64,000 nucleotides of DNA from positions 1-64,000 of IMG/VR virus record IMGVR_UViG_3300011115_000844; one strand, given 5' to 3'. Numbering within the stretch: the first letter of the stretch is position 1; every line of letters begins with the position of its first letter. The notes beneath the pieces were generated by a model, which did not search any database, was not told where the DNA came from, and saw only the letters and a list, made by a program, of their open reading frames with translations. This stretch comes from a virus. This document shows, piece by piece, positions 1 through 64,000 of the stretch. The position numbers and the translations under genes are program-made.

Positions 1-690
1 CAGTATACGTACAATATATTCGTGTGTAGCGTGTGTAGATATACGTTAGTGCAACTTCGTATAACCATGTACGTTAGTCGCAAAGAAAAATTGGTAAATT
101 TTGATAAGACAAGTTTCTAAATGAAAATGAAGAAAGGAGGAAGAAAGCGAAAAACGAATGTTGTATGGTGTACGAATGAGGAACGAATGATGTGTGCCTT
201 GTACGGATACGGTGTGCGATAGGGTGTACGGTAGACAAACGATGGTACAAGGTAGCAGAGTGGAGTGCCGAGTGTAACGAGGTACGGATAAGGGAAGTAT
301 AACGTAAGGGATATAACGCAGGTACATGGTAGCAAGGATAAGGGTGTAACCTATGCGAAGGGTGTAAAGGGTATTACTCTAAGGGTAACAAGGAGAATAC
401 TGTAACCTATGCTAAAAGAGGTGGGTGTAACCTTTAAATACTATAATTATTTAATAAATTCAATTTTTCAATTTTTCAAAAATTCGATTTTTTTATTTTT
501 TATATCTTTTTTGTCAGTTTTGGGGTGGCGTTGGAGATACGGGATGTATGTTTGGGGGGAGAAGGGGTGTGGGAGGGCAGGAAACGGGGTAAAAATCGAG
601 GATTGGAAAAGAGTAGGGTGAAGGGAAGGGGATGGAGGAAAGAAGGGAAGGAAGGGGGGGGGGAACCCCTTTTCAATTAAGAATTGGGGT
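1..690. other. Non-coding, G-skewed region with short repeats; possible genome terminus or replication origin
   Basis: No credible ORF; composition unlike the rest of the window; GTAACCT repeated three times at ~347-433; G-run tract at ~520-663. Confidence 0.45.
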
Positions 691-695
691 TTTTT

Positions 696-848
696 TTAAT
701 TTTTATTGACTTTAATAATAACGTAATAGGTAACTAATGTTAAACCTATAATAGCTAACCACTTTTGTGTGTTAGTTAAACCTTTTTTTTCTTTTGTTGC
801 ATCTTCGCATTTACATTTTTGCGTTTCAGCACATTTACAATCTGCCAT
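696..848 (-). CDS. 50-aa membrane protein with two CxC motifs (not in ORF track)
   Basis: Manual translation MADCKCAETQKCKCEDATKEKKGLTNTQKWLAIIGLTLVTYYVIIKVNKN; follows the CHAP gene; C-terminal TM helix. Confidence 0.65.
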   Translation of the reverse strand: MADCKCAETQKCKCEDATKEKKGLTNTQKWLAIIGLTLVTYYVIIKVNKN

Positions 849-887
849 AATTTTAAATTTTATTTTATCAAAAATAATGTTTTTTTA

Positions 888-1331
888 TTAATATCTTAAA
901 TACCCTTTTATTTTAGTTTTAGGTCTTTGTTTGCGACAAACCATAATGCCTTCTCTTGACCCCGAATCGTTGGTGTTACCTTCTATTGTGTAAATGAAAT
1001 TAGCATCTACCTTTTCTACTATACCCGTATGTCCTAAACCTTTACCGAAGTCCATTATGAATATATCTCCTAATTGTGGTTCGCCAACTACTCTATACTT
1101 TTTGTCTGCATTATTCCAACAATGTAATACCCCACCACTTTTTATTAATGGAGTTAAGCCGTTTTGATTAAAGCACCAATAAACAAACGCCATGCACCAC
1201 GATGCAGGAAAATTGATGCCTACTGATTTCAGATAATCTTTAACGGGTGTACCCCAATTGCTTCCAAGTGGGTTTTCACATTTACCTATTTGTGTTTTAG
1301 CTACTTCTAATGCTGATTTACCTAATCCCAT
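888..1331 (-). CDS. CHAP-domain peptidoglycan hydrolase (endolysin)
   Basis: WCMAFV catalytic Cys, GHTGIV His, TIEGNT motif. Confidence 0.88.
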   Translation of the reverse strand: MGLGKSALEVAKTQIGKCENPLGSNWGTPVKDYLKSVGINFPASWCMAFVYWCFNQNGLTPLIKSGGVLHCWNNADKKYRVVGEPQLGDIFIMDFGKGLGHTGIVEKVDANFIYTIEGNTNDSGSREGIMVCRKQRPKTKIKGYLRY

Positions 1332-1332
1332 A

Positions 1333-1539
1333 TTATTGAGTTTTAGTTTCTTCTGTAAAGAAATTGGTTAAGAATTTACCTACCCATCCCGATACCAAAA
1401 CAATTATACCTAATGTTTCGTGTTCGTTTACAATTGCATAGGTTGATACGAATACTGATGCTGATGCTAATGAGTCACCTAATACCCGAAATCTCTTTGG
1501 AGTGGGTAAGAAATAACCCTTTAATGAAATTTTTTTCAT
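1333..1539 (-). CDS. Putative holin
   Basis: 68 aa, two hydrophobic segments, between two CHAP genes. Confidence 0.55.
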   Translation of the reverse strand: MKKISLKGYFLPTPKRFRVLGDSLASASVFVSTYAIVNEHETLGIIVLVSGWVGKFLTNFFTEETKTQ

Positions 1540-1542
1540 AGT

Positions 1543-2181
1543 TTATACATTTAATTTTCTAATAAAACCTCTTATAACAAGGTCACCACCAATAGATTTA
1601 CCAATTACACTTGTTCTATTCTTTTTAGCAACGTATTCTCCATTACTAATATTAGATTCCGATGTGTTACCCTCTATTGTGTCCATTGTATTATTTGAAT
1701 TAACTTTTATAACCACTCCTGCATGACCCGTACTTGGTTTGTTACTGTGTCTAAAAATAACAATATCACCTACTTTTGGTGAACCACTTGTAATTGCTTC
1801 GTAAGTGCCACTTGTATCGTTTTTAGCGTTAGTAAATGATTGTTGTGTGTTACCAACAAGAACTTTATCTATTTTAGCTTGTTCGGTTGGATTGTCCTTA
1901 AACACATTGTAGTGTATAGCTTTTGCAAAGTACATACACCATTGGTCAGATGAACGCCAACCAACTGCTTTCATCATAGCTTGGAATACATCATTGCCAA
2001 ATGCTTGATTATCACCAATCTCTTTTACACCTACCCATTTACCTGCAAATGCACTTACTAAATCTCCAAATTTTTGCTTTATGTATCTTGCACCACTAAA
2101 CAATTTTTCCCTACTTGCATACACTACAAATGCAGTAATAGAACCAAAAAACAACACTTTGTGCCATGTTTTAATTTGCAT
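1543..2181 (-). CDS. CHAP-domain hydrolase with N-terminal TM anchor
   Basis: WCMYF, GHAGVV and TIEGNT motifs; N-terminal hydrophobic helix; paralog of 16259..16864. Confidence 0.85.
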   Translation of the reverse strand: MQIKTWHKVLFFGSITAFVVYASREKLFSGARYIKQKFGDLVSAFAGKWVGVKEIGDNQAFGNDVFQAMMKAVGWRSSDQWCMYFAKAIHYNVFKDNPTEQAKIDKVLVGNTQQSFTNAKNDTSGTYEAITSGSPKVGDIVIFRHSNKPSTGHAGVVIKVNSNNTMDTIEGNTSESNISNGEYVAKKNRTSVIGKSIGGDLVIRGFIRKLNV

Positions 2182-2194
2182 GATTTTATTTTAG

Positions 2195-2265
2195 AAGCGA
2201 CACTTGGATTCGAACCAAAACGAACAGAATCAAAATCTGTTATGCTACCTTTACATAATATCGCT
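2195..2265 (-). tRNA. trnQ: tRNA-Gln (anticodon UUG)
   Basis: Cloverleaf folded by hand: acceptor AGCGATA/TGTCGCT, anticodon stem ACAGA/TCTGT with loop TT-TTG-AT, T-loop TTCGAAT; CCA not encoded. Confidence 0.92.
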
Positions 2266-2274
2266 ATATTTTTA

Positions 2275-2282
2275 CAAATTTA
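2275..2282 (-). promoter_or_regulatory. Bacteroidota -7 promoter element for tRNA and lysis genes
   Basis: TAAATTTG (TAnnTTTG consensus) ~10 nt upstream of the tRNA. Confidence 0.65.
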
Positions 2283-2313
2283 ATTAATTTTTTTTTATTT
2301 TAATTATGTTGCT

Positions 2314-2321
2314 TATATTTG
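2314..2321 (+). promoter_or_regulatory. Bacteroidota -7 promoter element for the early operon
   Basis: TATATTTG ~20 nt upstream of ATG 2341, divergent from the tRNA promoter. Confidence 0.65.
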
Positions 2322-2340
2322 CTCATTCCTAACCTAACCT

Positions 2341-2583
2341 ATGAAAAAAATAATGCTTTTAGCTTTGCTATTTTTAGCAAGTTGTCAAAAAGAAAAGATT
2401 TGTAATTGTGGTGTAATTACATGGGATTATGGTAATACAACTGCCATTTATCCCTATCAAACAATTGTTATTAAAAATGATTGTAGTGGTAATGAAAGAA
2501 CATTTGATATTATACCTACATCAGTTTACGAAATCATTACAGTTGGAGAAAAATATTGCGTAATAAATATTTATAATTGGTAA
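2341..2583 (+). CDS. Putative lipoprotein
   Basis: MKK, hydrophobic core, LASC lipobox. Confidence 0.7.
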   Translation: MKKIMLLALLFLASCQKEKICNCGVITWDYGNTTAIYPYQTIVIKNDCSGNERTFDIIPTSVYEIITVGEKYCVINIYNW

Positions 2584-2599
2584 CTTAAAACTAAAAAAC

Positions 2600-2869
2600 A
2601 TGAAAGTAGTTAAAAATTTAATCGGAATGGCTTTGCTAATTGGGTTAATTAATCCATTTGTATTTACTAATCATCAGCAATGGTATCAAGGTTTTGCGGG
2701 AATCTTATGTGCCTTCATTGGTAGTGGTTTGATATTTGGTTTCAAAGGGTATGCAGTTAATCCTAAGAAAATCGGAAATTCCGAATCTACACCCGAAATA
2801 AATCAAGTTTGGATGATGTTTTTTATAGGTTGCGTTTGTAACTTATTGTTTGCTACACTTTACGTTTAA
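2600..2869 (+). CDS. Membrane protein (about 3 TM)
   Basis: Three hydrophobic segments. Confidence 0.7.
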   Translation: MKVVKNLIGMALLIGLINPFVFTNHQQWYQGFAGILCAFIGSGLIFGFKGYAVNPKKIGNSESTPEINQVWMMFFIGCVCNLLFATLYV

Positions 2870-2925
2870 AAAGAGAAAACCCACTCTAAGCGACCTATTC
2901 TTACGGGAAGGCGAGTGGGTGTGTT
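2870..2925 (-). ncRNA. Candidate small structured RNA or terminator hairpin
   Basis: GC-rich stem ACCCACTC/GAGTGGGT (2879-2920), followed by a T-rich run on the minus strand; TATCTTTG element at 2930-2937 (-). Confidence 0.35.
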
Positions 2926-3013
2926 AGTGCAAAGATAAATAAATTTTACGTTTTCGTAAACAGTTTAAAAAAGTAAACAAAACATTACTATTAGTACCAA
3001 AAACCGATTAAAA

Positions 3014-3280
3014 ATGACACTATTAGAATTTTCAAATTACGCTTACGAAAAAGCAGAAGAGTATGGCATTAGCCGTTACAAAGTATCTACAATGGCTTGT
3101 AATCATGGTTTGCATAATAAAAACCAAATCAATTACACCATACAAGCATTTGATAGCATAAGTAGAAATTTTATTACTGCAAGACAACATAACCCTTCAA
3201 GTGCTTTGAGTGAATTTGAAATAAAATTAAAAGCACATTTTAAAGTTTATTCACAAGAACAACAAGATATAGAAATATGA
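3014..3280 (+). CDS. Hypothetical phage protein
   Basis: ORF in co-oriented operon. Confidence 0.7.
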   Translation: MTLLEFSNYAYEKAEEYGISRYKVSTMACNHGLHNKNQINYTIQAFDSISRNFITARQHNPSSALSEFEIKLKAHFKVYSQEQQDIEI

Positions 3281-3744
3281 AACAATCAGCAGTACAATGG
3301 TTAGAAGATAAATTAATTGATAGTGGAATTAATTTTTTAACAGAGGAAGTTGAATTTATTGAACAAGCAAAAGAAATGGAGAAAGTAACCGAAGATACAT
3401 CCGATGGCTACCATACATTTAAAGAGTTGTACGAATTTAGAAAGGTTTACAATGCCGTACTATTTAACGAATGGGGTAAAATTTATAATGGAAAATTTGA
3501 AGAAGGTATTATGGATTTTAAACCAAAGTACGATGTTCATAAAAGTTGGAAACATAATGATGGAGAACTTTGTTTTGGTGGGGGTTGGTTCATAGTTTTA
3601 GCAATGCTACCAAGTGGTCAAATTAGTAACCATTACAAAGCAGGAGATTGGGATTTATTTAAAATACCCGAAGTTGAAAAAGCAAAATATCCTTTTGACG
3701 GACATACAAGCGAAGATGTTATTGAACGATTATTAAACCTTTAA
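3277..3744 (+). CDS. Phage protein: AVxWL/QAKEM N-module plus WDGH-type domain
   Basis: SDGYHTFKELY, GQISNHY and FDGHT motifs. Confidence 0.7.
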   Translation: MKQSAVQWLEDKLIDSGINFLTEEVEFIEQAKEMEKVTEDTSDGYHTFKELYEFRKVYNAVLFNEWGKIYNGKFEEGIMDFKPKYDVHKSWKHNDGELCFGGGWFIVLAMLPSGQISNHYKAGDWDLFKIPEVEKAKYPFDGHTSEDVIERLLNL

Positions 3745-3756
3745 ACATACTTTATT

Positions 3757-4233
3757 ATGAAATCATCAGTAGAATGGTTAGTAGACCAAATGCTTAAACA
3801 AGGTTATTTTGATGGGAATAAACCATTGTCTATAACCAATCTTGACCATCTTCAACATCAAGCCAAAGAAATGCACAAGAAAGAAGTTGAGAATGGTTTT
3901 AATGAAGGTTATAGAGATGGGTTTGTAGATGGGTTAAGTGGGTTTGATAATGACCAAGATGTAGAAAAATTTGATAACGCAAATCTTTATTATAACGAAA
4001 CATTTGGGGTTAAGGAAAGTGGTATGTCGGAAAAACCGACAACCCAAACAGATGAAGAAATAAAATATTCCAAAACATTTGAAAAAAAGTATAGTGAGAA
4101 AGATTTGAAACAGTTTGCTTGGGAATGCGTTGCTAACTTTCTTTCAAATGATGAAAATAAAGTTGAAGGAAAACTTGTTGATATTATTATTGATAGAAAC
4201 GATTATCAGTTTAAAAAATTTAAAAAGAAATAA
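3757..4233 (+). CDS. Hypothetical protein with SVEWL/QAKEM module
   Basis: N-terminus paralogous to 3277 and 11609. Confidence 0.7.
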   Translation: MKSSVEWLVDQMLKQGYFDGNKPLSITNLDHLQHQAKEMHKKEVENGFNEGYRDGFVDGLSGFDNDQDVEKFDNANLYYNETFGVKESGMSEKPTTQTDEEIKYSKTFEKKYSEKDLKQFAWECVANFLSNDENKVEGKLVDIIIDRNDYQFKKFKKK

Positions 4234-4234
4234 T

Positions 4235-4606
4235 ATGACAATAGAAAAATGGTTATCAGATGTTTACCAAGATAGTTATGTTGGAAACAAAATTTGGAAT
4301 AAAACAATTGATGGTGGAAGTGAAATGATTGCTGATATAAGAGGATGGGGTGCTATACAATATTTATTTAAAAATAATGAAGAAGCAAAGAAATTCCAAA
4401 ATGAAGTTTGTAAGTTTATTGTAGAAGCTATCAGAGAAAAATTAGCAAATATATCTTCCCAAACAGAAATATCAGATGAAGAGATAGAGAAAGAAGCAGA
4501 CAAATATGCTAATAAATGGATAGATGGTAAAGAAGCATATTATGGATTTAAAGAATGTGCTAAATGGTATAAAGAACAATTAAAACAAAAAACAAATGGA
4601 AAATAA
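4235..4606 (+). CDS. Hypothetical phage protein (start moved to MTIEK)
   Basis: ATG immediately after the previous stop. Confidence 0.7.
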   Translation: MTIEKWLSDVYQDSYVGNKIWNKTIDGGSEMIADIRGWGAIQYLFKNNEEAKKFQNEVCKFIVEAIREKLANISSQTEISDEEIEKEADKYANKWIDGKEAYYGFKECAKWYKEQLKQKTNGK

Positions 4607-4838
4607 ACCACTTTTAGAAGAAGCAAAATTTGAATTTAGTCAAGAAGCAAATTGTATGAGTGAAAACGATGGAGCAGAGTTTTTAGAAATACAATGCCTT
4701 TCTGATTTAGGTATTGATAGAAATGAGGGAAAATGTTTTTACGTTCTTAAAACAGAAGGTTGGAGTATTGATAATGTAGGCGAACTGCAAGAACTGTTTG
4801 ATAGAATAAAAAAGACACTTTTTTCTAAAAATTTGTAA
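4596..4838 (+). CDS. Hypothetical phage protein
   Basis: Overlapping operon ORF. Confidence 0.7.
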   Translation: MENKPLLEEAKFEFSQEANCMSENDGAEFLEIQCLSDLGIDRNEGKCFYVLKTEGWSIDNVGELQELFDRIKKTLFSKNL

Positions 4839-4891
4839 GTGTTTAAATTGACAAAAAATAAAAATAGTAAACATTTAAACTGACAAATAAA

Positions 4892-5212
4892 ATGAATTTT
4901 AGCGATACAACTTTTTCACTTGCAAAAGCATTGCACCACATTAATAATGCAAAAGAATACTTTACTGATGTTAAAAGAGATTGCCATTCGGGAATTAAAA
5001 ATCAATTTACATCTTACATACAAAAATGCGATTTCATTATTGGTTCAGTTACATCAAAACTAACAGACGAAAACAAAGCAATTTTAAAAAAGGAATTGGC
5101 TGATTCATTTTTAATTGAAGCAATAAACGATAAGTTAATGTATATGAATGAATTGCAACGAAATGAAGTTGAATTATTTATTGAAGAAATTTTAAAACGT
5201 GATAAAAAATAA
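4892..5212 (+). CDS. Hypothetical phage protein
   Basis: Operon ORF. Confidence 0.7.
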   Translation: MNFSDTTFSLAKALHHINNAKEYFTDVKRDCHSGIKNQFTSYIQKCDFIIGSVTSKLTDENKAILKKELADSFLIEAINDKLMYMNELQRNEVELFIEEILKRDKK

Positions 5213-5217
5213 AAACC

Positions 5218-5508
5218 ATGAAAGAATTAGAACAAGTAAATAAGATTTCAGAAGAAATACAAGTGGTAAAACCTATTAAAAAGGAAATGAAATTGATAGG
5301 TAAATTAATTCCACAAAGAGGTCATAAATGCTTTGAAATTAATACAATAACAGATGAAGTTTTTGAAGCAGAATTTTTTGAAGATATTGTAAGTATGTTT
5401 TCATCAAGCTACGAAAGAAGAAAGAAATTGAAAATTAAAGAGAATTGCGTTTACATTACTGCGTTAAATAAAACAAATGCTTTGAAAAAATATAGACAAA
5501 TGTTGTAA
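5218..5508 (+). CDS. Hypothetical phage protein
   Basis: Operon ORF. Confidence 0.7.
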   Translation: MKELEQVNKISEEIQVVKPIKKEMKLIGKLIPQRGHKCFEINTITDEVFEAEFFEDIVSMFSSSYERRKKLKIKENCVYITALNKTNALKKYRQML

Positions 5509-5582
5509 AATAAAATGAAATTGGTCTAAAAATGGTATATAAAGTTGTCTAAAAAAAACCTAAATTGTCTAAAACTTTACCC

Positions 5583-5819
5583 ATGATACCAATAGACAAA
5601 CAATACCATTTTTTTGCAGGGTTTATAATTTACTTTTTATCGCAATTATTTTTTACAACATGGTTTGCATTGATACCCGTAATAGCAATTGCAACTTTAA
5701 AAGAAGTTTACGATTACATCAGTAAAAAAGGAACACCCGAAATAAATGATTTGCTTTTTACCATTTATGGTTCAATACCAATACTTATTGTAAAATTAAT
5801 TTTAAACCAATCAATATGA
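5583..5819 (+). CDS. Small membrane protein (DKxxH...KE..D type)
   Basis: DKQYHF, KEVYD and DLLFT motifs with TM helices; ATG at 5583 preferred. Confidence 0.65.
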   Translation: MIPIDKQYHFFAGFIIYFLSQLFFTTWFALIPVIAIATLKEVYDYISKKGTPEINDLLFTIYGSIPILIVKLILNQSI

Positions 5820-6316
5820 AAAAAATAATATTCGCAACCATTTTGTTAATGTCAACGAAATGCTTTGCACAAGAATTTGAAGGAGGTTTTATAAAAGTTA
5901 GAGGTACGGGAGGTACACCCCCATACACATTTTCATTAGATGCAAGTGCTTATCAAACAAAAGATACCTTTTTTAATGTATCAGCAGGTCAACATACTGT
6001 TTTAACTAAAGATTCAAAAAACTGCATCAAAACTTCTGTATGTACAATGTATAATAAAGTAACTATGAAACTATTTATTTGGAATGGTAGAAGTTATGTA
6101 AATGCCGAGCAATACATTGCACCGTCTACAATTAATTTTTTATCAGTAAAATTAGAAGCAAGTGGTGGTAAATCCCCATACTATTTTAGCAAAAACTCTA
6201 CTACAACTTACATCAAAAATAAAGTTTTTTGGAACGGCTTATCTAAAAACGTACCATATACATTTAGGGTTAAAGATGCTTTGGGTTATATTTATTACAT
6301 AAACATTACTTTATAA
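5816..6316 (+). CDS. Secreted protein with two SprB-like repeats
   Basis: Signal peptide; GGTPPYTFSLD...VLTKDSKNC and GGKSPYYFS...FRVKDALG repeats. Confidence 0.65.
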   Translation: MKKIIFATILLMSTKCFAQEFEGGFIKVRGTGGTPPYTFSLDASAYQTKDTFFNVSAGQHTVLTKDSKNCIKTSVCTMYNKVTMKLFIWNGRSYVNAEQYIAPSTINFLSVKLEASGGKSPYYFSKNSTTTYIKNKVFWNGLSKNVPYTFRVKDALGYIYYINITL

Positions 6317-6450
6317 TGAAAAGATTATTATGCTTTGTTGGATTACACAAATGGAGATTACAATACATGATTGGAATATCGGGTAACTTCAAATGTAAAC
6401 GATGCAAAAAAGAAAAATACGTTTGGCAGTATTATAAAAACAATTATTAA
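6316..6450 (+). CDS. 44-aa zinc-ribbon protein (DUF1660-like; not in ORF track)
   Basis: MKRLLCFVGLHKW...CKRCKK; ATG overlaps the upstream stop. Confidence 0.6.
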   Translation: MKRLLCFVGLHKWRLQYMIGISGNFKCKRCKKEKYVWQYYKNNY

Positions 6451-6468
6451 AATTTAAAAACAATTAAA

Positions 6469-6651
6469 ATGGAAAAAAAAGTGAAAACAAAAACAAAAAG
6501 GGTTGTAACTCTAAAAAAAATTACTATTTCAACAATGAGCAATGGAGTGCAAAAATTTAAAACAGAAGGTTATACACAAGATGAAGTTATTAAAATATTA
6601 AAATTTCATTTAGAAAGAGTAACTGATTTCATAAACAATAAAAACGATTAA
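6469..6651 (+). CDS. Hypothetical protein
   Basis: Operon ORF. Confidence 0.6.
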   Translation: MEKKVKTKTKRVVTLKKITISTMSNGVQKFKTEGYTQDEVIKILKFHLERVTDFINNKND

Positions 6652-6652
6652 A

Positions 6653-7015
6653 ATGAAAAGATTAAAAACAAAAACATTAGAGGAAATTCTTGACTTAACA
6701 GATGAACCAAACATCTTAGAAGAAATGGCAGATAATAACTTCAAAGAGTATAAGATTAAAATGCTGAAACATAATGCAGACCCCGAAGCGATTTGTTTAG
6801 ATGGGTTTGATGATGCCTTAATTGGTACTAAAAGCGAAGGTAGATTAGTTTACGATTTTGGCTTAATGAAAAAGTTATTGGTACAAAGGGATAAGTTTGA
6901 AGAAATTGAAGCCGATGAATACTTGGATTATAATGTTATAAATGCTTTTTTTGGTACTTTAAACCCTATTTACGTTAATCTAAATATTGATTTAGTGTTA
7001 CAATCATTAAAGTAA
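6653..7015 (+). CDS. Conserved phage hypothetical protein
   Basis: DGFDDALIG...EYLDYNV pattern. Confidence 0.7.
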   Translation: MKRLKTKTLEEILDLTDEPNILEEMADNNFKEYKIKMLKHNADPEAICLDGFDDALIGTKSEGRLVYDFGLMKKLLVQRDKFEEIEADEYLDYNVINAFFGTLNPIYVNLNIDLVLQSLK

Positions 7016-7019
7016 TTTT

Positions 7020-7247
7020 ATGAGAAAAACAATGTTCCCTGCACGATTAGAATTAGAAGTATTTAGAAAAGAAGGTTGGCAGGTTGAAATAAGTTACATA
7101 GTTAATGATGAAAGACAAATGTTTACTAAATTTCAAACCATAAAATCTTTATACCCTATAAAAAACAAAGATTATCAAATCATTTTATATGCAAATAGTA
7201 AGGTAAACGGTAAAAATAAAGAAGGGGATGTAGAAACAACCCCTTGA
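7020..7247 (+). CDS. Hypothetical protein
   Basis: Operon ORF. Confidence 0.6.
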   Translation: MRKTMFPARLELEVFRKEGWQVEISYIVNDERQMFTKFQTIKSLYPIKNKDYQIILYANSKVNGKNKEGDVETTP

Positions 7248-7353
7248 TAAAAAAAAATATGATTAATGTACTCTGTTGCAAATATATAGAATTGTCAATA
7301 AAAAGTAATTGCATAGAATATTTTTTTTTACTTTTTAATTACTCATGTTTACC

Positions 7354-7361
7354 TAAATTTG
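7354..7361 (+). promoter_or_regulatory. Bacteroidota -7 promoter element
   Basis: TAAATTTG upstream of the HTH gene; an opposite-strand TATATTTG lies at 7279-7286. Confidence 0.55.
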
Positions 7362-7388
7362 TTTTCCCACTTTAAAATCCATAAAAAA

Positions 7389-7613
7389 ATGAGCAAAGCT
7401 ATTAAACCCGTTATCTCTAAAAAAGATATTGATGTAAATGAATACATGAATGTTTCTGAATTGTCAAAATTTTTAAAAATGAGTGCGTCACATATTTACA
7501 GTTTGACTTCTACTAAAAAAATACCTCACATTAAACTGCTTGGTAAAAAGATTTTGTTTGATAGAAGTGAAATAAACAATTGGTTAAAATCAAAAAGTGT
7601 ATCAGCTAATTAG
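7389..7613 (+). CDS. Excisionase-like HTH DNA-binding protein (HTH_17)
   Basis: YMNVSELSKFLKMSASHIY...IPH...ILFDRSEINNW. Confidence 0.85.
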   Translation: MSKAIKPVISKKDIDVNEYMNVSELSKFLKMSASHIYSLTSTKKIPHIKLLGKKILFDRSEINNWLKSKSVSAN

Positions 7614-8563
7614 TGCCACAAAAAAAGAAAAATATTAAAACTCGTGGCGTTTCGCTATATAACAAAATTCTAAAGGAATTTACGAAAGTAAACAATTCGT
7701 TACCCGAAGAAAGAAAGTTATCATTAAGCGATAGGCGTAAGTATATCAAAGAGAAGATATACCCACAATTCAAAGGTAATGCTCCTACAAGGGTATCTGT
7801 AAAGGACATTAGAAAGGAAATTGTTGGTGTATTAGATACGATTGTACCAAAAGAAGGTTGCGATGTAAATTTTATCAGTCCTTCAATTGTTGCAAACGTA
7901 GGTTGGTTTGAACTTGATGATTTTATTCGTGATGTATTGCCTTCATGTATTTACATCAGCATTGATGCAGGTGATTTTGGTAAGACAAAAATATTCAATA
8001 CACTAAACTACAACTACACTAAGAACGGTGTAAAAAAGATTGTAGATAACATCAGAGATTTTGTAAATAACGATTCGGGTGTTGATGTAACCTTTACGGG
8101 GCAAAAAAAATTACGCAAGGGCAAAACAAATGATGGTACTCCCGAAAACTATTACATAGAGTTTATATTGGTTGTAAATAGTGACCCAATAAAAAGCATT
8201 GACCCCGTTTTGTTTGACGTTCCCAAATCGCAAAAGAAACAAGTTACATCGGTTAAAAATGCTATCCTATCAAGGGTTAAAGAACTTGGTAATAAGAAAA
8301 AAAGAAGGAAAAGAGCAAGACGAACTGCCATTAAAAACATCAGCAACGTAAGAAAAATTGCAAAAAGACAAGTCAACGCTAAAACTGTTGAGTATAAGAG
8401 AAAATTAGCGTACAAAAAAATTAAAGAATACAATAGAGCAATAAAGCAAATCCAAAGTGCTTTTAATAAAGGTAATTTAACCGAAGACCAATACAATAGA
8501 TTCATAAACGAAATCAACCAACTTATAATTCAAGTAAAAAAAGAAGGTGGTATTGTAGATTAA
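7613..8563 (+). CDS. Very basic hypothetical protein
   Basis: 316 aa with K/R-rich termini; GTG start coupled to the HTH stop. Confidence 0.7.
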   Translation: MPQKKKNIKTRGVSLYNKILKEFTKVNNSLPEERKLSLSDRRKYIKEKIYPQFKGNAPTRVSVKDIRKEIVGVLDTIVPKEGCDVNFISPSIVANVGWFELDDFIRDVLPSCIYISIDAGDFGKTKIFNTLNYNYTKNGVKKIVDNIRDFVNNDSGVDVTFTGQKKLRKGKTNDGTPENYYIEFILVVNSDPIKSIDPVLFDVPKSQKKQVTSVKNAILSRVKELGNKKKRRKRARRTAIKNISNVRKIAKRQVNAKTVEYKRKLAYKKIKEYNRAIKQIQSAFNKGNLTEDQYNRFINEINQLIIQVKKEGGIVD

Positions 8564-8574
8564 AAACGATTAAA

Positions 8575-9354
8575 ATGAAAACGATTAAAAATGTAGGTAG
8601 TGTTATAAAAAGTCAAGAATTTCTCCCAAAGCATAAAGAAAAGTATTTGTTATCACTTATTGAAAAGAATGCAGGTAACGGATATTTAAGACAAGGTAAT
8701 TTTTCAAACGAAGTAGTTTGGGATGGTAAGTCATATCTATTTAGCAGTAAAGCAAAAAATGATGTAGGGTTTAAAAAAGGTTTGTTTCTTTTTGGTATGG
8801 TAAGAAAAGATGCAAAGAACTTTTTAAAAGTTTTTGAAGAACTTGAAATGCCTACAATTAACCCCGTAAATGATTATAACGAAAAATTTAATAAATTTGA
8901 CCAAAAAATAACGGGTACAGACCTTAACCATGCTTATTGGAGAATAGCTTTTAATTTGGGTATAATTAGGAATGAAACCTACATTAAAGGTTTAGATGAT
9001 GATTTTAAAACTGTAAGATTATCAGCATTATCTACACTTGGAAAGGGCAAAGATTATTTCGTTATTAAGAATGGTAAAGTAACAAATGAGGTTGTAAAGA
9101 TTGGTGTTGATGATGCAATGGATAACTTGTACAAAGTAATAAGATTCACTTGTTATGAGTACATGAATGTTATCAAAGAAATGCTAAAAGAAGATTTTGT
9201 TTGTTATAGAACCGATTGTGTTTACTATGTGGACACAAAAGAAAACAGAAAGTTAGTAAGGGATTTTTTTAAAAAATTAAAAATGAGTTACAAGCAACTT
9301 TATGTAAATAAAAAAACCTTACACGAGCAAGGTTTTTCTAAATCAAAAAAGTAA
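8575..9354 (+). CDS. Minimal family-B DNA polymerase-like palm protein
   Basis: DLNHAY (motif A-like), RLSALSTLG (motif B-like), YRTDC (motif C-like); no exonuclease domain seen. Confidence 0.5.
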   Translation: MKTIKNVGSVIKSQEFLPKHKEKYLLSLIEKNAGNGYLRQGNFSNEVVWDGKSYLFSSKAKNDVGFKKGLFLFGMVRKDAKNFLKVFEELEMPTINPVNDYNEKFNKFDQKITGTDLNHAYWRIAFNLGIIRNETYIKGLDDDFKTVRLSALSTLGKGKDYFVIKNGKVTNEVVKIGVDDAMDNLYKVIRFTCYEYMNVIKEMLKEDFVCYRTDCVYYVDTKENRKLVRDFFKKLKMSYKQLYVNKKTLHEQGFSKSKK

Positions 9355-9387
9355 AATTTTAAAAAATAAAATTAGAATTACAAATCT

Positions 9388-9594
9388 ATGAAAAAAAAGT
9401 TATTAAGTATTTTTTGGTTGTCTGTATTGTATGTTATTATTTATTTTTTCTGCGTTCTATTACAGATAGTATATTTAAACATGAATTTTTGGTTATCATT
9501 AGCATTTAACTTAGTATCAGTATTTACTTTGATTTTTATTGTAGATTTGATATTAAAAAAATTCACAAAAGATGATAAAGACATACAAAAATAA
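9388..9594 (+). CDS. Small membrane protein (2 TM)
   Basis: Two hydrophobic helices. Confidence 0.55.
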   Translation: MKKKLLSIFWLSVLYVIIYFFCVLLQIVYLNMNFWLSLAFNLVSVFTLIFIVDLILKKFTKDDKDIQK

Positions 9595-9850
9595 AAACGG
9601 CACTCCTATAATAAGAAAGTGTGGAAATTGTATCAGCTATAAAACAATAGAAGATAGTCACAATGCAGGTTATTGCATAAAAAATCAATTGCTATTTGCG
9701 TTTACACATGAAAAAAGTGTTTATGCAATTGTAAAAGATTTTTACCTATGTAATCAGCATAACTTTTTAAATGAAGAGATATTAAAGAATGAAAGCGAAG
9801 AAGTTGATTTGATTAACTTTTTACATCAAAGGAACGCAAATAAAAAATAA
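9572..9850 (+). CDS. Cys-rich putative zinc-binding protein
   Basis: CGNC...GYC...C..H. Confidence 0.6.
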   Translation: MIKTYKNKNGTPIIRKCGNCISYKTIEDSHNAGYCIKNQLLFAFTHEKSVYAIVKDFYLCNQHNFLNEEILKNESEEVDLINFLHQRNANKK

Positions 9851-9893
9851 TAATTTATTTTGCTTATTGTTGCTTATTACTTAATTTCGCTTT

Positions 9894-10211
9894 ATGATAA
9901 ATACAGATGAATCTTTAATTTTTAATCACATATCATTATTGGGGTTGAAGTTAGACCCAAAAGAACTTGAAAGTTTTAGGGAATATATTTTTTCAAAACG
10001 AATGTTGAAGAAATATCAACTTCAATCATTGTTTGGTTTAATTTATGTTGATATAGCAAATATGCAATTCAGATTAATAGAACGTACAAAACCTAATGAA
10101 AATGTTGTTTTGTTAACTGAAATGGAAATTGAGTTTGAGTTGATATTTATTTTTAAAATGGCTAAGGAAATTGGGTTTGATATATTCTTTGAAAACAAAC
10201 ATTCCAACTAA
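9894..10211 (+). CDS. Hypothetical protein
   Basis: Operon ORF. Confidence 0.6.
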   Translation: MINTDESLIFNHISLLGLKLDPKELESFREYIFSKRMLKKYQLQSLFGLIYVDIANMQFRLIERTKPNENVVLLTEMEIEFELIFIFKMAKEIGFDIFFENKHSN

Positions 10212-10242
10212 AAAATGTAATTCATACACATAAAACAAACGA

Positions 10243-10560
10243 ATGCTTAATTATCCCGTAGAAAAAGAAGGAATACGTTTTTACAACTATTACTTCTATC
10301 AGATAGAAAAACCGATTAGTATTGAAGCCAACAACAAAGCAGATGCAAGGGTTATAATGCAAAATATCTTACCAACATTACCCGAAAAGTATAGAGAAAG
10401 TAAAATAGTTGGAGAAACGATTGTAATACCTTTAAAGGGAGTTTCTGAAAAGGTTGTGAAGGGTGTTAAGTATATTTGGGTTGGAGAACAAAAATCAAGG
10501 AATGGTTGGCTTACAGAAGAACAATACAGAAGGGCAATTGCCATGAGTAAAAGAAAATAG
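10243..10560 (+). CDS. Hypothetical protein
   Basis: Operon ORF. Confidence 0.65.
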   Translation: MLNYPVEKEGIRFYNYYFYQIEKPISIEANNKADARVIMQNILPTLPEKYRESKIVGETIVIPLKGVSEKVVKGVKYIWVGEQKSRNGWLTEEQYRRAIAMSKRK

Positions 10561-10590
10561 TTTTTATTTATAATTTTAAAACCGATTAAA

Positions 10591-11385
10591 ATGAAGTTAC
10601 CTAAGATTTCACAGTCTTTAATGAAAAACTACGTTGACTACCTTAATGGTAAAGAATGTGGCTTATTCTTTAAAGCTAATTACATTGACAAAGACCCCGA
10701 AGCACAAAGACCTCCAAGCGATGCCATGAAAATTGGTATTTACTTTGAGTATTTATGTACGGGAGCATTACCTCGCAATGGTGTAGTACCCGAACCCGAA
10801 ATGGTTTACAAGGGGAAGCCAAATGAAAAACCTTCATCTGCATACGAAAAGGCGATTGAATCTGCATCAGTATTCAAAAAAATTATTGCACACTACAACA
10901 TTAAGATTAAACAGATTGGATTAAAACTTGAACACGAAGGTGTTAATGGTATCATTGATATTCATGCTGAATGGGATGGCAAAGATGTTTTTATTGATTT
11001 AAAGTATAGTGGGTTGATTGATGATAAATGGAGTGAGATGGGATGGGATTTGGAATCGTTACACATGAAAGATAGTTTAATGATACAAGGGGTACACTAC
11101 AAGCTACTTGCTGAAAAATGTATGGGTATTACAGATATCCCATTCTACTATTTTGTATTTTCAACAACCGACCCTACCAATGTAAAAATTATTAAGCAGG
11201 AAGTTGATGAATCTAAAATGGCTTCGCATATCGTTGCTATTCAAAACATATCACAAAAGTTAACCGATAACATTCAATACGGATTTAACCCTTTGCCTTC
11301 AATGGCTAAATGTTCTAAATGTCCACTTGCACACAAATGCGATAGTGCAGTAGATTACCCACTTGTAGATGAAATCTTTTATTAA
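10591..11385 (+). CDS. PD-(D/E)XK exonuclease, Cas4/RecB-like
   Basis: GIIDI...FIDLK and QGVHY motifs; N-terminal Cys plus C-terminal CSKCPLAHKC; RecT nearby. Confidence 0.8.
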   Translation: MKLPKISQSLMKNYVDYLNGKECGLFFKANYIDKDPEAQRPPSDAMKIGIYFEYLCTGALPRNGVVPEPEMVYKGKPNEKPSSAYEKAIESASVFKKIIAHYNIKIKQIGLKLEHEGVNGIIDIHAEWDGKDVFIDLKYSGLIDDKWSEMGWDLESLHMKDSLMIQGVHYKLLAEKCMGITDIPFYYFVFSTTDPTNVKIIKQEVDESKMASHIVAIQNISQKLTDNIQYGFNPLPSMAKCSKCPLAHKCDSAVDYPLVDEIFY

Positions 11386-11402
11386 TAATTAAACAAAAAA
11401 AA

Positions 11403-11612
11403 ATGATTAAAAATTTTATTTTTAGCACTTTAATTGGTGCGTTTGTATTCGGATTATTTTACCTACTTGGTTCATTTTATTCAGTTAGTTTTAACATAAG
11501 CAAATGGAATTTCGGAACAATAGGTTTTATTTCTGCAATTGGTGGAATGTTTGCAATATTTTCTATGATAATTGCTTTTATTTTTAACTTAAATGAAAAA
11601 TTAGAAATATGA
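11403..11612 (+). CDS. Small membrane protein (2 TM)
   Basis: Two hydrophobic helices. Confidence 0.6.
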   Translation: MIKNFIFSTLIGAFVFGLFYLLGSFYSVSFNISKWNFGTIGFISAIGGMFAIFSMIIAFIFNLNEKLEI

Positions 11613-11809
11613 CATCAATAAAATGGTTAGAAGAGAAATTTAAAATATATCTCCCTTCAATACATCAAAAAGGACTTGAAAATGCTTTTGAACAAGCCAA
11701 AGAAATGCACGAAAAGGAAGCATTTGAATTTTGGAATGGTGGTATTAATAGTACAGAAGAGGGAGGTAAGTCATTTGAACAATATTACAATGAAAAACTA
11801 AAAATATGA
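11609..11809 (+). CDS. Hypothetical protein, stand-alone WL/QAKEM module
   Basis: Paralogous to the N-termini of 3277 and 3757. Confidence 0.7.
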   Translation: MTSIKWLEEKFKIYLPSIHQKGLENAFEQAKEMHEKEAFEFWNGGINSTEEGGKSFEQYYNEKLKI

Positions 11810-12057
11810 AAAAGAAAAAAGAAGAAAAACAAACAAAGTTTGAAGGTGTAATTGAACACTATCACGATTCAACTCCATTTTATATGGTCTTTGTAGATGG
11901 TGCTATTCATTCACCAAAAGTAAAACATGAAAAATACGAAGATGCTTTTAGTGAAATGCTACGATTATCAAAACAAGAAAATAAAAAAGCATACATTATG
12001 ATTTCGGTTTCACAAGTGGAGCAAATTCCAAATGTCAAATTATTTAATTTACCATAA
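11806..12057 (+). CDS. Hypothetical phage protein
   Basis: Operon ORF. Confidence 0.65.
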   Translation: MKKKKEEKQTKFEGVIEHYHDSTPFYMVFVDGAIHSPKVKHEKYEDAFSEMLRLSKQENKKAYIMISVSQVEQIPNVKLFNLP

Positions 12058-12076
12058 AAAATTTAAACACAAAATC

Positions 12077-12340
12077 ATGAAAAAATTTAGAAAAAAACCC
12101 GTAGTAATTGATGCAATACAAGTTATTGATAACTTTAAATGTCTTATTGATATTCCAATTTCTGATAGCAAAAATTGGAGTATAGGTGCTGATGATTTAG
12201 GATTTTATATACTAATCCCAACACTTGAAGGAGATATGAAAGCAAGGAATACCGATTGGATTATAAGAGGGGTAAATAATGAATACTATCCCTGCAAAGC
12301 CGATATATTTGAAAAAACCTACGAAATATTTAATAACTAA
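12077..12340 (+). CDS. Conserved phage protein (RKKPVVIEA/TLEG type)
   Basis: FRKKPVVIDA, IPTLEG, DWIIRG, YPCK.DIFEKTY. Confidence 0.8.
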   Translation: MKKFRKKPVVIDAIQVIDNFKCLIDIPISDSKNWSIGADDLGFYILIPTLEGDMKARNTDWIIRGVNNEYYPCKADIFEKTYEIFNN

Positions 12341-12353
12341 AAACTAAAAAAAA

Positions 12354-12905
12354 ATGAAAAAATTATCAATGTTTTTGGCAATATGTTTATTGTCTATTGT
12401 TACCTATTCTCAATCAGTATTTGGAGTACAAGTTGATGGAAACAAAACCGATGTAGTTAATAAGTTTAAAGCAAAAGGTTTTAAAATACCTATTACTCCA
12501 AGTGCAACTGCCACTTCTTTACAAGGTTATATTGATGGAGTTAAGTACGATATAGTGGTTTGCAATACACCGATTACAAAAAAAGTATGGAAAATAGCCG
12601 TTTATTTACCCGAACAAAATAATTGGTATGATTTAAAAAATACTTACGAAAAGTTTTACGAATTATTTGTAAAAAAATATGGTGAACCAATTAGTTCTTA
12701 TGCTTCTTTTTCTTCTCCATACGAAGAAGGCGATGGGTATGAAATGACTGCCGTAGCAGTTGAAAAATGTAATTATAGTGCTTTTTGGGGTGAAGTTTGG
12801 ATGACTGTTTCTAAGTTTAAGCAAATACAACTTAATTATGAAAATATAGTAAACTCTGAATTATTAGATGCCGAAAAAGAAAAATTAAACACAAAAAACT
12901 TTTAA
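12354..12905 (+). CDS. Secreted protein of unknown function
   Basis: Signal peptide ending TYSQ. Confidence 0.65.
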   Translation: MKKLSMFLAICLLSIVTYSQSVFGVQVDGNKTDVVNKFKAKGFKIPITPSATATSLQGYIDGVKYDIVVCNTPITKKVWKIAVYLPEQNNWYDLKNTYEKFYELFVKKYGEPISSYASFSSPYEEGDGYEMTAVAVEKCNYSAFWGEVWMTVSKFKQIQLNYENIVNSELLDAEKEKLNTKNF

Positions 12906-12906
12906 A

Positions 12907-13545
12907 ATGCAACACGAACCAACCAAATACCAAATACCTTATTCTATCAATCTTAATAATACTGAATTTCAAAATACAGTTGACAAGTTGGTTAATGAGC
13001 ATGACTTTACAGAAATAGTAGAAACGGGTACTTACAATGGCTTAGGTAGTACACAAGTATTTGCCAAAACAAACAAGTATGTATTCAGTATTGAATGCAA
13101 TTACAACAACTTTTTAAACGCAAGTAAAAACTTAGCCATGTACGATAACGTATGTGTAATACATGGGTTATCATTAAATAGAAATGCTCTTATTACTGCA
13201 TTGCTTGAAGAAGAATTTGACTTAGATACTACATACGATAGTAAGCACCCAAAATCATTTTACATGAGGGAAATTTCGCAAACTGTTGTTGTAGAGAACG
13301 CACTTGAATTGTTTTGCAAAAACAAAAGAAAGCAATTGGTATTCTTAGATTCAGCAGGTGGTGTTGGCTATTTGGAGTTTAAATCGTTTATGAGTATTGG
13401 CGATGCCTATTTAGAAAACAAAATTTTAATGCTTGACGATATAAACCACATTAAACACAAAAGGTCGGTTGAATTTTTACTTAAAGAAGGTCACGAAGTA
13501 AGTATTTCAAAAGATAACAGATTCGCATGGTGTATTTTTAAATAA
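12907..13545 (+). CDS. Class I SAM-dependent methyltransferase-like protein
   Basis: IVETGTYNGLGST motif I; SIE, FLDS and LDD motifs. Confidence 0.7.
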   Translation: MQHEPTKYQIPYSINLNNTEFQNTVDKLVNEHDFTEIVETGTYNGLGSTQVFAKTNKYVFSIECNYNNFLNASKNLAMYDNVCVIHGLSLNRNALITALLEEEFDLDTTYDSKHPKSFYMREISQTVVVENALELFCKNKRKQLVFLDSAGGVGYLEFKSFMSIGDAYLENKILMLDDINHIKHKRSVEFLLKEGHEVSISKDNRFAWCIFK

Positions 13546-13564
13546 TCAAAAAAAAACAATCAAA

Positions 13565-14470
13565 ATGAGCAAAACAGAAACAAATCAAATTGTAGTTTCT
13601 AAATCAAAAGAAGCTATCCAAAATTTTGAAAACTACCTTACCAATTACGAAAAGAAGGTATTGCCAAACTTATTGGAAAAACACAACATTGCGCCTTCAC
13701 AATTCGTGCAAGTAGTTTTATCTGAAATAAAAAAGAATGAGAAGCTATTACAAGCGTTTATGGAGAACCCTTCAAGTATGTTTGCCTCAATACTTGCAGG
13801 AGCAGAAGTAGGTCTTATTCCGTCTGATATGCTTGGTGAGTTCTATTTAATACCTCGTAACGTAAAACAAAGCGATGGTAAGTATAAAATGACTGTATGT
13901 CCTTTAATCGGCTATAAAGGGTTAATTAACGTGCTATTGCGTAGTGGCGATGTGGCTAAGATACATACAGAGGTTGTTTATGCAAACGATGAATTTAATG
14001 CCATATACGGATTAGAACCTAACATCATTCACAAACCAAATTTTGATAGCGAAAGGACTGCAAAAAACATTACTCATGCTTACGCAGTTGCTAAAATGAA
14101 AAATGGAGAATATCAATTTGCCGTAATGACAAGAAAGGAAATTGAAACAGTAAGAAGTATGAGTAAGTACGAAAACGATTTATACTTCAATGATAAAATG
14201 GGTATCAACCGTTGGATGGAAAGGAAAGTAGTATTAACTCAACTTGCAAAAATGTTGCCTAAAGATTATTATTCTAAAAAAGCAATTTCAATGGATGGTA
14301 TGATGGATAGTGGTGCTATGCTTACATTAGATGAAAACAATCAGATTAAAATTGTAGAATCAACAACAAGTAAACCTTCAAAGTTTAGAAGTATTTATGG
14401 TACTTTAAATGCTCCCATAACACCCGAACCGAACAAGGATGATGATTTATTAATTGATAATGCAGAATAA
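13565..14470 (+). CDS. recT: RecT-family single-strand annealing protein
   Basis: FYLIP, IGYKGL, AYAVA and MERKVVL...KMLP motifs. Confidence 0.9.
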   Translation: MSKTETNQIVVSKSKEAIQNFENYLTNYEKKVLPNLLEKHNIAPSQFVQVVLSEIKKNEKLLQAFMENPSSMFASILAGAEVGLIPSDMLGEFYLIPRNVKQSDGKYKMTVCPLIGYKGLINVLLRSGDVAKIHTEVVYANDEFNAIYGLEPNIIHKPNFDSERTAKNITHAYAVAKMKNGEYQFAVMTRKEIETVRSMSKYENDLYFNDKMGINRWMERKVVLTQLAKMLPKDYYSKKAISMDGMMDSGAMLTLDENNQIKIVESTTSKPSKFRSIYGTLNAPITPEPNKDDDLLIDNAE

Positions 14471-14500
14471 AAAATGGTGGCTTAATTGCCACTTTTTTTT
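14469..14500. terminator. Bidirectional intrinsic terminator
   Basis: GTGGC/GCCAC stem flanked by A- and T-runs between convergent operons. Confidence 0.65.
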
Positions 14501-15171
14501 TAACTGTTCATTCCTACTAAATAAGAATTGTTTGCCGAAATGGTAAATGTTTCATTAAACGTAATAGCCGATGTTGTAGTATTATTATAAATGTACGTTG
14601 AAGTAGTTAAATTGTAAATGTATATGTTAGTACCCGTTGGTATTGCAGTTGTGCTACCTTGAAAAAGTATTGTATCACCTGCAACTACGGGTATGTTTCC
14701 ACTATCGGTATTAGGTGTGCCACCCGAATAAATAGTTACTGCATTTACATATATTTTTATAAGTGAAGCAACTCCACCATAATTAAACTGATAATTTAAT
14801 GCAGTTGTTGATGCAGGATTAAATATTTGCAAAGTTGCAAATGCAACATTATTGTTGTAGTTATTTATGAATGTAGAACCTCCACTTGTTGTTATAAAGA
14901 AAAACCCAACATTTAAAGTATTTAAGGTATCGCAAATAGATTGAATTGTTGTTCCACTAAAAATTAATTGAGCAATTGTATATATTATTCCACTTGTTCT
15001 ATATTGAATTGAAATAGTGTTTTCGTTTGTAATCGTAAAACCCGTTAAATTCCATTGATATTTTGTTGTAGCATTGGTTGTGTCCATTGCATCAGCATTA
15101 TTACCTAATATGCTTATTGGTACTGTACCATTGGTATTATTGGTTATGTTAAACGATATAACTTCTTGCAT
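14500..15171 (-). CDS. Putative minor virion protein (beta-rich, N/T-rich)
   Basis: N-terminus ISFNITNNTNGTVPISILG resembles the capsid candidate's YIITVSNASNTSISNFDVLG. Confidence 0.5.
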   Translation of the reverse strand: MQEVISFNITNNTNGTVPISILGNNADAMDTTNATTKYQWNLTGFTITNENTISIQYRTSGIIYTIAQLIFSGTTIQSICDTLNTLNVGFFFITTSGGSTFINNYNNNVAFATLQIFNPASTTALNYQFNYGGVASLIKIYVNAVTIYSGGTPNTDSGNIPVVAGDTILFQGSTTAIPTGTNIYIYNLTTSTYIYNNTTTSAITFNETFTISANNSYLVGMNS

Positions 15172-15180
15172 AAATTAAAA

Positions 15181-15651
15181 TTAAAGAATATCAACGTATT
15201 GGTCAAAATAATTAGTATCGTTCATGTTCCTTTCTACTGAAACAAAATTATTGATGCCTTGTAAATCAAGTGCATCAGTAGTAGCTATCCTATCGCAATA
15301 AAGTCGGATTAGTAAGTTTGAATTGGGTAACATATTAAAACGTACATAATCTCTACCATCTATAACTATATTTTTTTCTTTTGTATCAATAAATATGGAA
15401 GGTTGAAACTGATAAGGACTGATAGCACTTATTACTGATTGCAAATTTTGATTACCACTACTATCATATTTAGAGTAATTAAACAACCCTTTAATTTGAT
15501 TTAGTATTGAAGAAAATAAGTAAACAAAAAACACATTATAAACAAATTGACCTAAACTATTCTTGAATTGAGTATAGGTAGTATTTCCTTGTACGGTAAT
15601 ACTAATTGCAGGGGTTGTATTTGTAGTAACAGTAACACCAAATGAAGCCAT
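15181..15651 (-). CDS. Paralog of the major capsid candidate (putative minor capsid protein)
   Basis: Shares TY.QF, D..GNQ, I.PYQ.Q, IDG and LPN motifs in order with 37051..37839. Confidence 0.6.
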   Translation of the reverse strand: MASFGVTVTTNTTPAISITVQGNTTYTQFKNSLGQFVYNVFFVYLFSSILNQIKGLFNYSKYDSSGNQNLQSVISAISPYQFQPSIFIDTKEKNIVIDGRDYVRFNMLPNSNLLIRLYCDRIATTDALDLQGINNFVSVERNMNDTNYFDQYVDIL

Positions 15652-16259
15652 TATTTAAACTTTTTTTTATAATACCAATAACCCAATGCAGTTGACCCTA
15701 AAACTAAAATTGCTAAAAATGTGTAATTAATTTTTTTTTTATTGCTTTGATAAAATTCAATAACATTTATCAATAATAATCTTGCATTTAATCCTAAAGC
15801 ATATTTATCTGCTTCTTTTTGACCTTCGGGAGTGCTTATTTCGTGAACCCCAAAATAGTTTCTTGTTTTTAGTTTATTGGCAAATTCTTGGGCATCTTTA
15901 ACATCCCTTAATTCATTAAACCCAATACCATTTCTTGTTTTTTTATATAGTCTTTGTATTACGTCTTTTGCACTATCAATTGGATTATTATACTTTGCGT
16001 AATAATCCCTATCAACGCAAGTACCCCCTTTTGAACAAGAATCAGACCTTTCATTTAATGGTGCGAGTGTTCCCCTTGTGGCGAGAGGTTGTTTATCTTG
16101 ACCTATAAACTTCATCCCATACATATTATTGTTGTTATTAAAGACATTAGAGCCATAGTTGGCACTTTCAAGTCTTGCTTGTGCAACAATAAGTTTTGAG
16201 GCAATTGGTGAGAAACCCTCTTGTATGGCTAAATTGTATATTTCTTGGTCTAAATTCAC
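15651..16259 (-). CDS. GH73/glucosaminidase-like lysin with C-terminal TM anchor
   Basis: AQARLES, NNMYGMK, YAKY and LK...YF motifs; TM followed by KKKFK. Confidence 0.8.
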   Translation of the reverse strand: MNLDQEIYNLAIQEGFSPIASKLIVAQARLESANYGSNVFNNNNNMYGMKFIGQDKQPLATRGTLAPLNERSDSCSKGGTCVDRDYYAKYNNPIDSAKDVIQRLYKKTRNGIGFNELRDVKDAQEFANKLKTRNYFGVHEISTPEGQKEADKYALGLNARLLLINVIEFYQSNKKKINYTFLAILVLGSTALGYWYYKKKFK

Positions 16260-16864
16260 TACTTAAATTTTAATGTTTTTTCAGTTTCATCAAAATACAA
16301 TCTGTTCAATTCATCTTGTGAAAAATTCCTACGGATATAACCTTTAAAAACTTTAGTGCTACCTGCACTTGCTTTACCCACAACCAATGTTCTTTTTAAT
16401 TCTTCAACTCCTTGTCCTTCTCTAACACCTTTTAAATTTGTGTTTCCTTCTATCGTTAAAACATGAGTGTTATCAATTATTTCTTTTACTAAAGCGACAT
16501 GACCTTGCATACATATAATATCAGCAATTTGTGGCGTATTAGTATTTAAAAACACATATCTTTTATCGCCTCTTGCATTTAAATTAATTACATTCTCTAA
16601 AGTACCACTTGTACTGCCATTAAAATTTTTTGCTAAAAATTCTCTATCAAAAGAATAAAACTGCATATACACTAATTTGCAATAGTACATACACCATGCT
16701 TGACTACTTTTCCATCCAACTGCTTTCATCATGGCTTGAAAACTTGCATCTACAAAACCTACATTTTCTGAACCTTTTACTATTCTTTCCATTTGACCAC
16801 GAAACCCTTTGCTTGTCAAAAATGGATTAAAAACTGATAATAACGGATTTGCAATATCGGGCAT
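16259..16864 (-). CDS. CHAP-domain hydrolase
   Basis: WCMYY, GHVALV, TIEGNT; shares FQAMMKAVGW with 1543..2181. Confidence 0.85.
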   Translation of the reverse strand: MPDIANPLLSVFNPFLTSKGFRGQMERIVKGSENVGFVDASFQAMMKAVGWKSSQAWCMYYCKLVYMQFYSFDREFLAKNFNGSTSGTLENVINLNARGDKRYVFLNTNTPQIADIICMQGHVALVKEIIDNTHVLTIEGNTNLKGVREGQGVEELKRTLVVGKASAGSTKVFKGYIRRNFSQDELNRLYFDETEKTLKFK

Positions 16865-16878
16865 AATCTTAAATTTTA

Positions 16879-17022
16879 TTAATTAAATACTTGATAATCT
16901 TTAGCTATGTTTTTAACTGACTCTTCATAAACAATACGGGTTTGTCTTTTTTTATAAAAATAAAAACCTAATGAAGCAATTGCTAATGTACTTGTAAGTA
17001 GTATAATTGATTTTTTATTCAT
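16879..17022 (-). CDS. 47-aa membrane protein (not in ORF track)
   Basis: MNKKSIILLTSTLAIASLGFYFYKKRQ... Confidence 0.65.
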   Translation of the reverse strand: MNKKSIILLTSTLAIASLGFYFYKKRQTRIVYEESVKNIAKDYQVFN

Positions 17023-17026
17023 AGTA

Positions 17027-17410
17027 TTAATTATTTACCATTATTTCTTTTCCTTCAAGGTCGCATACAACTAATTTGTTATCGCTTTTTCTTCTGTAAA
17101 CCTTACACTTAAATTCCTTAGCAAATTCACGATTCAATTCATCAAGAACACTTTGAGGTTCGCCATTGTTATACGCACTAATGTATGCCTTTAAACAAGC
17201 AAAACCATTTTTAACTTTTGGGTCTGTTCCCATATCCTTTGCAGTTAAAGTTGGTGCAGACATTGTTTTTCTGTCCTTTGGGTCTTCCTCTTTATCAGTT
17301 ACTTTAATATTTGTAGTAGCATTAGGTTTTTTCATCTTTGGTTTAAAGATGTAAAACAATAATATCCCACCTCCAAATACAAGCAATGCTTTCTTTTGTA
17401 AATCTGTCAT
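17027..17410 (-). CDS. Putative virion membrane protein (N-terminal TM)
   Basis: TM followed by a K-rich segment. Confidence 0.65.
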   Translation of the reverse strand: MTDLQKKALLVFGGGILLFYIFKPKMKKPNATTNIKVTDKEEDPKDRKTMSAPTLTAKDMGTDPKVKNGFACLKAYISAYNNGEPQSVLDELNREFAKEFKCKVYRRKSDNKLVVCDLEGKEIMVNN

Positions 17411-17751
17411 TACGCTTTATTTTTTTTGTATAAATAAACACCAACTAATAATGCTATACCCACTATTGCATACACACTAATACGTTGCATATCTTTATTC
17501 TTTAACGCTTCTAATTCACTTCTTTTTGCTTGTTGTAAAACTAAATACGCATCATTTACATCAGATTGTGTTACCGCACCAAATTTATTAAGCAACAAAT
17601 CTAATTTGTCTTGTAATAATTTTGCATTGTTTGTTAATTCAGCAAAAACCGTATTTGACAAACCACCTTGTTTAATTCTATCTTTTATATCCCCAAGTTT
17701 GCTTTTTAATTCATCAACAATACTAAGTTGATTATTTGTTGTTGTTTCCAT
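17410..17751 (-). CDS. Putative virion membrane protein (coiled coil, C-terminal TM)
   Basis: Start moved to METTT; TM followed by KKNK. Confidence 0.65.
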   Translation of the reverse strand: METTTNNQLSIVDELKSKLGDIKDRIKQGGLSNTVFAELTNNAKLLQDKLDLLLNKFGAVTQSDVNDAYLVLQQAKRSELEALKNKDMQRISVYAIVGIALLVGVYLYKKNKA

Positions 17752-17752
17752 G

Positions 17753-18097
17753 CTATTTTTTTGTAAGTAAGTAAAGTCCTGCCAATAAAACAATAGAACC
17801 ACCTAATATAACTATTGCAGTCGTTCTTTCCCTTTGTGTCTTTGCTAATTCCTTTGATTGAATTGATGCTACACTTTGTGCTGATTTTAAAGAGGTTACT
17901 GCATTGAATAATAATTCAAGTTTTCTGTTACTATCGTTAGTTCTTGCCAAAGAATTTTCTAACGCTTGTTTTTGTCTATTATCAAGTAGTGCATACGCTT
18001 GTTCAAACTCCCTACGTTTTTTCATGTCGGAAATCTTCGCAACAGTTTCAGCAACCTGCGTACCTACTTTTATTGCATCATCTACACCAAACGCCAT
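17753..18097 (-). CDS. Putative virion membrane protein (C-terminal TM)
   Basis: Helical protein; TM followed by KK. Confidence 0.65.
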   Translation of the reverse strand: MAFGVDDAIKVGTQVAETVAKISDMKKRREFEQAYALLDNRQKQALENSLARTNDSNRKLELLFNAVTSLKSAQSVASIQSKELAKTQRERTTAIVILGGSIVLLAGLYLLTKK

Positions 18098-18117
18098 AAT
18101 ATTTCATTTTAAATTAT

Positions 18118-18600
18118 TTAAAGACCTATTGATGCAAGTGAATTTTGCATTGATAATGCACCAATCGTTTTTTGTATTGCTTTTTGTTTTATTACGTCAA
18201 TGTCTGCTTGACTACTTACTGATTTTTTACCTAAAACTTTAAATAATGCCGTTTCAGTTTCAGTACCAAAAAACTTATCAGCACCGAATTTAGGCAATGA
18301 TTTAGAATCAACTTTTAATAACAATTCTTGTAATTTTCCTACGCTATCATTTTTTTGACTTCTTCTAATTGGAAATACAAATTCTGTATAAGTTTCTTGT
18401 GTTGATGGCGTTGTAGTTGTACTTGTTGATGGCGTTGTAGTTGTACTTGTTGTACCTACATCTTTTTTCTTATCATCAACATTATTACTCCCTTGTGGCG
18501 TTCCTTTTGCTCTTAAACCTTTTATTACAAAGTAAATGGCAGTACCTACAAAAAGTAATGAAATTACCCCGATTGCTATTGTTCCTTTTTTGTTTGTCAT
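18118..18600 (-). CDS. Membrane-anchored peptidoglycan-binding protein
   Basis: N-terminal TM, Thr-rich linker, V.KLQ..L...D.FFG.ETE.AL (PG_binding_1-like). Confidence 0.7.
   Translation of the reverse strand: MTNKKGTIAIGVISLLFVGTAIYFVIKGLRAKGTPQGSNNVDDKKKDVGTTSTTTTPSTSTTTTPSTQETYTEFVFPIRRSQKNDSVGKLQELLLKVDSKSLPKFGADKFFGTETETALFKVLGKKSVSSQADIDVIKQKAIQKTIGALSMQNSLASIGL
18401..18448. repeat. 24-nt tandem repeat, two copies (TSTTTTPS linker)
   Basis: GTTGATGGCGTTGTAGTTGTACTT twice. Confidence 0.9.
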
Positions 18601-18630
18601 TTTTTAAATTTTACTTTAAGTTGTTATATT

Positions 18631-19356
18631 TTATTTTAATTCAAACCCATTAGGAGAAAAATAAAGTGACCTTTTCGGCTTCATATTTTCAAAATACAAT
18701 CTTATATTACCTTCGGGACTTACAAATGTTTTAGTATAACCTTTTGTACTTAGTTTTGTACCATTATGATAAATATATGTTTTTGGAGTTAATACTCTTC
18801 CATCAGTTGTATATTCTTCATAAATTACATTTGAATCTGCTAATCCATAAAAATCAAGGTTATTATTTAAACTTAAAGCATCAAGTAATTTATTTGATAA
18901 AATAATTGCATTATCGTATGTTGTTTTTAGAAATGCTTGGTTTTCAGCAGTTGTTTTCTTTTCGTTTGCTTTCTTAATTATTGCGTCAATATCATCTTGT
19001 GAATCAGCAGTTGTTTTACCTAAAATGCTTTGTAATGCGTCTGACGTAATTTTACCAAAGTCACCATCATCACGATATTTTCCTAATAATGTGTCATCAT
19101 ATAGCAATATTGCTCTTTGCAATTCTTTTACTTTACCACCTTTACTACCTTTTTTTAATGGGAATAGTTTTGCTACACTTGGGGTTACGCCACCACTACT
19201 ATTTGTTTCTACTTGACTATTTTGCTTTGGGTCATAATTGGGAGGTGCATCTTGACCTTTTCGCTTTGAATTTTTAACTGCTTTGTAAACAAAGTAAAGT
19301 CCTATTAAAGCAGGTACTCCAAAAATTACATACGGTAAAATCTTATTGTTTTTCAT
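18631..19356 (-). CDS. Membrane-anchored peptidoglycan-binding protein
   Basis: N-terminal TM; LKKGSKGGKVKELQ...DGDFGKIT..AL; start moved to MKNNK. Confidence 0.75.
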   Translation of the reverse strand: MKNNKILPYVIFGVPALIGLYFVYKAVKNSKRKGQDAPPNYDPKQNSQVETNSSGGVTPSVAKLFPLKKGSKGGKVKELQRAILLYDDTLLGKYRDDGDFGKITSDALQSILGKTTADSQDDIDAIIKKANEKKTTAENQAFLKTTYDNAIILSNKLLDALSLNNNLDFYGLADSNVIYEEYTTDGRVLTPKTYIYHNGTKLSTKGYTKTFVSPEGNIRLYFENMKPKRSLYFSPNGFELK

Positions 19357-19360
19357 TTTT

Positions 19361-19654
19361 TTATTTTTTAAATAAATACATAACGTATTGAATAATAAAA
19401 GACCAACCAATTCCTATAATGGTTAGTCCTCCTAATATTTTGCTTTTAACCAACTTATCATTATCAACGTATGCCTTAATATCATTTAACTCATTTACTA
19501 ACCCTTTCTGACCATAAACGGGATTTCCAATAACAGTTTGATTTAATTGCGTCAATGTTTTATCCATTTCACGCAACATACCATCCATGTCATTCTGCTT
19601 ATTAATCATCTGCGATAGCATTGACTTAATACTCTCTACGTTATTCTCTTCCAT
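19361..19654 (-). CDS. Coiled-coil protein with C-terminal TM (possibly holin-like)
   Basis: Heptad pattern followed by a hydrophobic tail. Confidence 0.5.
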   Translation of the reverse strand: MEENNVESIKSMLSQMINKQNDMDGMLREMDKTLTQLNQTVIGNPVYGQKGLVNELNDIKAYVDNDKLVKSKILGGLTIIGIGWSFIIQYVMYLFKK

Positions 19655-19887
19655 ACTCTTTCATGTATAAAATATAAAATTGGTTTCAATATTAAATCGG
19701 AAAATCCAAGTGTTGTAGCAATACTCATATTTCCCGTTGTAATATATCCTATTCCAAAAGTAACACAAGTTCCTAATATTCGATACGTTACGGTCTTTAA
19801 AATAGATGTTGTAATTGAATTATTTAATTTTTTATGCAACGAATTATCAATGGTATTGTCAACAATATTATAAAATTCCTTAGCCAT
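19636..19887 (-). CDS. DUF2061-like membrane protein
   Basis: SILKTVTYRILG...LYFIHERVW. Confidence 0.8.
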   Translation of the reverse strand: MAKEFYNIVDNTIDNSLHKKLNNSITTSILKTVTYRILGTCVTFGIGYITTGNMSIATTLGFSDLILKPILYFIHERVWKRIT

Positions 19888-19896
19888 AATTTAAGT

Positions 19897-20298
19897 TTAA
19901 AGTTTTTTTTCTAATCTCATTTCTTCTCTAATCTTAGTAGCACTTATTTCAGAAATTTCTGTTGGAGGTATGTGTTCAACTATATCGTACCCTACACCCC
20001 TGCCAAAATCAACCGAACATATATCGGGGCAAATAAAAACTTTAACCCTATTTTCTTTAATCAATTCAGCGTATTCATCCATTATGTTATTCATAACCTC
20101 TAACGGAGAAAATGGGTTTTTAAAATCGGGTTGTACTTCTCTAATGCCTATACAAACATTACCCCCTTCATCTAAAACATTTTGAAACATTTGTTTGTGT
20201 GCTAAATGTAGGGGTTGCCATCTGCCAATAAACAAACTAAACTGATTTTTATTTTTATCCATTGAACTTCTAACGTGAATCTTTTTACTCCAACTCAT
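19897..20298 (-). CDS. HIGH-superfamily (cytidylyltransferase-like) nucleotidyltransferase
   Basis: IGRWQPLHLAH, NPFS and ISATKIR motifs. Confidence 0.8.
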   Translation of the reverse strand: MSWSKKIHVRSSMDKNKNQFSLFIGRWQPLHLAHKQMFQNVLDEGGNVCIGIREVQPDFKNPFSPLEVMNNIMDEYAELIKENRVKVFICPDICSVDFGRGVGYDIVEHIPPTEISEISATKIREEMRLEKKL

Positions 20299-20743
20299 AA
20301 TCTTTTTTTTGGTTTATATATTTCTTAATTTCGTGTAAACATTCATCAATACTATTTTCAGATGTATCAATTTTCAAGCAATCTGTCTTCGGCACTTCAA
20401 AATCAATGGCAAAGTAGTTATTTCTACCCCTATCCACTTGACTATCGTAATGCAAGTATATCTCAATTAGGTTTGAGTTATTCCTCAAATATGACCTTAA
20501 CTCTTCATAAGGAGTTACAAAACTCATTAAAGGTACAAATCCACCACGTTCAAGGTAAATAGCCATATCAAATGCGTTCTTTAAATTACGCATTCTACCT
20601 TCTTTGCTATAATCTTTGTTTTTGGTTATATCACGCCAAACATCGCCATCTATTCTAACACAATTGTGGCTAAAAAATGGCACAAGTTTATCAGCTAATG
20701 TTGTCTTACCACTTGCAGGTTGACCGTACAAAAGTATTATCAT
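20285..20743 (-). CDS. cysC: Adenylyl-sulfate (APS) kinase
   Basis: GQPASGKTT P-loop; IDGD..R, YSKEGR.RN, SFVTPY and FEVP motifs. Confidence 0.85.
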   Translation of the reverse strand: MIILLYGQPASGKTTLADKLVPFFSHNCVRIDGDVWRDITKNKDYSKEGRMRNLKNAFDMAIYLERGGFVPLMSFVTPYEELRSYLRNNSNLIEIYLHYDSQVDRGRNNYFAIDFEVPKTDCLKIDTSENSIDECLHEIKKYINQKKDYELE

Positions 20744-20988
20744 GTTATAATTGCTTTTTTATTATCCTCAAATGAAATGTTTTTTGCATTGCATGAAATG
20801 TGATATTTCTCTACATCTCTACCATCGTATGTTTTTATGATATCTTTTGAAGTAAAGCATGAGCAATTTATATCTATTTCATCAACAAGAAATTCTAATC
20901 CATTTACTAATAACCTCCATTTAAAATCGCTTTTTATTGGATAATCAGTATTGAACCTAATTTTTACTTCAAGTAAATTATTTTCCAT
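20740..20988 (-). CDS. Hypothetical protein in the sulfation cassette
   Basis: ORF between the sulfotransferase and cysC. Confidence 0.65.
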   Translation of the reverse strand: MENNLLEVKIRFNTDYPIKSDFKWRLLVNGLEFLVDEIDINCSCFTSKDIIKTYDGRDVEKYHISCNAKNISFEDNKKAIIT

Positions 20989-20994
20989 AATTAC

Positions 20995-21825
20995 TTATTT
21001 TCTGTAATTAAACTTGTTGTAATACCACTTGTAGTTTTCGTATAACCAATTAGTAATATCGCTACCCATAACTGCATCAGCATCAGACGGTTTTAATTCT
21101 AATTTTGGTCTTATGGTATGTAAATCTTTTGTCAAACCATACACGCTATCATCTTCGGTAGTTATTTGTTGTATGTTGTCAAAATCATGCTCAAAATGTG
21201 GCACTTCCAAGTATTCGTATATCCTTATCATTGTGTTTTCGGGATATAAGCAAAGGTCTTCTGCTTTTACAAATAATATCTTATCATCGTAACCAAGACG
21301 TATCATTTCGAATATCCTTTCAACTGCTCTTCCTATTGTGTTGTTAGGGTTCATCCATTCATCAACTCTTTTATGAACAGTAGTACCCCTTGCTTCACTA
21401 TCATTTCGTATTGGGTCTGCAATTAATTGATTTTTTCTGTAAATCTTTTCATACGAAGCAATTACATCTTTAAGATTACGTACCATGCAAATAATCTTTG
21501 GGTTAGGGTAAAATTCATTCAAAAATGAACGATAAACACCCCAACCCCTACTTTTTATCATTAAGTAAGGTTTGTTTGTCAATGCACTTGCATAACCCAT
21601 GATACCATTATAACAAAATGATTTGAATGCTTTAGCCATTAATTCGCCATCTTGTGCTTTAAATTCGGGAGAATTTGTAAAGTTACCCCTTGCACCAAAA
21701 ACCAATTCTAATAACCCATCTGTCGGTGTAACATGAAAATCGGGATTTTGTCCTAATATATTTTGAAGTGCAGTTGATAGTGAACGTGGTAAACTGCTTT
21801 GAAAAAACAATTTTTGATTAGTCAT
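20995..21825 (-). CDS. PAPS-dependent sulfotransferase
   Basis: LPRSLST 5'-PSB-like motif; VRN..DVIASY 3'-PB motif; EDL...PE....IYEYL. Confidence 0.85.
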   Translation of the reverse strand: MTNQKLFFQSSLPRSLSTALQNILGQNPDFHVTPTDGLLELVFGARGNFTNSPEFKAQDGELMAKAFKSFCYNGIMGYASALTNKPYLMIKSRGWGVYRSFLNEFYPNPKIICMVRNLKDVIASYEKIYRKNQLIADPIRNDSEARGTTVHKRVDEWMNPNNTIGRAVERIFEMIRLGYDDKILFVKAEDLCLYPENTMIRIYEYLEVPHFEHDFDNIQQITTEDDSVYGLTKDLHTIRPKLELKPSDADAVMGSDITNWLYENYKWYYNKFNYRK

Positions 21826-22510
21826 TTTTATTTGTTTTTAATAGTTTAAATTTCATTTTTTTACATTTTATATCTTTTATTATTGATTGCCTTACATTTT
21901 GATATGTTGTTTTATATTTTTCTGCTACATCTGTATAAGAATCAAAAATCTCATTTGTATCAATACATATTACTTTAACTCCAATCGTTTTCTTTTTTGC
22001 ATCGGAAATTTTTTTTTTATGTTCAATACTTTTTGGTTTAATTAAATATTCTCTTAAAATTTCTTTATTTTTTTGTGTCATTTTATGTCCTTTAAGACCA
22101 TTTGATATTTTTTCACAAAAAGACAAAGGCATTTTTTTACCCTTGTTAACATTTGGTTTACCTTTAAATATTTTGCTTAGATGTATTTTCCTATCTTCAC
22201 TCAAAGGTTTACCTCTTGTTGGGTTTTCTATAATATCACTATAATTCAACATGATATTACCTAATGATTTTAAATAATCATACCAATATTGTTCTCTTTC
22301 TATGATTATTCTTATTTCACATTCTTCTAAAATTGAAAATTCTAAACTATCAATACCGTACTTATTGTGTATGTTTTGTAATATAGGAGTATGTCTATTA
22401 TTTCTTAATTTACTTTTATGTGAGTTCCATCTTTGACATATATTGTTACTACTACCAACGTATTTTTTATTATTTTCTTTACAAGTAATAAGATATATAC
22501 CACAAGCCAT
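21818..22510 (-). mobile_element. Free-standing GIY-YIG homing endonuclease with NUMOD repeats
   Basis: GIYLI...YVGSS...RW..H; REQYW; NUMOD3-like KKKIS repeats; C-terminal HTH. Confidence 0.9.
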
Positions 22511-22537
22511 TTTAATCGTTTTATTTTATAAAATAAA

Positions 22538-23413
22538 TTATTTTTCTAAAGATGCAATAATATCATCTACGTTAAATATGTCCTCTACTGAATTATAAGG
22601 AAATTCAATTGGGTCACCAATGATATTAAACTTTGATAAATAACTGTTTCTTAATTCGGGTTGCTTTGTAAATGGATTGGCAAGAATGTTATCGTGCATT
22701 TCGTACCCTAATACTTTTGGATTGTTGGTTATCCAACAAACAGTTGAAGGTAAATTTAATGAAGCACAAGTATGTTGTAAGAAACTATCTATTAATAATC
22801 TTTTCTCTGATAGCAAGGTTAATGCTACTATTTCTCTGAAATTTGCGTTAATAGGTGTAGTGCCTTCATAACCCATTTGGTCTTCCTTTCTGATGTGTAC
22901 AATGTTATATTTCTCATGGAAATGATTAATAACCTTTACAACTACATTAGAAGGTAAATCACGAGCAAAACCATATTTTAATTCGGGTGTTGCACCTCCG
23001 TTGGTTTGCATTAAAAATATCGGCTTATCTGATTTGTATTTGTTTTGGAAAAAGTCCAATTCTCTTTGTGTTAAAAACAATTCGGGCATTTCACCATTGT
23101 AATCAATGTCAAACATTTTGCACCAAATTTCAATTAAATGCTTTTTTTCTTGCACATAGTCCATTTCAAGATATGGATTGTGAAGCATTAATTTTACTTC
23201 CTTATTTTCAATATTATCGGTAAAAAAATAACTAATATTCCCATGCTGAAACGATTTGTTTACATAAGGATTGTTAAGGTAAACTTCGGGATAACCACTA
23301 ATAACAATTAGGTTATCTTTTGGATATTTTGTTTTGATTGCTTTACAAACGGCAGTAGATAAAATACATTTACCTATACCTCCATCAATTTGAAAAATAA
23401 TGTTTTTTGACAT
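22538..23413 (-). CDS. Glycosyltransferase, GT9/heptosyltransferase-like
   Basis: GGIGK.I, PEVY.NNPYV and IDSFLQH motifs. Confidence 0.7.
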   Translation of the reverse strand: MSKNIIFQIDGGIGKCILSTAVCKAIKTKYPKDNLIVISGYPEVYLNNPYVNKSFQHGNISYFFTDNIENKEVKLMLHNPYLEMDYVQEKKHLIEIWCKMFDIDYNGEMPELFLTQRELDFFQNKYKSDKPIFLMQTNGGATPELKYGFARDLPSNVVVKVINHFHEKYNIVHIRKEDQMGYEGTTPINANFREIVALTLLSEKRLLIDSFLQHTCASLNLPSTVCWITNNPKVLGYEMHDNILANPFTKQPELRNSYLSKFNIIGDPIEFPYNSVEDIFNVDDIIASLEK

Positions 23414-23450
23414 GGTTTTAAACGGTTTATTATTAATAATTATTTATTCG

Positions 23451-23458
23451 CAAATATA
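23451..23458 (-). promoter_or_regulatory. Bacteroidota -7 promoter element for the GT/sulfation cassette
   Basis: TATATTTG in the intergenic gap. Confidence 0.6.
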
Positions 23459-23478
23459 GTATAAAAATGTTTATTTAA

Positions 23479-25635
23479 TTACCAAGCAACTTCGACTAAT
23501 CTTATATTGGCAACTGCTCTAAAAGTAGAACCCGTACCTGCCGTTGTTGGTGCTTTTAATGTTAATAATAAATCATTAGAAGCACCTACTGAATACGTAA
23601 TATCCGAACTCCCCATTGAAGCATCATTATGACTTGATACATTTGTTGGTACTGATATATCACCAACACCACCCACTTTTTTAAAGAAAAATGCTTCGGA
23701 AGTTTGATGAACTGCACCAACTGAAAGCGCTCCACTCGTTCCACTACCTAAAATAGTACAAACAATAATCCAATCTACAAACACATTCCATGCTCTATTA
23801 TTTCCTAATGGTATTATAAGATTAGTAGTACCCGTACCATCTAAACTCATGGGTGCAGTCCCCGAAGCATTTAATAATGCCTCACGCCATGCAACCAAAT
23901 TAGAAGTTTGACCACTACCTAAAGTTGCAAAGCCACCCGTTGAATAAGCATCTTGACCTCGTAAATATGATAATCCTAAATAACCACCCGTTACCGATGA
24001 TAATACTGCACAAGCAGTATTATTACAACCACCTAAAACTGATGATGCTTCACCACTTGAAGTATTACATCTACCATTTACAACAGTTGAAAAATTTTGC
24101 GTAGCACAATTAAAGCATCCCCCCGATATAGAAGAAAACCCACCCGTAACACAATTGAAACAACCACTTATAATAGATGAAAAGCAACCCGTAGAATTGT
24201 TACAACAACCCGAACCCATAAATGAATATATATTATTTGAGCAATTTTTATTACCCGAAACAATAGCACTATAATTACTTGAAGTGCAATTAGAATAACC
24301 TGCACCAATAAAAGAACCTGCACCTTGAATTTTGTTATCTTTTCCTCCTACAATTGCACTTAAATTAGAACCACTATTACATATTTGATTGTTTGAGCCA
24401 CTACCAACAAAAGAGTAATTACTCCCAACACAATTATTAATTCCCCCTACAATAACCGAACCTGCACCAATGCAATTTATAGTATTATTACTACCCCCTC
24501 CAATAAAATTCAAATTATAAGTACCACTAATCGTATTGGTACTGCCACCTACAATGGTAGAATAACAATTACCAACACATATTTTATTTAAACACCCATT
24601 TAAAATAGATGTATGATTATCTAAAGCAGAATTAATACAACCATTACCAATAAAAGAATAACAACCACTTGTTGTACTTGCTCTACCATTTAAAATTGTA
24701 TTAAAACAACACCCATTTGTAGAATTGCTAACGCCACCTCCAATAACACTATAATCACTTGTTATTGTATTTATTTGTCCACTACCAATAAAACTATATT
24801 GATTGCGTATTGTATTATCAGCACCCGTACCTATAAAACCAAAAGAACAACAGATTGCATTTCTGTTCCCACTACCTATTACACTATTAATATGATTGGT
24901 AGTTAATAAATTACAAACACCACTTAAAATTACCCCATATTGAGAAATTCCTGTTGTATCATTAATGCAATTACAACACCCATTTAATATGCTTGAAAGA
25001 ACGGCTTGACTACCCATAATACAATTACATCTACCATTTGATATAATTGAATAATTGGAATTGCCTCCAATATTATTACAAAGACCATTTGATACTGAAG
25101 AATATCTTGCAGATATAGTATTAGAAAGACCATTACTAACAAAAGAGAAAGCACTCCCAATAGTATTTAAGCATCCATTATCAACAAATGAAAAACAACT
25201 ATTGCAATTTGCAACATTACAGTTTCCATTAATAATAGATGTATAAAAACCACATGAAGAATTACAACACCCATTCCCTATAAAAGAATAACAACATTTT
25301 GATGTATTATTTTTTCCATTTATAATTGTACTATAACAAGCAGATGAAGTATTATTGCACCCACCTAATGAAGAACTATATAAGGCACTTGCATTATTAC
25401 CTGCACCACATCTTACAGATGATGAAACGCCACCACCTAATACGATTACTGCTTCACCGTTGTATGGCTTTGTATTGGTAACGCAAACATTTCCCGAAGT
25501 TGTGTACCCCGAACCATCTATTTGAATACCATTACAAGCCGTTACTGAAACTATTGTTACAGTACCCGTACCACCACCCCCTCCCGAAGATTCGCCTCCA
25601 AAAAAACCCGTATTCATACCACCAAAATCTGCCAT
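23479..25635 (-). CDS. Cys/Asn/Gly-rich repeat fibre or spike protein
   Basis: MADFG N-terminus; ~15-aa S-I-x-x-G-x-x-N repeats; distinct C-terminal domain. Confidence 0.7.
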   Translation of the reverse strand: MADFGGMNTGFFGGESSGGGGGTGTVTIVSVTACNGIQIDGSGYTTSGNVCVTNTKPYNGEAVIVLGGGVSSSVRCGAGNNASALYSSSLGGCNNTSSACYSTIINGKNNTSKCCYSFIGNGCCNSSCGFYTSIINGNCNVANCNSCFSFVDNGCLNTIGSAFSFVSNGLSNTISARYSSVSNGLCNNIGGNSNYSIISNGRCNCIMGSQAVLSSILNGCCNCINDTTGISQYGVILSGVCNLLTTNHINSVIGSGNRNAICCSFGFIGTGADNTIRNQYSFIGSGQINTITSDYSVIGGGVSNSTNGCCFNTILNGRASTTSGCYSFIGNGCINSALDNHTSILNGCLNKICVGNCYSTIVGGSTNTISGTYNLNFIGGGSNNTINCIGAGSVIVGGINNCVGSNYSFVGSGSNNQICNSGSNLSAIVGGKDNKIQGAGSFIGAGYSNCTSSNYSAIVSGNKNCSNNIYSFMGSGCCNNSTGCFSSIISGCFNCVTGGFSSISGGCFNCATQNFSTVVNGRCNTSSGEASSVLGGCNNTACAVLSSVTGGYLGLSYLRGQDAYSTGGFATLGSGQTSNLVAWREALLNASGTAPMSLDGTGTTNLIIPLGNNRAWNVFVDWIIVCTILGSGTSGALSVGAVHQTSEAFFFKKVGGVGDISVPTNVSSHNDASMGSSDITYSVGASNDLLLTLKAPTTAGTGSTFRAVANIRLVEVAW

Positions 25636-25637
25636 AA

Positions 25638-25952
25638 TTAAATATTTTTATTAAGCAATTGATTTACCAAAACTAAATTTAATTGATTTGCTACATAAAT
25701 AAAAACAATTTCATCTGACGAACCCCATTGTTGTACTATTTCAGATGGAATTTGTATATTAGCAATGTACAAATCTACTGCCGTAGGTATTCCATCAGCG
25801 TTATCTTGCATACCTAATAAACTATATGTTACCGTACCACCTTGACCATCAAAGTGATAATCAAAAAAATTAATTAACCCTAAATATGTCGCTATTGCGT
25901 TTCCACTTGGTGACCATATTGTTGTTGGTTCTATTTGTCTTGTATTTGCCAT
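25638..25952 (-). CDS. Hypothetical fibre-associated protein
   Basis: Located between fibre genes. Confidence 0.6.
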   Translation of the reverse strand: MANTRQIEPTTIWSPSGNAIATYLGLINFFDYHFDGQGGTVTYSLLGMQDNADGIPTAVDLYIANIQIPSEIVQQWGSSDEIVFIYVANQLNLVLVNQLLNKNI

Positions 25953-25961
25953 TTTTTTATT

Positions 25962-26867
25962 TTAATAAAGTGATAACCAATGAGTACTAACAAGCGATGT
26001 AGTTGTACTTAATGTCAAAGGTGATGGTAATGTTGATTGTGATAGTAATACTGCCGATAATCTACCTCCCGTAAAGTCAAATGGTTGAACGGTTATTATA
26101 GATGAAGTAATTGTTACTATTGAAGGAGTTGCCGTTGCAGTACCCGAAACATTATATAATGCACCAATAAAGTAAGTACCTGCTACTTGATTTGTTAGTG
26201 GACTACTAAATGCTTTATTACCCCAAGTATTTGATGCAAATGTTTGCCATATTGTACCATCGTTTGTAGAACTTGCAATTAATGTTATAGTACCACCCGA
26301 TACTGAATACAATCCAACCCCATTATAAGCATCTGCTACATAATTACCTATCACAGATTGATACCATTTTACACCCGTAATTGTTGAAGTTGTTGCTAAA
26401 TAAACGGGAGTTAAAATTAATCTTGTATCTACTAATGTAGTTGCAGTAGAAATAGCCAAAGAAAGATTTAATCCAATCGGAGATGCCTTAATTGTACTTC
26501 CAAGTCCTTGATAACCTAAAACAACTTCGGTATTACTTAGTTTACTATTTATTTGAGTTTGTATGGCACTTGTTACACCCTTTACATAGCTTAATTCAGT
26601 TAATGAAGGATATGTTGTAGTACCTAATGCTTGTATTTGTTTAGTGCTATCAGTAGCCATTATTTGACTTGCAGTAAGCGAACTTAATGTAGGAGAAGTA
26701 GAAAATGTTTTAGCACCACCTACCGTTTGAGTATTACTTAAATCCACAAAGTTTTGTGTAGATGAACCCGTACCACCATCTGATATTGGCAATGGTAGTG
26801 TTATTGGCGTTGAACCACCACCTTCACCCCCAAAAAATCCATTATTTCTGTTACCAAAATCTGCCAT
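25962..26867 (-). CDS. Fibre or receptor-binding protein
   Basis: MADFG N-terminus; LPISDGGTG, QTVGGAKTF and ELSYVKGVTSAIQTQIN fibre-shaft motifs. Confidence 0.7.
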   Translation of the reverse strand: MADFGNRNNGFFGGEGGGSTPITLPLPISDGGTGSSTQNFVDLSNTQTVGGAKTFSTSPTLSSLTASQIMATDSTKQIQALGTTTYPSLTELSYVKGVTSAIQTQINSKLSNTEVVLGYQGLGSTIKASPIGLNLSLAISTATTLVDTRLILTPVYLATTSTITGVKWYQSVIGNYVADAYNGVGLYSVSGGTITLIASSTNDGTIWQTFASNTWGNKAFSSPLTNQVAGTYFIGALYNVSGTATATPSIVTITSSIITVQPFDFTGGRLSAVLLSQSTLPSPLTLSTTTSLVSTHWLSLY

Positions 26868-26869
26868 TA

Positions 26870-29800
26870 TTATTTATTTTTAAGTAAATCAAAACAACTT
26901 TTTAACTCTTGAATTGACTTAACCAAAGTTGGTATTACTTGATTGCTATCGAAACTATAAAACCCACTTTTAGTTTTTCTAACTGTTTCGGGTAAAATCT
27001 TCATTATATCTTGTGCAACAAATCCTATATTTCTTTGACTACCTTGACATTGTGTATCGCACCAATAGTAAGTAATTGGCTTCATCTTCATTACGGCATC
27101 TAATCCATAACTACAACCTAAATCGCACACATCCCTTTTTAATCTTGAATCCGAAGTAACTTGTTGTATTACACCATTTGTATCAGAACACAAAGTTACG
27201 CCACCCGATGTTAAATTATCAGCAACTAAAAAATTTGATTTAAAAGAACACCCAACTGTGTTTACAATACTACATCCAAAAACACCTGCATAATCACCAC
27301 AAGCAAAATTACCCGTACCTCCTAAAACAAGAGAAGCACAACAACAAGTACAATTGTTACTACCACTTAAAATTGCACTATTAGGAGTAGAATCTAAAAT
27401 GCAGTTACTTTCACCATTTAATATTGTTCCATAAATACTTGAACCAAAAATGCAATTCTGTGTAATATTAGAAGCACCTCCATTTAAAATTTGACCATAA
27501 TTTGAACTGATATAATTATAAGAGCCATTTAAAATAGTTGAATTAGTTGGAGTGTCAATACAATTATTAGAACCCGTACCAATAAAATGAAAAGAGCCAT
27601 AATATCCACTTATCGTATTTATACATCCCGTACCTAAGAAGTTATAACAATTTCTAAACCCATTTGACACATTGGTATGCCCACCACCAATAAAAGCATA
27701 GAAACCTTCATTACTGACACAATTTTGCACACCGTTTGCTATTGTTGAATAATTGCTATTAATACTGACTAAATTTTGACAACCATTTATAATTGTTCCT
27801 GCACAACTACACGTAAAATTTTGACAACCATTTCCAACAAAGTTAAATTCATACCCATAAATTAAATTTTGCCTACCTGCACCAATAAAGTGATGAGAAC
27901 CAACATTCATATTGTTGGATAAGCCATTACCCATAAAAGAATATGTTGAATCTGTGCCATTGTTATAACCATTTGAAATTGTTGAATAGTTTGAACTTAG
28001 TATTTTATTGCAACAACCATTTACAATACTGTTGTTACAACAATTTATACTATTACAAACCCCATTTAAAATAGTGTTATTTGACCCAAGAGCAGGAGTA
28101 ATATTATCACCATTAATATTATTATTATAACCATTTAATATCGAAGAAAAATTATTGTAATTTATAGTGCTTTCGCAAACATTATGAAGAGCAGAAAATG
28201 TTGCGAATTGTCCCGTACAACTTGATATAAGTGTATTATTTTTAGCATTTATAACAGAAGAGTCACAATACCCATAAAAACCCGTATAATTACTATTAAT
28301 TATTGTAGAATCATTAGTATCATTAATTGCAATACTACAAACATTAGAAATAAAATTTTTATTGGATACGGGGTTTGAATTATACGATAATGCTAATCCA
28401 CAAGAATTGTTTATAAAATTGCAACACCCACACACTAATATTGAACTGCTATTTAATATTGTATTAAAAGCAGATTTTGCAAATAAGCAACTAATATCTG
28501 ATTTTATAAAATTATTATTAGCACAATCAAGCAATATGTTCTGCTTACCATCAATAAAATTTGATGAATTGCAACAACACAATTTATTTCCATAAGCAAT
28601 TACTGTGTTATAATTAGCATAACCCCCCGAAATGGAATTGGTTAGACCAAAGATATTATTTATTCCCGTATATGCACCCGAAATAGTATTGCCTAAGCCA
28701 AATATTTGATTTACAAGTGTACAATAAGATGATATAGTATTATTATAACCATTTATCTGTGTGTATGAATTAAAAGAATCAGTAATTTTATTATTGCAAC
28801 CCCAAACATTGTTAAAGCACCCATTAACGCAAATACAATTTTGTTCTCCTATTACTGTGCTACTACAAGTTGAATTTGCAATTAAGTTAGCACAACCACT
28901 CATTATGTTATTATAAGAACCATTATCAACATTATCAGCACCATTTAAAATTGTATTGTATTGAGTAGTAGTATCATTTATACAATTTTTGCAACCATTT
29001 AAAATAGAACCAAAAGTCAAACTTGAAACTTTATTAGTATCACCATTGCCTATAAAATTATTTACACTACTAACATTATCAATACAATTAGTAGAACCAC
29101 TTATTATTGTATTGGTTGAACCAAAAACACAATTGTCCTTACCAACACCAATAAACCCCCTTGTTCCATTAATATAATTATTTTCTCCATTTAATATCGT
29201 GCCACTACAACTACAAATACAATTTTGATACCCATTTAATATAGTGTGATATTCTCCACAAGCAAAACTACTTAAACCATTTAATATAGAATTAAAACCA
29301 TTTCCAAAACCAAAACTTGTAATACAATTACTTTGTCCATTAGATATGCTATTATTACACCCATCACAAATTATGTTTGAATCGCCTCCCGTAATTGAAG
29401 AACGTAATGTATTTGCACCTAAAATGCAATGATTTCTACCATTAGTAACTATATTATCGCAACCATCAACGCAATTTGTTTGACCATTTATAATGGTATT
29501 ATAACAACATCCACAAATACAATTACAAGTGCCATTTAAAATAATATGATGAACCCCACAATTAACAAGATTACAAACACCATTTAAAATAGTTGATTTA
29601 CCAATAGTCGCAGAAACGCAATTACAAAATCCATTTAAAATAGCACTATTATACCCACTATTCGAATTACAACTTCCATTACCTATGATTGAATAATAAC
29701 CACTATTGGTATTACGAACTCCATCTAAAATTATTGAACGATAATTACTAATAGTGTTACAAAAACCATTTATAATGGTTGACTTATAACCACTTGCAGA

Positions 29801-30658
29801 ACATATTATATTGCATTCGCCATTTAGAATAGTCGAACAACCCGAAGCTGAACCTACAATACAATTGCAATTACCCGTACCAATTAGATTTAAAGTCCCA
29901 CTATTACCTATTAAATTACAAGCACCTCCTATTATTGTAGATTGCGTATCTAAAATGCAGTTACAAAAACCACCTACTATTGAAGAACAATAATCAGAAA
30001 TTGTATTAAATTCCCCACCTACAATTACTGATTTATCCGAATTTGGGCAAATTGTATTACATTGTCCACCACCGATAAAACTTCTATTGGAGCAGTTTTT
30101 ATTTTCTTGCCCACCACCAATAAAACTATACGAAGCCGAAATGGTATTACAATCACCACCTGCAACAACATTATTTCTTGTTGTAGTACAAATTAAATTA
30201 AGAGTACCACCACCAATAGATGAATAACAACCGTTTACACAATTACATTTTCCCGAAAATATACCACTAAAACCTCCATTATCAATGCAATGTAAATCCC
30301 CACCACCTATAACACTTACGCAAGATTTATTTGAATTACTACACCCACTTAATATTGATGAATAAACACAACAAGAAATATTATTAGAGCCACTCAAAGC
30401 ACTACTACAATCAGCCAAAGCACAATTCGTTACGCCACATCTAATTGTAGAATTAGCACCATCTCCTAAAATCATTATACTTGGCTTCGCAGTAGCACAT
30501 ATACAAATTGTACCTGCCGTATTAATTGGTGAACCCCCTAATACCGTAATTCCATCACAACCACAAATAGCAACAGAGGTGACAGTACCCGTACCACCAC
30601 CTCCTCCCGAAGATTCCCCTCCAAAGAAACCCATACCTGCTGAACCAAAATCTGCCAT
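26870..30658 (-). CDS. Long Cys-rich repeat fibre with C-terminal intramolecular chaperone (peptidase S74)
   Basis: MADFG N-terminus; dozens of IxNGxxN repeats; SDSRLKRD...IGFVAQD...LVKSIQEL. Confidence 0.8.
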   Translation of the reverse strand: MADFGSAGMGFFGGESSGGGGGTGTVTSVAICGCDGITVLGGSPINTAGTICICATAKPSIMILGDGANSTIRCGVTNCALADCSSALSGSNNISCCVYSSILSGCSNSNKSCVSVIGGGDLHCIDNGGFSGIFSGKCNCVNGCYSSIGGGTLNLICTTTRNNVVAGGDCNTISASYSFIGGGQENKNCSNRSFIGGGQCNTICPNSDKSVIVGGEFNTISDYCSSIVGGFCNCILDTQSTIIGGACNLIGNSGTLNLIGTGNCNCIVGSASGCSTILNGECNIICSASGYKSTIINGFCNTISNYRSIILDGVRNTNSGYYSIIGNGSCNSNSGYNSAILNGFCNCVSATIGKSTILNGVCNLVNCGVHHIILNGTCNCICGCCYNTIINGQTNCVDGCDNIVTNGRNHCILGANTLRSSITGGDSNIICDGCNNSISNGQSNCITSFGFGNGFNSILNGLSSFACGEYHTILNGYQNCICSCSGTILNGENNYINGTRGFIGVGKDNCVFGSTNTIISGSTNCIDNVSSVNNFIGNGDTNKVSSLTFGSILNGCKNCINDTTTQYNTILNGADNVDNGSYNNIMSGCANLIANSTCSSTVIGEQNCICVNGCFNNVWGCNNKITDSFNSYTQINGYNNTISSYCTLVNQIFGLGNTISGAYTGINNIFGLTNSISGGYANYNTVIAYGNKLCCCNSSNFIDGKQNILLDCANNNFIKSDISCLFAKSAFNTILNSSSILVCGCCNFINNSCGLALSYNSNPVSNKNFISNVCSIAINDTNDSTIINSNYTGFYGYCDSSVINAKNNTLISSCTGQFATFSALHNVCESTINYNNFSSILNGYNNNINGDNITPALGSNNTILNGVCNSINCCNNSIVNGCCNKILSSNYSTISNGYNNGTDSTYSFMGNGLSNNMNVGSHHFIGAGRQNLIYGYEFNFVGNGCQNFTCSCAGTIINGCQNLVSINSNYSTIANGVQNCVSNEGFYAFIGGGHTNVSNGFRNCYNFLGTGCINTISGYYGSFHFIGTGSNNCIDTPTNSTILNGSYNYISSNYGQILNGGASNITQNCIFGSSIYGTILNGESNCILDSTPNSAILSGSNNCTCCCASLVLGGTGNFACGDYAGVFGCSIVNTVGCSFKSNFLVADNLTSGGVTLCSDTNGVIQQVTSDSRLKRDVCDLGCSYGLDAVMKMKPITYYWCDTQCQGSQRNIGFVAQDIMKILPETVRKTKSGFYSFDSNQVIPTLVKSIQELKSCFDLLKNK

Positions 30659-30669
30659 ATCTTAAAGTT

Positions 30670-30939
30670 TTAGAAACCTATTAGAACATCAACCTGCCCA
30701 CTACCATAAGTAATGGTTATGCCATCCAAAGGCGAAGCAGGTGACAAAGCACTTATATTAATGCCTTGACCTGCACTTAGCGTAACAGTAGAAGGAGTTA
30801 AATTCTTAAAAGGCAAATTGCCCAATACCGTACAACTACCCGTTGACGCACCACTTTGAACTGACAAAAACATTACACCATCAAGTTGATTTATTTCTAT
30901 TGAACCTGCTGATGTTAGTGTGTATGTAAATACTCTCAT
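30670..30939 (-). CDS. Small beta-rich putative virion protein
   Basis: 89 aa, S/T/G-rich, directly upstream of the fibre genes. Confidence 0.55.
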   Translation of the reverse strand: MRVFTYTLTSAGSIEINQLDGVMFLSVQSGASTGSCTVLGNLPFKNLTPSTVTLSAGQGINISALSPASPLDGITITYGSGQVDVLIGF

Positions 30940-30949
30940 AATTTTAAAT

Positions 30950-31369
30950 TTATTCAGTTATTATATCTTGTGTATCAAATAATTCTTCTAATTCAATTTG
31001 CTTTACATGAGTAATGATGTTGTATAAATACATAATCATTTTGTTTTGCTCATTAAAAAAAAGAACCACGCTTACATCTTCTTTTTCAATTTTATGTTCT
31101 TCGCAAAATCTGTTTAATGCCCCCTTTATAAATTTCGGCACAAACAAACTATACCCTTTAAAATCAATCTTTGCCCTTAATACTTGCAAAAATGTAATCT
31201 CCTTGTGCTTAACCCAATTGTTATAAATAACGTACTTCACATCGTTATTATCTTCATCTAACTTAAAAACAAGTTGTAAATCTTGTTTCTTTGTTTTTAA
31301 CTCTTTTGCATTCTCTTCTAAACACTTAGAAGCAATACTTGTAAATTTTTCTAAAATGTAATCAATCAT
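30950..31369 (-). CDS. Hypothetical protein
   Basis: Operon ORF. Confidence 0.65.
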   Translation of the reverse strand: MIDYILEKFTSIASKCLEENAKELKTKKQDLQLVFKLDEDNNDVKYVIYNNWVKHKEITFLQVLRAKIDFKGYSLFVPKFIKGALNRFCEEHKIEKEDVSVVLFFNEQNKMIMYLYNIITHVKQIELEELFDTQDIITE

Positions 31370-31388
31370 TTTTAATAGTTTTTATTGT

Positions 31389-31889
31389 TTAAGTTGTTGG
31401 TGTTAATCCTTTGAGGTACTCTTTTAATGAAGTTTCATATTTTATTGGTAATGTAGTTGATACAAAACCACTTTTTATACTTGCAAACCCATCAATTTTA
31501 AATCTAATGTCCTTATTTTTTGCAACATTCAAAGTAAAATCAATTAAATTTTTAAAAATAGCTTTCGGGTTTATTGATACAAAAATAGGTATAGAACTTG
31601 AACCATGTGCAGGAATTATAAATTCTTTTTCCTCCATGATATAACCAACATTCTTACCCTCTAAATATAAATCCAAATATAGCTTTTGTACTTTTGCTTC
31701 TAAGTCTGCAACACTTGTAAATAAGAAAGTTACATCAATAGCCAATTCTTCAAAAGAAAACTTACGAATTTTAAACCCTTGAATTTTCCATGTGAATTTC
31801 GATAGCAAATCTGCTTGTGTTTTGAAGTATTTATATAATCCAAAACCTAACAAAGACAAACCACCTACGGCTAATAATACTTTTTTCAT
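31389..31889 (-). CDS. LEA_2/WHy-like domain protein with N-terminal TM
   Basis: DLYLEGKNVG and IPAHGSSSIPI pattern. Confidence 0.65.
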   Translation of the reverse strand: MKKVLLAVGGLSLLGFGLYKYFKTQADLLSKFTWKIQGFKIRKFSFEELAIDVTFLFTSVADLEAKVQKLYLDLYLEGKNVGYIMEEKEFIIPAHGSSSIPIFVSINPKAIFKNLIDFTLNVAKNKDIRFKIDGFASIKSGFVSTTLPIKYETSLKEYLKGLTPTT

Positions 31890-32515
31890 TATCTCTTTTT
31901 TAATACAACTAATACCCCTAAAACCAATATTAAACCACCAACGCCATACATTATGTATTTAGTTGTCTTAGATGATTTATCATCACTTGCTGATGTAGGA
32001 GGTGTTGCAGTTGCCGATGTTAATAAATCAAGCGTTTCTTTCTTTGTTGCCTCTTCTTCTGCTTTTTTTCTTGTTTCTTCGCACTTAGCTTGTGACATTG
32101 CATTTTTATATTGAATCTCCATTTTTTTCAATGGTTCTAAAATTCTTTTTTGTGCAACTTTATCACTTGCATTAATTTCTGATTCCGAAATTATAGTGTT
32201 TTGTAATTGCTCAAATCTTGATGCTAAATAACTGCAATCACTAATTTTTGTTGGGTCAAGTTTCCAAGTATCTTGAACTTTATTTGCTTCAAAATCTGCC
32301 CTCGCTTGTTTGTCCTTATTAGAAAGGGTAGAAAAATTAGTAATCCCTAATGCGTTTGTAAATGCAAAAGGTACAATTATATTTGTCCAATTAAACCCTT
32401 TCTTTTTTTTACCACTTGCATTACTATAATTATTATCATCAACGAAGCATTTGTTACCCAAACGGCTTTCAGTTAATGCACCCATTTCGCTTCCTTCAAG
32501 CATATTTATTCCCAT
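31889..32515 (-). CDS. Putative virion membrane protein (C-terminal TM)
   Basis: YSNASG motif; DC...KC helical segment; TM followed by KKR. Confidence 0.65.
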   Translation of the reverse strand: MGINMLEGSEMGALTESRLGNKCFVDDNNYSNASGKKKKGFNWTNIIVPFAFTNALGITNFSTLSNKDKQARADFEANKVQDTWKLDPTKISDCSYLASRFEQLQNTIISESEINASDKVAQKRILEPLKKMEIQYKNAMSQAKCEETRKKAEEEATKKETLDLLTSATATPPTSASDDKSSKTTKYIMYGVGGLILVLGVLVVLKKR

Positions 32516-32526
32516 AGTTGTAAATT

Positions 32527-33090
32527 TTAAAATCTATATTTAATATTAAGTTTACTTAATGCGTCATTTATTTTACTTATTTCTCCATTATTCAATTCAT
32601 CCGAAACTGCCTTTGACAACGTTGCGTTTTCAACATTTCCCATACCCCATCCACATTGGTCATAGGTTCTTATTCCCCATGCCGTACTTAATTTTAAAAA
32701 ATCTAAATCGTTTTTGAATTTAGAAATAATCATTACCAATTTCTTACCACTATTGCTATAATTATTGTAATTCCAAATTGCAAGGAAGGGGGAGTACCAA
32801 TCAGAAATATTAAAGTCACAACCATCAAATTGTGATTGTAAAGCGTCAGCCCATGCTTTGTATTGACTATCTGAAAACGTTGGTCTTAATCCCGTAGTTT
32901 CTAAATCCTTAATTTCGTTTTTTTGTTCAACTACCGTTTCCATTGCTTTTTTTTCATCTCCTTCTTTTTTTAATCTTTTAATTAAAGTGTAACCAATATA
33001 AAAAGCAATGCCTATACCACTTATAACGACTACACCTCTTGCCCAAGTAGGTAAACCCGTATAAATTTCTAATGATTTTTTTTGTACCAT
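32527..33090 (-). CDS. Putative virion membrane protein (N-terminal TM, helical domain)
   Basis: TM followed by KRLKK. Confidence 0.6.
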   Translation of the reverse strand: MVQKKSLEIYTGLPTWARGVVVISGIGIAFYIGYTLIKRLKKEGDEKKAMETVVEQKNEIKDLETTGLRPTFSDSQYKAWADALQSQFDGCDFNISDWYSPFLAIWNYNNYSNSGKKLVMIISKFKNDLDFLKLSTAWGIRTYDQCGWGMGNVENATLSKAVSDELNNGEISKINDALSKLNIKYRF

Positions 33091-33111
33091 GATGTTTTAT
33101 TTTTATTATGC

Positions 33112-33366
33112 TTAAATTATTTTACCCGTACCAATCGAAAATGTTTTTCCACCAAACTCAAATGTTGGTAAATCTTTTCTTATTGCCATTGCCCATGCTT
33201 TTATGTAATCTTGATTCCAATCTTTTAAATAAAATGATGGGACTTTCTTCGTTACTTTTGATATAGTACGAGCATAGGAATATTTAGAAATCTTTAAATA
33301 ATAAAAACCATATCCTAAAGCTAATACAACGCCAACAACTATTGCACCTTTTGTATTCTTATTCAT
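33112..33366 (-). CDS. Small membrane protein (N-terminal TM)
   Basis: TM helix. Confidence 0.65.
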   Translation of the reverse strand: MNKNTKGAIVVGVVLALGYGFYYLKISKYSYARTISKVTKKVPSFYLKDWNQDYIKAWAMAIRKDLPTFEFGGKTFSIGTGKII

Positions 33367-34141
33367 AAACTATATAGTTATTCTTTTCGAAATTGTCAAT
33401 AAACGCTTTTATTTTATCGTATCTAACTTTATTCATTTCAGTTGGCGTACTTATAAATGTTTTCAAATACGCTTCGTGTCCTTCAAATCTTGGATAACCT
33501 AAACCTAAGTATATCAATAACCCATTCAAATCTGCTTCGCTTTCATTATCAATATCTTTGTTCACATAAAAGTGGCTATACTCATGTAGTAATATTGCCA
33601 TTCTCATTGCCACCGTATCGGGTGTAAATTTCTTTTGACTTACTTGTATAACGCCATTATCCTTGTTAATTCTTGCAGGTGTTTGTAACTCCTTACCCGA
33701 TTTGCTACTAATAATAGTAGGCAAATATTCTATTCTAAATTTCCCATCAGATGACTTGTATGTACCCGAAGATAAAACCCCTGCGTTAAAACAAAATTTT
33801 GTGCAAAAATTTATAAAACTTCTTAAATCATTATTGCTAAAATCAACAACATCTAATCTTTTTTCTAATGGAATTTTTTTAATCTCTACCACTTCAAAGC
33901 TATTATCTTCTTTGTGTTGACCTACTTTCTCATTGTAAAGATTGATTAAAGAAATTTTACCACTTATAGGCATACGGACATAAAACGAACACTCACCATT
34001 AACAGTTTTCCATCTATCCGTAAAAACAGTATTTTTTTGGTCAGCATCGCTAACCTTCAAATGTATTTTTTCGGGTTTATCAGTTTTTACTTTGATTAAC
34101 AAAGTAAACTCTTCATATCGTGTTGGTAATCTGTATATCAT
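33359..34141 (-). CDS. Zinc metallopeptidase (HExxH), candidate maturation protease
   Basis: LLHEYSH followed by ESEAD third-ligand motif; lies inside the virion gene block. Confidence 0.65.
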   Translation of the reverse strand: MIYRLPTRYEEFTLLIKVKTDKPEKIHLKVSDADQKNTVFTDRWKTVNGECSFYVRMPISGKISLINLYNEKVGQHKEDNSFEVVEIKKIPLEKRLDVVDFSNNDLRSFINFCTKFCFNAGVLSSGTYKSSDGKFRIEYLPTIISSKSGKELQTPARINKDNGVIQVSQKKFTPDTVAMRMAILLHEYSHFYVNKDIDNESEADLNGLLIYLGLGYPRFEGHEAYLKTFISTPTEMNKVRYDKIKAFIDNFEKNNYIVYE

Positions 34142-34389
34142 TAAAATTCTCTTTTTACTACCACCATTGGAGGTGCTACCGTACTAAATTTAGATGCGTT
34201 GTAATCCTTAACCATGTCATCGGGAAACAAACCACCATTACGCTTTGTTTTGTTTAAATCCAATACAATAGTTTTAGGTTCTTCCTTTTCCATTGGTGGA
34301 TTGATATCAATTACTTTAATTGGCTTTTTAACCAACCAATATGCAATGAAACCCACCCCTGCTACTAATAATAAATTTTCTAATTTCAT
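34141..34389 (-). CDS. Small membrane protein (N-terminal TM)
   Basis: TM followed by KK. Confidence 0.65.
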   Translation of the reverse strand: MKLENLLLVAGVGFIAYWLVKKPIKVIDINPPMEKEEPKTIVLDLNKTKRNGGLFPDDMVKDYNASKFSTVAPPMVVVKREF

Positions 34390-34391
34390 CT

Positions 34392-34685
34392 TTACTTATT
34401 TTTTTTATAAATTTTGTAACCAATAGCACCAACGATAATTACACCACCTAAAATTATAAGGTACTTATTAATTCCGAAAACAGTTTCATTACTTGTTTCG
34501 GTCTTATAACCACCTTTGGTTTGCATATCTTTTAAAGCATTTTGAATGTTACTGCTATCAACGGTTGGTTGTGGTATTTTTACGCCATCAAAACTTGCCA
34601 TCTTTTCATCTTCTCTAATTCGCCACTCTTTATAACTTAAAGTAGTGCCACTTTCTTTCCATAATTGATTCAAACTTTTTTCCAT
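34392..34685 (-). CDS. Small membrane protein (C-terminal TM)
   Basis: ASFDG motif; TM followed by KKNK. Confidence 0.65.
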   Translation of the reverse strand: MEKSLNQLWKESGTTLSYKEWRIREDEKMASFDGVKIPQPTVDSSNIQNALKDMQTKGGYKTETSNETVFGINKYLIILGGVIIVGAIGYKIYKKNK

Positions 34686-34711
34686 GCTATAAAAATAATT
34701 ATATTTTTTAA

Positions 34712-34879
34712 CTATTCGTAAAATTTGCTTACAGAATTACCGATAAATATTCCTGCGATACCAAAACCGATTACATACAATGCAGTAGCACCGAAACCTT
34801 TATTCTTTTTCATTGAATAAATAATGCCACTTAATACGCCTACACTACCTAATGTATTTGCTAATTTAGAATTTTGCAT
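34712..34879 (-). CDS. 55-aa membrane protein, 2 TM (not in ORF track)
   Basis: MQNSKLANTLGVVGVLSGIIYSMKKNKGFGATALYVIGFGIAGIFIGNSVSKFYE. Confidence 0.7.
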   Translation of the reverse strand: MQNSKLANTLGSVGVLSGIIYSMKKNKGFGATALYVIGFGIAGIFIGNSVSKFYE

Positions 34880-34882
34880 AAC

Positions 34883-35110
34883 TTAACTATTTTTTGGACT
34901 GATTAATTTAAAAATAAAGCCACCTGCTAAAGCACCTATTAAACCACCACCTATTAAACTCATTTGCCTTGAATGTGCTATGTATAAACCCAAAAATAAA
35001 CCTATTGCACTACCCGTCAAAGCACCTTCGCTTTGTTCAAGTAAAACCTTATTTCCACTTTTACTTTTATTCGATTTTATCTTATCAAGCATATCACTTC
35101 CGTAACTCAT
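34883..35110 (-). CDS. Glycine-zipper membrane protein
   Basis: Two GxxxG-rich hydrophobic segments. Confidence 0.65.
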   Translation of the reverse strand: MSYGSDMLDKIKSNKSKSGNKVLLEQSEGALTGSAIGLFLGLYIAHSRQMSLIGGGLIGALAGGFIFKLISPKNS

Positions 35111-35113
35111 AAA

Positions 35114-35515
35114 TTATTTTTTTCTAAAATAAAAAAATGCACCAACAACTAAAGCACCAACTATTATTAATTTAGTAGTTTTGCTCATGCCACTCGGTGT
35201 TGGTGGTGGAGTTGGGTTATTAGCTTCATCTAATTTTTTTGCTTCTGCTTCTAAATCTTTTTGTTCAAGTTCGGCTTTGGTTTGCTCGTTTTTTGCTTTT
35301 TGTTTATCGGCTTTGGCTTGTTCGTATTCAGCAGTTGCTTTCTCTACTTCACTTTGCGATTTGGCTTGTTCTAATTTAATTTTAGCCATTTTCATGTCAT
35401 ACTCTGCTTGTGCCTCTGCTTGTTTCTTTTTAACATATTCTCTTGACCTTGTAACCCCCGACCATGTAGTTAAATTAGAATAAGAATAGTCATTTACAAA
35501 TGTTTTGTTTTCCAT
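35114..35515 (-). CDS. Coiled-coil protein with C-terminal TM
   Basis: A/E/K/Q heptads, Pro linker, TM followed by RKK. Confidence 0.7.
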   Translation of the reverse strand: MENKTFVNDYSYSNLTTWSGVTRSREYVKKKQAEAQAEYDMKMAKIKLEQAKSQSEVEKATAEYEQAKADKQKAKNEQTKAELEQKDLEAEAKKLDEANNPTPPPTPSGMSKTTKLIIVGALVVGAFFYFRKK

Positions 35516-35519
35516 TTTT

Positions 35520-35756
35520 TTATTTTTTTTTCTTTAATAATACATAAGCAAGAATACCAACTACTAAAACGCCACCACCAATTAAAACGGGCATTAACCA
35601 CTTTTTTTTCTTAGGTTGTTCAGCAGGTGCATTAACATCATTTGACGTTGTAGCACCCGTTGTATCACCCGTAGGTTGCTCTAAACTTAATTTAGGGTTT
35701 ATACTACTTTGTCTTTGTGCTTCTTTTTGAATATTACCTATAAGACCTCTTGCCAT
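35520..35756 (-). CDS. Membrane protein (C-terminal TM; start moved to MARGL)
   Basis: C-terminus very similar to that of 35762..36571. Confidence 0.65.
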   Translation of the reverse strand: MARGLIGNIQKEAQRQSSINPKLSLEQPTGDTTGATTSNDVNAPAEQPKKKKWLMPVLIGGGVLVVGILAYVLLKKKK

Positions 35757-35761
35757 AACAA

Positions 35762-36571
35762 TTATTTTTTCTTTTTCATCACGAAATAAATGATAGTACC
35801 TAATACCAATATACCACCACCAATTGCAACGGGCATAACCCATTTTTTCTTTTCTTTATCATCAGTAGGAGTAACTTGTGGCAATTTGCCTTGTGCTTCT
35901 AAAACCTTCGCTTGTGCTAAAGCACTATCAGTTTTTGCTTTTTCAAAATCAATAGCTTGTTGATTAGTACCTTTTTGTGCGTTAGCATTTAATCTTGTAG
36001 AAAGATAACCCATACCAACATTTAAGTAATTTTGGATGTTTTCTTGCGAAAATAAAGTAGATAAAACTTCACCTGCTTTTGTTTTTTCTTTACCCGTTCC
36101 ATTTGCAAAGTTTGAATTTAAACTTTCAATTTTAGAAAGTTTATTTCTTTTTAAATTTGGAATTGAACTTTGTGCAATTCTAATTAATGAACCATCTCTT
36201 TGATTTCTTGGCTTTGGTAATCCATCACCCGTAACTTCAGCAACTATATAATCTTGCAAATTTTGTCTAAATTTAGGACTATCTTGAATCGCTTTAAAAG
36301 TAGCATCAATAATAGATTTTTTTGAAGACAAAGGGGTTACAAATGAACCTTGTCTTTGCAACATTCTTACCAATGCAGGTTTGTCAGTTTCCGATATAAC
36401 TGCAACTGCACTATTTATTGCAAATTGTGGGTCGGTAAACACCTCTTGTGTTTCAAAACTTGTTCTTTGACCTAAATTAAGTGTGTCACCACCATTTTGT
36501 ACTTGACTTGCTTTTTTTTGGTTAAGATAACCACTTGTTATTGCGTTTAAATTACCTTTACTAAACATCAT
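35762..36571 (-). CDS. Putative virion membrane protein (C-terminal TM)
   Basis: SNFANG motif; KKKWVMPVAIGGG TM. Confidence 0.7.
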   Translation of the reverse strand: MMFSKGNLNAITSGYLNQKKASQVQNGGDTLNLGQRTSFETQEVFTDPQFAINSAVAVISETDKPALVRMLQRQGSFVTPLSSKKSIIDATFKAIQDSPKFRQNLQDYIVAEVTGDGLPKPRNQRDGSLIRIAQSSIPNLKRNKLSKIESLNSNFANGTGKEKTKAGEVLSTLFSQENIQNYLNVGMGYLSTRLNANAQKGTNQQAIDFEKAKTDSALAQAKVLEAQGKLPQVTPTDDKEKKKWVMPVAIGGGILVLGTIIYFVMKKKK

Positions 36572-36584
36572 AATTTTTGTGTTT

Positions 36585-36977
36585 TTATTTTTTAACAATG
36601 ATTGCACTTGCTAATAATAAAGCAGATGCTATTATAATAATACCTATTTCTTTTGAAGAATTTTTGTTTTGGTTTTCGTTGCCAACAAAATTCATGTATT
36701 GCATATCATGATTACTTTTACAACCACAACCATTTGCATTACTAAAATTAGCTTCTTTTTTATTTTCAGAACTGTACTTCTCTATTAAAACATTTTTGTC
36801 GGGATGGCTATCCAAAACATCATTAAAAGCATTTTCGCCTTCATAAGCAACTACTTTTTTTAAGCAAATACCTAAATCGCCTTCATCTTTTACATTTTTA
36901 GCTGAATATCCGTATTTATGGATAATTGCTTTTGCTTGATAAGGGTTGCATGATGCAACGTAAGTGTATATATCCAT
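36585..36977 (-). CDS. Putative virion membrane protein (C-terminal TM)
   Basis: HPDK, FSNANG and MNFVG motifs; TM followed by KK. Confidence 0.7.
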   Translation of the reverse strand: MDIYTYVASCNPYQAKAIIHKYGYSAKNVKDEGDLGICLKKVVAYEGENAFNDVLDSHPDKNVLIEKYSSENKKEANFSNANGCGCKSNHDMQYMNFVGNENQNKNSSKEIGIIIIASALLLASAIIVKK

Positions 36978-36990
36978 GTTTTTTAAATTT

Positions 36991-37027
36991 AAAAAGGGGT
37001 AAGGGTTTTAAATCCCTACCCCTTTTT
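36991..37027 (-). terminator. Strong intrinsic terminator after the capsid candidate
   Basis: AAAAAGGGGTA...TACCCCTTTTT hairpin. Confidence 0.8.
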
Positions 37028-37050
37028 GTTTTGTATGTTGGGTTATAATA

Positions 37051-37839
37051 TTAACCTAAACGTGCCTTAACGGTATCGCCTCCGATTACTGCTACTGAAC
37101 TCTTAACCACTTGTGGGTTAGTGAATTGACGTGAAGCAGAACGACCTGCAAGACCACGAGCAATGTTGATGTTATCAGCAGGGTAGAATTGGAATTGTAC
37201 TACTGCATTTGGTAACAAAGTAGAGATAGTTAATTTAGTGTAACCATCAATTCTGTACAATTGCTTAACTGCAACAACTGTTGTTTGTTGTTGATATGGG
37301 TCAATTGTGATTACCAACGTCTTTAATGCTTGATTACCATTAGCATCTTGTGTGTTCAAGGTGATAGGTTGAGTAATTTGAGCAGAAGAACCTCCCAAAG
37401 ATTGAATGTAAGTTAAACCTACACTAAATGGACTGTTCATTGATTGATACAAAAATTGTTGGTAAGTAACGTTACTGATACCACTTGATACAGTTACTTG
37501 AATAGCCGTTCCCGTTGCTACTAAACTACCATTACTATATGTAGTTGTTGTAACGGGAGTTGAAGGCATTGAAGCGTTGTTGATATACTGATACGCACCT
37601 AATACGTCAAAGTTAGAAATACTTGTATTAGAAGCATTTGAAACTGTAATGATGTAAGGTTGTGAAGTTGGTGCAGATTGCATTTGAGGTTGAGCCATTG
37701 GCATTCCACCATCAGCATTGAAGAAATCATCTCCACCCGTAAAGTACATTGAATCATCATCAATGAAACCATCTGCATTTAAGTAATTTTCGTTTGCGAA
37801 GTTTCTCGCATTTTCCATGTATTGTCTAATGTATGACAT
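37051..37839 (-). CDS. Candidate major capsid protein (beta-rich, jelly-roll-like)
   Basis: Next to the packaging ATPase; own promoter and strong terminator; codons typical of high expression (AAC/TTC/ATC/CGT); paralogs at 14.5-15.6 kb. Confidence 0.6.
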   Translation of the reverse strand: MSYIRQYMENARNFANENYLNADGFIDDDSMYFTGGDDFFNADGGMPMAQPQMQSAPTSQPYIITVSNASNTSISNFDVLGAYQYINNASMPSTPVTTTTYSNGSLVATGTAIQVTVSSGISNVTYQQFLYQSMNSPFSVGLTYIQSLGGSSAQITQPITLNTQDANGNQALKTLVITIDPYQQQTTVVAVKQLYRIDGYTKLTISTLLPNAVVQFQFYPADNINIARGLAGRSASRQFTNPQVVKSSVAVIGGDTVKARLG

Positions 37840-37873
37840 TTTGTTTAAATTTATATTTGAATAATTATTTTTC

Positions 37874-37990
37874 TTATTTTGTTGGAGCAGATACTTTTGC
37901 TTTGTTCATTTGCTCTTTAACTTTTAATGCTACAAGAACTCCTGCCGTTACAATTAGTAATTGAACTCCGATTGCTTTCCAATTTCCCAT
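37874..37990 (-). CDS. 38-aa membrane peptide upstream of the capsid candidate (not in ORF track)
   Basis: MGNWKAIGVQLLIVTAGVLVALKVKEQMNKAKVSAPTK. Confidence 0.7.
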   Translation of the reverse strand: MGNWKAIGVQLLIVTAGVLVALKVKEQMNKAKVSAPTK

Positions 37991-38074
37991 TTTTTTAAAT
38001 TTTAATTTTTTGATTAATGAATTTCTTTTTTGTATTTGTTTTATAAGCACGAGCCATTAAAAACATTTACACAC

Positions 38075-38082
38075 CAAATTTA
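38075..38082 (-). promoter_or_regulatory. Bacteroidota -7 promoter element for the capsid transcript
   Basis: TAAATTTG in the 215-nt intergenic gap. Confidence 0.6.
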
Positions 38083-38204
38083 TTAAGTAAAGCATTATGA
38101 TATATTATTTCATTGAATATCAAGTCAACACGATATGGTTGATTATCAATTAAATAATCATTAATCCTATACGATTGTTCGTTGATGTTACAATGAATAA
38201 AAAA

Positions 38205-39053
38205 TTAAAATACGAAATAGTTTTTGGTTAAACTTTCGTTTGCAGACCTAAGTGCAGATTCTTCTGTATGTATTTTCTTTCCTTGCTTATCCCTTAATTG
38301 TAGCATTGGGGATATGATACGGGAGTATCTTTCAGTAATATATTGGTGTACTGCGTTATCAACTTCTTCTTTTGTAAACTTACCTCTAATCTTCATGTTC
38401 TCTACATCTACATAAACAAAGAACCTTATATCGCCATCAAAGTATCTTTTGTTTATCATGTATTCAGCAATTTGAAGTAACTCTGTTTTTTCTTCAAATT
38501 TATTTTTGTGACGTTCAACTGTATCGTTTGTTTTGTGCAAACGTATCATGTTCAAGTTACCCAATAGTTTTGGATTACCTGCTCTACCTATGTTTTGGAA
38601 ATGGCTAACAATATCAAGACCAATATGCCTTGATGTAGCAAGTGAACCAATTAAATCAGATGGCATAGCATCACTCAAATACTTATTAATATCCTCTACC
38701 AATAACAACCCATTACGATAGTTGTCAAGTATGATACCCAACACTTCTGCCATATCATTAATAGTCATCTTTCTTCCATCATCCCAAAATGGTCTTATTC
38801 TTCTAACCTCTACTTTCGGGTGTATAGAAAACTTCATTATATCTTTAATCGAAATGGCTTTTATAGACCTTTGTTGACCAAAAAACCAAAACGAACTAAA
38901 TTCATCATTAACATCAAAAATCAATGCTTTTCTTGGTGGAACTCCCTTAGTAGGATTACCTGCAACGTAATCATCAATCATGCGTATTGTTTCAACGGAT
39001 TTACCCACACCCCTCTTGCCACACGCTATTATAATTCTACATTCTCTACTCAT
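38205..39053 (-). CDS. FtsK/HerA-family (A32-like) genome-packaging ATPase
   Basis: Walker A GKRGVGKS, Walker B LLLVED, arginine finger SRH, HFQ sensor. Confidence 0.75.
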   Translation of the reverse strand: MSRECRIIIACGKRGVGKSVETIRMIDDYVAGNPTKGVPPRKALIFDVNDEFSSFWFFGQQRSIKAISIKDIMKFSIHPKVEVRRIRPFWDDGRKMTINDMAEVLGIILDNYRNGLLLVEDINKYLSDAMPSDLIGSLATSRHIGLDIVSHFQNIGRAGNPKLLGNLNMIRLHKTNDTVERHKNKFEEKTELLQIAEYMINKRYFDGDIRFFVYVDVENMKIRGKFTKEEVDNAVHQYITERYSRIISPMLQLRDKQGKKIHTEESALRSANESLTKNYFVF

Positions 39054-39057
39054 AGTA

Positions 39058-39276
39058 TTATAGTTTACCTACAAATTTATATCCGTTTAATTCAAGTTGT
39101 TTTGTAAATTTCAACATTTGCCCTTTATCGTATGCGTTATAATCTTTCATAACATAGTCCTTTACTGAATAATCATAAAACTGATACCAAACGGTGTAAC
39201 CACCACTTGCATTATCATATACGGTATATTTTTTCAAATTATTTCTTTTTTGGTCTTCCTCTTTTACCACTACCAA
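39058..39276 (-). CDS. Hypothetical protein (start uncertain, possibly TTG 39237)
   Basis: Fills the gap between operon genes. Confidence 0.5.
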   Translation of the reverse strand: MVVVKEEDQKRNNLKKYTVYDNASGGYTVWYQFYDYSVKDYVMKDYNAYDKGQMLKFTKQLELNGYKFVGKL

Positions 39277-40213
39277 TAGGTTTATTTGTACCTTCTGAAA
39301 TGATAGTTAATTTATTACTTGGTTCGGTAGGTTGCTCTGCAACAAACTCTTCTTGATATATTGGTTCATCAACGATTGCACCCGACATTGAATTTACAAA
39401 ATCATTCACGTTAGTATCGGGATTAAATGGTTTGCTATACGTTTGTTGTGGTGGAGGTGGAGGTGCTTGATATGTTGGTTGTGGTTGTGGTATTGGTTGT
39501 GGTGCAACATTCTGCATCTTGGTAACTTGTACTGCTTCTTTTAAAGTTTTTAAGATTTCTTTTTTTACGTTGTAACCTTGATTAAACATAAACGCACTTA
39601 CCAATACTTCTTTACCTGCTAAATACCAAAGTAATTGTTCATCGGTCATGCCGATACCCTTCTTTTCAAGAACACGAACAAGAACGGGTTTAAATTCAGT
39701 TTCAAACTCTTCTGTAACTACTAATGTACCTTTTGTTTGTTCATTGTAATCATCAATAAATTCACCTGCCGTCATAGATAGAGTTGGAGAAACTTGAATT
39801 TCAACATTCAAATCTATTTCCCCCTTCTCCTGCATTTTATTCAATTGCTTTTGATTGAATAAAAGTTGCGTATCTGCCCAACCCTTACCAAACTTGTATG
39901 TGGACATAATCATGTCTGCTACCTTTTCAGAAGCATCGTGTTTATCCTTTTTTGGCAAACTATCCATTTTAGGATTGAATGGTTGTTCTTGTGGCTTTTT
40001 TACTTTCTCTTCCGAACTCATTTGCCCTCCCATTGGTGGTGGAATAAATGAAGGTTCGGGAATATCATTTGCAAAATCTTTAGCATCAACTTTTACATTG
40101 TGCTTGGTATATTCTTTTTCTAAAACGGGTTCACCCAATGGGTCAAAATCATCAAATACAAATTCATCGTTGATTTCTTTTTCTTCGGGTTCTTGAAATT
40201 CTTTATTACTCAT
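39239..40213 (-). CDS. Acidic, Pro-rich protein with C-terminal AT-hook-like motif
   Basis: Ends KRGRPKKK; close to the packaging ATPase. Confidence 0.65.
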   Translation of the reverse strand: MSNKEFQEPEEKEINDEFVFDDFDPLGEPVLEKEYTKHNVKVDAKDFANDIPEPSFIPPPMGGQMSSEEKVKKPQEQPFNPKMDSLPKKDKHDASEKVADMIMSTYKFGKGWADTQLLFNQKQLNKMQEKGEIDLNVEIQVSPTLSMTAGEFIDDYNEQTKGTLVVTEEFETEFKPVLVRVLEKKGIGMTDEQLLWYLAGKEVLVSAFMFNQGYNVKKEILKTLKEAVQVTKMQNVAPQPIPQPQPTYQAPPPPPQQTYSKPFNPDTNVNDFVNSMSGAIVDEPIYQEEFVAEQPTEPSNKLTIISEGTNKPIGSGKRGRPKKK

Positions 40214-40215
40214 TT

Positions 40216-40644
40216 TTAAAAATTATTTTTCAGTTTAAAATCGGTTATTAGTAAATCAAAATTATTCTTAGTAGTTTTTATATTTGGGTTGTCTTCAATC
40301 ATTTGTTTGATTTCTTTTGTTGACCTACTTAACAAAGACTTATCCCTTTTAAAAAACATTTTTAAATCGCCAAAACTAAAATCAAATACTTCGTACAAAT
40401 AATAAATGGAAAACTTTAACGCCAACATTCTTTTATGTGATTTGTTGTGCGAATTAATAATATCTTCTATTGTTTGCGTGTAATGATTAGCCGTCATCTT
40501 TAACACAAACTCAACTCTTTTGTCTTGTAAACTCAATGTATTACTTCGTGCAATTTTCAAAGCATTGGTGGTAGCATCTACGCCCAAAACCTCTACGGAT
40601 TTGAGTAATTCTTGAATTAAATCGGTTTCGTTTTTTTTTATCAT
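40216..40644 (-). CDS. Protein with DnaA C-terminal-like HTH
   Basis: FSFGDLKMFFKRDKS resembles the DnaA domain IV signature. Confidence 0.5.
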   Translation of the reverse strand: MIKKNETDLIQELLKSVEVLGVDATTNALKIARSNTLSLQDKRVEFVLKMTANHYTQTIEDIINSHNKSHKRMLALKFSIYYLYEVFDFSFGDLKMFFKRDKSLLSRSTKEIKQMIEDNPNIKTTKNNFDLLITDFKLKNNF

Positions 40645-40677
40645 GCCTTAAAATACTCAACAAAGTAAACACTTTTT

Positions 40678-41763
40678 TTACAATCCTTCAACTTTTTTTA
40701 TAACAAAATGATAATGATGTTTTCTACAATAATTATTTGAAAAATTTTTATTTTCACAACCTTCAATAGAACATAATTTTACGGTATTTAAAAATTTATC
40801 TGAATCTAATAAACCCCAATCTTTTATAACTGAACTCCACTTTTTAATACTTTTGTAAACTTCACTATCAATAACTTCAAGTCTTATATTTGGGTAATAC
40901 AATTTCATTCTTTTTAATTTCGTTTTTGATTTATCATCCATCCAACCCTTAACCTCTATAAAATATGTACTACCATCATTATTTGTAATTTTAAAATCGG
41001 GTAAATATGACCTCACACCTCTTTTTATTTTTTCAAACCAAAAGGTTTCTACTTCATGTTCCCAATCTTTTATTTCATTTTTAGATTTTAAAAATTCAAG
41101 ATAAGCACTAATATTACACTCCCAAGATGACCTTGCAAAAAATGTTTTATTCCCAATAGTAACTGTTCCCCTTTTTACTCTATTATAATTATTTACTGAA
41201 TTATTCCTAACCTTTTCACTCATAAATTTTGACATATAATCTGATTTTTTTTGCCTACATTCCTGCGAATTAAATTTACTATTAGGGTCTGCCCATAACT
41301 TTTTACATCTTTCTGAAAATTTTATTTTTGATTCTTCTGTATGCTTTTTACCAAGCATCCCTTTTGGATGACCTTGTTCTTTAATCCATTTCTTAAATCT
41401 TTCCGAAGTTTCTTTACTTTTATACTTCATGGATATTCTATTATTCTTATCAGTAAGACCTAATTCGTTTGCTTTTCTTGATAAAAAACCATCTGTTCTA
41501 CCCATGATTTTAGCAAGTTTCTTTAACTCCCCAACATCTCTATATTTTTTGTAATTTTCTTTTAAAAAATCAAAATCTTTTTGAGTAAAATAATTCATTT
41601 TTTTTATTACCCCTGCTTTAGTTAAGTAAGAATGAACTATTTGACCACTCATTTTATATTTTTCTGCTACTTTCCAAATATTATTTATCTCTTTGTAAGA
41701 ATCAATTAAATCTTGCAAATTACAAATTATACTACCTTTATACTTAACGATTTTATCTTGCAT
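40678..41763 (-). mobile_element. Putative homing endonuclease, PD-(D/E)XK type with NUMOD3
   Basis: GKKHTEESK.K.S; RSSWE, YLPDF and IEVKG motifs; C-terminal Cys/His finger. Confidence 0.7.
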
Positions 41764-41786
41764 TTCATCGTTTTATTTTATACAAA

Positions 41787-42434
41787 TTATAGTTTATACT
41801 TTTCTTTGAACTCCTTATTTTTCAAAACCTTGTCAGCACAAAATATACCTACATCAATATCGCTTTGATAATGCAGTCCTAAGTAAACCCTTGAATAGCA
41901 TATATCTTTAAAAACGTCTTGCATAAATGAATACGTCTTAGGATATATGTTACCTATAACTTCTGTAAGTAATCTTGTTTGAAATGCGTGTCCACTTGGG
42001 AACGAAGGAGAATCAGCACTTATACTTTTGAATGGAAATAATTTTAGTTTGTAGTAATGTGCAAGTTGATATGGTCTTGGTCTTTGAAATGTGAATTTCA
42101 ATTTTGTTAGCAACGGCTTTGTATCTTCGATAATATCGGTAATTATCTTTTTTACTTCTTCTTCATTTTCGCCTCCTTTAATTAAACCATCAGTAAAATA
42201 CCTTGACAAATGTTTATCATAAACCATGTATCTGTTTATGTAGTCCTCTTTACCTTTTAAAGTATTGATGTACGATACTATTTCGTTTAACTCCTCTTGC
42301 GTTGCTTCCGATGAATTTTTTGGAAATGTATATGTAGATAATTCTTCTAATAATACATCAAGGTAGTTATTAGTAGAAATGTATTTTAATTGTTCAAGAT
42401 TGGGGTTGCCATAGCTTATTTCATCTATATTCAT
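41787..42434 (-). CDS. PAP2-superfamily phosphatase
   Basis: K...QRPRP, PSFPSGH and SRVYLGLHYQSD motifs. Confidence 0.88.
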   Translation of the reverse strand: MNIDEISYGNPNLEQLKYISTNNYLDVLLEELSTYTFPKNSSEATQEELNEIVSYINTLKGKEDYINRYMVYDKHLSRYFTDGLIKGGENEEEVKKIITDIIEDTKPLLTKLKFTFQRPRPYQLAHYYKLKLFPFKSISADSPSFPSGHAFQTRLLTEVIGNIYPKTYSFMQDVFKDICYSRVYLGLHYQSDIDVGIFCADKVLKNKEFKEKYKL

Positions 42435-42463
42435 AGCAGTTAATTAATCGTTCTTATTTTTTA

Positions 42464-42823
42464 TTAAATAGTTTTGTACTTACCCTTCATATTGGTTTGC
42501 ATATTCATCTTGATTTCATCAATTTGTCTTTGCAATTCATTATTGATAAGTTTATCTTGTTTCAACTTAAATTGATAGTAGTATATAACGTAAGATAAAC
42601 TTGCTACTCCTAAAATTGAAAATCCAATTTCCATTAAATTTAAACTTTTCCAAAAAGATTTTCCACCACCATTATCTCCACCTTCCGTACTACCACCCTC
42701 ACCCATAACCACGTTAGGCATAGGCGTAGGAGTTGGTGCAGTTGGCATAGGAGCAGGTGCAGGAGTTGGTGCAGGTGCTATTGGCGTTGTTGGTGCAGTT
42801 GGTGTTGCTATTGGTGTTTCCAT
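42464..42823 (-). CDS. Pro/Thr-rich membrane protein
   Basis: PT/PA repeats, central TM, coiled tail. Confidence 0.65.
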   Translation of the reverse strand: METPIATPTAPTTPIAPAPTPAPAPMPTAPTPTPMPNVVMGEGGSTEGGDNGGGKSFWKSLNLMEIGFSILGVASLSYVIYYYQFKLKQDKLINNELQRQIDEIKMNMQTNMKGKYKTI

Positions 42824-43029
42824 TATGATTTTCCGTTAAGTCTTTTTAGTGAAATTAAAATACCAAGTGTAAATGCAAGAGTACCTACAATTAAATAACC
42901 CATGTACAAATGTTCTTTGATATTTTGTTTCTTTTCAGTTTCAATATCTTTTTTCAATTCTTCATTTGTTTCGGGAGCATAAGCAGTTGTAGTGTTCCCA
43001 TCATTGTCTTTTAGTATTATCTTTCTCAC
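42823..43029 (-). CDS. Small membrane protein (C-terminal TM)
   Basis: TM followed by KR. Confidence 0.6.
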   Translation of the reverse strand: MRKIILKDNDGNTTTAYAPETNEELKKDIETEKKQNIKEHLYMGYLIVGTLAFTLGILISLKRLNGKS

Positions 43030-43955
43030 TATTGTTTCTTTTTTCTTGTTAAAAAATATAATAGTGCTAACCCACCTAATATTAAATATAACCCCATGTT
43101 ACTTTTTTTCTCTTGGGGTGCTACTGTATTAGTTGGAGGTTCTCCAAATCCACCACCACCACCACCAAAAATTCCACCACCAATTGGAGGTAATACTATT
43201 GGAGCAGGGGGTGTTACATTACATTTGCCATTATAAATTGCTTGTGCTTTCGCTATTTCGGTATTGTATGCTTCTACTACGTTTTGAGCAAATGTTGATG
43301 TTGAAAGAATTGCATTATATTCAGCAATTTTATCTTTTAAGGTTGTACAATCAAGTGTTGACCAAACGGGAAAATTAGGCAAGGTATCAACTAAAGGTTT
43401 AGGACTTGTACTTGTTACACACGCACCATTAATCCAAGCACCACCACTATTAATACAAGTAGTTTCAGCAGGTAATGGTTCGGGTGCAGGACTTGTTTGA
43501 CAAGTGCCATTTACCCACAGACCACCATTTGATACACATAATTGTTGTGCAGTAGCAGGAGCAGGTTGTGAACTTATACAAGCACCATTAACCCATGTAC
43601 CACCACTATTCATACAATTAACTTCGGCAGTAGATGGACTTGTTGGTGGATATATTGGTTCTTGTGGTTGACCAATAGGCACTCCCGTACCACTATTACC
43701 CGTATTGGTAGGGTCATTAGGTGTATCGGGAGGTGGAACGTTAGCACCTGCAACCATGACAAAATGTTCATTATCGGGTTGACCAAAACCACCACGTTTA
43801 GGAACAATAAAGTTTTCTTCACCATCAAAGGGTATTACGGCTATCCTTTTTTTAACCCTTATTTTTGGTTTATTTACTAATCCCCTTGATGGTTTATTTA
43901 CTAACCCTCTTGAATCATCAATACTTGCTGATTTATTTACTAATGCTCTTCCCAT
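43029..43955 (-). CDS. Membrane-anchored protein with three C-x3-GG-x-W-x-NG-x-C repeats
   Basis: CMNSGGTWVNGAC, CVSNGGLWVNGTC, CINSGGAWINGAC; C-terminal TM followed by RKKK. Confidence 0.75.
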   Translation of the reverse strand: MGRALVNKSASIDDSRGLVNKPSRGLVNKPKIRVKKRIAVIPFDGEENFIVPKRGGFGQPDNEHFVMVAGANVPPPDTPNDPTNTGNSGTGVPIGQPQEPIYPPTSPSTAEVNCMNSGGTWVNGACISSQPAPATAQQLCVSNGGLWVNGTCQTSPAPEPLPAETTCINSGGAWINGACVTSTSPKPLVDTLPNFPVWSTLDCTTLKDKIAEYNAILSTSTFAQNVVEAYNTEIAKAQAIYNGKCNVTPPAPIVLPPIGGGIFGGGGGGFGEPPTNTVAPQEKKSNMGLYLILGGLALLYFLTRKKKQ

Positions 43956-43959
43956 TTTA

Positions 43960-44088
43960 TTAAATTTTACCTTCTTTTTTTAATTCTTTGGTAGCACGAG
44001 AAATAGCATCAGACCATTTTTCAGTACCTTTCTTGTAAATTTTTTTTGCCCTTGCTGATATAAGGGTAATTTTACTTCCTTTTGCCAT
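43960..44088 (-). CDS. 42-aa basic protein (not in ORF track)
   Basis: MAKGSKITLISARAKKIYKKGTEKWSDAISRATKELKKEGKI. Confidence 0.7.
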   Translation of the reverse strand: MAKGSKITLISARAKKIYKKGTEKWSDAISRATKELKKEGKI

Positions 44089-44090
44089 AA

Positions 44091-44204
44091 TTATGATTTT
44101 TGACTTGAATGCCATGCTTTACCAATAACCCATACTGTACCAAATAATACTGCAAGTGATACTGCAATTCCTAAAGCACCTCCTATTAAATTTTTCTTTT
44201 CCAT
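44091..44204 (-). CDS. 37-aa membrane peptide (not in ORF track)
   Basis: MEKKNLIGGALGIAVSLAVLFGTVWVIGKAWHSSQKS. Confidence 0.7.
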   Translation of the reverse strand: MEKKNLIGGALGIAVSLAVLFGTVWVIGKAWHSSQKS

Positions 44205-44273
44205 TTTTTTATGTTTTATATTTAAAAAATTTGTAGTAAAGATAAAAAATAATTGCAATAATCATTACATTAA

Positions 44274-44762
44274 TTATTCTCTATTTTTCAAAATATTAAC
44301 GCCTATCAAACCTCCAATAACTATACCAACAATCCACAATGCTATATTGGTTTTTTTAGGTTTTTCTTCTTGTGTTACATTACCTGCAACATTCTGCACG
44401 TTTGGTTGTGCATTTGGTTGTGGTGTAGGTTTTGCAACATTCGGTTGTTGTTGTGCATCTTTTTTAGGTCTTCCTCTGCCAACTAAGTTTTTAGAAAGAT
44501 TAGCATAATGTTCTTTGTTTTTATCGAACATTGTTACTGCTTTAACTAAAACCCTATCTTGTTCTTCTAACGCATCGTTTAACTCTTCTAAATCAGTTTT
44601 CAATTCATCTACATCATCATTCAATGTAGGGTTTTCAATTGATTTTTCAAGTTCTCCAATACCATCAACAATCGTGTAATAATCTTTAATTTTGTTTCTG
44701 ATTCCTTGTGATACAGTTTCTTCTGTTAATCCAAAACCGTCAAGTGTTTGTTTCCATTTCAT
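44274..44762 (-). CDS. Coiled-coil protein with AT-hook-like motif and C-terminal TM
   Basis: GRGRPKK; Q/P linker; TM. Confidence 0.7.
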   Translation of the reverse strand: MKWKQTLDGFGLTEETVSQGIRNKIKDYYTIVDGIGELEKSIENPTLNDDVDELKTDLEELNDALEEQDRVLVKAVTMFDKNKEHYANLSKNLVGRGRPKKDAQQQPNVAKPTPQPNAQPNVQNVAGNVTQEEKPKKTNIALWIVGIVIGGLIGVNILKNRE

Positions 44763-44787
44763 AATTATAAGTTTTTAAAAGTTTTTA

Positions 44788-44795
44788 CAAATTTA
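44788..44795 (-). promoter_or_regulatory. Bacteroidota -7 promoter element
   Basis: TAAATTTG upstream of ATG 44762. Confidence 0.55.
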
Positions 44796-44881
44796 AGCAT
44801 TATCTACAATCATATCACCATCTTTATCAAAATCAGTTAAGTCAACACCTCCTATATCATCTTTCGTTGTGCCACCCCTAA

Positions 44882-47722
44882 CTAACTTTTTTTTTTACCC
44901 ATATACTTACTTCTCATTGCTCCTGCAATTCTTTTTGCTGAATCTACGGCTTCTTTTTTATCGTATGTTTTACCATAGTCTTTTTGAACACTTGGAGAAA
45001 CTTTTTTACGTTTTAATAAACTTTGAGAAATTGATTTTACCTTATCATTGAAAGTGGTTGTACCACCTTCTCCTTTACTAATAATATATTTCTTATCATA
45101 TACCCCACCATTTTTACCACCACCACTTACCATAGTAGCATATTCATTTTTAACTTTCATTCTAAATGAATCAGCCATGTTTGGCAATTTAATAGTTACA
45201 GTTTTTCCAACGTATGTATTTTCAGATGTTTCAAATTCGTTTCTTTCTTTGTTTGTTATTATTCTTTTATAATCTTGGTTTAATTCTTTCATAGAAGAAT
45301 ACCCACCTTCATAAATTCCACCACCCTTACCAAATTTCGGGAACATTTTATATGTATCATGTTTTTCTAAATGTCCATATTTGCTAAATGTTTCCTTTGA
45401 CAAATGAATTGCTTTAATTCCATTTTGTTTTTCTAAACTATCGTATTTTTCTTCGGCTTCTGATTTACTATCAAATACTAAATCATTTACCTTATTACCA
45501 TCATCCCAAATTATGTGATAATAAGTTTTATTTTTTCTTTCGCTAATACTTGGAAAATCAGTCATGCCACCCTTCGCCATTTTGCCACCAAAAACTTTAT
45601 CAATGTTTGAAGCAAGTTTTTGTTCTCCATTCATTTGAGCAACATATTTAAACGCCATAGCAATGCCATATCCATCATACCCCGATTTTTGAGAAACATC
45701 AATACCTAATTCTCTTACATTATCATCAGCATCATAGTACTTAGACGAGTAAACTGAATTATCTCTCCATTCAGAATATTGAGGCGAACCAAATTCGGGA
45801 ACGCTTGACTTATCAGCGTATGGGTCTTTTGCCCATTCGGGTCTTTTCTCCAATATGCTTATAAATTGTCTTACTTCGGAATGGCTATTAGCATCAGTCA
45901 AACCTTCAACGAGTGCTTGTGCCAAAGCAATTGAATAATCATAACCTAAATCTTTTCTTGTTACACCTAATTCATTTGCTCTTTTTTGTGCGTATAAGTT
46001 CAAATCCCTATTAGTCATGCCACCGTCAGCAAACTTTTTGTAATGAGGATTTTTTGGTCTTGTTTTTCTTTTATAATCTTGCTCCCAACTTTGTTGCGAC
46101 TTAAACATTCTATCCCTACTTAAATTCGTTTCGCCACCATCAGCATATTGCCCCATCATTGTATGCACTTTAAACGCACCTTGCACATCTTCGTTCAAAT
46201 CTTGAAACTCTTGATTAGCAATTCCTACTATTTCGCTTTCCTTAACCCCTAATTCGTTAAAATGGTCAATCATGAAGTGTATTCTTTGGTCTTCAGATAA
46301 ACTGTTCCAAATGTCCTCTGTTGTTCTCCCACGATAGTTATTTGGAATACTACCACCTTTAGCCATTTTATCGGAAATAATCTCAATTTTATCAAATGAT
46401 TTTTTTTGTATTCTATAATTACTGCCTTGTATTTCTTTAGGAAAATCCCCATGAAAAACTAAATCGTCATAGGACTTTCCAACTGATGATTTTATTTTAC
46501 TCCCATTTTTCATAGTAACTAATAAATTCTTATTAGTTCTATTCAAATAATCCATCATATCGTAATCAATATCTTCAACTTTTATTATTCCTGCATTTGG
46601 AAATCCACCATTAGCAAGTTTTACTGCCATTTCATTAGGTGTGCTATCAGCATTCGCTAAGTAATTTTCGCCACTATCATTTTTTATAATTTGCAATTCT
46701 CCACCATCAGCAAATTTTTCTTCTCCATTTTCGTATGTTGCTATAACTTTAAAATACTTCTCCCAACCTTTTTCTTTAAAGTATTCTAAATCTTCTTCTT
46801 GACCCCAAGTAATTCTTTCTGATAATGATGCTACTTTCCTTCCACTATCTTTATTAAATTCATAATCAAAAACATAAGTTTTAGTTTTATTCCTTTTTGA
46901 AGAATCTTTAGCATCTTTTTTCACTTCCTCAATTCTATCTTTTATTTCGCCACCATCAGCAAATTTATTTGCCATATCGTACTCTTCCTTAGATATTTCA
47001 ATAGCGTTTGGAGGTGTTGGAGAAGCAATATTTTTTACTAAATAAGTGTAATAGGTGTTACCCTCTTTATCAACTTCTTTTATTTTATAGTAATCATTTC
47101 TTAGAACACCACCGTTTGCATACGAAGGGTACATATTCAATTCATATCTACCACTATCCATTCTGTATATCTGAATATTAGCAACGCCTTCTTTAGATTT
47201 ACCTTGCAATTGTATTGGTCTTGTTATCCTTGCAGTTTCTCCATACCCAATACCACCAACAGTTACATCGGGGAAATAATTATCAGAAGTAAACAAATAT
47301 CCTTCATTATGGAAAAAATCTTCTACTTCTTCTAACGCTTGTGCAAGTGTATCATGGTAAATTTTATAGCCATGAACCTTACCACCCTTTGCAAAGGTTT
47401 CGCCTTGATTTAATCTACTCAATAACTCACTTGCATTTATTGGTTGAAAATAAATATCCCTTTCAAGATTTAACCCGAATGGAGGCACTTTCATCATCTC
47501 TAAACTTTCCCTGCTTACAGAACCTACTTCTATTTCAAACAAGTTCACAATTGCCCAAATATAATCGGGGTCGCTTGGGTCTGAATTAAGCAAGTAAAAA
47601 GTTCCATTACCATAAGGATTAAATATTTTAGCTACAACCATTTGATTTTTAAGGTCATTGCCTAATTTATATTGACTAAATAATTTGTTGTCAATTTCTT
47701 TTGTAAATAATTTTTGACGCAT
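44882..47722 (-). CDS. Polyvalent protein: N-terminal DUF2958-like domain plus ~10 modules separated by [FYM]AxGG motifs
   Basis: AKIFNPYG..TFYL...LERD.YF; repeated FADGG/MAKGG/YANGG. Confidence 0.75.
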   Translation of the reverse strand: MRQKLFTKEIDNKLFSQYKLGNDLKNQMVVAKIFNPYGNGTFYLLNSDPSDPDYIWAIVNLFEIEVGSVSRESLEMMKVPPFGLNLERDIYFQPINASELLSRLNQGETFAKGGKVHGYKIYHDTLAQALEEVEDFFHNEGYLFTSDNYFPDVTVGGIGYGETARITRPIQLQGKSKEGVANIQIYRMDSGRYELNMYPSYANGGVLRNDYYKIKEVDKEGNTYYTYLVKNIASPTPPNAIEISKEEYDMANKFADGGEIKDRIEEVKKDAKDSSKRNKTKTYVFDYEFNKDSGRKVASLSERITWGQEEDLEYFKEKGWEKYFKVIATYENGEEKFADGGELQIIKNDSGENYLANADSTPNEMAVKLANGGFPNAGIIKVEDIDYDMMDYLNRTNKNLLVTMKNGSKIKSSVGKSYDDLVFHGDFPKEIQGSNYRIQKKSFDKIEIISDKMAKGGSIPNNYRGRTTEDIWNSLSEDQRIHFMIDHFNELGVKESEIVGIANQEFQDLNEDVQGAFKVHTMMGQYADGGETNLSRDRMFKSQQSWEQDYKRKTRPKNPHYKKFADGGMTNRDLNLYAQKRANELGVTRKDLGYDYSIALAQALVEGLTDANSHSEVRQFISILEKRPEWAKDPYADKSSVPEFGSPQYSEWRDNSVYSSKYYDADDNVRELGIDVSQKSGYDGYGIAMAFKYVAQMNGEQKLASNIDKVFGGKMAKGGMTDFPSISERKNKTYYHIIWDDGNKVNDLVFDSKSEAEEKYDSLEKQNGIKAIHLSKETFSKYGHLEKHDTYKMFPKFGKGGGIYEGGYSSMKELNQDYKRIITNKERNEFETSENTYVGKTVTIKLPNMADSFRMKVKNEYATMVSGGGKNGGVYDKKYIISKGEGGTTTFNDKVKSISQSLLKRKKVSPSVQKDYGKTYDKKEAVDSAKRIAGAMRSKYMGKKKS

Positions 47723-47725
47723 TTT

Positions 47726-48271
47726 TTAATTTTTATATTGAAACGTATGTTCTCTAACTGATTTTTGCCTTCCCATGATTGTATTGCGAATATCCGAAGA
47801 TGTGCAATTCAAATGTTTTGATGCTTTTGCTATTGATTTAAATTCATAAATAAAATTGCCATTTTTATCAAACATTAAAACAACTTTTTCATTATTAATA
47901 CTTGGCAATTTTAAACCAATTTTAAAAGCGTGTTTTTGATTTTCTGAATTAGTTGACCATTCTAAATTTATTTCAGAATTATCATTTTTAACTCCGTTAA
48001 TATGATTTACTTGTGGTTTATTTTCTTCATTATTAATAAAAGAAGACGCAACTAATCTATGCACTTTATATATTTTACCTTTACCATTTTTATACAAATC
48101 AACAACAACATATCCGTTTTTGTCCGAAGCCAAAGACCTAATTTTTTCTTTTAGTAATCTTTCCCCACCTTTTGAGTGCTTGACATATTTACCACAACTC
48201 TTTACCCTGCCTAAATTACTTACTTGGTAAAGTCCTTCATAGTTAACTACATCTTTCCAAACTTCGAGCAT
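47726..48271 (-). mobile_element. NUMOD4-HNH homing endonuclease
   Basis: EVWKDV..YEGLYQVSNLGRVKS; VHRLVA; VNHING.K.DN...NLEW. Confidence 0.92.
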
Positions 48272-48298
48272 ATTTTAATTTTTATTTTTTATTACATT

Positions 48299-49264
48299 TT
48301 AGATTGCTTCTTTTCTTGTACCTTTTGAAAGGTTTACATAAGCGTATTTGCCATCGTTCATTACTCTAATAGAACTTGAATCTATATCTGAAACATCAAT
48401 TATCTTATCCCCTACTTTCAATCCATGTTCAGTCATACCACCTTTAGCATACATACCACCTTCGCTTCTATGCGTTTCTCCACCATTGGCAAACATTGGG
48501 TTTGTAATATCCATTTGTGGTGTTAAATCAACATTTGAAAATGCAGTACCACCTACGTTTTGTAAACCTGCACCACTTGTATCAGAAAGTAAATCTATTG
48601 CACCACCATCAGCAAATTTTATACCTTCTTTGCTCATTTCTTTTCTTGCTTTAGCAATTAGTTTCAAATGCAATTCTTGTCTTTTTTTACCGTTTTCAGT
48701 TGATAAAAAACCTTCTTTGTCATGTAATTGCAATATTCTTTTTGCTTCTTTTAACTCACTTTCAGTTCCAAAATGCTTAGCCAACAAAACTACATTTTCG
48801 CTATGTGCATTTTCATCTTCATTTTCTAAATATTGGCTTTTTATTTTAGAATATGTCATGCCACCCTTTGCCATCATACCACCATCTTCTAATCTTGGGT
48901 ATTTTCTTGGAGGTTGTTTTCTATCGGTACGGTTTTCACGATATTCGTAGTAAGTGTTACCTTCTGCCGAAGTACGTCTGCCAATAGGTTTTGCAGGTCT
49001 TTGTGCATCTTGATAAATGTCTGATTTACCAAACGGTCTTGACTTGCTATATTTTCTTTTTATTTCTTTTGAAATTTCTTTAGCTTTTGAAACCTTTGAT
49101 GTAGTTGCTTTTGGTTTTTCTTTTGCTTTTATATCAGCAATATCTTTTTTGAATTTATTTACCAATAAACGTGCTTTTGCCTTTGCAGGTGGTTTAGTAG
49201 CTTTACTGTTAATACCTTTTTCTAATTTAGCAATTTTTTCTTGTAATTCTTTTATTGTTGCCAT
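48299..49264 (-). CDS. Basic modular protein with [FYM]AxGG motifs
   Basis: LEDGG, MAKGG, FADGG, FANGG, YAKGG; YYEYRENRTD module. Confidence 0.7.
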   Translation of the reverse strand: MATIKELQEKIAKLEKGINSKATKPPAKAKARLLVNKFKKDIADIKAKEKPKATTSKVSKAKEISKEIKRKYSKSRPFGKSDIYQDAQRPAKPIGRRTSAEGNTYYEYRENRTDRKQPPRKYPRLEDGGMMAKGGMTYSKIKSQYLENEDENAHSENVVLLAKHFGTESELKEAKRILQLHDKEGFLSTENGKKRQELHLKLIAKARKEMSKEGIKFADGGAIDLLSDTSGAGLQNVGGTAFSNVDLTPQMDITNPMFANGGETHRSEGGMYAKGGMTEHGLKVGDKIIDVSDIDSSSIRVMNDGKYAYVNLSKGTRKEAI

Positions 49265-49282
49265 TGTGTTTTTTTTATAAAA

Positions 49283-50374
49283 TTATGAATAATATCTGTT
49301 ATATAGTGAACGTAAATCTTGTAAATCTTTAATACCATCTTCATCACCTATTTCTGCCATAATCTCTGCCGAAGCAATCGCATCTTCTAATTCCTCTTTT
49401 GTAAATGGAGGTTTGTGTTCATGTTGTGAAGGCGTTGGTGGTTCGGGTGGTGTTGGAGGTGTTGGAGGTTCGGGAGGTGTTGGAGGTTCGGGTTTTGGTG
49501 TACGAGGTTTGCGTTGTGGTGGTTGTGGTGTTGGTGGTTGTGGCGTTTGAGGTTGTGGTGTTGGTGGTAATGCGTGAACATCATTTTGTGGCAATGTTTG
49601 TTGCTCCAATTTAACATTCATGTTACCATAAAGACCTAAATTTTGTGTCCTCAAAAAATCCATCAATTGTCGCATCCACGTTACAATTAATTCAGCCAAT
49701 TGTTCTTTTTGGTTTGAATCAACACTTTCACTATAAATTTCTTGCGAACCTTCAATTATCGCAACAAATTCCTTTATGTCTTCGGGAAAATTATCTGATA
49801 CTTGTTGTGGTACTTGCAAGTAATTTAAAACCTTACTACTGTTACCCGTAAATGTTGGTGCAGGTACTTGTTGTGTGGGCATTTGTGGTAACGCTTTATT
49901 TTCCAACCAACCTATATCCATGAGCATTGGTACTATGTTTTCCTTTCTTGTTTTATTTAAGAAAAACTTTGTGCCATCTGAAAACCCTATCATTGTATCA
50001 GTCAATTCGGTTATTTCTAAATTTGAATAACCACCCCCACTTGCATCTTTTACATTTAACGTATCACCAATAACTGCAAAATCAACTAACTCCCAACTTT
50101 GCCCATTTTCTAATTGAAATAATATTGTTTTATCGCCTTTTTTCCTATCTCTATCTTTATCGTCTTGTTCAAGTCCATTTGGAAACCAAAGATTCAAACT
50201 ATCATAACCAACAATTTTTGAAACAGTAAATAAAGTGCTTGACCCATCGTTTAATTTAGTATCAAAAAGTATGAAAGCGTATTTACCAAGATACGATTCA
50301 GCCAAATCCTCTAAATCTTGTTTAGAAAGCGAATTTATTTTGTCTTGTAATATCCTATTTACTTTATTTTCCAT
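49283..50374 (-). CDS. Hypothetical protein with Pro-rich linker and acidic C-terminal helix
   Basis: PPTP/PEPP repeats. Confidence 0.7.
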   Translation of the reverse strand: MENKVNRILQDKINSLSKQDLEDLAESYLGKYAFILFDTKLNDGSSTLFTVSKIVGYDSLNLWFPNGLEQDDKDRDRKKGDKTILFQLENGQSWELVDFAVIGDTLNVKDASGGGYSNLEITELTDTMIGFSDGTKFFLNKTRKENIVPMLMDIGWLENKALPQMPTQQVPAPTFTGNSSKVLNYLQVPQQVSDNFPEDIKEFVAIIEGSQEIYSESVDSNQKEQLAELIVTWMRQLMDFLRTQNLGLYGNMNVKLEQQTLPQNDVHALPPTPQPQTPQPPTPQPPQRKPRTPKPEPPTPPEPPTPPTPPEPPTPSQHEHKPPFTKEELEDAIASAEIMAEIGDEDGIKDLQDLRSLYNRYYS

Positions 50375-50687
50375 TCCAATTAAATTTAGTTAGTCCTTGT
50401 ATGTACGTTAATATTTCATTACTGTTTCTAAACACTTCTGTCATCATGTCCATTTCGTAAAAGTTTCCATTAGGTTCAACAAAAAAGTTTTTTGTTTCAG
50501 TAACGGGAACGAAATTATCATTATAACCTTCAATAATTGTAGATACAATAACTATGTTTTTATCTTCGATATTATTCTCATTTCTAAGCACAATAAATTC
50601 GCAATAATCATCAGTTGCAAATTGGTCGCAATTCTTTTTATTTTGCTCAAAAAATGATTTAATAATTTGTAATTGTTCTTTTGTCAT
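50364..50687 (-). CDS. Hypothetical protein
   Basis: Overlapping operon ORF. Confidence 0.65.
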   Translation of the reverse strand: MTKEQLQIIKSFFEQNKKNCDQFATDDYCEFIVLRNENNIEDKNIVIVSTIIEGYNDNFVPVTETKNFFVEPNGNFYEMDMMTEVFRNSNEILTYIQGLTKFNWNGK

Positions 50688-51982
50688 AAAGTAGATATTT
50701 GATTGATAACTGTATTATAACTATCTAATGCTTCATTTTCAGTCATTGCAGGTGGCAAAACTATTTTACTATTTGATATTTGCGAAGCCAACCTATCGCT
50801 TTCACTACTTTGTTTAGAAAGATACTCTATGTAAGTGCTTTTAATATCGGAAATATTAGTATTAACACTACCTATACTACTTGTAAAATCACTTTGACTT
50901 GTATAACCTGCATCATACAAACTTGCATAAAATGTTCTAAACATTTGTACTCTAAAAAATCGCATATCACTTACCAATAAAGAAAGTTGGTTTTTGTCCA
51001 ATGGTTGATTTTCATTTTTTATGTTTACAAAATCATAAATAAATTTTCCATTAACCTTTAAACCGTAACAAGCAATTACTCTATAATCTACATTCGCTTG
51101 TGTTAATCTTTCACAAATTGAAGCCATTGCAATACTATTCCAAAAAGATTCATTACTTGTTTCGCCCCATGAATAAGAAACGGGTATAATAATATCAACT
51201 CTTGGTAGAGAACTTTCTATTTTTGGAATATTGATAAAACACTTTTTAAAAGTAGTTGCAAACTTATCTTTTCCATTTTTATCTTTTGCTTGTTTTCTTT
51301 CTACTTCGTGTCTTTTAATTTCCAATTTTTCGGGGTAATACAAAATAATTATTTTGTCTTCTCCTTCCTCTTGTAATAATTCGTTCTTATCAACATTTCT
51401 TTTTAAAACATCGCTATAATAACCACCCTTACTGCCAACATATTCTATTTCATGTTTTGGAATATAAGGATTGCCAACATAGTAATAAATCTTTTTACCA
51501 TCAGATACAGTTTCGCTTTTTACAAGATTAGGAGAAACCAATTCATTTAATAAAGGCGAATAATATTCATATACACGAATTAAACCTAACGAAGCCAAAT
51601 CAAAAGAAAAAATACCAATTTCCTTTTCAGTAAATTCAATTTTCTTTACTTGGTCTATATCATTAAAATCGTATTTACTTGCTCTTGTTGTTAGTTTTGT
51701 TGATTCCGATTCAACATCGTTTATTTTGGTATATCTATCTAAATTTTGATTTACAAAATCAGAAGACAATGTTCCATATTTTTCTTCACCATCACTATCA
51801 ATTGACCTTTGTACTGTTTGTTGTAAACGTGATTTATCCCAATACCCTCTTGCAGTATTATATTGCGTTGAAGTAGTTGGCACTTTGCTAACTACTTCAT
51901 CGGTAAAATCCTCTACATCTTTTATTGAATCAAAATAAAAGACAGTTTTATTGGGTGATAATTTTAGTTTTTTATACGCCAT
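50684..51982 (-). CDS. Putative VWA-like partner of the MoxR ATPase
   Basis: Directly downstream of the AAA+ gene; VDIII..SYS strand followed by ICERL..ANVDYRV helix-strand. Confidence 0.5.
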   Translation of the reverse strand: MAYKKLKLSPNKTVFYFDSIKDVEDFTDEVVSKVPTTSTQYNTARGYWDKSRLQQTVQRSIDSDGEEKYGTLSSDFVNQNLDRYTKINDVESESTKLTTRASKYDFNDIDQVKKIEFTEKEIGIFSFDLASLGLIRVYEYYSPLLNELVSPNLVKSETVSDGKKIYYYVGNPYIPKHEIEYVGSKGGYYSDVLKRNVDKNELLQEEGEDKIIILYYPEKLEIKRHEVERKQAKDKNGKDKFATTFKKCFINIPKIESSLPRVDIIIPVSYSWGETSNESFWNSIAMASICERLTQANVDYRVIACYGLKVNGKFIYDFVNIKNENQPLDKNQLSLLVSDMRFFRVQMFRTFYASLYDAGYTSQSDFTSSIGSVNTNISDIKSTYIEYLSKQSSESDRLASQISNSKIVLPPAMTENEALDSYNTVINQISTL

Positions 51983-51985
51983 TTA

Positions 51986-54457
51986 TTATGGTTCTATTTT
52001 TTCAGCAACAAAGAAATCTGAATATTTTTTAAATATTGAAGAAACACTATTGGCAACACTATCATTCAAGGTTGATACCATATTGCCGTTTATAATTTCT
52101 TTAATTGTTTCATCAACCTTTGATTTTATAAACGCAGGTGTAAATTTACTTTTGGTAATAATTATATCAACCGTTGTTTTATCAAATGCTACTAAAAAGC
52201 TATCAAACGCTTTTTGTAAAGTTTTACCTTTATTTATTCCAACATCTTTACCTTCACTTTTAGCTATTGCTCTTACTAATTCAATTTCAAATGCAACTCT
52301 AAAAGAAACCAATGTACGATAAGACACTACTGCAAGGTCATCAAGTGACAAATCTTTCAAAATTGTTCTAAGTCCTTTTGCTTCGGGTGGTGTTTGATTA
52401 TTTTTTATTGCTTCGGTATATTCATAATAGTTACCTACCAACATTTCGTAAAGAAATTTAAACCTTGAAGTCAATTCATCAATTGGTTTGCTATACTCTA
52501 CTTTATAAACGCTACCCGAAAATCTATCTAATAAAGATAAATCTTGCTGATTATTTGCCTTATATTTTTTTGGTGGTGCAGTATTTGGATAAATGTTACC
52601 CGTACCAATCAAAGCAAAATTTTCATTTCTTGGTATTGGTGCTTCTTCGGGATTTGTGCTACTAATCATAGCATTCTTTGATTCCCTTGTTTTAGAAGAT
52701 TTAGCAAGTGCATCATTAAATAAACCTGCCGTATTAGGGTCAAGACGAGGCATTTCATCAAGAATTAAAATTTTACCATCCCTCCACGCATTGATTAATT
52801 TACCTTCTTTATAACCTTCAATCGTTTGCCCACCTAAAATTTCAGTTGGCGAAGTATATTGTGAACAGTTAATAATTAAATATTCTCTTTTTAATTTTTT
52901 TGCAACTTCTTCTGCCGTATATGTATTGTGTGTTACAATATAATCATCTGTAATGTAAAGATGTGTTGGGTTAGTTACCGATATACATCTTGTTTCTAAT
53001 TCTCCAACATATTCAACCTTGTCAATAAATCTTTTAATACCGTATTTTGTTGGTTTTTTATATCTATCCTTTTTATAAGTAAGTTTAAATGGTTGTATTT
53101 CATCAGGGAAAACACAAAAAATTCTATATGCAGTATGTCCTTCTTTTTTTACTCCATTATAGTTATAGTATGGTGTTTTTTCTGTTTTTTTAGCCGTTCC
53201 ACCTAAACTTCTAACTAATTCACAATAATCATTTGCTAAACATTCGCTTGAAGTACAAAATTCAAAATGAGTATTATCGCTATAAGCATCTGTATCATTT
53301 AAACCTTGTAATAAAGCAATTCTATTTTCAATGCTATCGTATAAATACTCTTCGGGAATAAATTTATGAATAGATTTTTTGCCATGCAATTTAAGTCGAA
53401 TCAATTCCTCTTTTAATGGATTTGGTAAAGACATATTCGTTCTTACTAAGCCATAAGTTAAGCATCTATTTTCGCTTTCTCTTTCAACTAACTCAATACC
53501 TTCGGGTAATACAAGCGAATCAAATAATTCTTTACTTGGATTGCAAATTGATAATGATGTTTGACTTATACTTCCATCTCCTAAAATAACACCCAAAGTG
53601 TATGGATTTATTTTATGTGAAATGCTATCAAATTCAATTGCTTTGTTTATATCAATATAAGCATTTGCATTATTATCGCCTATTTTGATTTTATTCATAA
53701 ATTCTTTTAATGGTAACACTCTACCATCATTACCTTTACCTCTGTCGTTCCTTGTATAAATTTTCCATAAATGTTCATCACAAGTATCAACAAAGCCACC
53801 ATCGTTCATAAAAACTCTATAAACAGATTTTTCGCCTCTATCAAAAACTCCATTTATTTCGTAAAGTTTACCATCTTCACCAAAAACTTTATCGCCTTCT
53901 TTTACATCGGCAAATGTAATCCAACCTTTATCAGATAAAACTTTTGTGTATAATGGACTTGCTTTACCACCACCTGCTTCTCCAATTAAATAAACATTAT
54001 TACCTGCCAATACATCGTCAATAACTTCAAAGAAATATGGAATTTCCGAATCTCTTTTACTTACTTCTATTTTAAACCCACCAAAATTAGGAAGTTCAAG
54101 AATAACCTTTTGGTTTGCTTTAATAAACTCCATTACATCATTATCTAATTCCGTAAGGTTAACCTTATCAGTAACTAAGTAATCTTCAATAATTTTTCTA
54201 ACTTGAACGCTATCTACACCACTACCTTGCCCACCCATCATTGTTGCTCTTAAAGTTGCTAATGCAGTTTGAGAATAACTTGTAGGTGTTGCAGGTTGAT
54301 TAGGTGTAGGCATTGGTGTTGGGTCAACTTGTGCTAATTCTATTTCTAACTTATCAATAGTTTCTTGGACTAATTTTTTTGCATTGACATCTGTAATGGT
54401 GTTCAATGCTTCCCTTAGTGTTACCAATTCATCTAATATTTCTTCTTTTCTTGTCAT
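51986..54457 (-). CDS. MoxR/CobS-like AAA+ ATPase containing an intein
   Basis: Walker A GEAGGGK|T split by the intein; LILDE Walker B; LLDRF arginine finger. Confidence 0.88.
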   Translation of the reverse strand: MTRKEEILDELVTLREALNTITDVNAKKLVQETIDKLEIELAQVDPTPMPTPNQPATPTSYSQTALATLRATMMGGQGSGVDSVQVRKIIEDYLVTDKVNLTELDNDVMEFIKANQKVILELPNFGGFKIEVSKRDSEIPYFFEVIDDVLAGNNVYLIGEAGGGKASPLYTKVLSDKGWITFADVKEGDKVFGEDGKLYEINGVFDRGEKSVYRVFMNDGGFVDTCDEHLWKIYTRNDRGKGNDGRVLPLKEFMNKIKIGDNNANAYIDINKAIEFDSISHKINPYTLGVILGDGSISQTSLSICNPSKELFDSLVLPEGIELVERESENRCLTYGLVRTNMSLPNPLKEELIRLKLHGKKSIHKFIPEEYLYDSIENRIALLQGLNDTDAYSDNTHFEFCTSSECLANDYCELVRSLGGTAKKTEKTPYYNYNGVKKEGHTAYRIFCVFPDEIQPFKLTYKKDRYKKPTKYGIKRFIDKVEYVGELETRCISVTNPTHLYITDDYIVTHNTYTAEEVAKKLKREYLIINCSQYTSPTEILGGQTIEGYKEGKLINAWRDGKILILDEMPRLDPNTAGLFNDALAKSSKTRESKNAMISSTNPEEAPIPRNENFALIGTGNIYPNTAPPKKYKANNQQDLSLLDRFSGSVYKVEYSKPIDELTSRFKFLYEMLVGNYYEYTEAIKNNQTPPEAKGLRTILKDLSLDDLAVVSYRTLVSFRVAFEIELVRAIAKSEGKDVGINKGKTLQKAFDSFLVAFDKTTVDIIITKSKFTPAFIKSKVDETIKEIINGNMVSTLNDSVANSVSSIFKKYSDFFVAEKIEP
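52925..53962 (-). mobile_element. Class 3 (Ala1) intein with LAGLIDADG endonuclease, 346 aa
   Basis: Starts ASPLYT and ends VTHN|T; TCDEHLW (block B Trp), RCISV (block F Cys), THN (block G Thr); LGVILGDG and LQGLNDTDA motifs. Confidence 0.9.
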
Positions 54458-56016
54458 TTTGTGTATTTTAATGTAATGTTTAATGCTTTAATTTGATTTT
54501 CTATAATTCTTGTATTTTCATCAGTTGTAGGGTACTTTAAAACTAAATTGAGTGCTTTTATTTGATTTTCTATTGTTGCCCTATCTGATGTTGGTGTTGT
54601 TTGTGTAGGTTCATCAATAAATTTTATTCTGCCCTTATCTATCCATTCATTTTTTGCACTTACTTCACTAATCCATAAAAAATCATTAATTATATCTCCA
54701 CCCTTGTTTGTCCAATTCAAATAAATGTTATTGTTTTTAATACTGTTAACTTCATAAACAATATCTATATCATCATCTACAATTACAAATTTATCTCCAA
54801 CTTCAAATTTTCTATTTGATGTAGGAGTAGAATCGGGTTTAGGGAAAAATGCAGGGTTTAAATATGTTTTGAATTTTAAATCTTTTTGACTTTCAAAATA
54901 ATCTTGATATTCTTTGCGTTTTGTTTCTCCAAAATAACCCATTAAACCTAAAAAATTATTTAATGAATGGTAATTTTCATTTTCTAAAACATTATAAACT
55001 CTTCTTTTTTGACTTTCTTCGGCATTTATGAATAAATTAAATAAATCCTTTTTCATGTAATTTATTATTCTTGCCTCTAATCTTATTACATAATTTTCTT
55101 GCAAAGAAATATCGTTGTATAATTGACCTCCCGATTTTATTTTTAATTCATCCCATATATATTCATCGTAATCTGCAAAAGATTTTGCAATTTCACCTAC
55201 TTCATCATTTGTTAAAAGAGGTTTTGATTTTGGTTCGGGTTGTGGTGTTGGCGTTGGTTCATTTTTAGGTGTGTAATATTTTAAAAGTATTTCACACAAT
55301 TTTTTAGATACTTCATTTACATCAGTAATAAGACCCCACTTGCTAAATGTTTGTGTTTTCTTAGTCCACTTAAAACCCGTTTGCATATAAATATCGCCTT
55401 GAATCTCACCCCAACTTTCTCTGTTTTGAGGTGTTTCCTTGTCTTTAACTAAATTGTAAACGAAAGTATCTTGATATGCCTTTACATACAATTTCCAACC
55501 TGCACATTCTGTAACTAAATCACCCCATTCAAAATTACTTCTACCACTACTTCTGCCACCACTTGTTGTAGGACTTGCATTTTTAAGTATTTTTTCCCAA
55601 TCGGGAGCAGGTTGGTCTTTTTCTTTGCTATCGTAAGGAGGATAATTATTTACGTGCAAATATTTAGTGCCAACTGATATAGTACCTAATGATGTATCTA
55701 TTGAACCACGTTTATAATTATGCCCATCGTAATATTCAAAAATATCTAACTCTTTGATAATTTTTATTATGTACTCTTCGGGTATTCTATTAAAATAAAC
55801 ATCAATAGCATCACCACCTGCAAATTTTCTACTTTTAACCCACGAAATACCTCTACCCGAAAATTTAGGATATTTGCTATCTACCCATTGCCTAATCATT
55901 TTTGAAGTACCCGTTACCGTAACTGAAATATTCGTATCGCTATAAAAGTATGCTTCGATACCTTTATACTTTACACCATCGTATGTAAAATCAATATTTT
56001 TTTTAGAATTTGCCAT
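54454..56016 (-). CDS. Polyvalent protein with LPD29-like domain and duplicated C-terminal helix
   Basis: SKMIRQWV..KYPKF...KSRKFAGGDAIDV; IENQIKALN twice. Confidence 0.65.
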   Translation of the reverse strand: MANSKKNIDFTYDGVKYKGIEAYFYSDTNISVTVTGTSKMIRQWVDSKYPKFSGRGISWVKSRKFAGGDAIDVYFNRIPEEYIIKIIKELDIFEYYDGHNYKRGSIDTSLGTISVGTKYLHVNNYPPYDSKEKDQPAPDWEKILKNASPTTSGGRSSGRSNFEWGDLVTECAGWKLYVKAYQDTFVYNLVKDKETPQNRESWGEIQGDIYMQTGFKWTKKTQTFSKWGLITDVNEVSKKLCEILLKYYTPKNEPTPTPQPEPKSKPLLTNDEVGEIAKSFADYDEYIWDELKIKSGGQLYNDISLQENYVIRLEARIINYMKKDLFNLFINAEESQKRRVYNVLENENYHSLNNFLGLMGYFGETKRKEYQDYFESQKDLKFKTYLNPAFFPKPDSTPTSNRKFEVGDKFVIVDDDIDIVYEVNSIKNNNIYLNWTNKGGDIINDFLWISEVSAKNEWIDKGRIKFIDEPTQTTPTSDRATIENQIKALNLVLKYPTTDENTRIIENQIKALNITLKYTK

Positions 56017-59000
56017 TTATTTTATTTATTAAATTTTCAACATAATTAATAGAATTACTAATTGGTTTTTTAATTACATCGTTGTAAGAAGTTGTCAATT
56101 CCTTTACAATATCAAAATCAGAAATCAAATTCCCCCCAAATTTATATTTTTTTCCCATACATTTACAAGATTTTTGATTTATTTCGCCACCTTCTTTAAA
56201 AGAAACCCCTCCACCCATTTCATTAATAGTAGAAAGTATTTCTCTATTCGTCATCATTTTACCTTCAAATTCTCTTTTTGTATTGTCTGCAACTGAACGC
56301 TTGTTTATAATAACTTCGTTTCCTTCAACCTCTAACATTTGCCCCGTATCTTTATTAACTGCCTTAATTCCACCATCTGCATGGCTTCTACCATCAAAAA
56401 AACCACCCTTCTTCGCATCGTTGGTATGTTTACCATCGCCTTTTACTGTACCACCTTCGGCAAATTTATTTACACCAATTGTGTTTCTAAGCATTTGTGC
56501 TTTTGACATATTTTCTTGTTGCATATCTTCTTGGTTTAATTCTGTTAATGAGCCACCGTCTTCATATCTTATATCTTCTTTGAAAGGGTCAAAGTCAATG
56601 TTTCTGCCATCAGCAAGTTTAACTTGGTTAGCATCAAAAATTGTCCACGCTTTTGTAAATTCAGCAGGGTTATCTACATCGTACACTCCTTTAAACTCTT
56701 CTGCATATCTAACACCATCAAAACCATGCGACATTAAAAAGTATTTAAACTCTTTTTTAGTATCTCTTGCCATTAATAACCAAAATGGCTTATCGTCAAA
56801 TCCAAAAGTAGCATAAATGTATGTACCTATTTGTTCCAAAACTACTTTTAAAGTTTCTGCCCATTGTTCGTCTGTAATGTTTTCTCCATAATTTTTTTTG
56901 GCTATTACTTTTGAAATTTTCATTCCCCAACCAATTTGATTATCAAGTTCATCGTAAAAATCTTCTGTAATAGCCATGAACGGGTTTCTAATGTTCAAAA
57001 AGCACTTATACAACAATTCCAAACCATGTTGCCCTCTTTGTGAATTAGTAGTGAAATTTTGACTGTATTCTATGTTATCAGCGAAATATCCATAAGGTCT
57101 TCCAACTCCTTCTTTTTTGGTAACGTCAAACGTATAAAATTCCTCTTTGAAGTTAGTACCATGATACACCACTTGTGGTTCTAATGTAGTTAAATCAATA
57201 ACAATAGAACAATTTTTATAGTGTTGTAAAAAGTTACTTTTATCATCTTGTAAAAACGATTTAGCACATTTTTCCCAATCTCCAAACCACTTTTTAAATT
57301 CAGTTGTACGCACTAAAACTTGTTGAATATAATTCAGTTTTGTTGGTTGTTTTGTTGGTGTGTTTAATTTGAAAATCATATCTACTTCGCCACCGTTTGC
57401 ATAAGCCGAAATTATTTTTGGCAAATATGTATCAGCATCCATTTTCATTGTATCTAATTCCTTTTCCATTTCGCTTAATTTTTGATAATAATAAGGACTT
57501 TCGTTTAAATGGTCTAATGCTATTTTACTTGCAATAGATTTATCGTTTGTGTGTTCCATTTCAAATTTAATTCCCAATTTTAATTGCGAATTAATATATT
57601 CCAAAGGTAACTTAAATTTAGTAGCTATCTTGTGTACATTTGTGTCAATCTCGCTTTGAGTTAAACCTTGTAATTCGCCACCTTTTTTGTAAAAAGATAT
57701 ATCGGCAAAATTTGGGTTGTCCATACGTTGTACTGTATCTTCTATGCGAACATCCATTTCGCCACCATCAGACATTTTATTACTATTCAATGGTTTTAAT
57801 TCATAAGTTTTAATAAACTCACCAACTGTAAATAATTCAAGTTCAGTTATATTATTTTGTTTCAACTTTTTTGACATTGTATTCCAATCATCCACTCCCC
57901 ATTTGAAATTAAAACTTTCTAACTCTTTAGATTCTATTGCAATATTTGATAAATCACCTCTTCTTACATTTGCTTGAAACGAACCTTTACCTTCAAATGG
58001 AGAGTAATTATTACCAACGTAAGTTTGTTCAACATTTGTATAAATTGTTATCCCCGAAAATGTCTTTGAATATTTAAACCCTTTTGTTGCACCTCCGTTA
58101 TCGTATTTCATGATTGAACTTTTTTTAGGGTTATGCCCCCATATTAATAATGATGTATGTTTTCTTGTTTTGTTACCCTTGTCATCGTACAATTCGCCTT
58201 GCATTCCACTCATGCGACTGATAAATGATATTTGCTTATTTGCCCATTTCCACATAGTATCAGTCCACTTATCTTTTGGTGTGGTTTTCATCTTCATAAT
58301 CATTCTTGCACTTTCTCTACCACTACTAATGCCTTGTTTATTGGCTTCGCTTGTTGAAAGTCCTGCTTCTTTCCCTTCCTTTGAATCGTAAAACCTTTTC
58401 AATTCTCCATAACTCATATTTACAATCGACTTCCATTTTGCGTAGGTTTCATTGTGTTCATCTACTTCGCCACCATCAGCATAGCCAATCGGGTCAACAT
58501 CGTAATACATTCTATTGTCAAACATACAAATATGACAAACATATTTATCAAACGCTTCAGATTTTTTTGTATTCCATTCATGTCTACATCTTCTACATTT
58601 AATGTCTTGACCTACTTCGCTACTATCAGCGTATTTTGGCAATCTTTTCATAAACTCTTTGTTCGGGGTTAATTCAAAACCAAAACTTTGATAATACTCA
58701 ATTAATTCGTTTCTTGTTTTTGTATTACCTATTGGTGTAGGTTCTAAATAAATCGTAACTCTATATTCATCGGCTTTATCAACTATTTGTTGCAAATACT
58801 TATATGCTTTTACGGATTTATTACTTTTTTCAAACTTGTCAAAAATAACAACATTATCTTCTTTAAATGGTCTTAATTCATTTGGTAATGCAATTATTAT
58901 CGTTATATCATTTTTTATACCTTTATACCAATCAATATACCATTTATAGAACAAACCTACTTCGCCACCATCAGCATATTTCATATCGGTAACATTCATT

Positions 59001-59692
59001 AATTTATAAAAATCATTGTTCCCATCAATAGTATTAAAACCCGATTTTTGAAGCATTGATTTTATTACATCAATATTAGGTTCTGCTTTTTGAGTTATAT
59101 GTCCAAAAATTAAATCGTGTCCATTTTTATCAGCATATTCAATAATGTATTGCATAACCTTAGTACCAATACCTTTCATTCTATTGCTTTTAGAAACTAT
59201 TAATGATTGAACGTATAAAGGGTTTTTAGCATCAAAACCATATATTTTGCTATGCTCATTGGTTGTACTAAACATTTTTAATTCAACTACTCCATCATTA
59301 ATTAATTTATCTATTTCGCCACCTTTAGCGTATTTCATCAAATCATCATCTTGAACGTATGCTTTCTTAACCTTTGTGCCACCTGCTTTTAAAAGAAACT
59401 TATTTACCCTTGCCATTGCCCATCCACCCCTTGTAATATTCGGTCTATGTGATGTACTGTATGCTCCCAAACCTCTACGGTAAACTGCTTTTAAATCATT
59501 TAAAGTAATATTTTCGTTATCGTGTTTTTCTCTAAATTCCTTTAACTTATTATTTAATGCCACAATAGTTTTAGCATCAAATTTTATTTCAGTTGCAGTT
59601 TTTTCTGACGAAGCACTCCCTTTTGAGTTTACCTTAGAACCTTTAATCCTATCTTTTGCAGGTGCAGGTGTTTGTGATAATGACTTAGCCAT
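56003..59692 (-). CDS. Large polyvalent protein: two GNAT-like domains, Zn ribbon, DUF3140-like, DUF5661-like and ADP-ribosyltransferase (ART-PolyVal-like) modules separated by YAxGG motifs
   Basis: RMKGIGT; LIEYYQSFGF; CRRC..CHIC; VNMS...WGHNP; EMEHT...ALDHL.E; FKKWFGDW..YHGT..GFDG; GRSHADGGI..EGNE. Confidence 0.8.
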   Translation of the reverse strand: MAKSLSQTPAPAKDRIKGSKVNSKGSASSEKTATEIKFDAKTIVALNNKLKEFREKHDNENITLNDLKAVYRRGLGAYSTSHRPNITRGGWAMARVNKFLLKAGGTKVKKAYVQDDDLMKYAKGGEIDKLINDGVVELKMFSTTNEHSKIYGFDAKNPLYVQSLIVSKSNRMKGIGTKVMQYIIEYADKNGHDLIFGHITQKAEPNIDVIKSMLQKSGFNTIDGNNDFYKLMNVTDMKYADGGEVGLFYKWYIDWYKGIKNDITIIIALPNELRPFKEDNVVIFDKFEKSNKSVKAYKYLQQIVDKADEYRVTIYLEPTPIGNTKTRNELIEYYQSFGFELTPNKEFMKRLPKYADSSEVGQDIKCRRCRHEWNTKKSEAFDKYVCHICMFDNRMYYDVDPIGYADGGEVDEHNETYAKWKSIVNMSYGELKRFYDSKEGKEAGLSTSEANKQGISSGRESARMIMKMKTTPKDKWTDTMWKWANKQISFISRMSGMQGELYDDKGNKTRKHTSLLIWGHNPKKSSIMKYDNGGATKGFKYSKTFSGITIYTNVEQTYVGNNYSPFEGKGSFQANVRRGDLSNIAIESKELESFNFKWGVDDWNTMSKKLKQNNITELELFTVGEFIKTYELKPLNSNKMSDGGEMDVRIEDTVQRMDNPNFADISFYKKGGELQGLTQSEIDTNVHKIATKFKLPLEYINSQLKLGIKFEMEHTNDKSIASKIALDHLNESPYYYQKLSEMEKELDTMKMDADTYLPKIISAYANGGEVDMIFKLNTPTKQPTKLNYIQQVLVRTTEFKKWFGDWEKCAKSFLQDDKSNFLQHYKNCSIVIDLTTLEPQVVYHGTNFKEEFYTFDVTKKEGVGRPYGYFADNIEYSQNFTTNSQRGQHGLELLYKCFLNIRNPFMAITEDFYDELDNQIGWGMKISKVIAKKNYGENITDEQWAETLKVVLEQIGTYIYATFGFDDKPFWLLMARDTKKEFKYFLMSHGFDGVRYAEEFKGVYDVDNPAEFTKAWTIFDANQVKLADGRNIDFDPFKEDIRYEDGGSLTELNQEDMQQENMSKAQMLRNTIGVNKFAEGGTVKGDGKHTNDAKKGGFFDGRSHADGGIKAVNKDTGQMLEVEGNEVIINKRSVADNTKREFEGKMMTNREILSTINEMGGGVSFKEGGEINQKSCKCMGKKYKFGGNLISDFDIVKELTTSYNDVIKKPISNSINYVENLINKINGKF

Positions 59693-59767
59693 AATTTAGT
59701 TTATAACCTTTTTTTATTTTATTATAAGCAAATTTCAATAAAATAATTTAATTTTTCCATAAAAACT

Positions 59768-59775
59768 TATATTTG
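59768..59775 (+). promoter_or_regulatory. Bacteroidota -7 promoter element
   Basis: TATATTTG ~33 nt upstream of ATG 59809. Confidence 0.65.
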
Positions 59776-59808
59776 TGCTATTATTTTATTAACCTAAAAC
59801 ATTTAATC

Positions 59809-59907
59809 ATGTTTAACATTAAAGACCCAAACACTTTTTTAGGTGGTCAAAACGTACACAACCTATTAATCTTAGGTGCGTTAGCGTATATCATCTTAAA
59901 AAAGTAA
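59809..59907 (+). CDS. 32-aa hydrophobic peptide, stand-alone gene (not in ORF track)
   Basis: MFNIKDPNTFLGGQNVHNLLILGALAYIILKK; own promoter and terminator. Confidence 0.7.
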   Translation: MFNIKDPNTFLGGQNVHNLLILGALAYIILKK

Positions 59908-59932
59908 GCGATGGCTTATATGCCAATTAATT

Positions 59933-59962
59933 ATGCCTTCTACGAATTAGAAGGCATTTTTA
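59933..59962 (+). terminator. Intrinsic terminator
   Basis: ATGCCTTCTA/TAGAAGGCAT stem followed by a T-run. Confidence 0.75.
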
Positions 59963-59965
59963 ATT

Positions 59966-59994
59966 AAAAAAACCCCTTATAGAAATAAGGGGTT
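59966..59994 (-). terminator. Intrinsic terminator for the glycosyltransferase operon
   Basis: AACCCCTTAT/ATAAGGGGTT stem preceded by an A-run. Confidence 0.75.
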
Positions 59995-60032
59995 ATCAAT
60001 CAAAACTAAGAACAAATCAAACTATTCTAAAA

Positions 60033-61301
60033 TTATAAAGTTTTTTTAAATAAATCTACCCAAGTCTTTGATATTATTTTCCAATCAAGACCTTGCATAT
60101 ATTTATAAGCGTTATCAATTCTCTTATTATAGTTTTCTAAAAAATTAATATCTTCATAATCACCCTGCATTCCTTTTGCTATGTAAAGTATCATATCAGC
60201 AACATCAATATAATCACATTGTTGTCTTATCGTATTATCAAAAGTAGTTGATATAGGAATTAGTTTATCAATTGTGTATGCTCTTTTACCGTTATCAGTC
60301 ATTTCAATAAATGAAGTTGAGTTAGGACAAATAACGGGTGTTTTAGTAGCCATTGCTTCTGTTAGTGTCAAACCCCAACCTTCGCCAAGTGTTGTGGTTA
60401 AATATACGTCAGAGGCATTGTAAATCTTATTTAGCATTTCTATACTTGCTCCATTGTTAGCTAAATCAATATCCAATAACTTATAATCTTTCCCTTCAAT
60501 TAAATCTGTTTGTGCAAGAATACATCTAATATCCCAACCCATCGGGTCTTTTGGGTGCATATGTAGGTATAAAAATGGTTCTTTCTCAATTTGATTTTCT
60601 TCCCATTGTTTTTTTGCTTCAATAAATGAAAATATAGTTGTAGGTATATCCTTTCGGGGTTGATTCCTATTTATGTTTGTAATAATAAACTTATCAGCAT
60701 TTCTTCCAAAATATTCCTTTCTAAATTCTACAATTTCTTTTTGAGGTAATGGGAAAAATTGCTTTGGGTTATTACCATGAGGTATAACTTTAATTTTCTT
60801 TTTTAATTCGGGTTTGTGTTTCAAAACTTCTTTTCTACCATATTCGGTATATGCAACTATACAATCAAAAAAATCTAACCCATCTGTAAGTTTTTCAACA
60901 AGTGGTGCGTCAACGGGAAAATAAAATATGGACTTAAATTGTTTTTTGTTAGTAGCAATCTTTTCATCAATAATTGTTTTTAAAATTGATGTTATTGGCA
61001 AAATAACCCCTAAATCTTGAATGATAAAAATACCATCGTATTCGTCTGTATCTTTCAAAATTTTAAGAAAACCAAACCTACCAAAATCATCTTTCTTTGT
61101 TGCTGATTTTACTGCCGATATAACGTAAGTGCCATCTTCTTCTGTATATGGTTCTCCGAAATAATTAATAGCACAAATATCCAATTGAATATTATTTCCA
61201 AAATTATTCTTTAATTCTTTCTTTATATTGTGTGAAACTGTGGCAAACCCCGTATGGCAATTATAATCGCCTAAAAATAATACTTTGTAACTCTTTTCCA
61301 T
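60033..61301 (-). CDS. GT4-family (GT-B) glycosyltransferase
   Basis: TGFATV, IPHG, NRNQPRKD, YNASDVY...GEGWGL..TEAMA. Confidence 0.9.
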   Translation of the reverse strand: MEKSYKVLFLGDYNCHTGFATVSHNIKKELKNNFGNNIQLDICAINYFGEPYTEEDGTYVISAVKSATKKDDFGRFGFLKILKDTDEYDGIFIIQDLGVILPITSILKTIIDEKIATNKKQFKSIFYFPVDAPLVEKLTDGLDFFDCIVAYTEYGRKEVLKHKPELKKKIKVIPHGNNPKQFFPLPQKEIVEFRKEYFGRNADKFIITNINRNQPRKDIPTTIFSFIEAKKQWEENQIEKEPFLYLHMHPKDPMGWDIRCILAQTDLIEGKDYKLLDIDLANNGASIEMLNKIYNASDVYLTTTLGEGWGLTLTEAMATKTPVICPNSTSFIEMTDNGKRAYTIDKLIPISTTFDNTIRQQCDYIDVADMILYIAKGMQGDYEDINFLENYNKRIDNAYKYMQGLDWKIISKTWVDLFKKTL

Positions 61302-61332
61302 TTAATAGGTTTATTTTATAAAATAAATATGT

Positions 61333-62058
61333 TTACAATGTTTTTAAAACAATTCCTCCAAATATACCAATTCCAAACCAAAATAACTTACTATCTAATA
61401 TGGTTTTTTTATCCTTAACTACAACATTTTTTAACTTGCTTACATCAAGATATGGGTTACTATTGCTAACTTCTACTACTGCTTCTTTTTTTAATTTCAA
61501 AAAACCACTTTTTTTATAGCCAAGCGTAACTACTGATTCGTTGGTTAATAAAAAACTATCCAACAACAAACCTTTCTTTTGAACCTTACCGTACATACTA
61601 AACCATTTTTCCTCCATTTTAAATGGTTGTGGCACTATTACGCTATTGTTCAGTAAACTATCAATTAAATACCTTGAACTATCTCCTTTTTTTATTCTTG
61701 CCATCCAAACTGATGTATCGGCAAAATGTGTTGGAATAAAGGGAACAAAAATGCTATCTATTTTAATCTGTTGCTTTTGGCTAATTTGACTTTGTACTAT
61801 TTTTATATCCCCATTAAGTTTTAAAACTCCCAATTTTAATGCTTCAAATTGTGATAACAACATTTGATTTTGAGTTGCTAATGTACTGCTATCCTTTAAT
61901 GTTTTTTTTTGAAAGTTATTTTGAAGGTCAACATATTTAGTTGAATTATCCAATAAATTATTGTAATCTTTTTGTATTTCACAACCTTTATAAAATAACA
62001 TTATTATTATAAACGTAAGAATTACTATGATTATTCGATTAAAATTTAGTTTATTCAT
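61333..62058 (-). CDS. Membrane protein with N- and C-terminal TM and coiled coil (possibly spanin-like)
   Basis: Start moved to MNKLN; NSNPY motif; two terminal TMs. Confidence 0.5.
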   Translation of the reverse strand: MNKLNFNRIIIVILTFIIIMLFYKGCEIQKDYNNLLDNSTKYVDLQNNFQKKTLKDSSTLATQNQMLLSQFEALKLGVLKLNGDIKIVQSQISQKQQIKIDSIFVPFIPTHFADTSVWMARIKKGDSSRYLIDSLLNNSVIVPQPFKMEEKWFSMYGKVQKKGLLLDSFLLTNESVVTLGYKKSGFLKLKKEAVVEVSNSNPYLDVSKLKNVVVKDKKTILDSKLFWFGIGIFGGIVLKTL

Positions 62059-62977
62059 TTTTTGTTTTTTTATTAAATACCATTTTAACACCTTCATTTA
62101 ATTGTATTGGGTTGAAATCTTCTCCATAAACAATAGTATAAGTTGCTGAAAGGTAATCAATATTTGCTTTTGTAAAAAATTGGTAATTAGATTCATCAAA
62201 TGGGTTATCTACATATCGAATTTGCCCTTTAGTGTGTTTTATAATTTCGTTGGCTAATTGTTCAAAAGAAACTGCCACCCCACTCCCTACATCAATAATC
62301 AATTTGTAAGGCAAATAATCGAATACAATAAAATATTTTAATAAAAGTAAATGTACTCTATTTACATCGTCTATGTGAACGAAATCCCTTTTTATGTTTT
62401 CGCTACCATAAAACAAATCATTTTGCAAAATACCATTGTTGTAATTATCAATCCATTTGCTTACTATTGAAGCCATGCCACCTTTGTGACTTTCAGTTGA
62501 ACCATATACGTTATGATAACGTAAAGAAACCACCATATTTGCAGGTTTTGTCTTTAGATACTGTTCAACTACTGCTTTGCTATTAGCATATTCGCTTTGT
62601 GGAGCAATTTTATCATCTGTTCGCCAAGCACCATACACCGATGCTGATGAAGAAAAAACCAATGGGATATTCCTAATTGAATTTTCATTTATAAAATCAA
62701 TTGAAAAATTAATGTTTTGATATAAACATTCTTCTTTTGTTGCCCTTGTTGATGAATTTCCCCCTATATGAAAAGTAAAATCAACTAAGTTTAAAAAATC
62801 GTAGTATTTATTTTTAAAAATAAACTCCCAATCAATAAACTTTTCAATACGCAAATCTTTTCTTAATGGTTTACTATCGTAATCAATTGCAATAATGTCA
62901 TAATAATTATTATCATTAAGCATCTTAATTAATTCGCCACCAATAAAACCACTTGCACCCGTTACACAAATTCTCAT
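62051..62977 (-). CDS. NAD-dependent nucleotide-sugar epimerase (HldD/RfaD-like)
   Basis: VTGASGFIG, SSSASVYG, YANSK, RYHNVYG..E.HKGGMAS, RDFVHIDDV. Confidence 0.85.
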   Translation of the reverse strand: MRICVTGASGFIGGELIKMLNDNNYYDIIAIDYDSKPLRKDLRIEKFIDWEFIFKNKYYDFLNLVDFTFHIGGNSSTRATKEECLYQNINFSIDFINENSIRNIPLVFSSSASVYGAWRTDDKIAPQSEYANSKAVVEQYLKTKPANMVVSLRYHNVYGSTESHKGGMASIVSKWIDNYNNGILQNDLFYGSENIKRDFVHIDDVNRVHLLLLKYFIVFDYLPYKLIIDVGSGVAVSFEQLANEIIKHTKGQIRYVDNPFDESNYQFFTKANIDYLSATYTIVYGEDFNPIQLNEGVKMVFNKKTKNE

Positions 62978-62978
62978 G

Positions 62979-63326
62979 TTATTTAATTTCTTCTGCTTGT
63001 TCAATATTATCCGATAATTTTTCCTCTTGCAATTTCTTTTGTTCTTTTATGAACTTGATTAAATTATCAGTAAATTCTTTACAATACTCTACATCAAATC
63101 GTTTAAAATCTTCATCCCTTAATTCCATTGTATCGTATTCCAATGGGTATTGTATCTCATGGCTTCCCGTTTCGGGTATGGTAGGTATGCTGATAACTAA
63201 ATAGTGTTTAGATATTTCATCATCAATTGCTTTTGCAACAAATACGTCTATATCGTTGTACTTAAATGTTTTTGAGTATTGATTTTCGGCTATTAAATCA
63301 ACCCCTTCGATTTTAATTAATTTCAT
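62979..63326 (-). CDS. Hypothetical protein
   Basis: Operon ORF. Confidence 0.65.
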   Translation of the reverse strand: MKLIKIEGVDLIAENQYSKTFKYNDIDVFVAKAIDDEISKHYLVISIPTIPETGSHEIQYPLEYDTMELRDEDFKRFDVEYCKEFTDNLIKFIKEQKKLQEEKLSDNIEQAEEIK

Positions 63327-63344
63327 TTTATGTGTTTTTTGATT

Positions 63345-63998
63345 TTACCAACTAATTTCCCAATCTTTAAATTCTGATGCAAGGCAATCAATCTTATAAT
63401 CTTTGCGACCACCTACAACTTCTTGTATTTTATTTTTGGCAGTATTTCTTATACCATTAATACCATGAGTTAATTCTAAATTGTTACCGTCTTTAATTCC
63501 TTTACGGTAATTTGATTCATTGTGCCAAATATGTAGGTTCATTTGAGAAAGCACAACTATTGCTCTAATTGTTTCAGAAGTGATTTTTTCACCACTTGCA
63601 TCAATCAGCAATTGTATATCGTGTACAATGTCTTTTATTTCTTCTGCATATTCTTTTTTATGGTCAGCAATAAATACTTCCTTTAATTGTGCAATGCTTA
63701 ATCTGTCAATTAATTCGGCAAGTGTTGGCAGGTATTTTCTTTCTTTATGGAATTTCATACTTTGAGCAGAGTTTTTAGTAAAATCCATTAAAGTATCAAA
63801 ATCAAAATTACTTGGGTCAATAGCATTGGGTAAATCCAATTTCTCTTTAGGGTTTATAATACTTTTATTTGAAGGAGCATGAAATTCATATATTTTTTGA
63901 TTCCCTTTTTCATGCCAAGTTTGTATTGAAAAATGTCCACCATGCTTTTGTATTTCTTCATGTGGATAGCCATTATCAATTACCCAATCAATTACATT
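63345..63998 (-). CDS. Partial CDS that runs off the window; C-terminal LAELIDRLSI helical domain
   Basis: Frame stays open from 63839 to the window edge, so the TTG start in the ORF track is probably not the true start. Confidence 0.65.
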   Translation of the reverse strand, partial: NVIDWVIDNGYPHEEIQKHGGHFSIQTWHEKGNQKIYEFHAPSNKSIINPKEKLDLPNAIDPSNFDFDTLMDFTKNSAQSMKFHKERKYLPTLAELIDRLSIAQLKEVFIADHKKEYAEEIKDIVHDIQLLIDASGEKITSETIRAIVVLSQMNLHIWHNESNYRKGIKDGNNLELTHGINGIRNTAKNKIQEVVGGRKDYKIDCLASEFKDWEISW

Positions 63999-64000
63999 CA

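Follow-up and report, generated by a model that had tools for sequence, protein, structure and literature searches.

Gene content of the late block and the genome ends

The late gene block described here lies at positions 14500-44762 of a 64-kb stretch of DNA, referred to as the window, which is part of the complete linear virus genome IMGVR_UViG_3300011115_000844 (74,101 bp). Every gene in this block is on the minus strand. The annotated features of the window are as follows.

1..653, no strand: left inverted terminal repeat, exact reverse complement of genome positions 73449-74101 (beyond the window)
14500..15171, minus strand: N/T-rich beta-type protein, 223 aa, last late-block gene
15181..15651, minus strand: 156-aa small beta-sandwich protein paralogous to the capsid candidate
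15651..16259, minus strand: glucosaminidase-type peptidoglycan hydrolase with a C-terminal transmembrane (TM) anchor (Pfam Glucosaminidase, E 3.5e-9)
16259..16864, minus strand: CHAP-domain peptidoglycan peptidase (Pfam CHAP, E 3.9e-6)
16879..19654, minus strand: seven small single-TM proteins, the helix terminal and flanked by K/R residues in each (TM scan)
23479..30658, minus strand: three fibre genes (718, 301, and 1262 aa) with a common MADFG..GFFGGE N terminus and a 104-aa ORF between
30670..31889, minus strand: three small conserved proteins (an 89-aa beta protein, a 139-aa protein, and a 166-aa membrane-anchored LEA_2 beta-sandwich)
31889..33366, minus strand: three single-pass TM proteins (TM scan)
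33359..34141, minus strand: conserved 260-aa HEXXH protein, putative gluzincin maturation protease
34141..36977, minus strand: a run of about eight single-pass TM proteins, the last being a 130-aa protein (36585-36977)
37051..37839, minus strand: large beta-sandwich protein, 262 aa, major capsid protein candidate
37874..38050, minus strand: small TM ORF in a conserved 365-nt gap between ATPase and capsid genes (one TM helix; homologues in 18 loci)
38205..39053, minus strand: FtsK/HerA superfamily ATPase, B204/A32-like, 282 aa, genome-packaging role inferred
39239..40213, minus strand: conserved 324-aa protein directly upstream of the ATPase (49 loci and the distant relative G001)
40678..41763, minus strand: DUF1064/Holliday-junction-resolvase-like nuclease with an N-terminal HTH region (Pfam DUF1064, E 1.6e-6; phrog_190, E 2.2e-21)
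41787..42434, minus strand: PAP2-family lipid phosphatase (Pfam PAP2, E 3.3e-9)
42464..44762, minus strand: further single-TM proteins, helix mostly terminal (119, 68, 308, 55, and 162 aa)
44882..59692, minus strand: adjacent block, outside the present finding, with polyvalent/polyprotein genes (946, 321, and 1229 aa), a 520-aa LPD29-like protein, an intein-bearing AAA_5 ATPase, and a DUF7192 protein

The sequence-only reading had inferred a large virus genome; this stands, but the genome measures 74.1 kb, not 64 kb. Its two terminal repeat copies are identical at 653 of 653 positions (blastn), and IMG/VR classes the ends of the record as inverted terminal repeats (ITRs). In the source run, the repeat forms a separate unitig (22-653; Logan contigs, which cannot tell hairpin from protein-capped ends). 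The distant complete relative G001 (69 kb) has ITRs as well, of 2123 bp, and they are also found in tectiviruses and sphaerolipoviruses (PMC12643093). Replication of the ends is unexplained because no protein-primed polymerase or terminal protein was recognized: a six-frame search for protein-primed family B DNA polymerase (PF03175) was blank in both complete genomes, and no polymerase family appeared in any ORF scan. A 259-aa protein was considered as a tiny PolB but was unsupported by Pfam, PHROGs, NCBIfam, and PF03175. The sequencing run in which this genome is best represented is labeled viral metagenome, which fits particle-borne DNA; for the left genome end, no RNA run was identified.

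Calling TM helices by the Kyte-Doolittle scale (17-residue window, ≥1.7), we found that 21 of the 50 late-block ORFs encode a single TM helix located at either terminus, and that 20 of these 21 carry at least 3 K/R residues within 8 residues of the helix. Some proteins fall just below the threshold, for example the product of 35520-35843 and the glucosaminidase (15651-16259), whose C terminus is a hydrophobic stretch followed by KKKFK. An initial count of more than 25 small single-TM proteins is a little high, since strict criteria give 21 and relaxed ones about 25, but the enrichment is real: the remainder of the genome has 1/30, 0/9, and 2/27 such ORFs. ORFs with a TM helix make up 11/28 in PRD1, 10/32 in the structural block of SSIP-1, and 3/22 in the head-tail block of lambda, where none of the 22 is a single-terminal-TM protein. 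The TM share of the late block resembles those of PRD1 and SSIP-1 and is unlike that of the lambda block. Several of these genes keep their surroundings in relatives: of 80 related loci, 70 encode the 130-aa C-terminally anchored protein alongside the capsid protein, the PAP2 gene holds the same position in 36 loci, and the three small proteins at 30670..31889 (LEA_2, E 2.4e-6) are conserved across 10 to 18 related loci.

The putative packaging ATPase and the paralogous beta-sandwich proteins

The FtsK/HerA A32-like ATPase recognized at the outset is indeed present: the protein encoded at 38205-39053 has a Walker A motif at residue 12, and its nearest match is B204, which ranked first in both Foldseek and VIA searches. 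Residues G17, K18, and D121 are invariant and E120 nearly so. The lineage has 465 ATPase clusters at 50% identity. With a P-loop core, Walker A and B motifs, and a single domain of ~200 to 280 aa, the protein meets the criteria of the viral A32/B204 packaging clade, whose members are known to drive genome packaging in icosahedral internal-membrane viruses (PMC8328091). Identity to B204 of STIV/STIV2 (Turriviridae) is only 17%, and the ATPase studied here has ~55 additional C-terminal helical residues; the B204 viruses also differ from this virus in their archaeal hosts and double jelly-roll capsid. No match to Pfam Pox_A32 was obtained, and the ATPase sequence by itself does not match DUF87 either.

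DndH, HerA, and VirB4 trail B204 by just 1.5 to 3 Z units in this comparison. One alternative is that the ATPase and TM proteins form the DNA-transfer apparatus of a linear plasmid-like or conjugative element. Against this, B204 ranks first, the ATPase has neither the TM domains nor the additional ones seen in coupling proteins and VirB4, and no relaxase or T4SS family was found in any scan. The element also encodes four peptidoglycan hydrolases in addition to fibres, its beta-sandwich protein is highly conserved (2050 homologues), and the run that represents it best is a viral-particle metagenome; we therefore give this explanation very little credence.

Around the ATPase, the gene order is ATPase, small TM ORF, capsid gene, and TM proteins, corresponding to P9, P20, P3, and P22 in PRD1; by position, the 37874..38050 ORF would be the analogue of P20. 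The 324-aa protein has disordered, Pro-rich ends and an AT-hook-like RGRP motif near its C terminus; it is possibly a packaging accessory or DNA-binding protein, but its role is unknown. The DUF1064 nuclease lies within this packaging module, and relatives carry shorter homologues at the same place.

The beta-rich capsid candidate at 37051-37839 likewise held up, with 13 strands in an AlphaFold2 model. Its folded core (approximately residues 58 to 222) is one sandwich of ~165 residues, preceded by a conserved N-terminal arm bearing the motifs YLNADGF and FFNADGGM. The best structural matches are of the beta-sandwich class, with solely jelly-roll-type proteins among them. The second, 156-aa protein is a paralogue (hhalign of capsid family A1 against small-protein family A3: probability 97.1%, E 6.3e-11, 108 columns) and is proposed to be a second capsid protein or penton. 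Its family has 121 matches, almost all exactly 156 aa long, and some members, as in the capsid family, are on 64- to 74-kb contigs. In the window genome, the small paralogue is encoded 22 kb away from the large one; G001 also encodes two all-beta proteins (39044-39784 and 41165-41866), both near the ATPase. The pair are probably single jelly rolls, although the vertical single-jelly-roll fold was not confirmed. A complex prediction for the large protein (residues 55 to 262) with the small one (score 0.01, mark 0.32) has no bearing on whether the two bind. No sequence or profile similarity between the capsid candidate and solved capsid proteins was detected, the ESM Atlas yielded no usable neighbour of it and contains no model of it, and PDB profile searches with the families of the capsid candidate, its small paralogue, the HEXXH protein, and the 324-aa protein (A1, A3, A4, and A5) gave nothing meaningful. 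The 223-aa protein that ends the block has no Pfam, PHROG, or NCBIfam match and is dissimilar to the capsid family; it is possibly a vertex or spike component, its role being unknown.

Because the capsid candidate, judged by its modeled core, seems too small to form a double jelly roll, the two-single-jelly-roll plan of Singelaviria and SSIP-1 is the nearer model. The tectiviruses and corticoviruses among the models initially put forward fit less well for the same reason.

These proteins could instead belong to a membrane virus of another build, be it enveloped, pleomorphic, or with a new capsid fold, in which the beta-sandwich proteins would be spikes, nucleoplasmin-like pentamers, or matrix proteins instead of vertical jelly-roll capsomers. 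We judge this unlikely, since B204/A32-like ATPases are known to serve icosahedral internal-membrane viruses as packaging motors, and the order of ATPase, TM ORF, and capsid gene mirrors that of PRD1. Both the strictly kept length of 156 aa and the conserved terminal arms, which lack a confident fold, are in keeping with lattice-forming proteins; conserved, poorly folded terminal arms are typical of capsid proteins.

Fibres, protease, and the search for tailed-phage hallmarks

The C terminus of the longest fibre (1262 aa) is a Peptidase_S74 intramolecular chaperone (E 9e-11), and PHROG tail-fibre matches cover only the C-terminal part of the fibre. Tailed phages and conjugative elements are where polyvalent proteins and S74-chaperone fibres are best known. 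The virus might be a highly divergent tailed phage (Caudoviricetes, perhaps a podovirus) whose hallmarks have drifted past detection and whose ATPase and TM proteins serve DNA transactions, exclusion, or lysis. The fibre domains speak for this, as do polyvalent proteins with LPD and ART domains, which are typical tailed-phage cargo; the genome size would be ordinary, and ORFs of 432, 363, 344, and 324 aa are still unassigned.

The sequence-only reading had recognized no terminase, portal, HK97 capsid, tail tube, or tape measure gene, and Pfam and PHROG scans of all large ORFs, together with six-frame searches of the whole genome for TerL, portal, and HK97 families, agree. It had also named the presence of TerL, portal, and an HK97 capsid gene on the same genome as grounds for refutation; none of the three was found in the complete genome or in G001. 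For TerL, Pfam and PHROG scans of ORFs of at least 400 aa gave no match, and PF03237 and PF03354 were blank in six-frame searches of both genomes, although extreme divergence is not excluded. No portal family appeared in any scan, and PF04860, the sole portal Pfam family run in six frames, was blank in both genomes. PF05065 (HK97 capsid) was blank in six frames and no PHROG head family matched; the 432-, 363-, and 344-aa ORFs were not folded. For tail tube, tape measure, and baseplate, just the fibre C-terminal domains matched tail PHROGs; core tail genes were not found in these scans, but fibre genes with a tail-fibre-type C-terminal chaperone domain do occur, at 26870-30658. NCBIfam searches with ten core proteins gave no match.

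PHROG terminase matches of the 823-aa AAA_5 protein are confined to its intein (residues 150 to 521, with a Pfam homing endonuclease at 367 to 439), and the N terminus of the 520-aa ORF resembles LPD29 rather than a portal. A basic early protein matched phrog_24 (E 0.0023), but only as noise from low-complexity sequence.

Besides these blank searches in two complete genomes, the four lineage-conserved genes have no helix-rich, HK97-like character, the most conserved being all-beta, and the 21 TM proteins of the structural block have no counterpart in the lambda head-tail block. A tailed phage accordingly has, in our estimate, only a small chance of being the right explanation.

In the HEXXH protein, residues H186, E187, H190, E200, and E202 are invariant in 30 homologues, 5 of which show weak Peptidase_M48/M56 matches; identity to the G001 counterpart is 37%. 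Proteins of the adjacent block are probably cargo processed at [FYM]A[DNK]GG sites. If virion proteins matured by such cleavage as well, the strategy would be one known elsewhere in adenoviruses and ASFV-like viruses.

A proposed virion plan, its relatives, and the host

The region is best explained as a morphogenesis module, that of a tailless internal-membrane bacterial virus with a 74.1-kb linear double-stranded DNA genome and 653-bp ITRs, although direct evidence is lacking for a virion, for lipid, and for icosahedral symmetry. The initial inference of a large-genome lineage of membrane viruses is supported by the blank searches for TerL, portal, and HK97 genes, the perfect ITRs, the second paralogous beta-sandwich protein, the PRD1-like gene order, the PAP2 gene, and the density of TM proteins.

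In this proposal, an icosahedral shell would be built from two paralogous small beta-sandwich proteins, the 262-aa protein being the major species and the 156-aa protein a second capsid protein or penton. It would enclose a host-lipid vesicle studded with ~21 to 25 virus-coded single-pass proteins, held by their helix-adjacent Lys/Arg clusters; lipid modification by the PAP2 phosphatase is possible. The B204/A32-like FtsK/HerA ATPase, for which the fold is established and the role inferred, would pump DNA into a preformed particle at one vertex, docking, as in PRD1, on small TM proteins encoded on both sides of the capsid gene. Three alternative fibres could occupy the vertices through their common N-terminal anchoring peptide, and membrane-anchored glucosaminidase and CHAP enzymes would open the peptidoglycan at entry. 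The HEXXH protease probably trims the capsid N-terminal arm and may cut the neighbouring polyproteins at [FYM]A[DNK]GG.

This plan shares with PRD1 (Tectiviridae) its gene order, membrane-associated lytic enzymes, ITRs, and vertex spikes. PRD1 differs in its 395-aa double jelly-roll P3 (versus a single sandwich core of ~165 aa), its protein-primed PolB and terminal protein, neither of which was found here, and its 15-kb genome (versus 74 kb). In hhalign comparisons, the ATPase family aligned with PRD1 P9 in the Walker A region only and the capsid family did not match P3; HMM searches with all five core profiles against PRD1 and SSIP-1 ORFs gave nothing below E 0.1. Sphaerolipoviridae and other Singelaviria (SH1, HHIV-2, and Thermus phage P23-77) share the inferred tailless internal-membrane plan, two paralogous capsid-type beta-barrel proteins, an adjoining FtsK/HerA-type packaging ATPase, and a linear ITR genome (PMC12643093, PMC12714852). 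Their genomes, however, are 16 to 31 kb rather than 69 to 74 kb, their hosts are a haloarchaeon or Thermus rather than a mesophilic aquatic bacterium, and the HEXXH protease and polyvalent polyproteins set the present virus apart. No tailless membrane phage described earlier is larger than SSIP-1 (43.8 kb), which infects Salisaeta and has a similar share of TM proteins; its genome is circular rather than linear, and GC content and habitat differ. To our knowledge, 69 to 74 kb is 2 to 7 times the genome size of any described prokaryotic virus of internal-membrane tailless build. A PRD1-type architecture with two major capsid protein types has been reported for SSIP-1 (PMC6356626); metagenomic double jelly-roll viruses have genomes of 7 to 18 kb (PMC5894146), and sphaerolipoviruses reach ~30 kb (PMC12643093).

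The window genome and G001 have in common only the ATPase, two paralogous beta-sandwich proteins, the HEXXH protease, one further protein, and many TM proteins. The core conserved across this deep divergence consists of the ATPase, capsid protein, protease, and the further protein, with only 7 of 99 ORFs shared overall.

A Bacteroidota host had been considered probable, and it remains plausible but not proven: Shine-Dalgarno motifs are absent, leaders are A-rich, and the host is inferred to be a bacterium with genes free of such motifs, most likely a member of the Bacteroidota. The Bacteroidota promoter pattern TTTG-N17-23-TAnnTTTG was not enriched (4 matches versus 9.7 expected). Binning of metagenome-assembled genomes pointed to two Chlamydiota bins and one Ignavibacteria bin, which we did not take as host evidence because these are short free contigs.

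On balance we favor, with somewhat better than even confidence, a widespread new aquatic lineage of tailless internal-membrane phages whose plan is closest to those of sphaerolipoviruses, SSIP-1, and PRD1; virion, lipid, and capsid fold have not been shown directly. More tentative, and as a whole rather doubtful, is a fuller version: a lineage of family to class level (or higher) with 65- to 74-kb linear ITR genomes, a capsid over an internal membrane made of two paralogous small beta-sandwich proteins without sequence kinship to known capsid proteins, maturation of cargo polyproteins as well as virion proteins by [FYM]A[DNK]GG cleavage, a packaging module whose Holliday-junction resolvase hints at telomere or concatemer resolution, and a lineage largely missed by virus catalogues. 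If the proposal is correct, the prokaryotic size range of the tailless membrane architecture would stretch toward the small eukaryotic giant-virus relatives, a large share of aquatic unknown virus contigs would not be tailed phages, and the lineage would be a new test case for the scale-up of single-jelly-roll capsids, membrane vesicles, and FtsK/HerA motors. It is directly workable: two of its genomes are complete, four hallmark genes can be used for mining, and the host group (freshwater Bacteroidota) is likely culturable.

IMG/VR scans found only one close and one distant relative, the P0270 search found none, and neither the ATPase nor the capsid protein had a tblastn match among 50,697 phage records. 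Three IMG/VR records of the lineage were identified versus at least 401 metagenome contigs, and capsid homologues number in the thousands in lake, river, drinking-water, and ocean metagenomes.

Genome ends and the search for tailed-phage hallmarks

The window record is a single contig of 74,101 bp (GC content ~30%), of which the window represents the first 64,000 bases. The first 653 bases of this genome and its final 653 (73449-74101) are exact reverse complements of each other, and IMG/VR classes the ends of the record as inverted terminal repeats (ITRs). Source-run contigs show the ITR as a unitig of its own (22-653), whose junction with unique sequence falls exactly at 653. Drinking-water data from an unrelated run contain a contig that begins less than about 10 bases from the same genome end. 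The repeat, the unitig joint and the independent contig start together establish that the genome is complete and linear. Source-run depth was 8.5 for the ITR unitig versus 21.2 for the unique part, despite two ITR copies per genome; the physical ends are under-sampled, as expected if they are blocked or capped.

Genes between 2.3 and 14.5 kb lie on the plus strand, RecT and a PD-(D/E)XK nuclease among them, and nearly all genes from 14.5 to 73.4 kb lie on the minus strand. Immediately inside the left ITR are three features:

888-1331, minus strand: CHAP-type lysin
1543-2181, minus strand: CHAP-type lysin
2194-2265, minus strand: tRNA-Gln(TTG)

A distant IMG/VR relative, G001 (69,028 bp), is also classed as having ITRs, which are perfect and 2123 bp long; its ATPase is 30% identical to that of the window. 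CheckV put completeness at 57% for the window genome and 39% for G001, although both have perfect ITRs at both ends; it appears that the usual virus-detection pipelines recover too little of this lineage.

The sequence-only reading had recognized no terminase, portal or HK97 capsid gene, and this absence now extends to two complete genomes. Scans of the window genome against Pfam and/or PHROGs, covering all ORFs of at least 400 aa and most of at least 150 aa, were blank for these genes apart from the intein matches described below, as were six-frame searches of both genomes for Terminase_6N, TerL_ATPase, Phage_portal and HK97 Phage_capsid, in which controls were positive. The sole "tail" matches in the Pfam and PHROG scans were fibre C termini with an S74 chaperone, and a 520-aa ORF is similar to LPD29, a polyvalent-protein domain.

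The "terminase" PHROG matches of one protein were rejected. They cover only residues 150 to 521 of an 823-aa AAA_5 (MoxR/CobS-like) ATPase (51986-54457, minus strand) that carries a LAGLIDADG intein at approximately residues 150 to 511; Pfam places a homing endonuclease at 367 to 439, and the AAA_5 domain picks up again at 512. The "terminase," "primase" and "DnaC" PHROG matches of this protein all fall within its intein and could mislead automated annotation.

Probable packaging ATPase, capsid candidates and TM proteins

The proposed virion genes occupy the late block (14.5 to 44.8 kb, minus strand) and include the following:

38205-39053, minus strand: ATPase, 282 aa, HerA/B204-type by profile and fold
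37051-37839, minus strand: capsid candidate, 262 aa
15181-15651, minus strand: small beta-sandwich protein, 156 aa

As a single sequence, the ATPase has no Pfam or PHROG match. Its family comprises 465 clusters at 50% identity, and 34 of 75 family members match DUF87/HerA. Searched against the PDB, a 75-member profile retrieved HerA (E = 9e-5) and B204, the packaging NTPase of STIV2 (6e-4) and STIV (1.4e-3). In Foldseek, the excellent AF2 model (pLDDT 96) ranked B204 chains top (E = 2.6e-8, TM score 0.63 to 0.66 by target), followed by the Zot N-domain (4e-6). The sequence-only reading had named clustering of the ATPase with conjugative VirB4/TraD proteins, together with a candidate that is not a jelly roll, as a refutation of its membrane-virus reading; with B204 first, a single domain and no TM segments, the ATPase part of that refutation does not apply. 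The margin of B204 over cellular relatives is modest.

The capsid candidate has 2050 homologs at E values up to 0.001, none of them named. Its AF2 model is mediocre (mean pLDDT 61) and better in the core (residues ~58 to 222, block means 55 to 88), where it contains 13 strands and short helices. The N-terminal (1 to 57) and C-terminal (223 to 262) arms have no confident fold and many invariant residues. On the strength of the modeled core, the protein is one beta-sandwich, which could be a jelly roll; its small size rules out a double one. The proposed jelly-roll capsid protein is thus supported as a beta-rich single sandwich, with the jelly-roll fold itself unproven.

The 156-aa protein matches the capsid-candidate profile as a single sequence (E = 8.4e-6), and profile-profile comparison aligns the two families over 108 columns (probability 97.1%, E = 6.3e-11). 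Both share the motifs NxTYxQF, GNQ, PYQxQ and IDG. Judged by these alignments, the 156-aa protein is a paralog of the capsid candidate, newly recognized here. Members of its family are almost exactly 156 aa long throughout, and some lie on long contigs of capsid-family sizes.

Exactly one terminal TM helix was found in 21 of 50 late-block ORFs, 20 of which carry at least three Lys/Arg residues beside the helix; across the remaining three parts of the genome the shares are 1/30, 0/9 and 2/27. The same script, applied to reference phages and counting ORFs with any TM helix, gave 11 of 28 in the tectivirus PRD1, 10 of 32 in the structural block of SSIP-1 (a 43.8-kb tailless membrane phage of Salisaeta) and 3 of 22 in the lambda head-tail block, where none of the three is of the single-terminal type. 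The late-block TM density thus matches that of known internal-membrane phages. The enrichment noted in the sequence-only reading was borne out; its figure of more than 25 small terminal-TM proteins with Lys clusters exceeds our strict count, with a few further ORFs just below the TM threshold. A PAP2 lipid phosphatase gene is kept within the module across relatives.

Fibers, hydrolases and a candidate maturation protease

Three fibers (718, 301 and 1262 aa) have a common N-terminal MADFG..GFFGGE peptide, which suggests, by inference, a single docking site, as for adenovirus fiber tails on pentons. Just downstream of the fiber genes is a putative glycan-modification cassette (19636-23413, minus strand) with a P-loop protein at 20285-20743; homologs of 20285-20743, 20995-21825 and 22538-23413 are kept in relatives. 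The late block ends with a glucosaminidase (C-terminal TM anchor) and a CHAP enzyme, which with the two left-end lysins make four peptidoglycan hydrolases.

A 260-aa HEXXH protein has invariant H186, E187, H190, E200 and E202, and its relatives give weak M48 or M56 matches. The motif [FYMLIW][ASN][DNKE]GG occurs 22 times in the whole proteome against 1.7 expected, and 19 occurrences fall in three polyvalent proteins adjoining the module:

44882-47722, minus strand: polyvalent protein, 946 aa
48299-49264, minus strand: polyvalent protein, 321 aa
56003-59692, minus strand: polyvalent protein, 1229 aa

There the motifs separate unrelated domains (GNAT, DUF3140, DUF5661, ART-PolyVal, DUF2958) and are candidate cleavage sites. 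The same counts, 19 in these proteins and 22 in the whole proteome, hold for the narrower form [FYM]A[DNK]GG. The N-terminal arm of the capsid candidate contains YLNADGF and FFNADGGM. The HEXXH enzyme could plausibly carry out proteolytic maturation at these sites, a link that is still hypothetical; the motif is much rarer in G001 (6 in total). An HNH/NUMOD homing endonuclease (47726-48271, minus strand) is inserted between two of the polyprotein genes.

Conserved gene order, comparison with known viruses and host

The capsid protein is encoded on at least 401 metagenome contigs, versus only two other records in IMG/VR scans. The metagenome samples come from lakes and rivers, from drinking water and from Tara ocean stations. 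On the 80 contigs examined for synteny, order is kept down to 52% identity: PAP2, (resolvase), a 142-aa protein, a 324-aa protein, the ATPase and a gap of ~300 nt with a small TM ORF, then the capsid gene, a 130-aa TM protein, TM proteins, the HEXXH protein, TM proteins, a LEA_2 protein and fibers.

BLASTP pairs only 7 of the 99 G001 ORFs with proteins of the window genome. These are its ATPase, capsid candidate (25% identity, E = 6e-10) and HEXXH protein (37% identity), plus two TM proteins, a polyvalent-protein domain and the protein encoded upstream of the ATPase. G001 also encodes many TM proteins and a second beta-sandwich paralog (233 aa), to which the capsid profile aligns over the whole core; its two paralogs lie 1.4 kb apart, adjoining the ATPase. 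The paralog pair, ATPase, protease, ITRs, many TM proteins and ~70-kb genome are common to both genomes and are therefore lineage traits.

This plan is closest to that of viruses with two single-jelly-roll capsid proteins, such as Singelaviria (PMC12714852) and Sphaerolipoviridae (PMC12643093), and of SSIP-1, with two capsid protein types (PMC6356626). In gene order the closest is PRD1, whose P9, P20, P3, P22 and following membrane proteins are mirrored here. The core proteins have no sequence similarity to those of Singelaviria, Sphaerolipoviridae, SSIP-1 or PRD1, and known genomes of prokaryotic viruses of this build are 2 to 7 times smaller than the 69- and 74-kb genomes of this lineage. 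None of the papers searched describes such a lineage, in keeping with the earlier suggestion of a large-genome, possibly undescribed membrane-virus lineage. We lean toward a tailless internal-membrane virus lineage, with only fair confidence because virion, lipid and capsid fold are all inferred.

Replication-type genes include RecT, an exonuclease and a replication-initiator-like protein; neither complete genome yielded a protein-primed PolB. Within the packaging module lies a DUF1064 Holliday-junction-resolvase-like nuclease (40678-41763, minus strand). It is 361 aa long here, with an extra N-terminal HTH/D5N-like part, and ~150 aa in relatives at the same place (L024:7042-7488 and L052:6974-7432, loci on other contigs).

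A set of four peptidoglycan hydrolases indicates that the host is a bacterium. A Shine-Dalgarno (SD)-like core precedes 3 of 108 genes, which is chance level, and adenine peaks upstream of genes at -13 to -10, -5 and -3, with the same pattern in G001; Bacteroidota naturally do without SD sequences and rely on A at -3 (PMC6847099). The probable Bacteroidota host of the sequence-only reading is thus favored by the missing SD signal and A-rich leaders but not demonstrated. Relatives occur in MAG bins labeled Chlamydiales, Chlamydiae and Ignavibacteria (L084, L085 and L086); all three are short free contigs whose labels say nothing beyond how they were binned. That two of the three bins carry a Chlamydiota label is odd, though probably mis-binning.

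Follow-up and report, generated by a model that had tools for sequence, protein, structure and literature searches.

Three proteins of an uncultured virus of Bacteroidota consist of unrelated modules joined by copies of a short peptide (aromatic/Met-Ala/Glu-x-Gly-Gly-x-aliphatic), which has not been described before and is referred to here as the seam. The seam is a separator at fusions, absent at natural termini, rather than a tag on each module. It may mark the sites at which a viral protease cuts true polyproteins, a reading that we find plausible, if somewhat short of probable.

Genome context and the seam-bearing proteins

The window, 64,000 nucleotides long, belongs to a complete genome of 74,101 bp (an IMG/VR virus record) with inverted terminal repeats. 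Among the ORFs scanned, no matches to terminase, portal, or HK97-type capsid families were found, and a small Walker-A ATPase gene and a PAP2 gene adjoin a non-HK97 capsid candidate. The virus may belong to a lineage of linear double-stranded DNA viruses that are tailless and contain a membrane. An earlier note, made from the letters of the window alone, had described three motif-rich genes, and all three exist as minus-strand ORFs at the positions that it gave. They are located upstream of the virion-gene block and share its strand. The loci discussed here are as follows:

44882-47722, minus strand: P0001, polyvalent protein, 946 aa
48299-49264, minus strand: P0002, 321 aa
56003-59692, minus strand: P0003, polyvalent protein, 1229 aa
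33359-34141, minus strand: P0005, candidate processing protease, 260 aa
1543-2181: CHAP cysteine peptidase
13565-14470: RecT recombinase
60033-61301: GT4 glycosyltransferase, a core gene beside P0003 in all relatives

The order of modules in P0003 is DUF5824, GNAT, GNAT-like, Zn ribbon, DUF3140, an unknown module, DUF5661, ART-PolyVal, a short module, an invariant C-terminal domain, and a tail. The assignments are listed below by residue:

P0003 59-113: DUF5824 (Pfam)
P0003 146-238: GNAT (Pfam)
P0003 366-392: Zn ribbon, CxxC...CxxC, visible in the sequence and in homologues
P0003 420-515: DUF3140 (Pfam, close to the cutoff)
P0003 688-745: DUF5661 (Pfam)
P0003 838-1034: ART-PolyVal, PF18760 (E 2.3e-11, 45 bits against a cutoff of 31.2)

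Scores for DUF5824, GNAT, DUF5661, and ART-PolyVal exceed the Pfam cutoffs. The module calls of the earlier note were thus mostly confirmed by Pfam, except that its second GNAT domain is only a low-confidence alpha/beta prediction. P0001 opens with an N-terminal DUF2958 domain (residues 6-94, Pfam) followed by about eight modules of no known family, and P0002 has a very basic N-terminal module (124 aa, with 37 K+R versus 14 D+E) followed by four short modules. The description of these proteins as polyvalent and cassette-like is borne out; P0003 has more than two unrelated effector-type domains and the signature ART-PolyVal domain. Zeta-toxin kinase, RelA/SpoT, and methylase modules also occur in homologues. 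Polyvalent proteins as previously defined (Iyer et al. 2017, PMC5512222) likewise combine many unrelated conflict-type domains, including ART-PolyVal, GNAT, and DUF2958, in single polypeptides; however, no junction motif is mentioned in that study.

The position matrix of the seam has the consensus [KR]-[YMF]-[AE]-[DKEN]-G-G-x-[IVLTM]. When iterated, it gives 23 matches (8 in P0001, 5 in P0002, and 10 in P0003) and leaves all remaining six-frame ORFs of at least 60 aa, throughout the genome, without a match. The strict pattern [FYMWL][AES][DKNEQ]GG gives 21 (9, 5, and 7, respectively), with at most one in any further ORF across the genome. The degenerate copies LANGG and FGKGG, near threshold in P0001, and YADSSE, decayed in P0003, raise the total to approximately 26; the repeats reported earlier are therefore real, whereas the reported number of 25 to 30 was slightly high. 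P0002 includes one tandem doublet. All copies listed here are on the minus strand:

59312-59332, minus strand: YAKGGEI, P0003
58958-58978, minus strand: YADGGEV, P0003
58613-58633, minus strand: YADSSEV, decayed seam (GG to SS) between the GNAT-like module and Zn ribbon, P0003
58463-58483, minus strand: YADGGEV, P0003
58085-58105, minus strand: YDNGGAT, P0003
57755-57775, minus strand: MSDGGEM, P0003
57671-57691, minus strand: YKKGGEL, P0003
57383-57403, minus strand: YANGGEV, P0003
56546-56566, minus strand: YEDGGSL, P0003
56444-56464, minus strand: FAEGGTV, P0003
56180-56200, minus strand: FKEGGEI, P0003
48872-48892, minus strand: LEDGGMM, P0002
48854-48874, minus strand: MAKGGMT, P0002
48596-48616, minus strand: FADGGAI, P0002
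48473-48493, minus strand: FANGGET, P0002
48431-48451, minus strand: YAKGGMT, P0002
47375-47395, minus strand: FAKGGKV, P0001
47102-47122, minus strand: YANGGVL, P0001
46943-46963, minus strand: FADGGEI, P0001
46694-46714, minus strand: FADGGEL, P0001
46346-46366, minus strand: MAKGGSI, P0001
46127-46147, minus strand: YADGGET, P0001
46013-46033, minus strand: FADGGMT, P0001
45560-45580, minus strand: MAKGGMT, P0001

By composition, chance would supply 0.09 matches per 1000 aa, or about 0.2 in the 2,496 residues of P0001 to P0003. The motif occurs in all 361 metagenomic homologues at 6.0 to 6.8 per 1000 aa; the rate is 0.079 in ART-PolyVal proteins from 65 other phage loci and 0.05 in the family of P0005. 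One relative carries up to 52 seams, compared with 23 in the present genome, and 101 tandem doublets are spaced exactly 6 residues apart. A logo of 1191 unique sites has Y, M, or F at P4, an invariant G-G, and information on either side of it, with 1.76 bits at the aliphatic position after Gly-Gly-x; the position ahead of Gly-Gly accepts D, K, E, or N freely. Codons are uniform in the present genome, where GGT-GGC encodes Gly-Gly at 11 of 21 sites even though GGC makes up 10% of Gly codons, GCT encodes the Ala at 11 of 18, and some copies are identical over 21 bases. Relatives encode the motif with other codon pairs, so no universal DNA constraint acts on the seam. The class-specific residues at seven positions indicate selection at the protein rather than the DNA level.

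Position of the seam between modules

Every Pfam domain of P0001 and P0003 falls between seam copies, and the motifs lie in predicted linkers, in agreement with the earlier proposal that copies mark module boundaries. The AlphaFold model of P0003 gives the same picture, since all 10 of its seams fall in segments of pLDDT<50 (39% of the model; p ~8e-5). The dips in confidence are narrow and centered on the seams; Gly-Gly comes after a helix has made its final turn, with the start of the following domain directly behind.

Comparison with homologues places fusion boundaries at the same points. Modules are reshuffled between genomes with homology breaking exactly at seams, and the stretch within 5 aa of a motif shows a 3-fold enrichment of breakpoints. 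The Met-1 that starts an N-terminal module aligns within 8 aa of an internal Gly-Gly of another protein in 487 of 609 cases, and natural C termini stop 0 to 12 aa short of the next Gly-Gly in 62% of cases. The C terminus of P0001 illustrates this: its ...KKKS pairs with ...KKK-FKEGG-KTIAQTPAP in a sequence that runs on into the opening module of P0003. Motif number follows protein length (r 0.69), and a copy within 30 aa of the N terminus, or a last copy followed by at most 20 aa, is found in only 6 and 3 of 241 proteins, respectively. The linker position, the breakpoints at the motif, and the natural termini that flank it therefore identify the seam as a separator and not a per-module tag. 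There are exceptions, as a few proteins keep a motif 3 to 12 aa from a terminus and some junctions have lost the motif and kept the fusion. At the GNAT-like/Zn ribbon junction, most homologues read K-Y-A-D-G-G-E-V, two with the same upstream module have S-G, and in two others the motif is gone.

Proposed proteolytic processing and the candidate protease

Adenain of adenovirus, pS273R of African swine fever virus (acting on pp220/pp62), and I7L of poxviruses (at AG-X) cleave virion polyproteins or precursors. The likeness of the seam to adenain and African swine fever virus sites, pointed out earlier, was upheld, and PLpro sites are similar as well. As in the Gly-Gly-X sites of the first two, a hydrophobic P4 and Gly-Gly at P2-P1 recur in repeated copies, a match of pattern only, and the basic N-terminal module of P0002 is reminiscent of processed adenoviral core proteins. 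Unlike adenain-type systems, the genome has no detected clan-CE protease, and its motif also calls for an aliphatic residue at the second position past Gly-Gly and for Ala or Glu at P3.

In the preferred explanation, P0001 to P0003 are polyvalent effector proteins whose unrelated enzyme and binding modules are linked through a lineage-specific recognition peptide; if the seams are processing sites, a trans-acting viral protease would cut each seam to yield individual modules of 60 to 280 residues. Cutting could take place during particle maturation or, should the proteins be packaged and injected, once they have entered the host. The bond that is cut may follow Gly-Gly, as in the sites of adenain, pS273R, and PLpro, or it may immediately precede the conserved aliphatic residue and so place that residue at P1', the position for which zincins usually select. 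The confinement of the motif to the lineage argues for a coevolving trans factor, and the DarA and DdrB proteins of phage P1 are known to be processed. Zincin-mediated processing of polyvalent proteins was predicted by Iyer et al. 2017 (PMC5512222), in which an MPTase zincin is frequently, but not obligatorily, fused inside the polyvalent protein, whereas P0005 is a separate core gene of 260 aa.

HMM searches of all six frames of the complete 74,101-bp genome agree with the earlier note that no adenain/Ulp1-type protease is present: no clan-CE family (PF00770, PF02902, or PF03290; C5, C48, and C57) was matched at E<=10, a search that could miss a very divergent member. The genome likewise yielded no C39 or JAB protease, and Pfam identified no peptidase domain in P0001 to P0003. 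The HExxH protein at 33359 is not the sole protease candidate, as had been stated, because a CHAP cysteine peptidase is also encoded; CHAP occurs in only one of five relatives, and the P0005 zincin is the sole recognizable peptidase kept in all complete relatives. P0005 is the best candidate for a seam-cutting enzyme.

P0005 joins an N-terminal beta-sandwich (residues 1-90) to an M48-like gluzincin domain (104-249) with the residues H186-E187-x-x-H190, E200, and D204. Its family has 762 representatives at 50% identity; in 125 family sequences P58, H186, E187, H190, E200, D204, and R240 are invariant, which, with an AlphaFold pLDDT of 96.6, substantiates the claim of a conserved zincin. VIA-align of residues 107-253 gave Z 8.6 (rmsd 3.9 over 119 residues) against Escherichia coli BepA (6sar_A) and Z 6.4 to 6.7 against 3c37, Ste24, and ZMPSTE24 (6.4 to 6.6 for the last two); the BepA value only slightly exceeds the background of 7 to 8 stated for the tool. 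P0005 itself has no Pfam match and no family member reaches a gathering score; subthreshold matches among the 125 members are to PhageMetallopep (21), SprT-like (13), and M48 (10), and weak matches also include M56 and M78. The HExxH motif and downstream acidic ligand helix resemble those of the M48/M56 minigluzincins (BepA, HtpX, Ste24, and BlaR1); however, the acidic residues of P0005 are only 10 to 14 positions past the second His, and the domain, which is soluble, is attached to a CBM-like beta-sandwich.

The gene for P0005 lies within the virion-gene block and is present in 10 of 10 near-complete motif-bearing relatives, a co-occurrence confounded by shared ancestry, and we know of no Gly-Gly specificity among M48-type zincins. 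Other observations argue against processing. Cutting at a motif 3 to 12 aa from a terminus would achieve little, and junctions that lost the motif but kept the fusion do not fit either. The same seam occurs in gp45 of crAss001, yet the zincin has no homologue in 50,697 GenBank phage records, and the structural study of gp45 discussed below reports no cleavage.

Other readings of the seam and the link to crAss-like phages

The seam could instead be an uncut hinge, a conserved flexible connector that lets each module, as a bead on a string, fold on its own (or unfold and refold, should the protein be ejected), which we consider somewhat unlikely. The short predicted linkers, with the next domain right after Gly-Gly, fit such a hinge. 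As a side effect, to which we give similarly limited credence within the same reading, the connector would offer a brief in-frame stretch of DNA and protein homology at which genes recombine and so account for the cassette-like mosaicism. The reshuffled modules and breaks at seams, the uniform codons and 21-base identities in the present genome, and the encoded RecT are all in keeping with this, but the differing codon pairs of relatives are not. Ordinary linkers are not conserved in sequence, whereas seven positions of the seam hold class-specific residues (Y/M/F, A/E, and aliphatic), and a generic need for flexibility fails to explain why the motif is confined to certain lineages and missing from polyvalent proteins of other phages.

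The packaging or docking tag offered as an alternative in the earlier note fits less well. In that case the seam would be a short linear motif recognized by part of the virion (the interior of the capsid, a membrane, a portal-like vertex, or a scaffold), with multivalent binding loading the polyvalent proteins into particles, which seems distinctly unlikely. Two hydrophobic anchors around a tight turn are found in many peptide-binding motifs, tandem doublets would add avidity, some short proteins of relatives have a copy near each end, and the copies in gp45 come just after its tail-barrel-binding and portal-binding segments. However, each protein would need only a single tag, yet copies follow module number, terminal modules normally lack the motif, and natural termini flank it rather than include it. 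Very unlikely, in our view, is another process, such as posttranslational modification, protease-free Asn/Asp-Gly self-cleavage, or cutting by a host (Bacteroidota) protease. Lys, Asp, or Asn often precedes Gly-Gly, and the neighboring GT4, a core gene beside P0003, and the GNAT or ADP-ribosyltransferase modules are candidate modifiers; but D, K, E, and N interchange at that position, leaving no fixed modifiable or self-cleaving residue, and GT4 is tied to P0001 to P0003 by gene order alone. A host factor would suit a motif present in two groups of viruses that are unrelated but have Bacteroidota hosts in common, although we know of no host protease with this specificity.

Proteolytic processing, the preferred reading, extends to a wider one that we regard as rather unlikely: a large lineage of Bacteroidota viruses would carry a polyprotein effector arsenal of up to approximately 50 modules per genome, a stand-alone virion zincin, and a seven-residue code, h-[AE]-x-G-G-x-h, shared with crAss-like cargo proteins. 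If true, Bacteroidota viruses would share the seam as a general code for cargo processing, and Gly-Gly-X maturation in adenovirus and African swine fever virus would have a counterpart among prokaryotic viruses.

The second virus group enters through crAss001 gp45, which has matrix-positive seams at residues 260-264 (FAEGG) and 559-563 (FAYGG). Cryo-electron microscopy resolved residues 214-245 and 425-552 of this cargo protein C1, which the study treats as a single chain spanning the portal, with no cleavage reported (Bayfield et al. 2023, PMC10172136). Both seams thus lie just past resolved segments, and gp45, like P0001 to P0003, is a modular protein of a Bacteroidota virus; however, it has 2 seams versus 23 in the present genome, and crAss-like phages are tailed. 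PF25725 (crAss_CARG1) had no match in the present genome at E<=10, and hhalign of the conserved C-terminal domain (A4) against gp45 gave a probability of 0.1, which is not significant. An Atlas feature score of 0.79 is the only lead toward crAss_CARG1.

The Gly-Gly seam in this genome and across its relatives

The genome is a 74,101-bp IMG/VR record bearing inverted terminal repeats, of which the window covers the first 64 kb. The three ORFs that the earlier note had described as carrying a repeated motif exist as claimed, all on the minus strand:

44882-47722 (-), P0001, motif-bearing protein of 946 aa
48299-49264 (-), P0002, motif-bearing protein of 321 aa
56003-59692 (-), P0003, motif-bearing protein of 1229 aa

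The motif, a Gly-Gly peptide that we call the seam, matches the strict pattern [FYMWL][AES][DKNEQ]GG 9 times in P0001, 5 times in P0002, and 7 times in P0003, where residue composition predicts about 0.2 matches in the three. A scan of the whole genome found no second strict-pattern match in any other ORF. With an iterated position matrix, we recovered 8 + 5 + 10 = 23 sites in P0001, P0002, and P0003, respectively, and none outside them among all six-frame ORFs of at least 60 aa. Counting three degenerate seams (LANGG, FGKGG, and YADSSE) as well, there are about 26.

The motif is therefore confirmed in the three genes, and it also runs through a large protein family. Word-indexed searches retrieved homologues in two size classes, 241 of comparable length and 120 that are shorter, and the seam is present in every one. 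The strict pattern occurs 1,376 times in 228,000 homologue residues (6.0 per 1000), and the matrix density in the shorter set is 6.8 per 1000. As controls, the density expected from composition is 0.09 per 1000, that in 150 zincin-family proteins is 0.05 per 1000, and that in the long ORFs of 65 other phage loci with ART-PolyVal domains is 0.079 per 1000. The logo built from 1,191 unique sites reads [KR]-[YMF]-[AE]-[DKEN]-G-G-x-[IVLTM], with 1.76 bits at the aliphatic position two residues past the Gly-Gly. Successive seams lie a median of 87 residues apart, and 101 tandem doublets are spaced exactly six residues, such that the aliphatic position of the first copy doubles as the hydrophobic first position of the second. 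Genomes carry between 7 and 52 seams. The richest example is a related 73-kb virus, G003 (the record of L006), with a 2,786-aa ORF containing 28 seams (24375-32732) and a second ORF of 1,421 aa containing 15 (32736-36998).

The literature, to the extent that it could be searched, has no description of the seam: neither the motif strings nor Gly-Gly polyproteins of phages led to a paper mentioning it. In their paper on polyvalent proteins, Iyer et al. 2017 (PMC5512222) do not discuss linkers.

Position of the seam relative to protein modules

Specific in sequence and restricted to its lineage, the seam separates effector modules, and its placement at module boundaries, as read by the earlier note, holds by several measures. 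Every Pfam domain in P0003 (DUF5824, GNAT, DUF3140, DUF5661, and ART-PolyVal) and in P0001 (DUF2958) falls between consecutive seams. When P0003 residues 30-1229 were modeled with AlphaFold from an alignment of 43 sequences (mean pLDDT, 60), 10/10 seams lay in segments with pLDDT of <50, which make up 39% of the chain (p ~8e-5). Narrow dips centered on seams, with confident domains on either side, occur at model residues 92-96, 734-743, and 1132-1142. All-against-all BLAST breakpoints internal to both proteins are 3-fold enriched within 5 residues of a seam, with alignments starting on the aromatic residue of the seam and ending just past the Gly-Gly.

The most telling of these position tests is that of natural termini. 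Where an N-terminal module is internal in another protein, the equivalent of Met-1 lies within 8 residues of the upstream Gly-Gly in 487/609 cases, and for 62% of natural C-termini the next Gly-Gly follows 0 to 12 residues later. P0001 itself ends in ...KKKS; in its homologues the chain reads ...KKK-FKEGG-KTIAQTPAP and goes on with DUF5824, the first module of P0003. Homology also breaks at the seam in an alignment of the Zn-ribbon module, and at one Zn-ribbon junction the seam has decayed, reading SS here (58613-58633) and SG in two homologues and being deleted in two others. Longer proteins have more seams (r, 0.69; about 0.54 per 100 residues), and only 6/241 proteins have a seam within 30 residues of the N terminus. 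Together, the position, breakpoint, terminus, and length results argue that the seam is a junction element rather than a tag owned by individual modules. Under single-linkage clustering all modules fell into one cluster, so that module families could not be counted.

Across all relatives, P0003-like proteins are most strongly conserved in a C-terminal domain (P0003 residues ~1085-1190; 56120-56440, minus strand), where G, H, E, E, and N are invariant within G-R-S-H-x-x-G-G-I ... E-V-E-G-x-E-V-I-I-N. The domain looks like an enzyme or a binding site. It has no Pfam family, no PDB relative, and low AlphaFold confidence; the closest named Atlas cluster, crAss cargo protein 1, scored only 0.79, and an hhalign match to the crAss001 cargo protein gp45 was not significant.

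Candidate processing enzymes and readings of the seam

The earlier note had recognized no adenain/Ulp1-type protease, which holds for the full genome, as six-frame HMM searches found no Peptidase_C5, C48, C57, C39, or Prok-JAB domain. Its HExxH protein is not the sole protease candidate, since a CHAP peptidase is also encoded:

1543-2181 (-), CHAP-domain cysteine peptidase near the left genome end (E, 1.2e-11)
33359-34141 (-), P0005, HExxH protein of 260 aa, M48-like zincin

The CHAP gene is present in only 1/5 relatives, which makes a role in seam processing unlikely; its product is probably a lysin. The P0005 family comprises 762 representatives at 50% identity, with invariant P58, H186, E187, H190, E200, D204, and R240. 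The P0005 model (pLDDT, 96.6) consists of a beta-sandwich and an alpha/beta domain. VIA-align superposed the latter on BepA, an M48 peptidase, with a Z of 8.6 and on Ste24 and ZMPSTE24 with Z values of 6.4 to 6.6. Foldseek of the model against the PDB matched only the N-terminal beta-sandwich, the P0005 profile had no meaningful match among PDB sequences, and family members gave weak matches to several zincin families. P0005 occurs in 10/10 near-complete motif-bearing relatives and is absent from 36 other phage records, all without the motif-rich proteins of this lineage, a co-occurrence that is confounded by common descent.

We tentatively read the seam as a site of processing by a protease, for which the M48-like zincin is the best candidate, and we infer that the polyvalent proteins are cleaved at seams, packaged, and injected. 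A somewhat less probable alternative is an uncut hinge or a recombination joint. On the DNA level, seams in this genome are unusually uniform in codon use (GCT-GAT-GGT-GGC): GGT-GGC is used at 11/21 seams, though GGC makes up only 10% of Gly codons, GCT encodes the seam Ala at 11/18, and 21 bases are identical between the P0003 seams at 58958-58978 and 58463-58483. The genome also encodes a RecT protein:

13565-14470 (+), RecT single-strand annealing protein

Codon pairs at seams differ in relatives, which rules out a universal DNA-level constraint and makes a universal DNA-level function unlikely; within-genome homogenization or seam recombination is plausible as a secondary effect.

The crAss001 cargo protein bears on the choice of enzyme. 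Bacteroides phage crAss001 gp45 has two matrix-positive seams, FAEGG (260-264) and FAYGG (559-563), directly past the cryo-EM-resolved segments 214-245 (tail barrel) and 425-552 (on the portal), and the cryo-EM paper reports no gp45 cleavage (PMC10172136). No P0005 homologue was found in 50,697 GenBank phage records, and no sequence homology could be shown between P0003 and gp45. Two unrelated Bacteroidota virus groups therefore share the seam without a common zincin, which lowers our confidence in P0005 as the universal enzyme; the alternatives are a host factor, lineage-specific proteases, or an uncut role. In some crAss-like phages the cargo proteins themselves carry fused zincin domains. 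A docking motif is an improbable reading of the seam, and some other function is slightly less probable again.

Polyvalent and cargo proteins are thought to act first among viral molecules in the infected bacterium. A defined and strongly conserved junction peptide offers a handle on how such long enzyme strings are deployed: it predicts module boundaries in hundreds of uncharacterized proteins, singles out particular bonds for testing by mass spectrometry, also in phage crAss001, which can be cultured on Bacteroides intestinalis, and points to a candidate enzyme. If seams are cut, they would constitute an explicit polyprotein system in prokaryotic double-stranded DNA viruses, whose site is similar to the sites in adenovirus and African swine fever virus. 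If uncut, the seam would still be a natural in-frame joint for the exchange of effector cassettes, with a bearing on the evolution of viral counter-defense repertoires and on the design of modular fusion proteins.

Virus type and neighboring genes

Related IMG/VR genomes span 61 to 102 kb, and the metagenome bins containing them are mostly Bacteroidota. Relatives share the gene order glycosyltransferase, P0003-like, AAA_5 ATPase, DUF7192, P0002-like, and P0001-like. The core common to this genome and four complete relatives is small:

37051-37839 (-), capsid candidate, 262 aa, beta-rich, with paralogues
38205-39053 (-), 282-aa protein with an N-terminal Walker A motif (GKRGVGKS)
41787-42434 (-), PAP2 lipid phosphatase
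130-aa protein
324-aa protein
GT4 glycosyltransferase
HExxH protein
polyvalent genes

Pfam and PHROGs assigned no scanned ORF to a portal family or an HK97-type capsid family, and "terminase" matches were confined to PHROG matches of the intein-bearing AAA_5 ATPase. As far as gene content can indicate, these absences, the core genes, and the inverted terminal repeats would fit a tailless, membrane-containing virus. An Atlas search with the capsid candidate gave no result. The matrix does not accept the FFNADGGM at the N terminus of this protein, and two relatives have not kept the Gly-Gly, so we rejected the protein as a substrate.

Further genes lie around the polyvalent genes:

47726-48271 (-), HNH/NUMOD homing endonuclease gene between P0002 and P0001
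50684-51982, DUF7192 protein, after the AAA_5 ATPase
51986-54457 (-), AAA_5 (MoxR/CobS-like) ATPase, 823 aa, beside the polyvalent genes
62051-63004 (-), NAD-dependent sugar epimerase/dehydratase near the GT4 glycosyltransferase

The AAA_5 ATPase and DUF7192 pair is syntenic with polyvalent genes in relatives, and ATPase residues ~367-439 are an inserted intein-type homing endonuclease (Hom_end/LAGLIDADG). P0002- and P0001-like genes are directly adjacent or overlapping in relatives. Residues 1-124 of P0002 (48893-49264, minus strand) are extremely basic (37 K+R versus 14 D+E), and this module might be a protein that is set free at the first seam and binds or condenses DNA.
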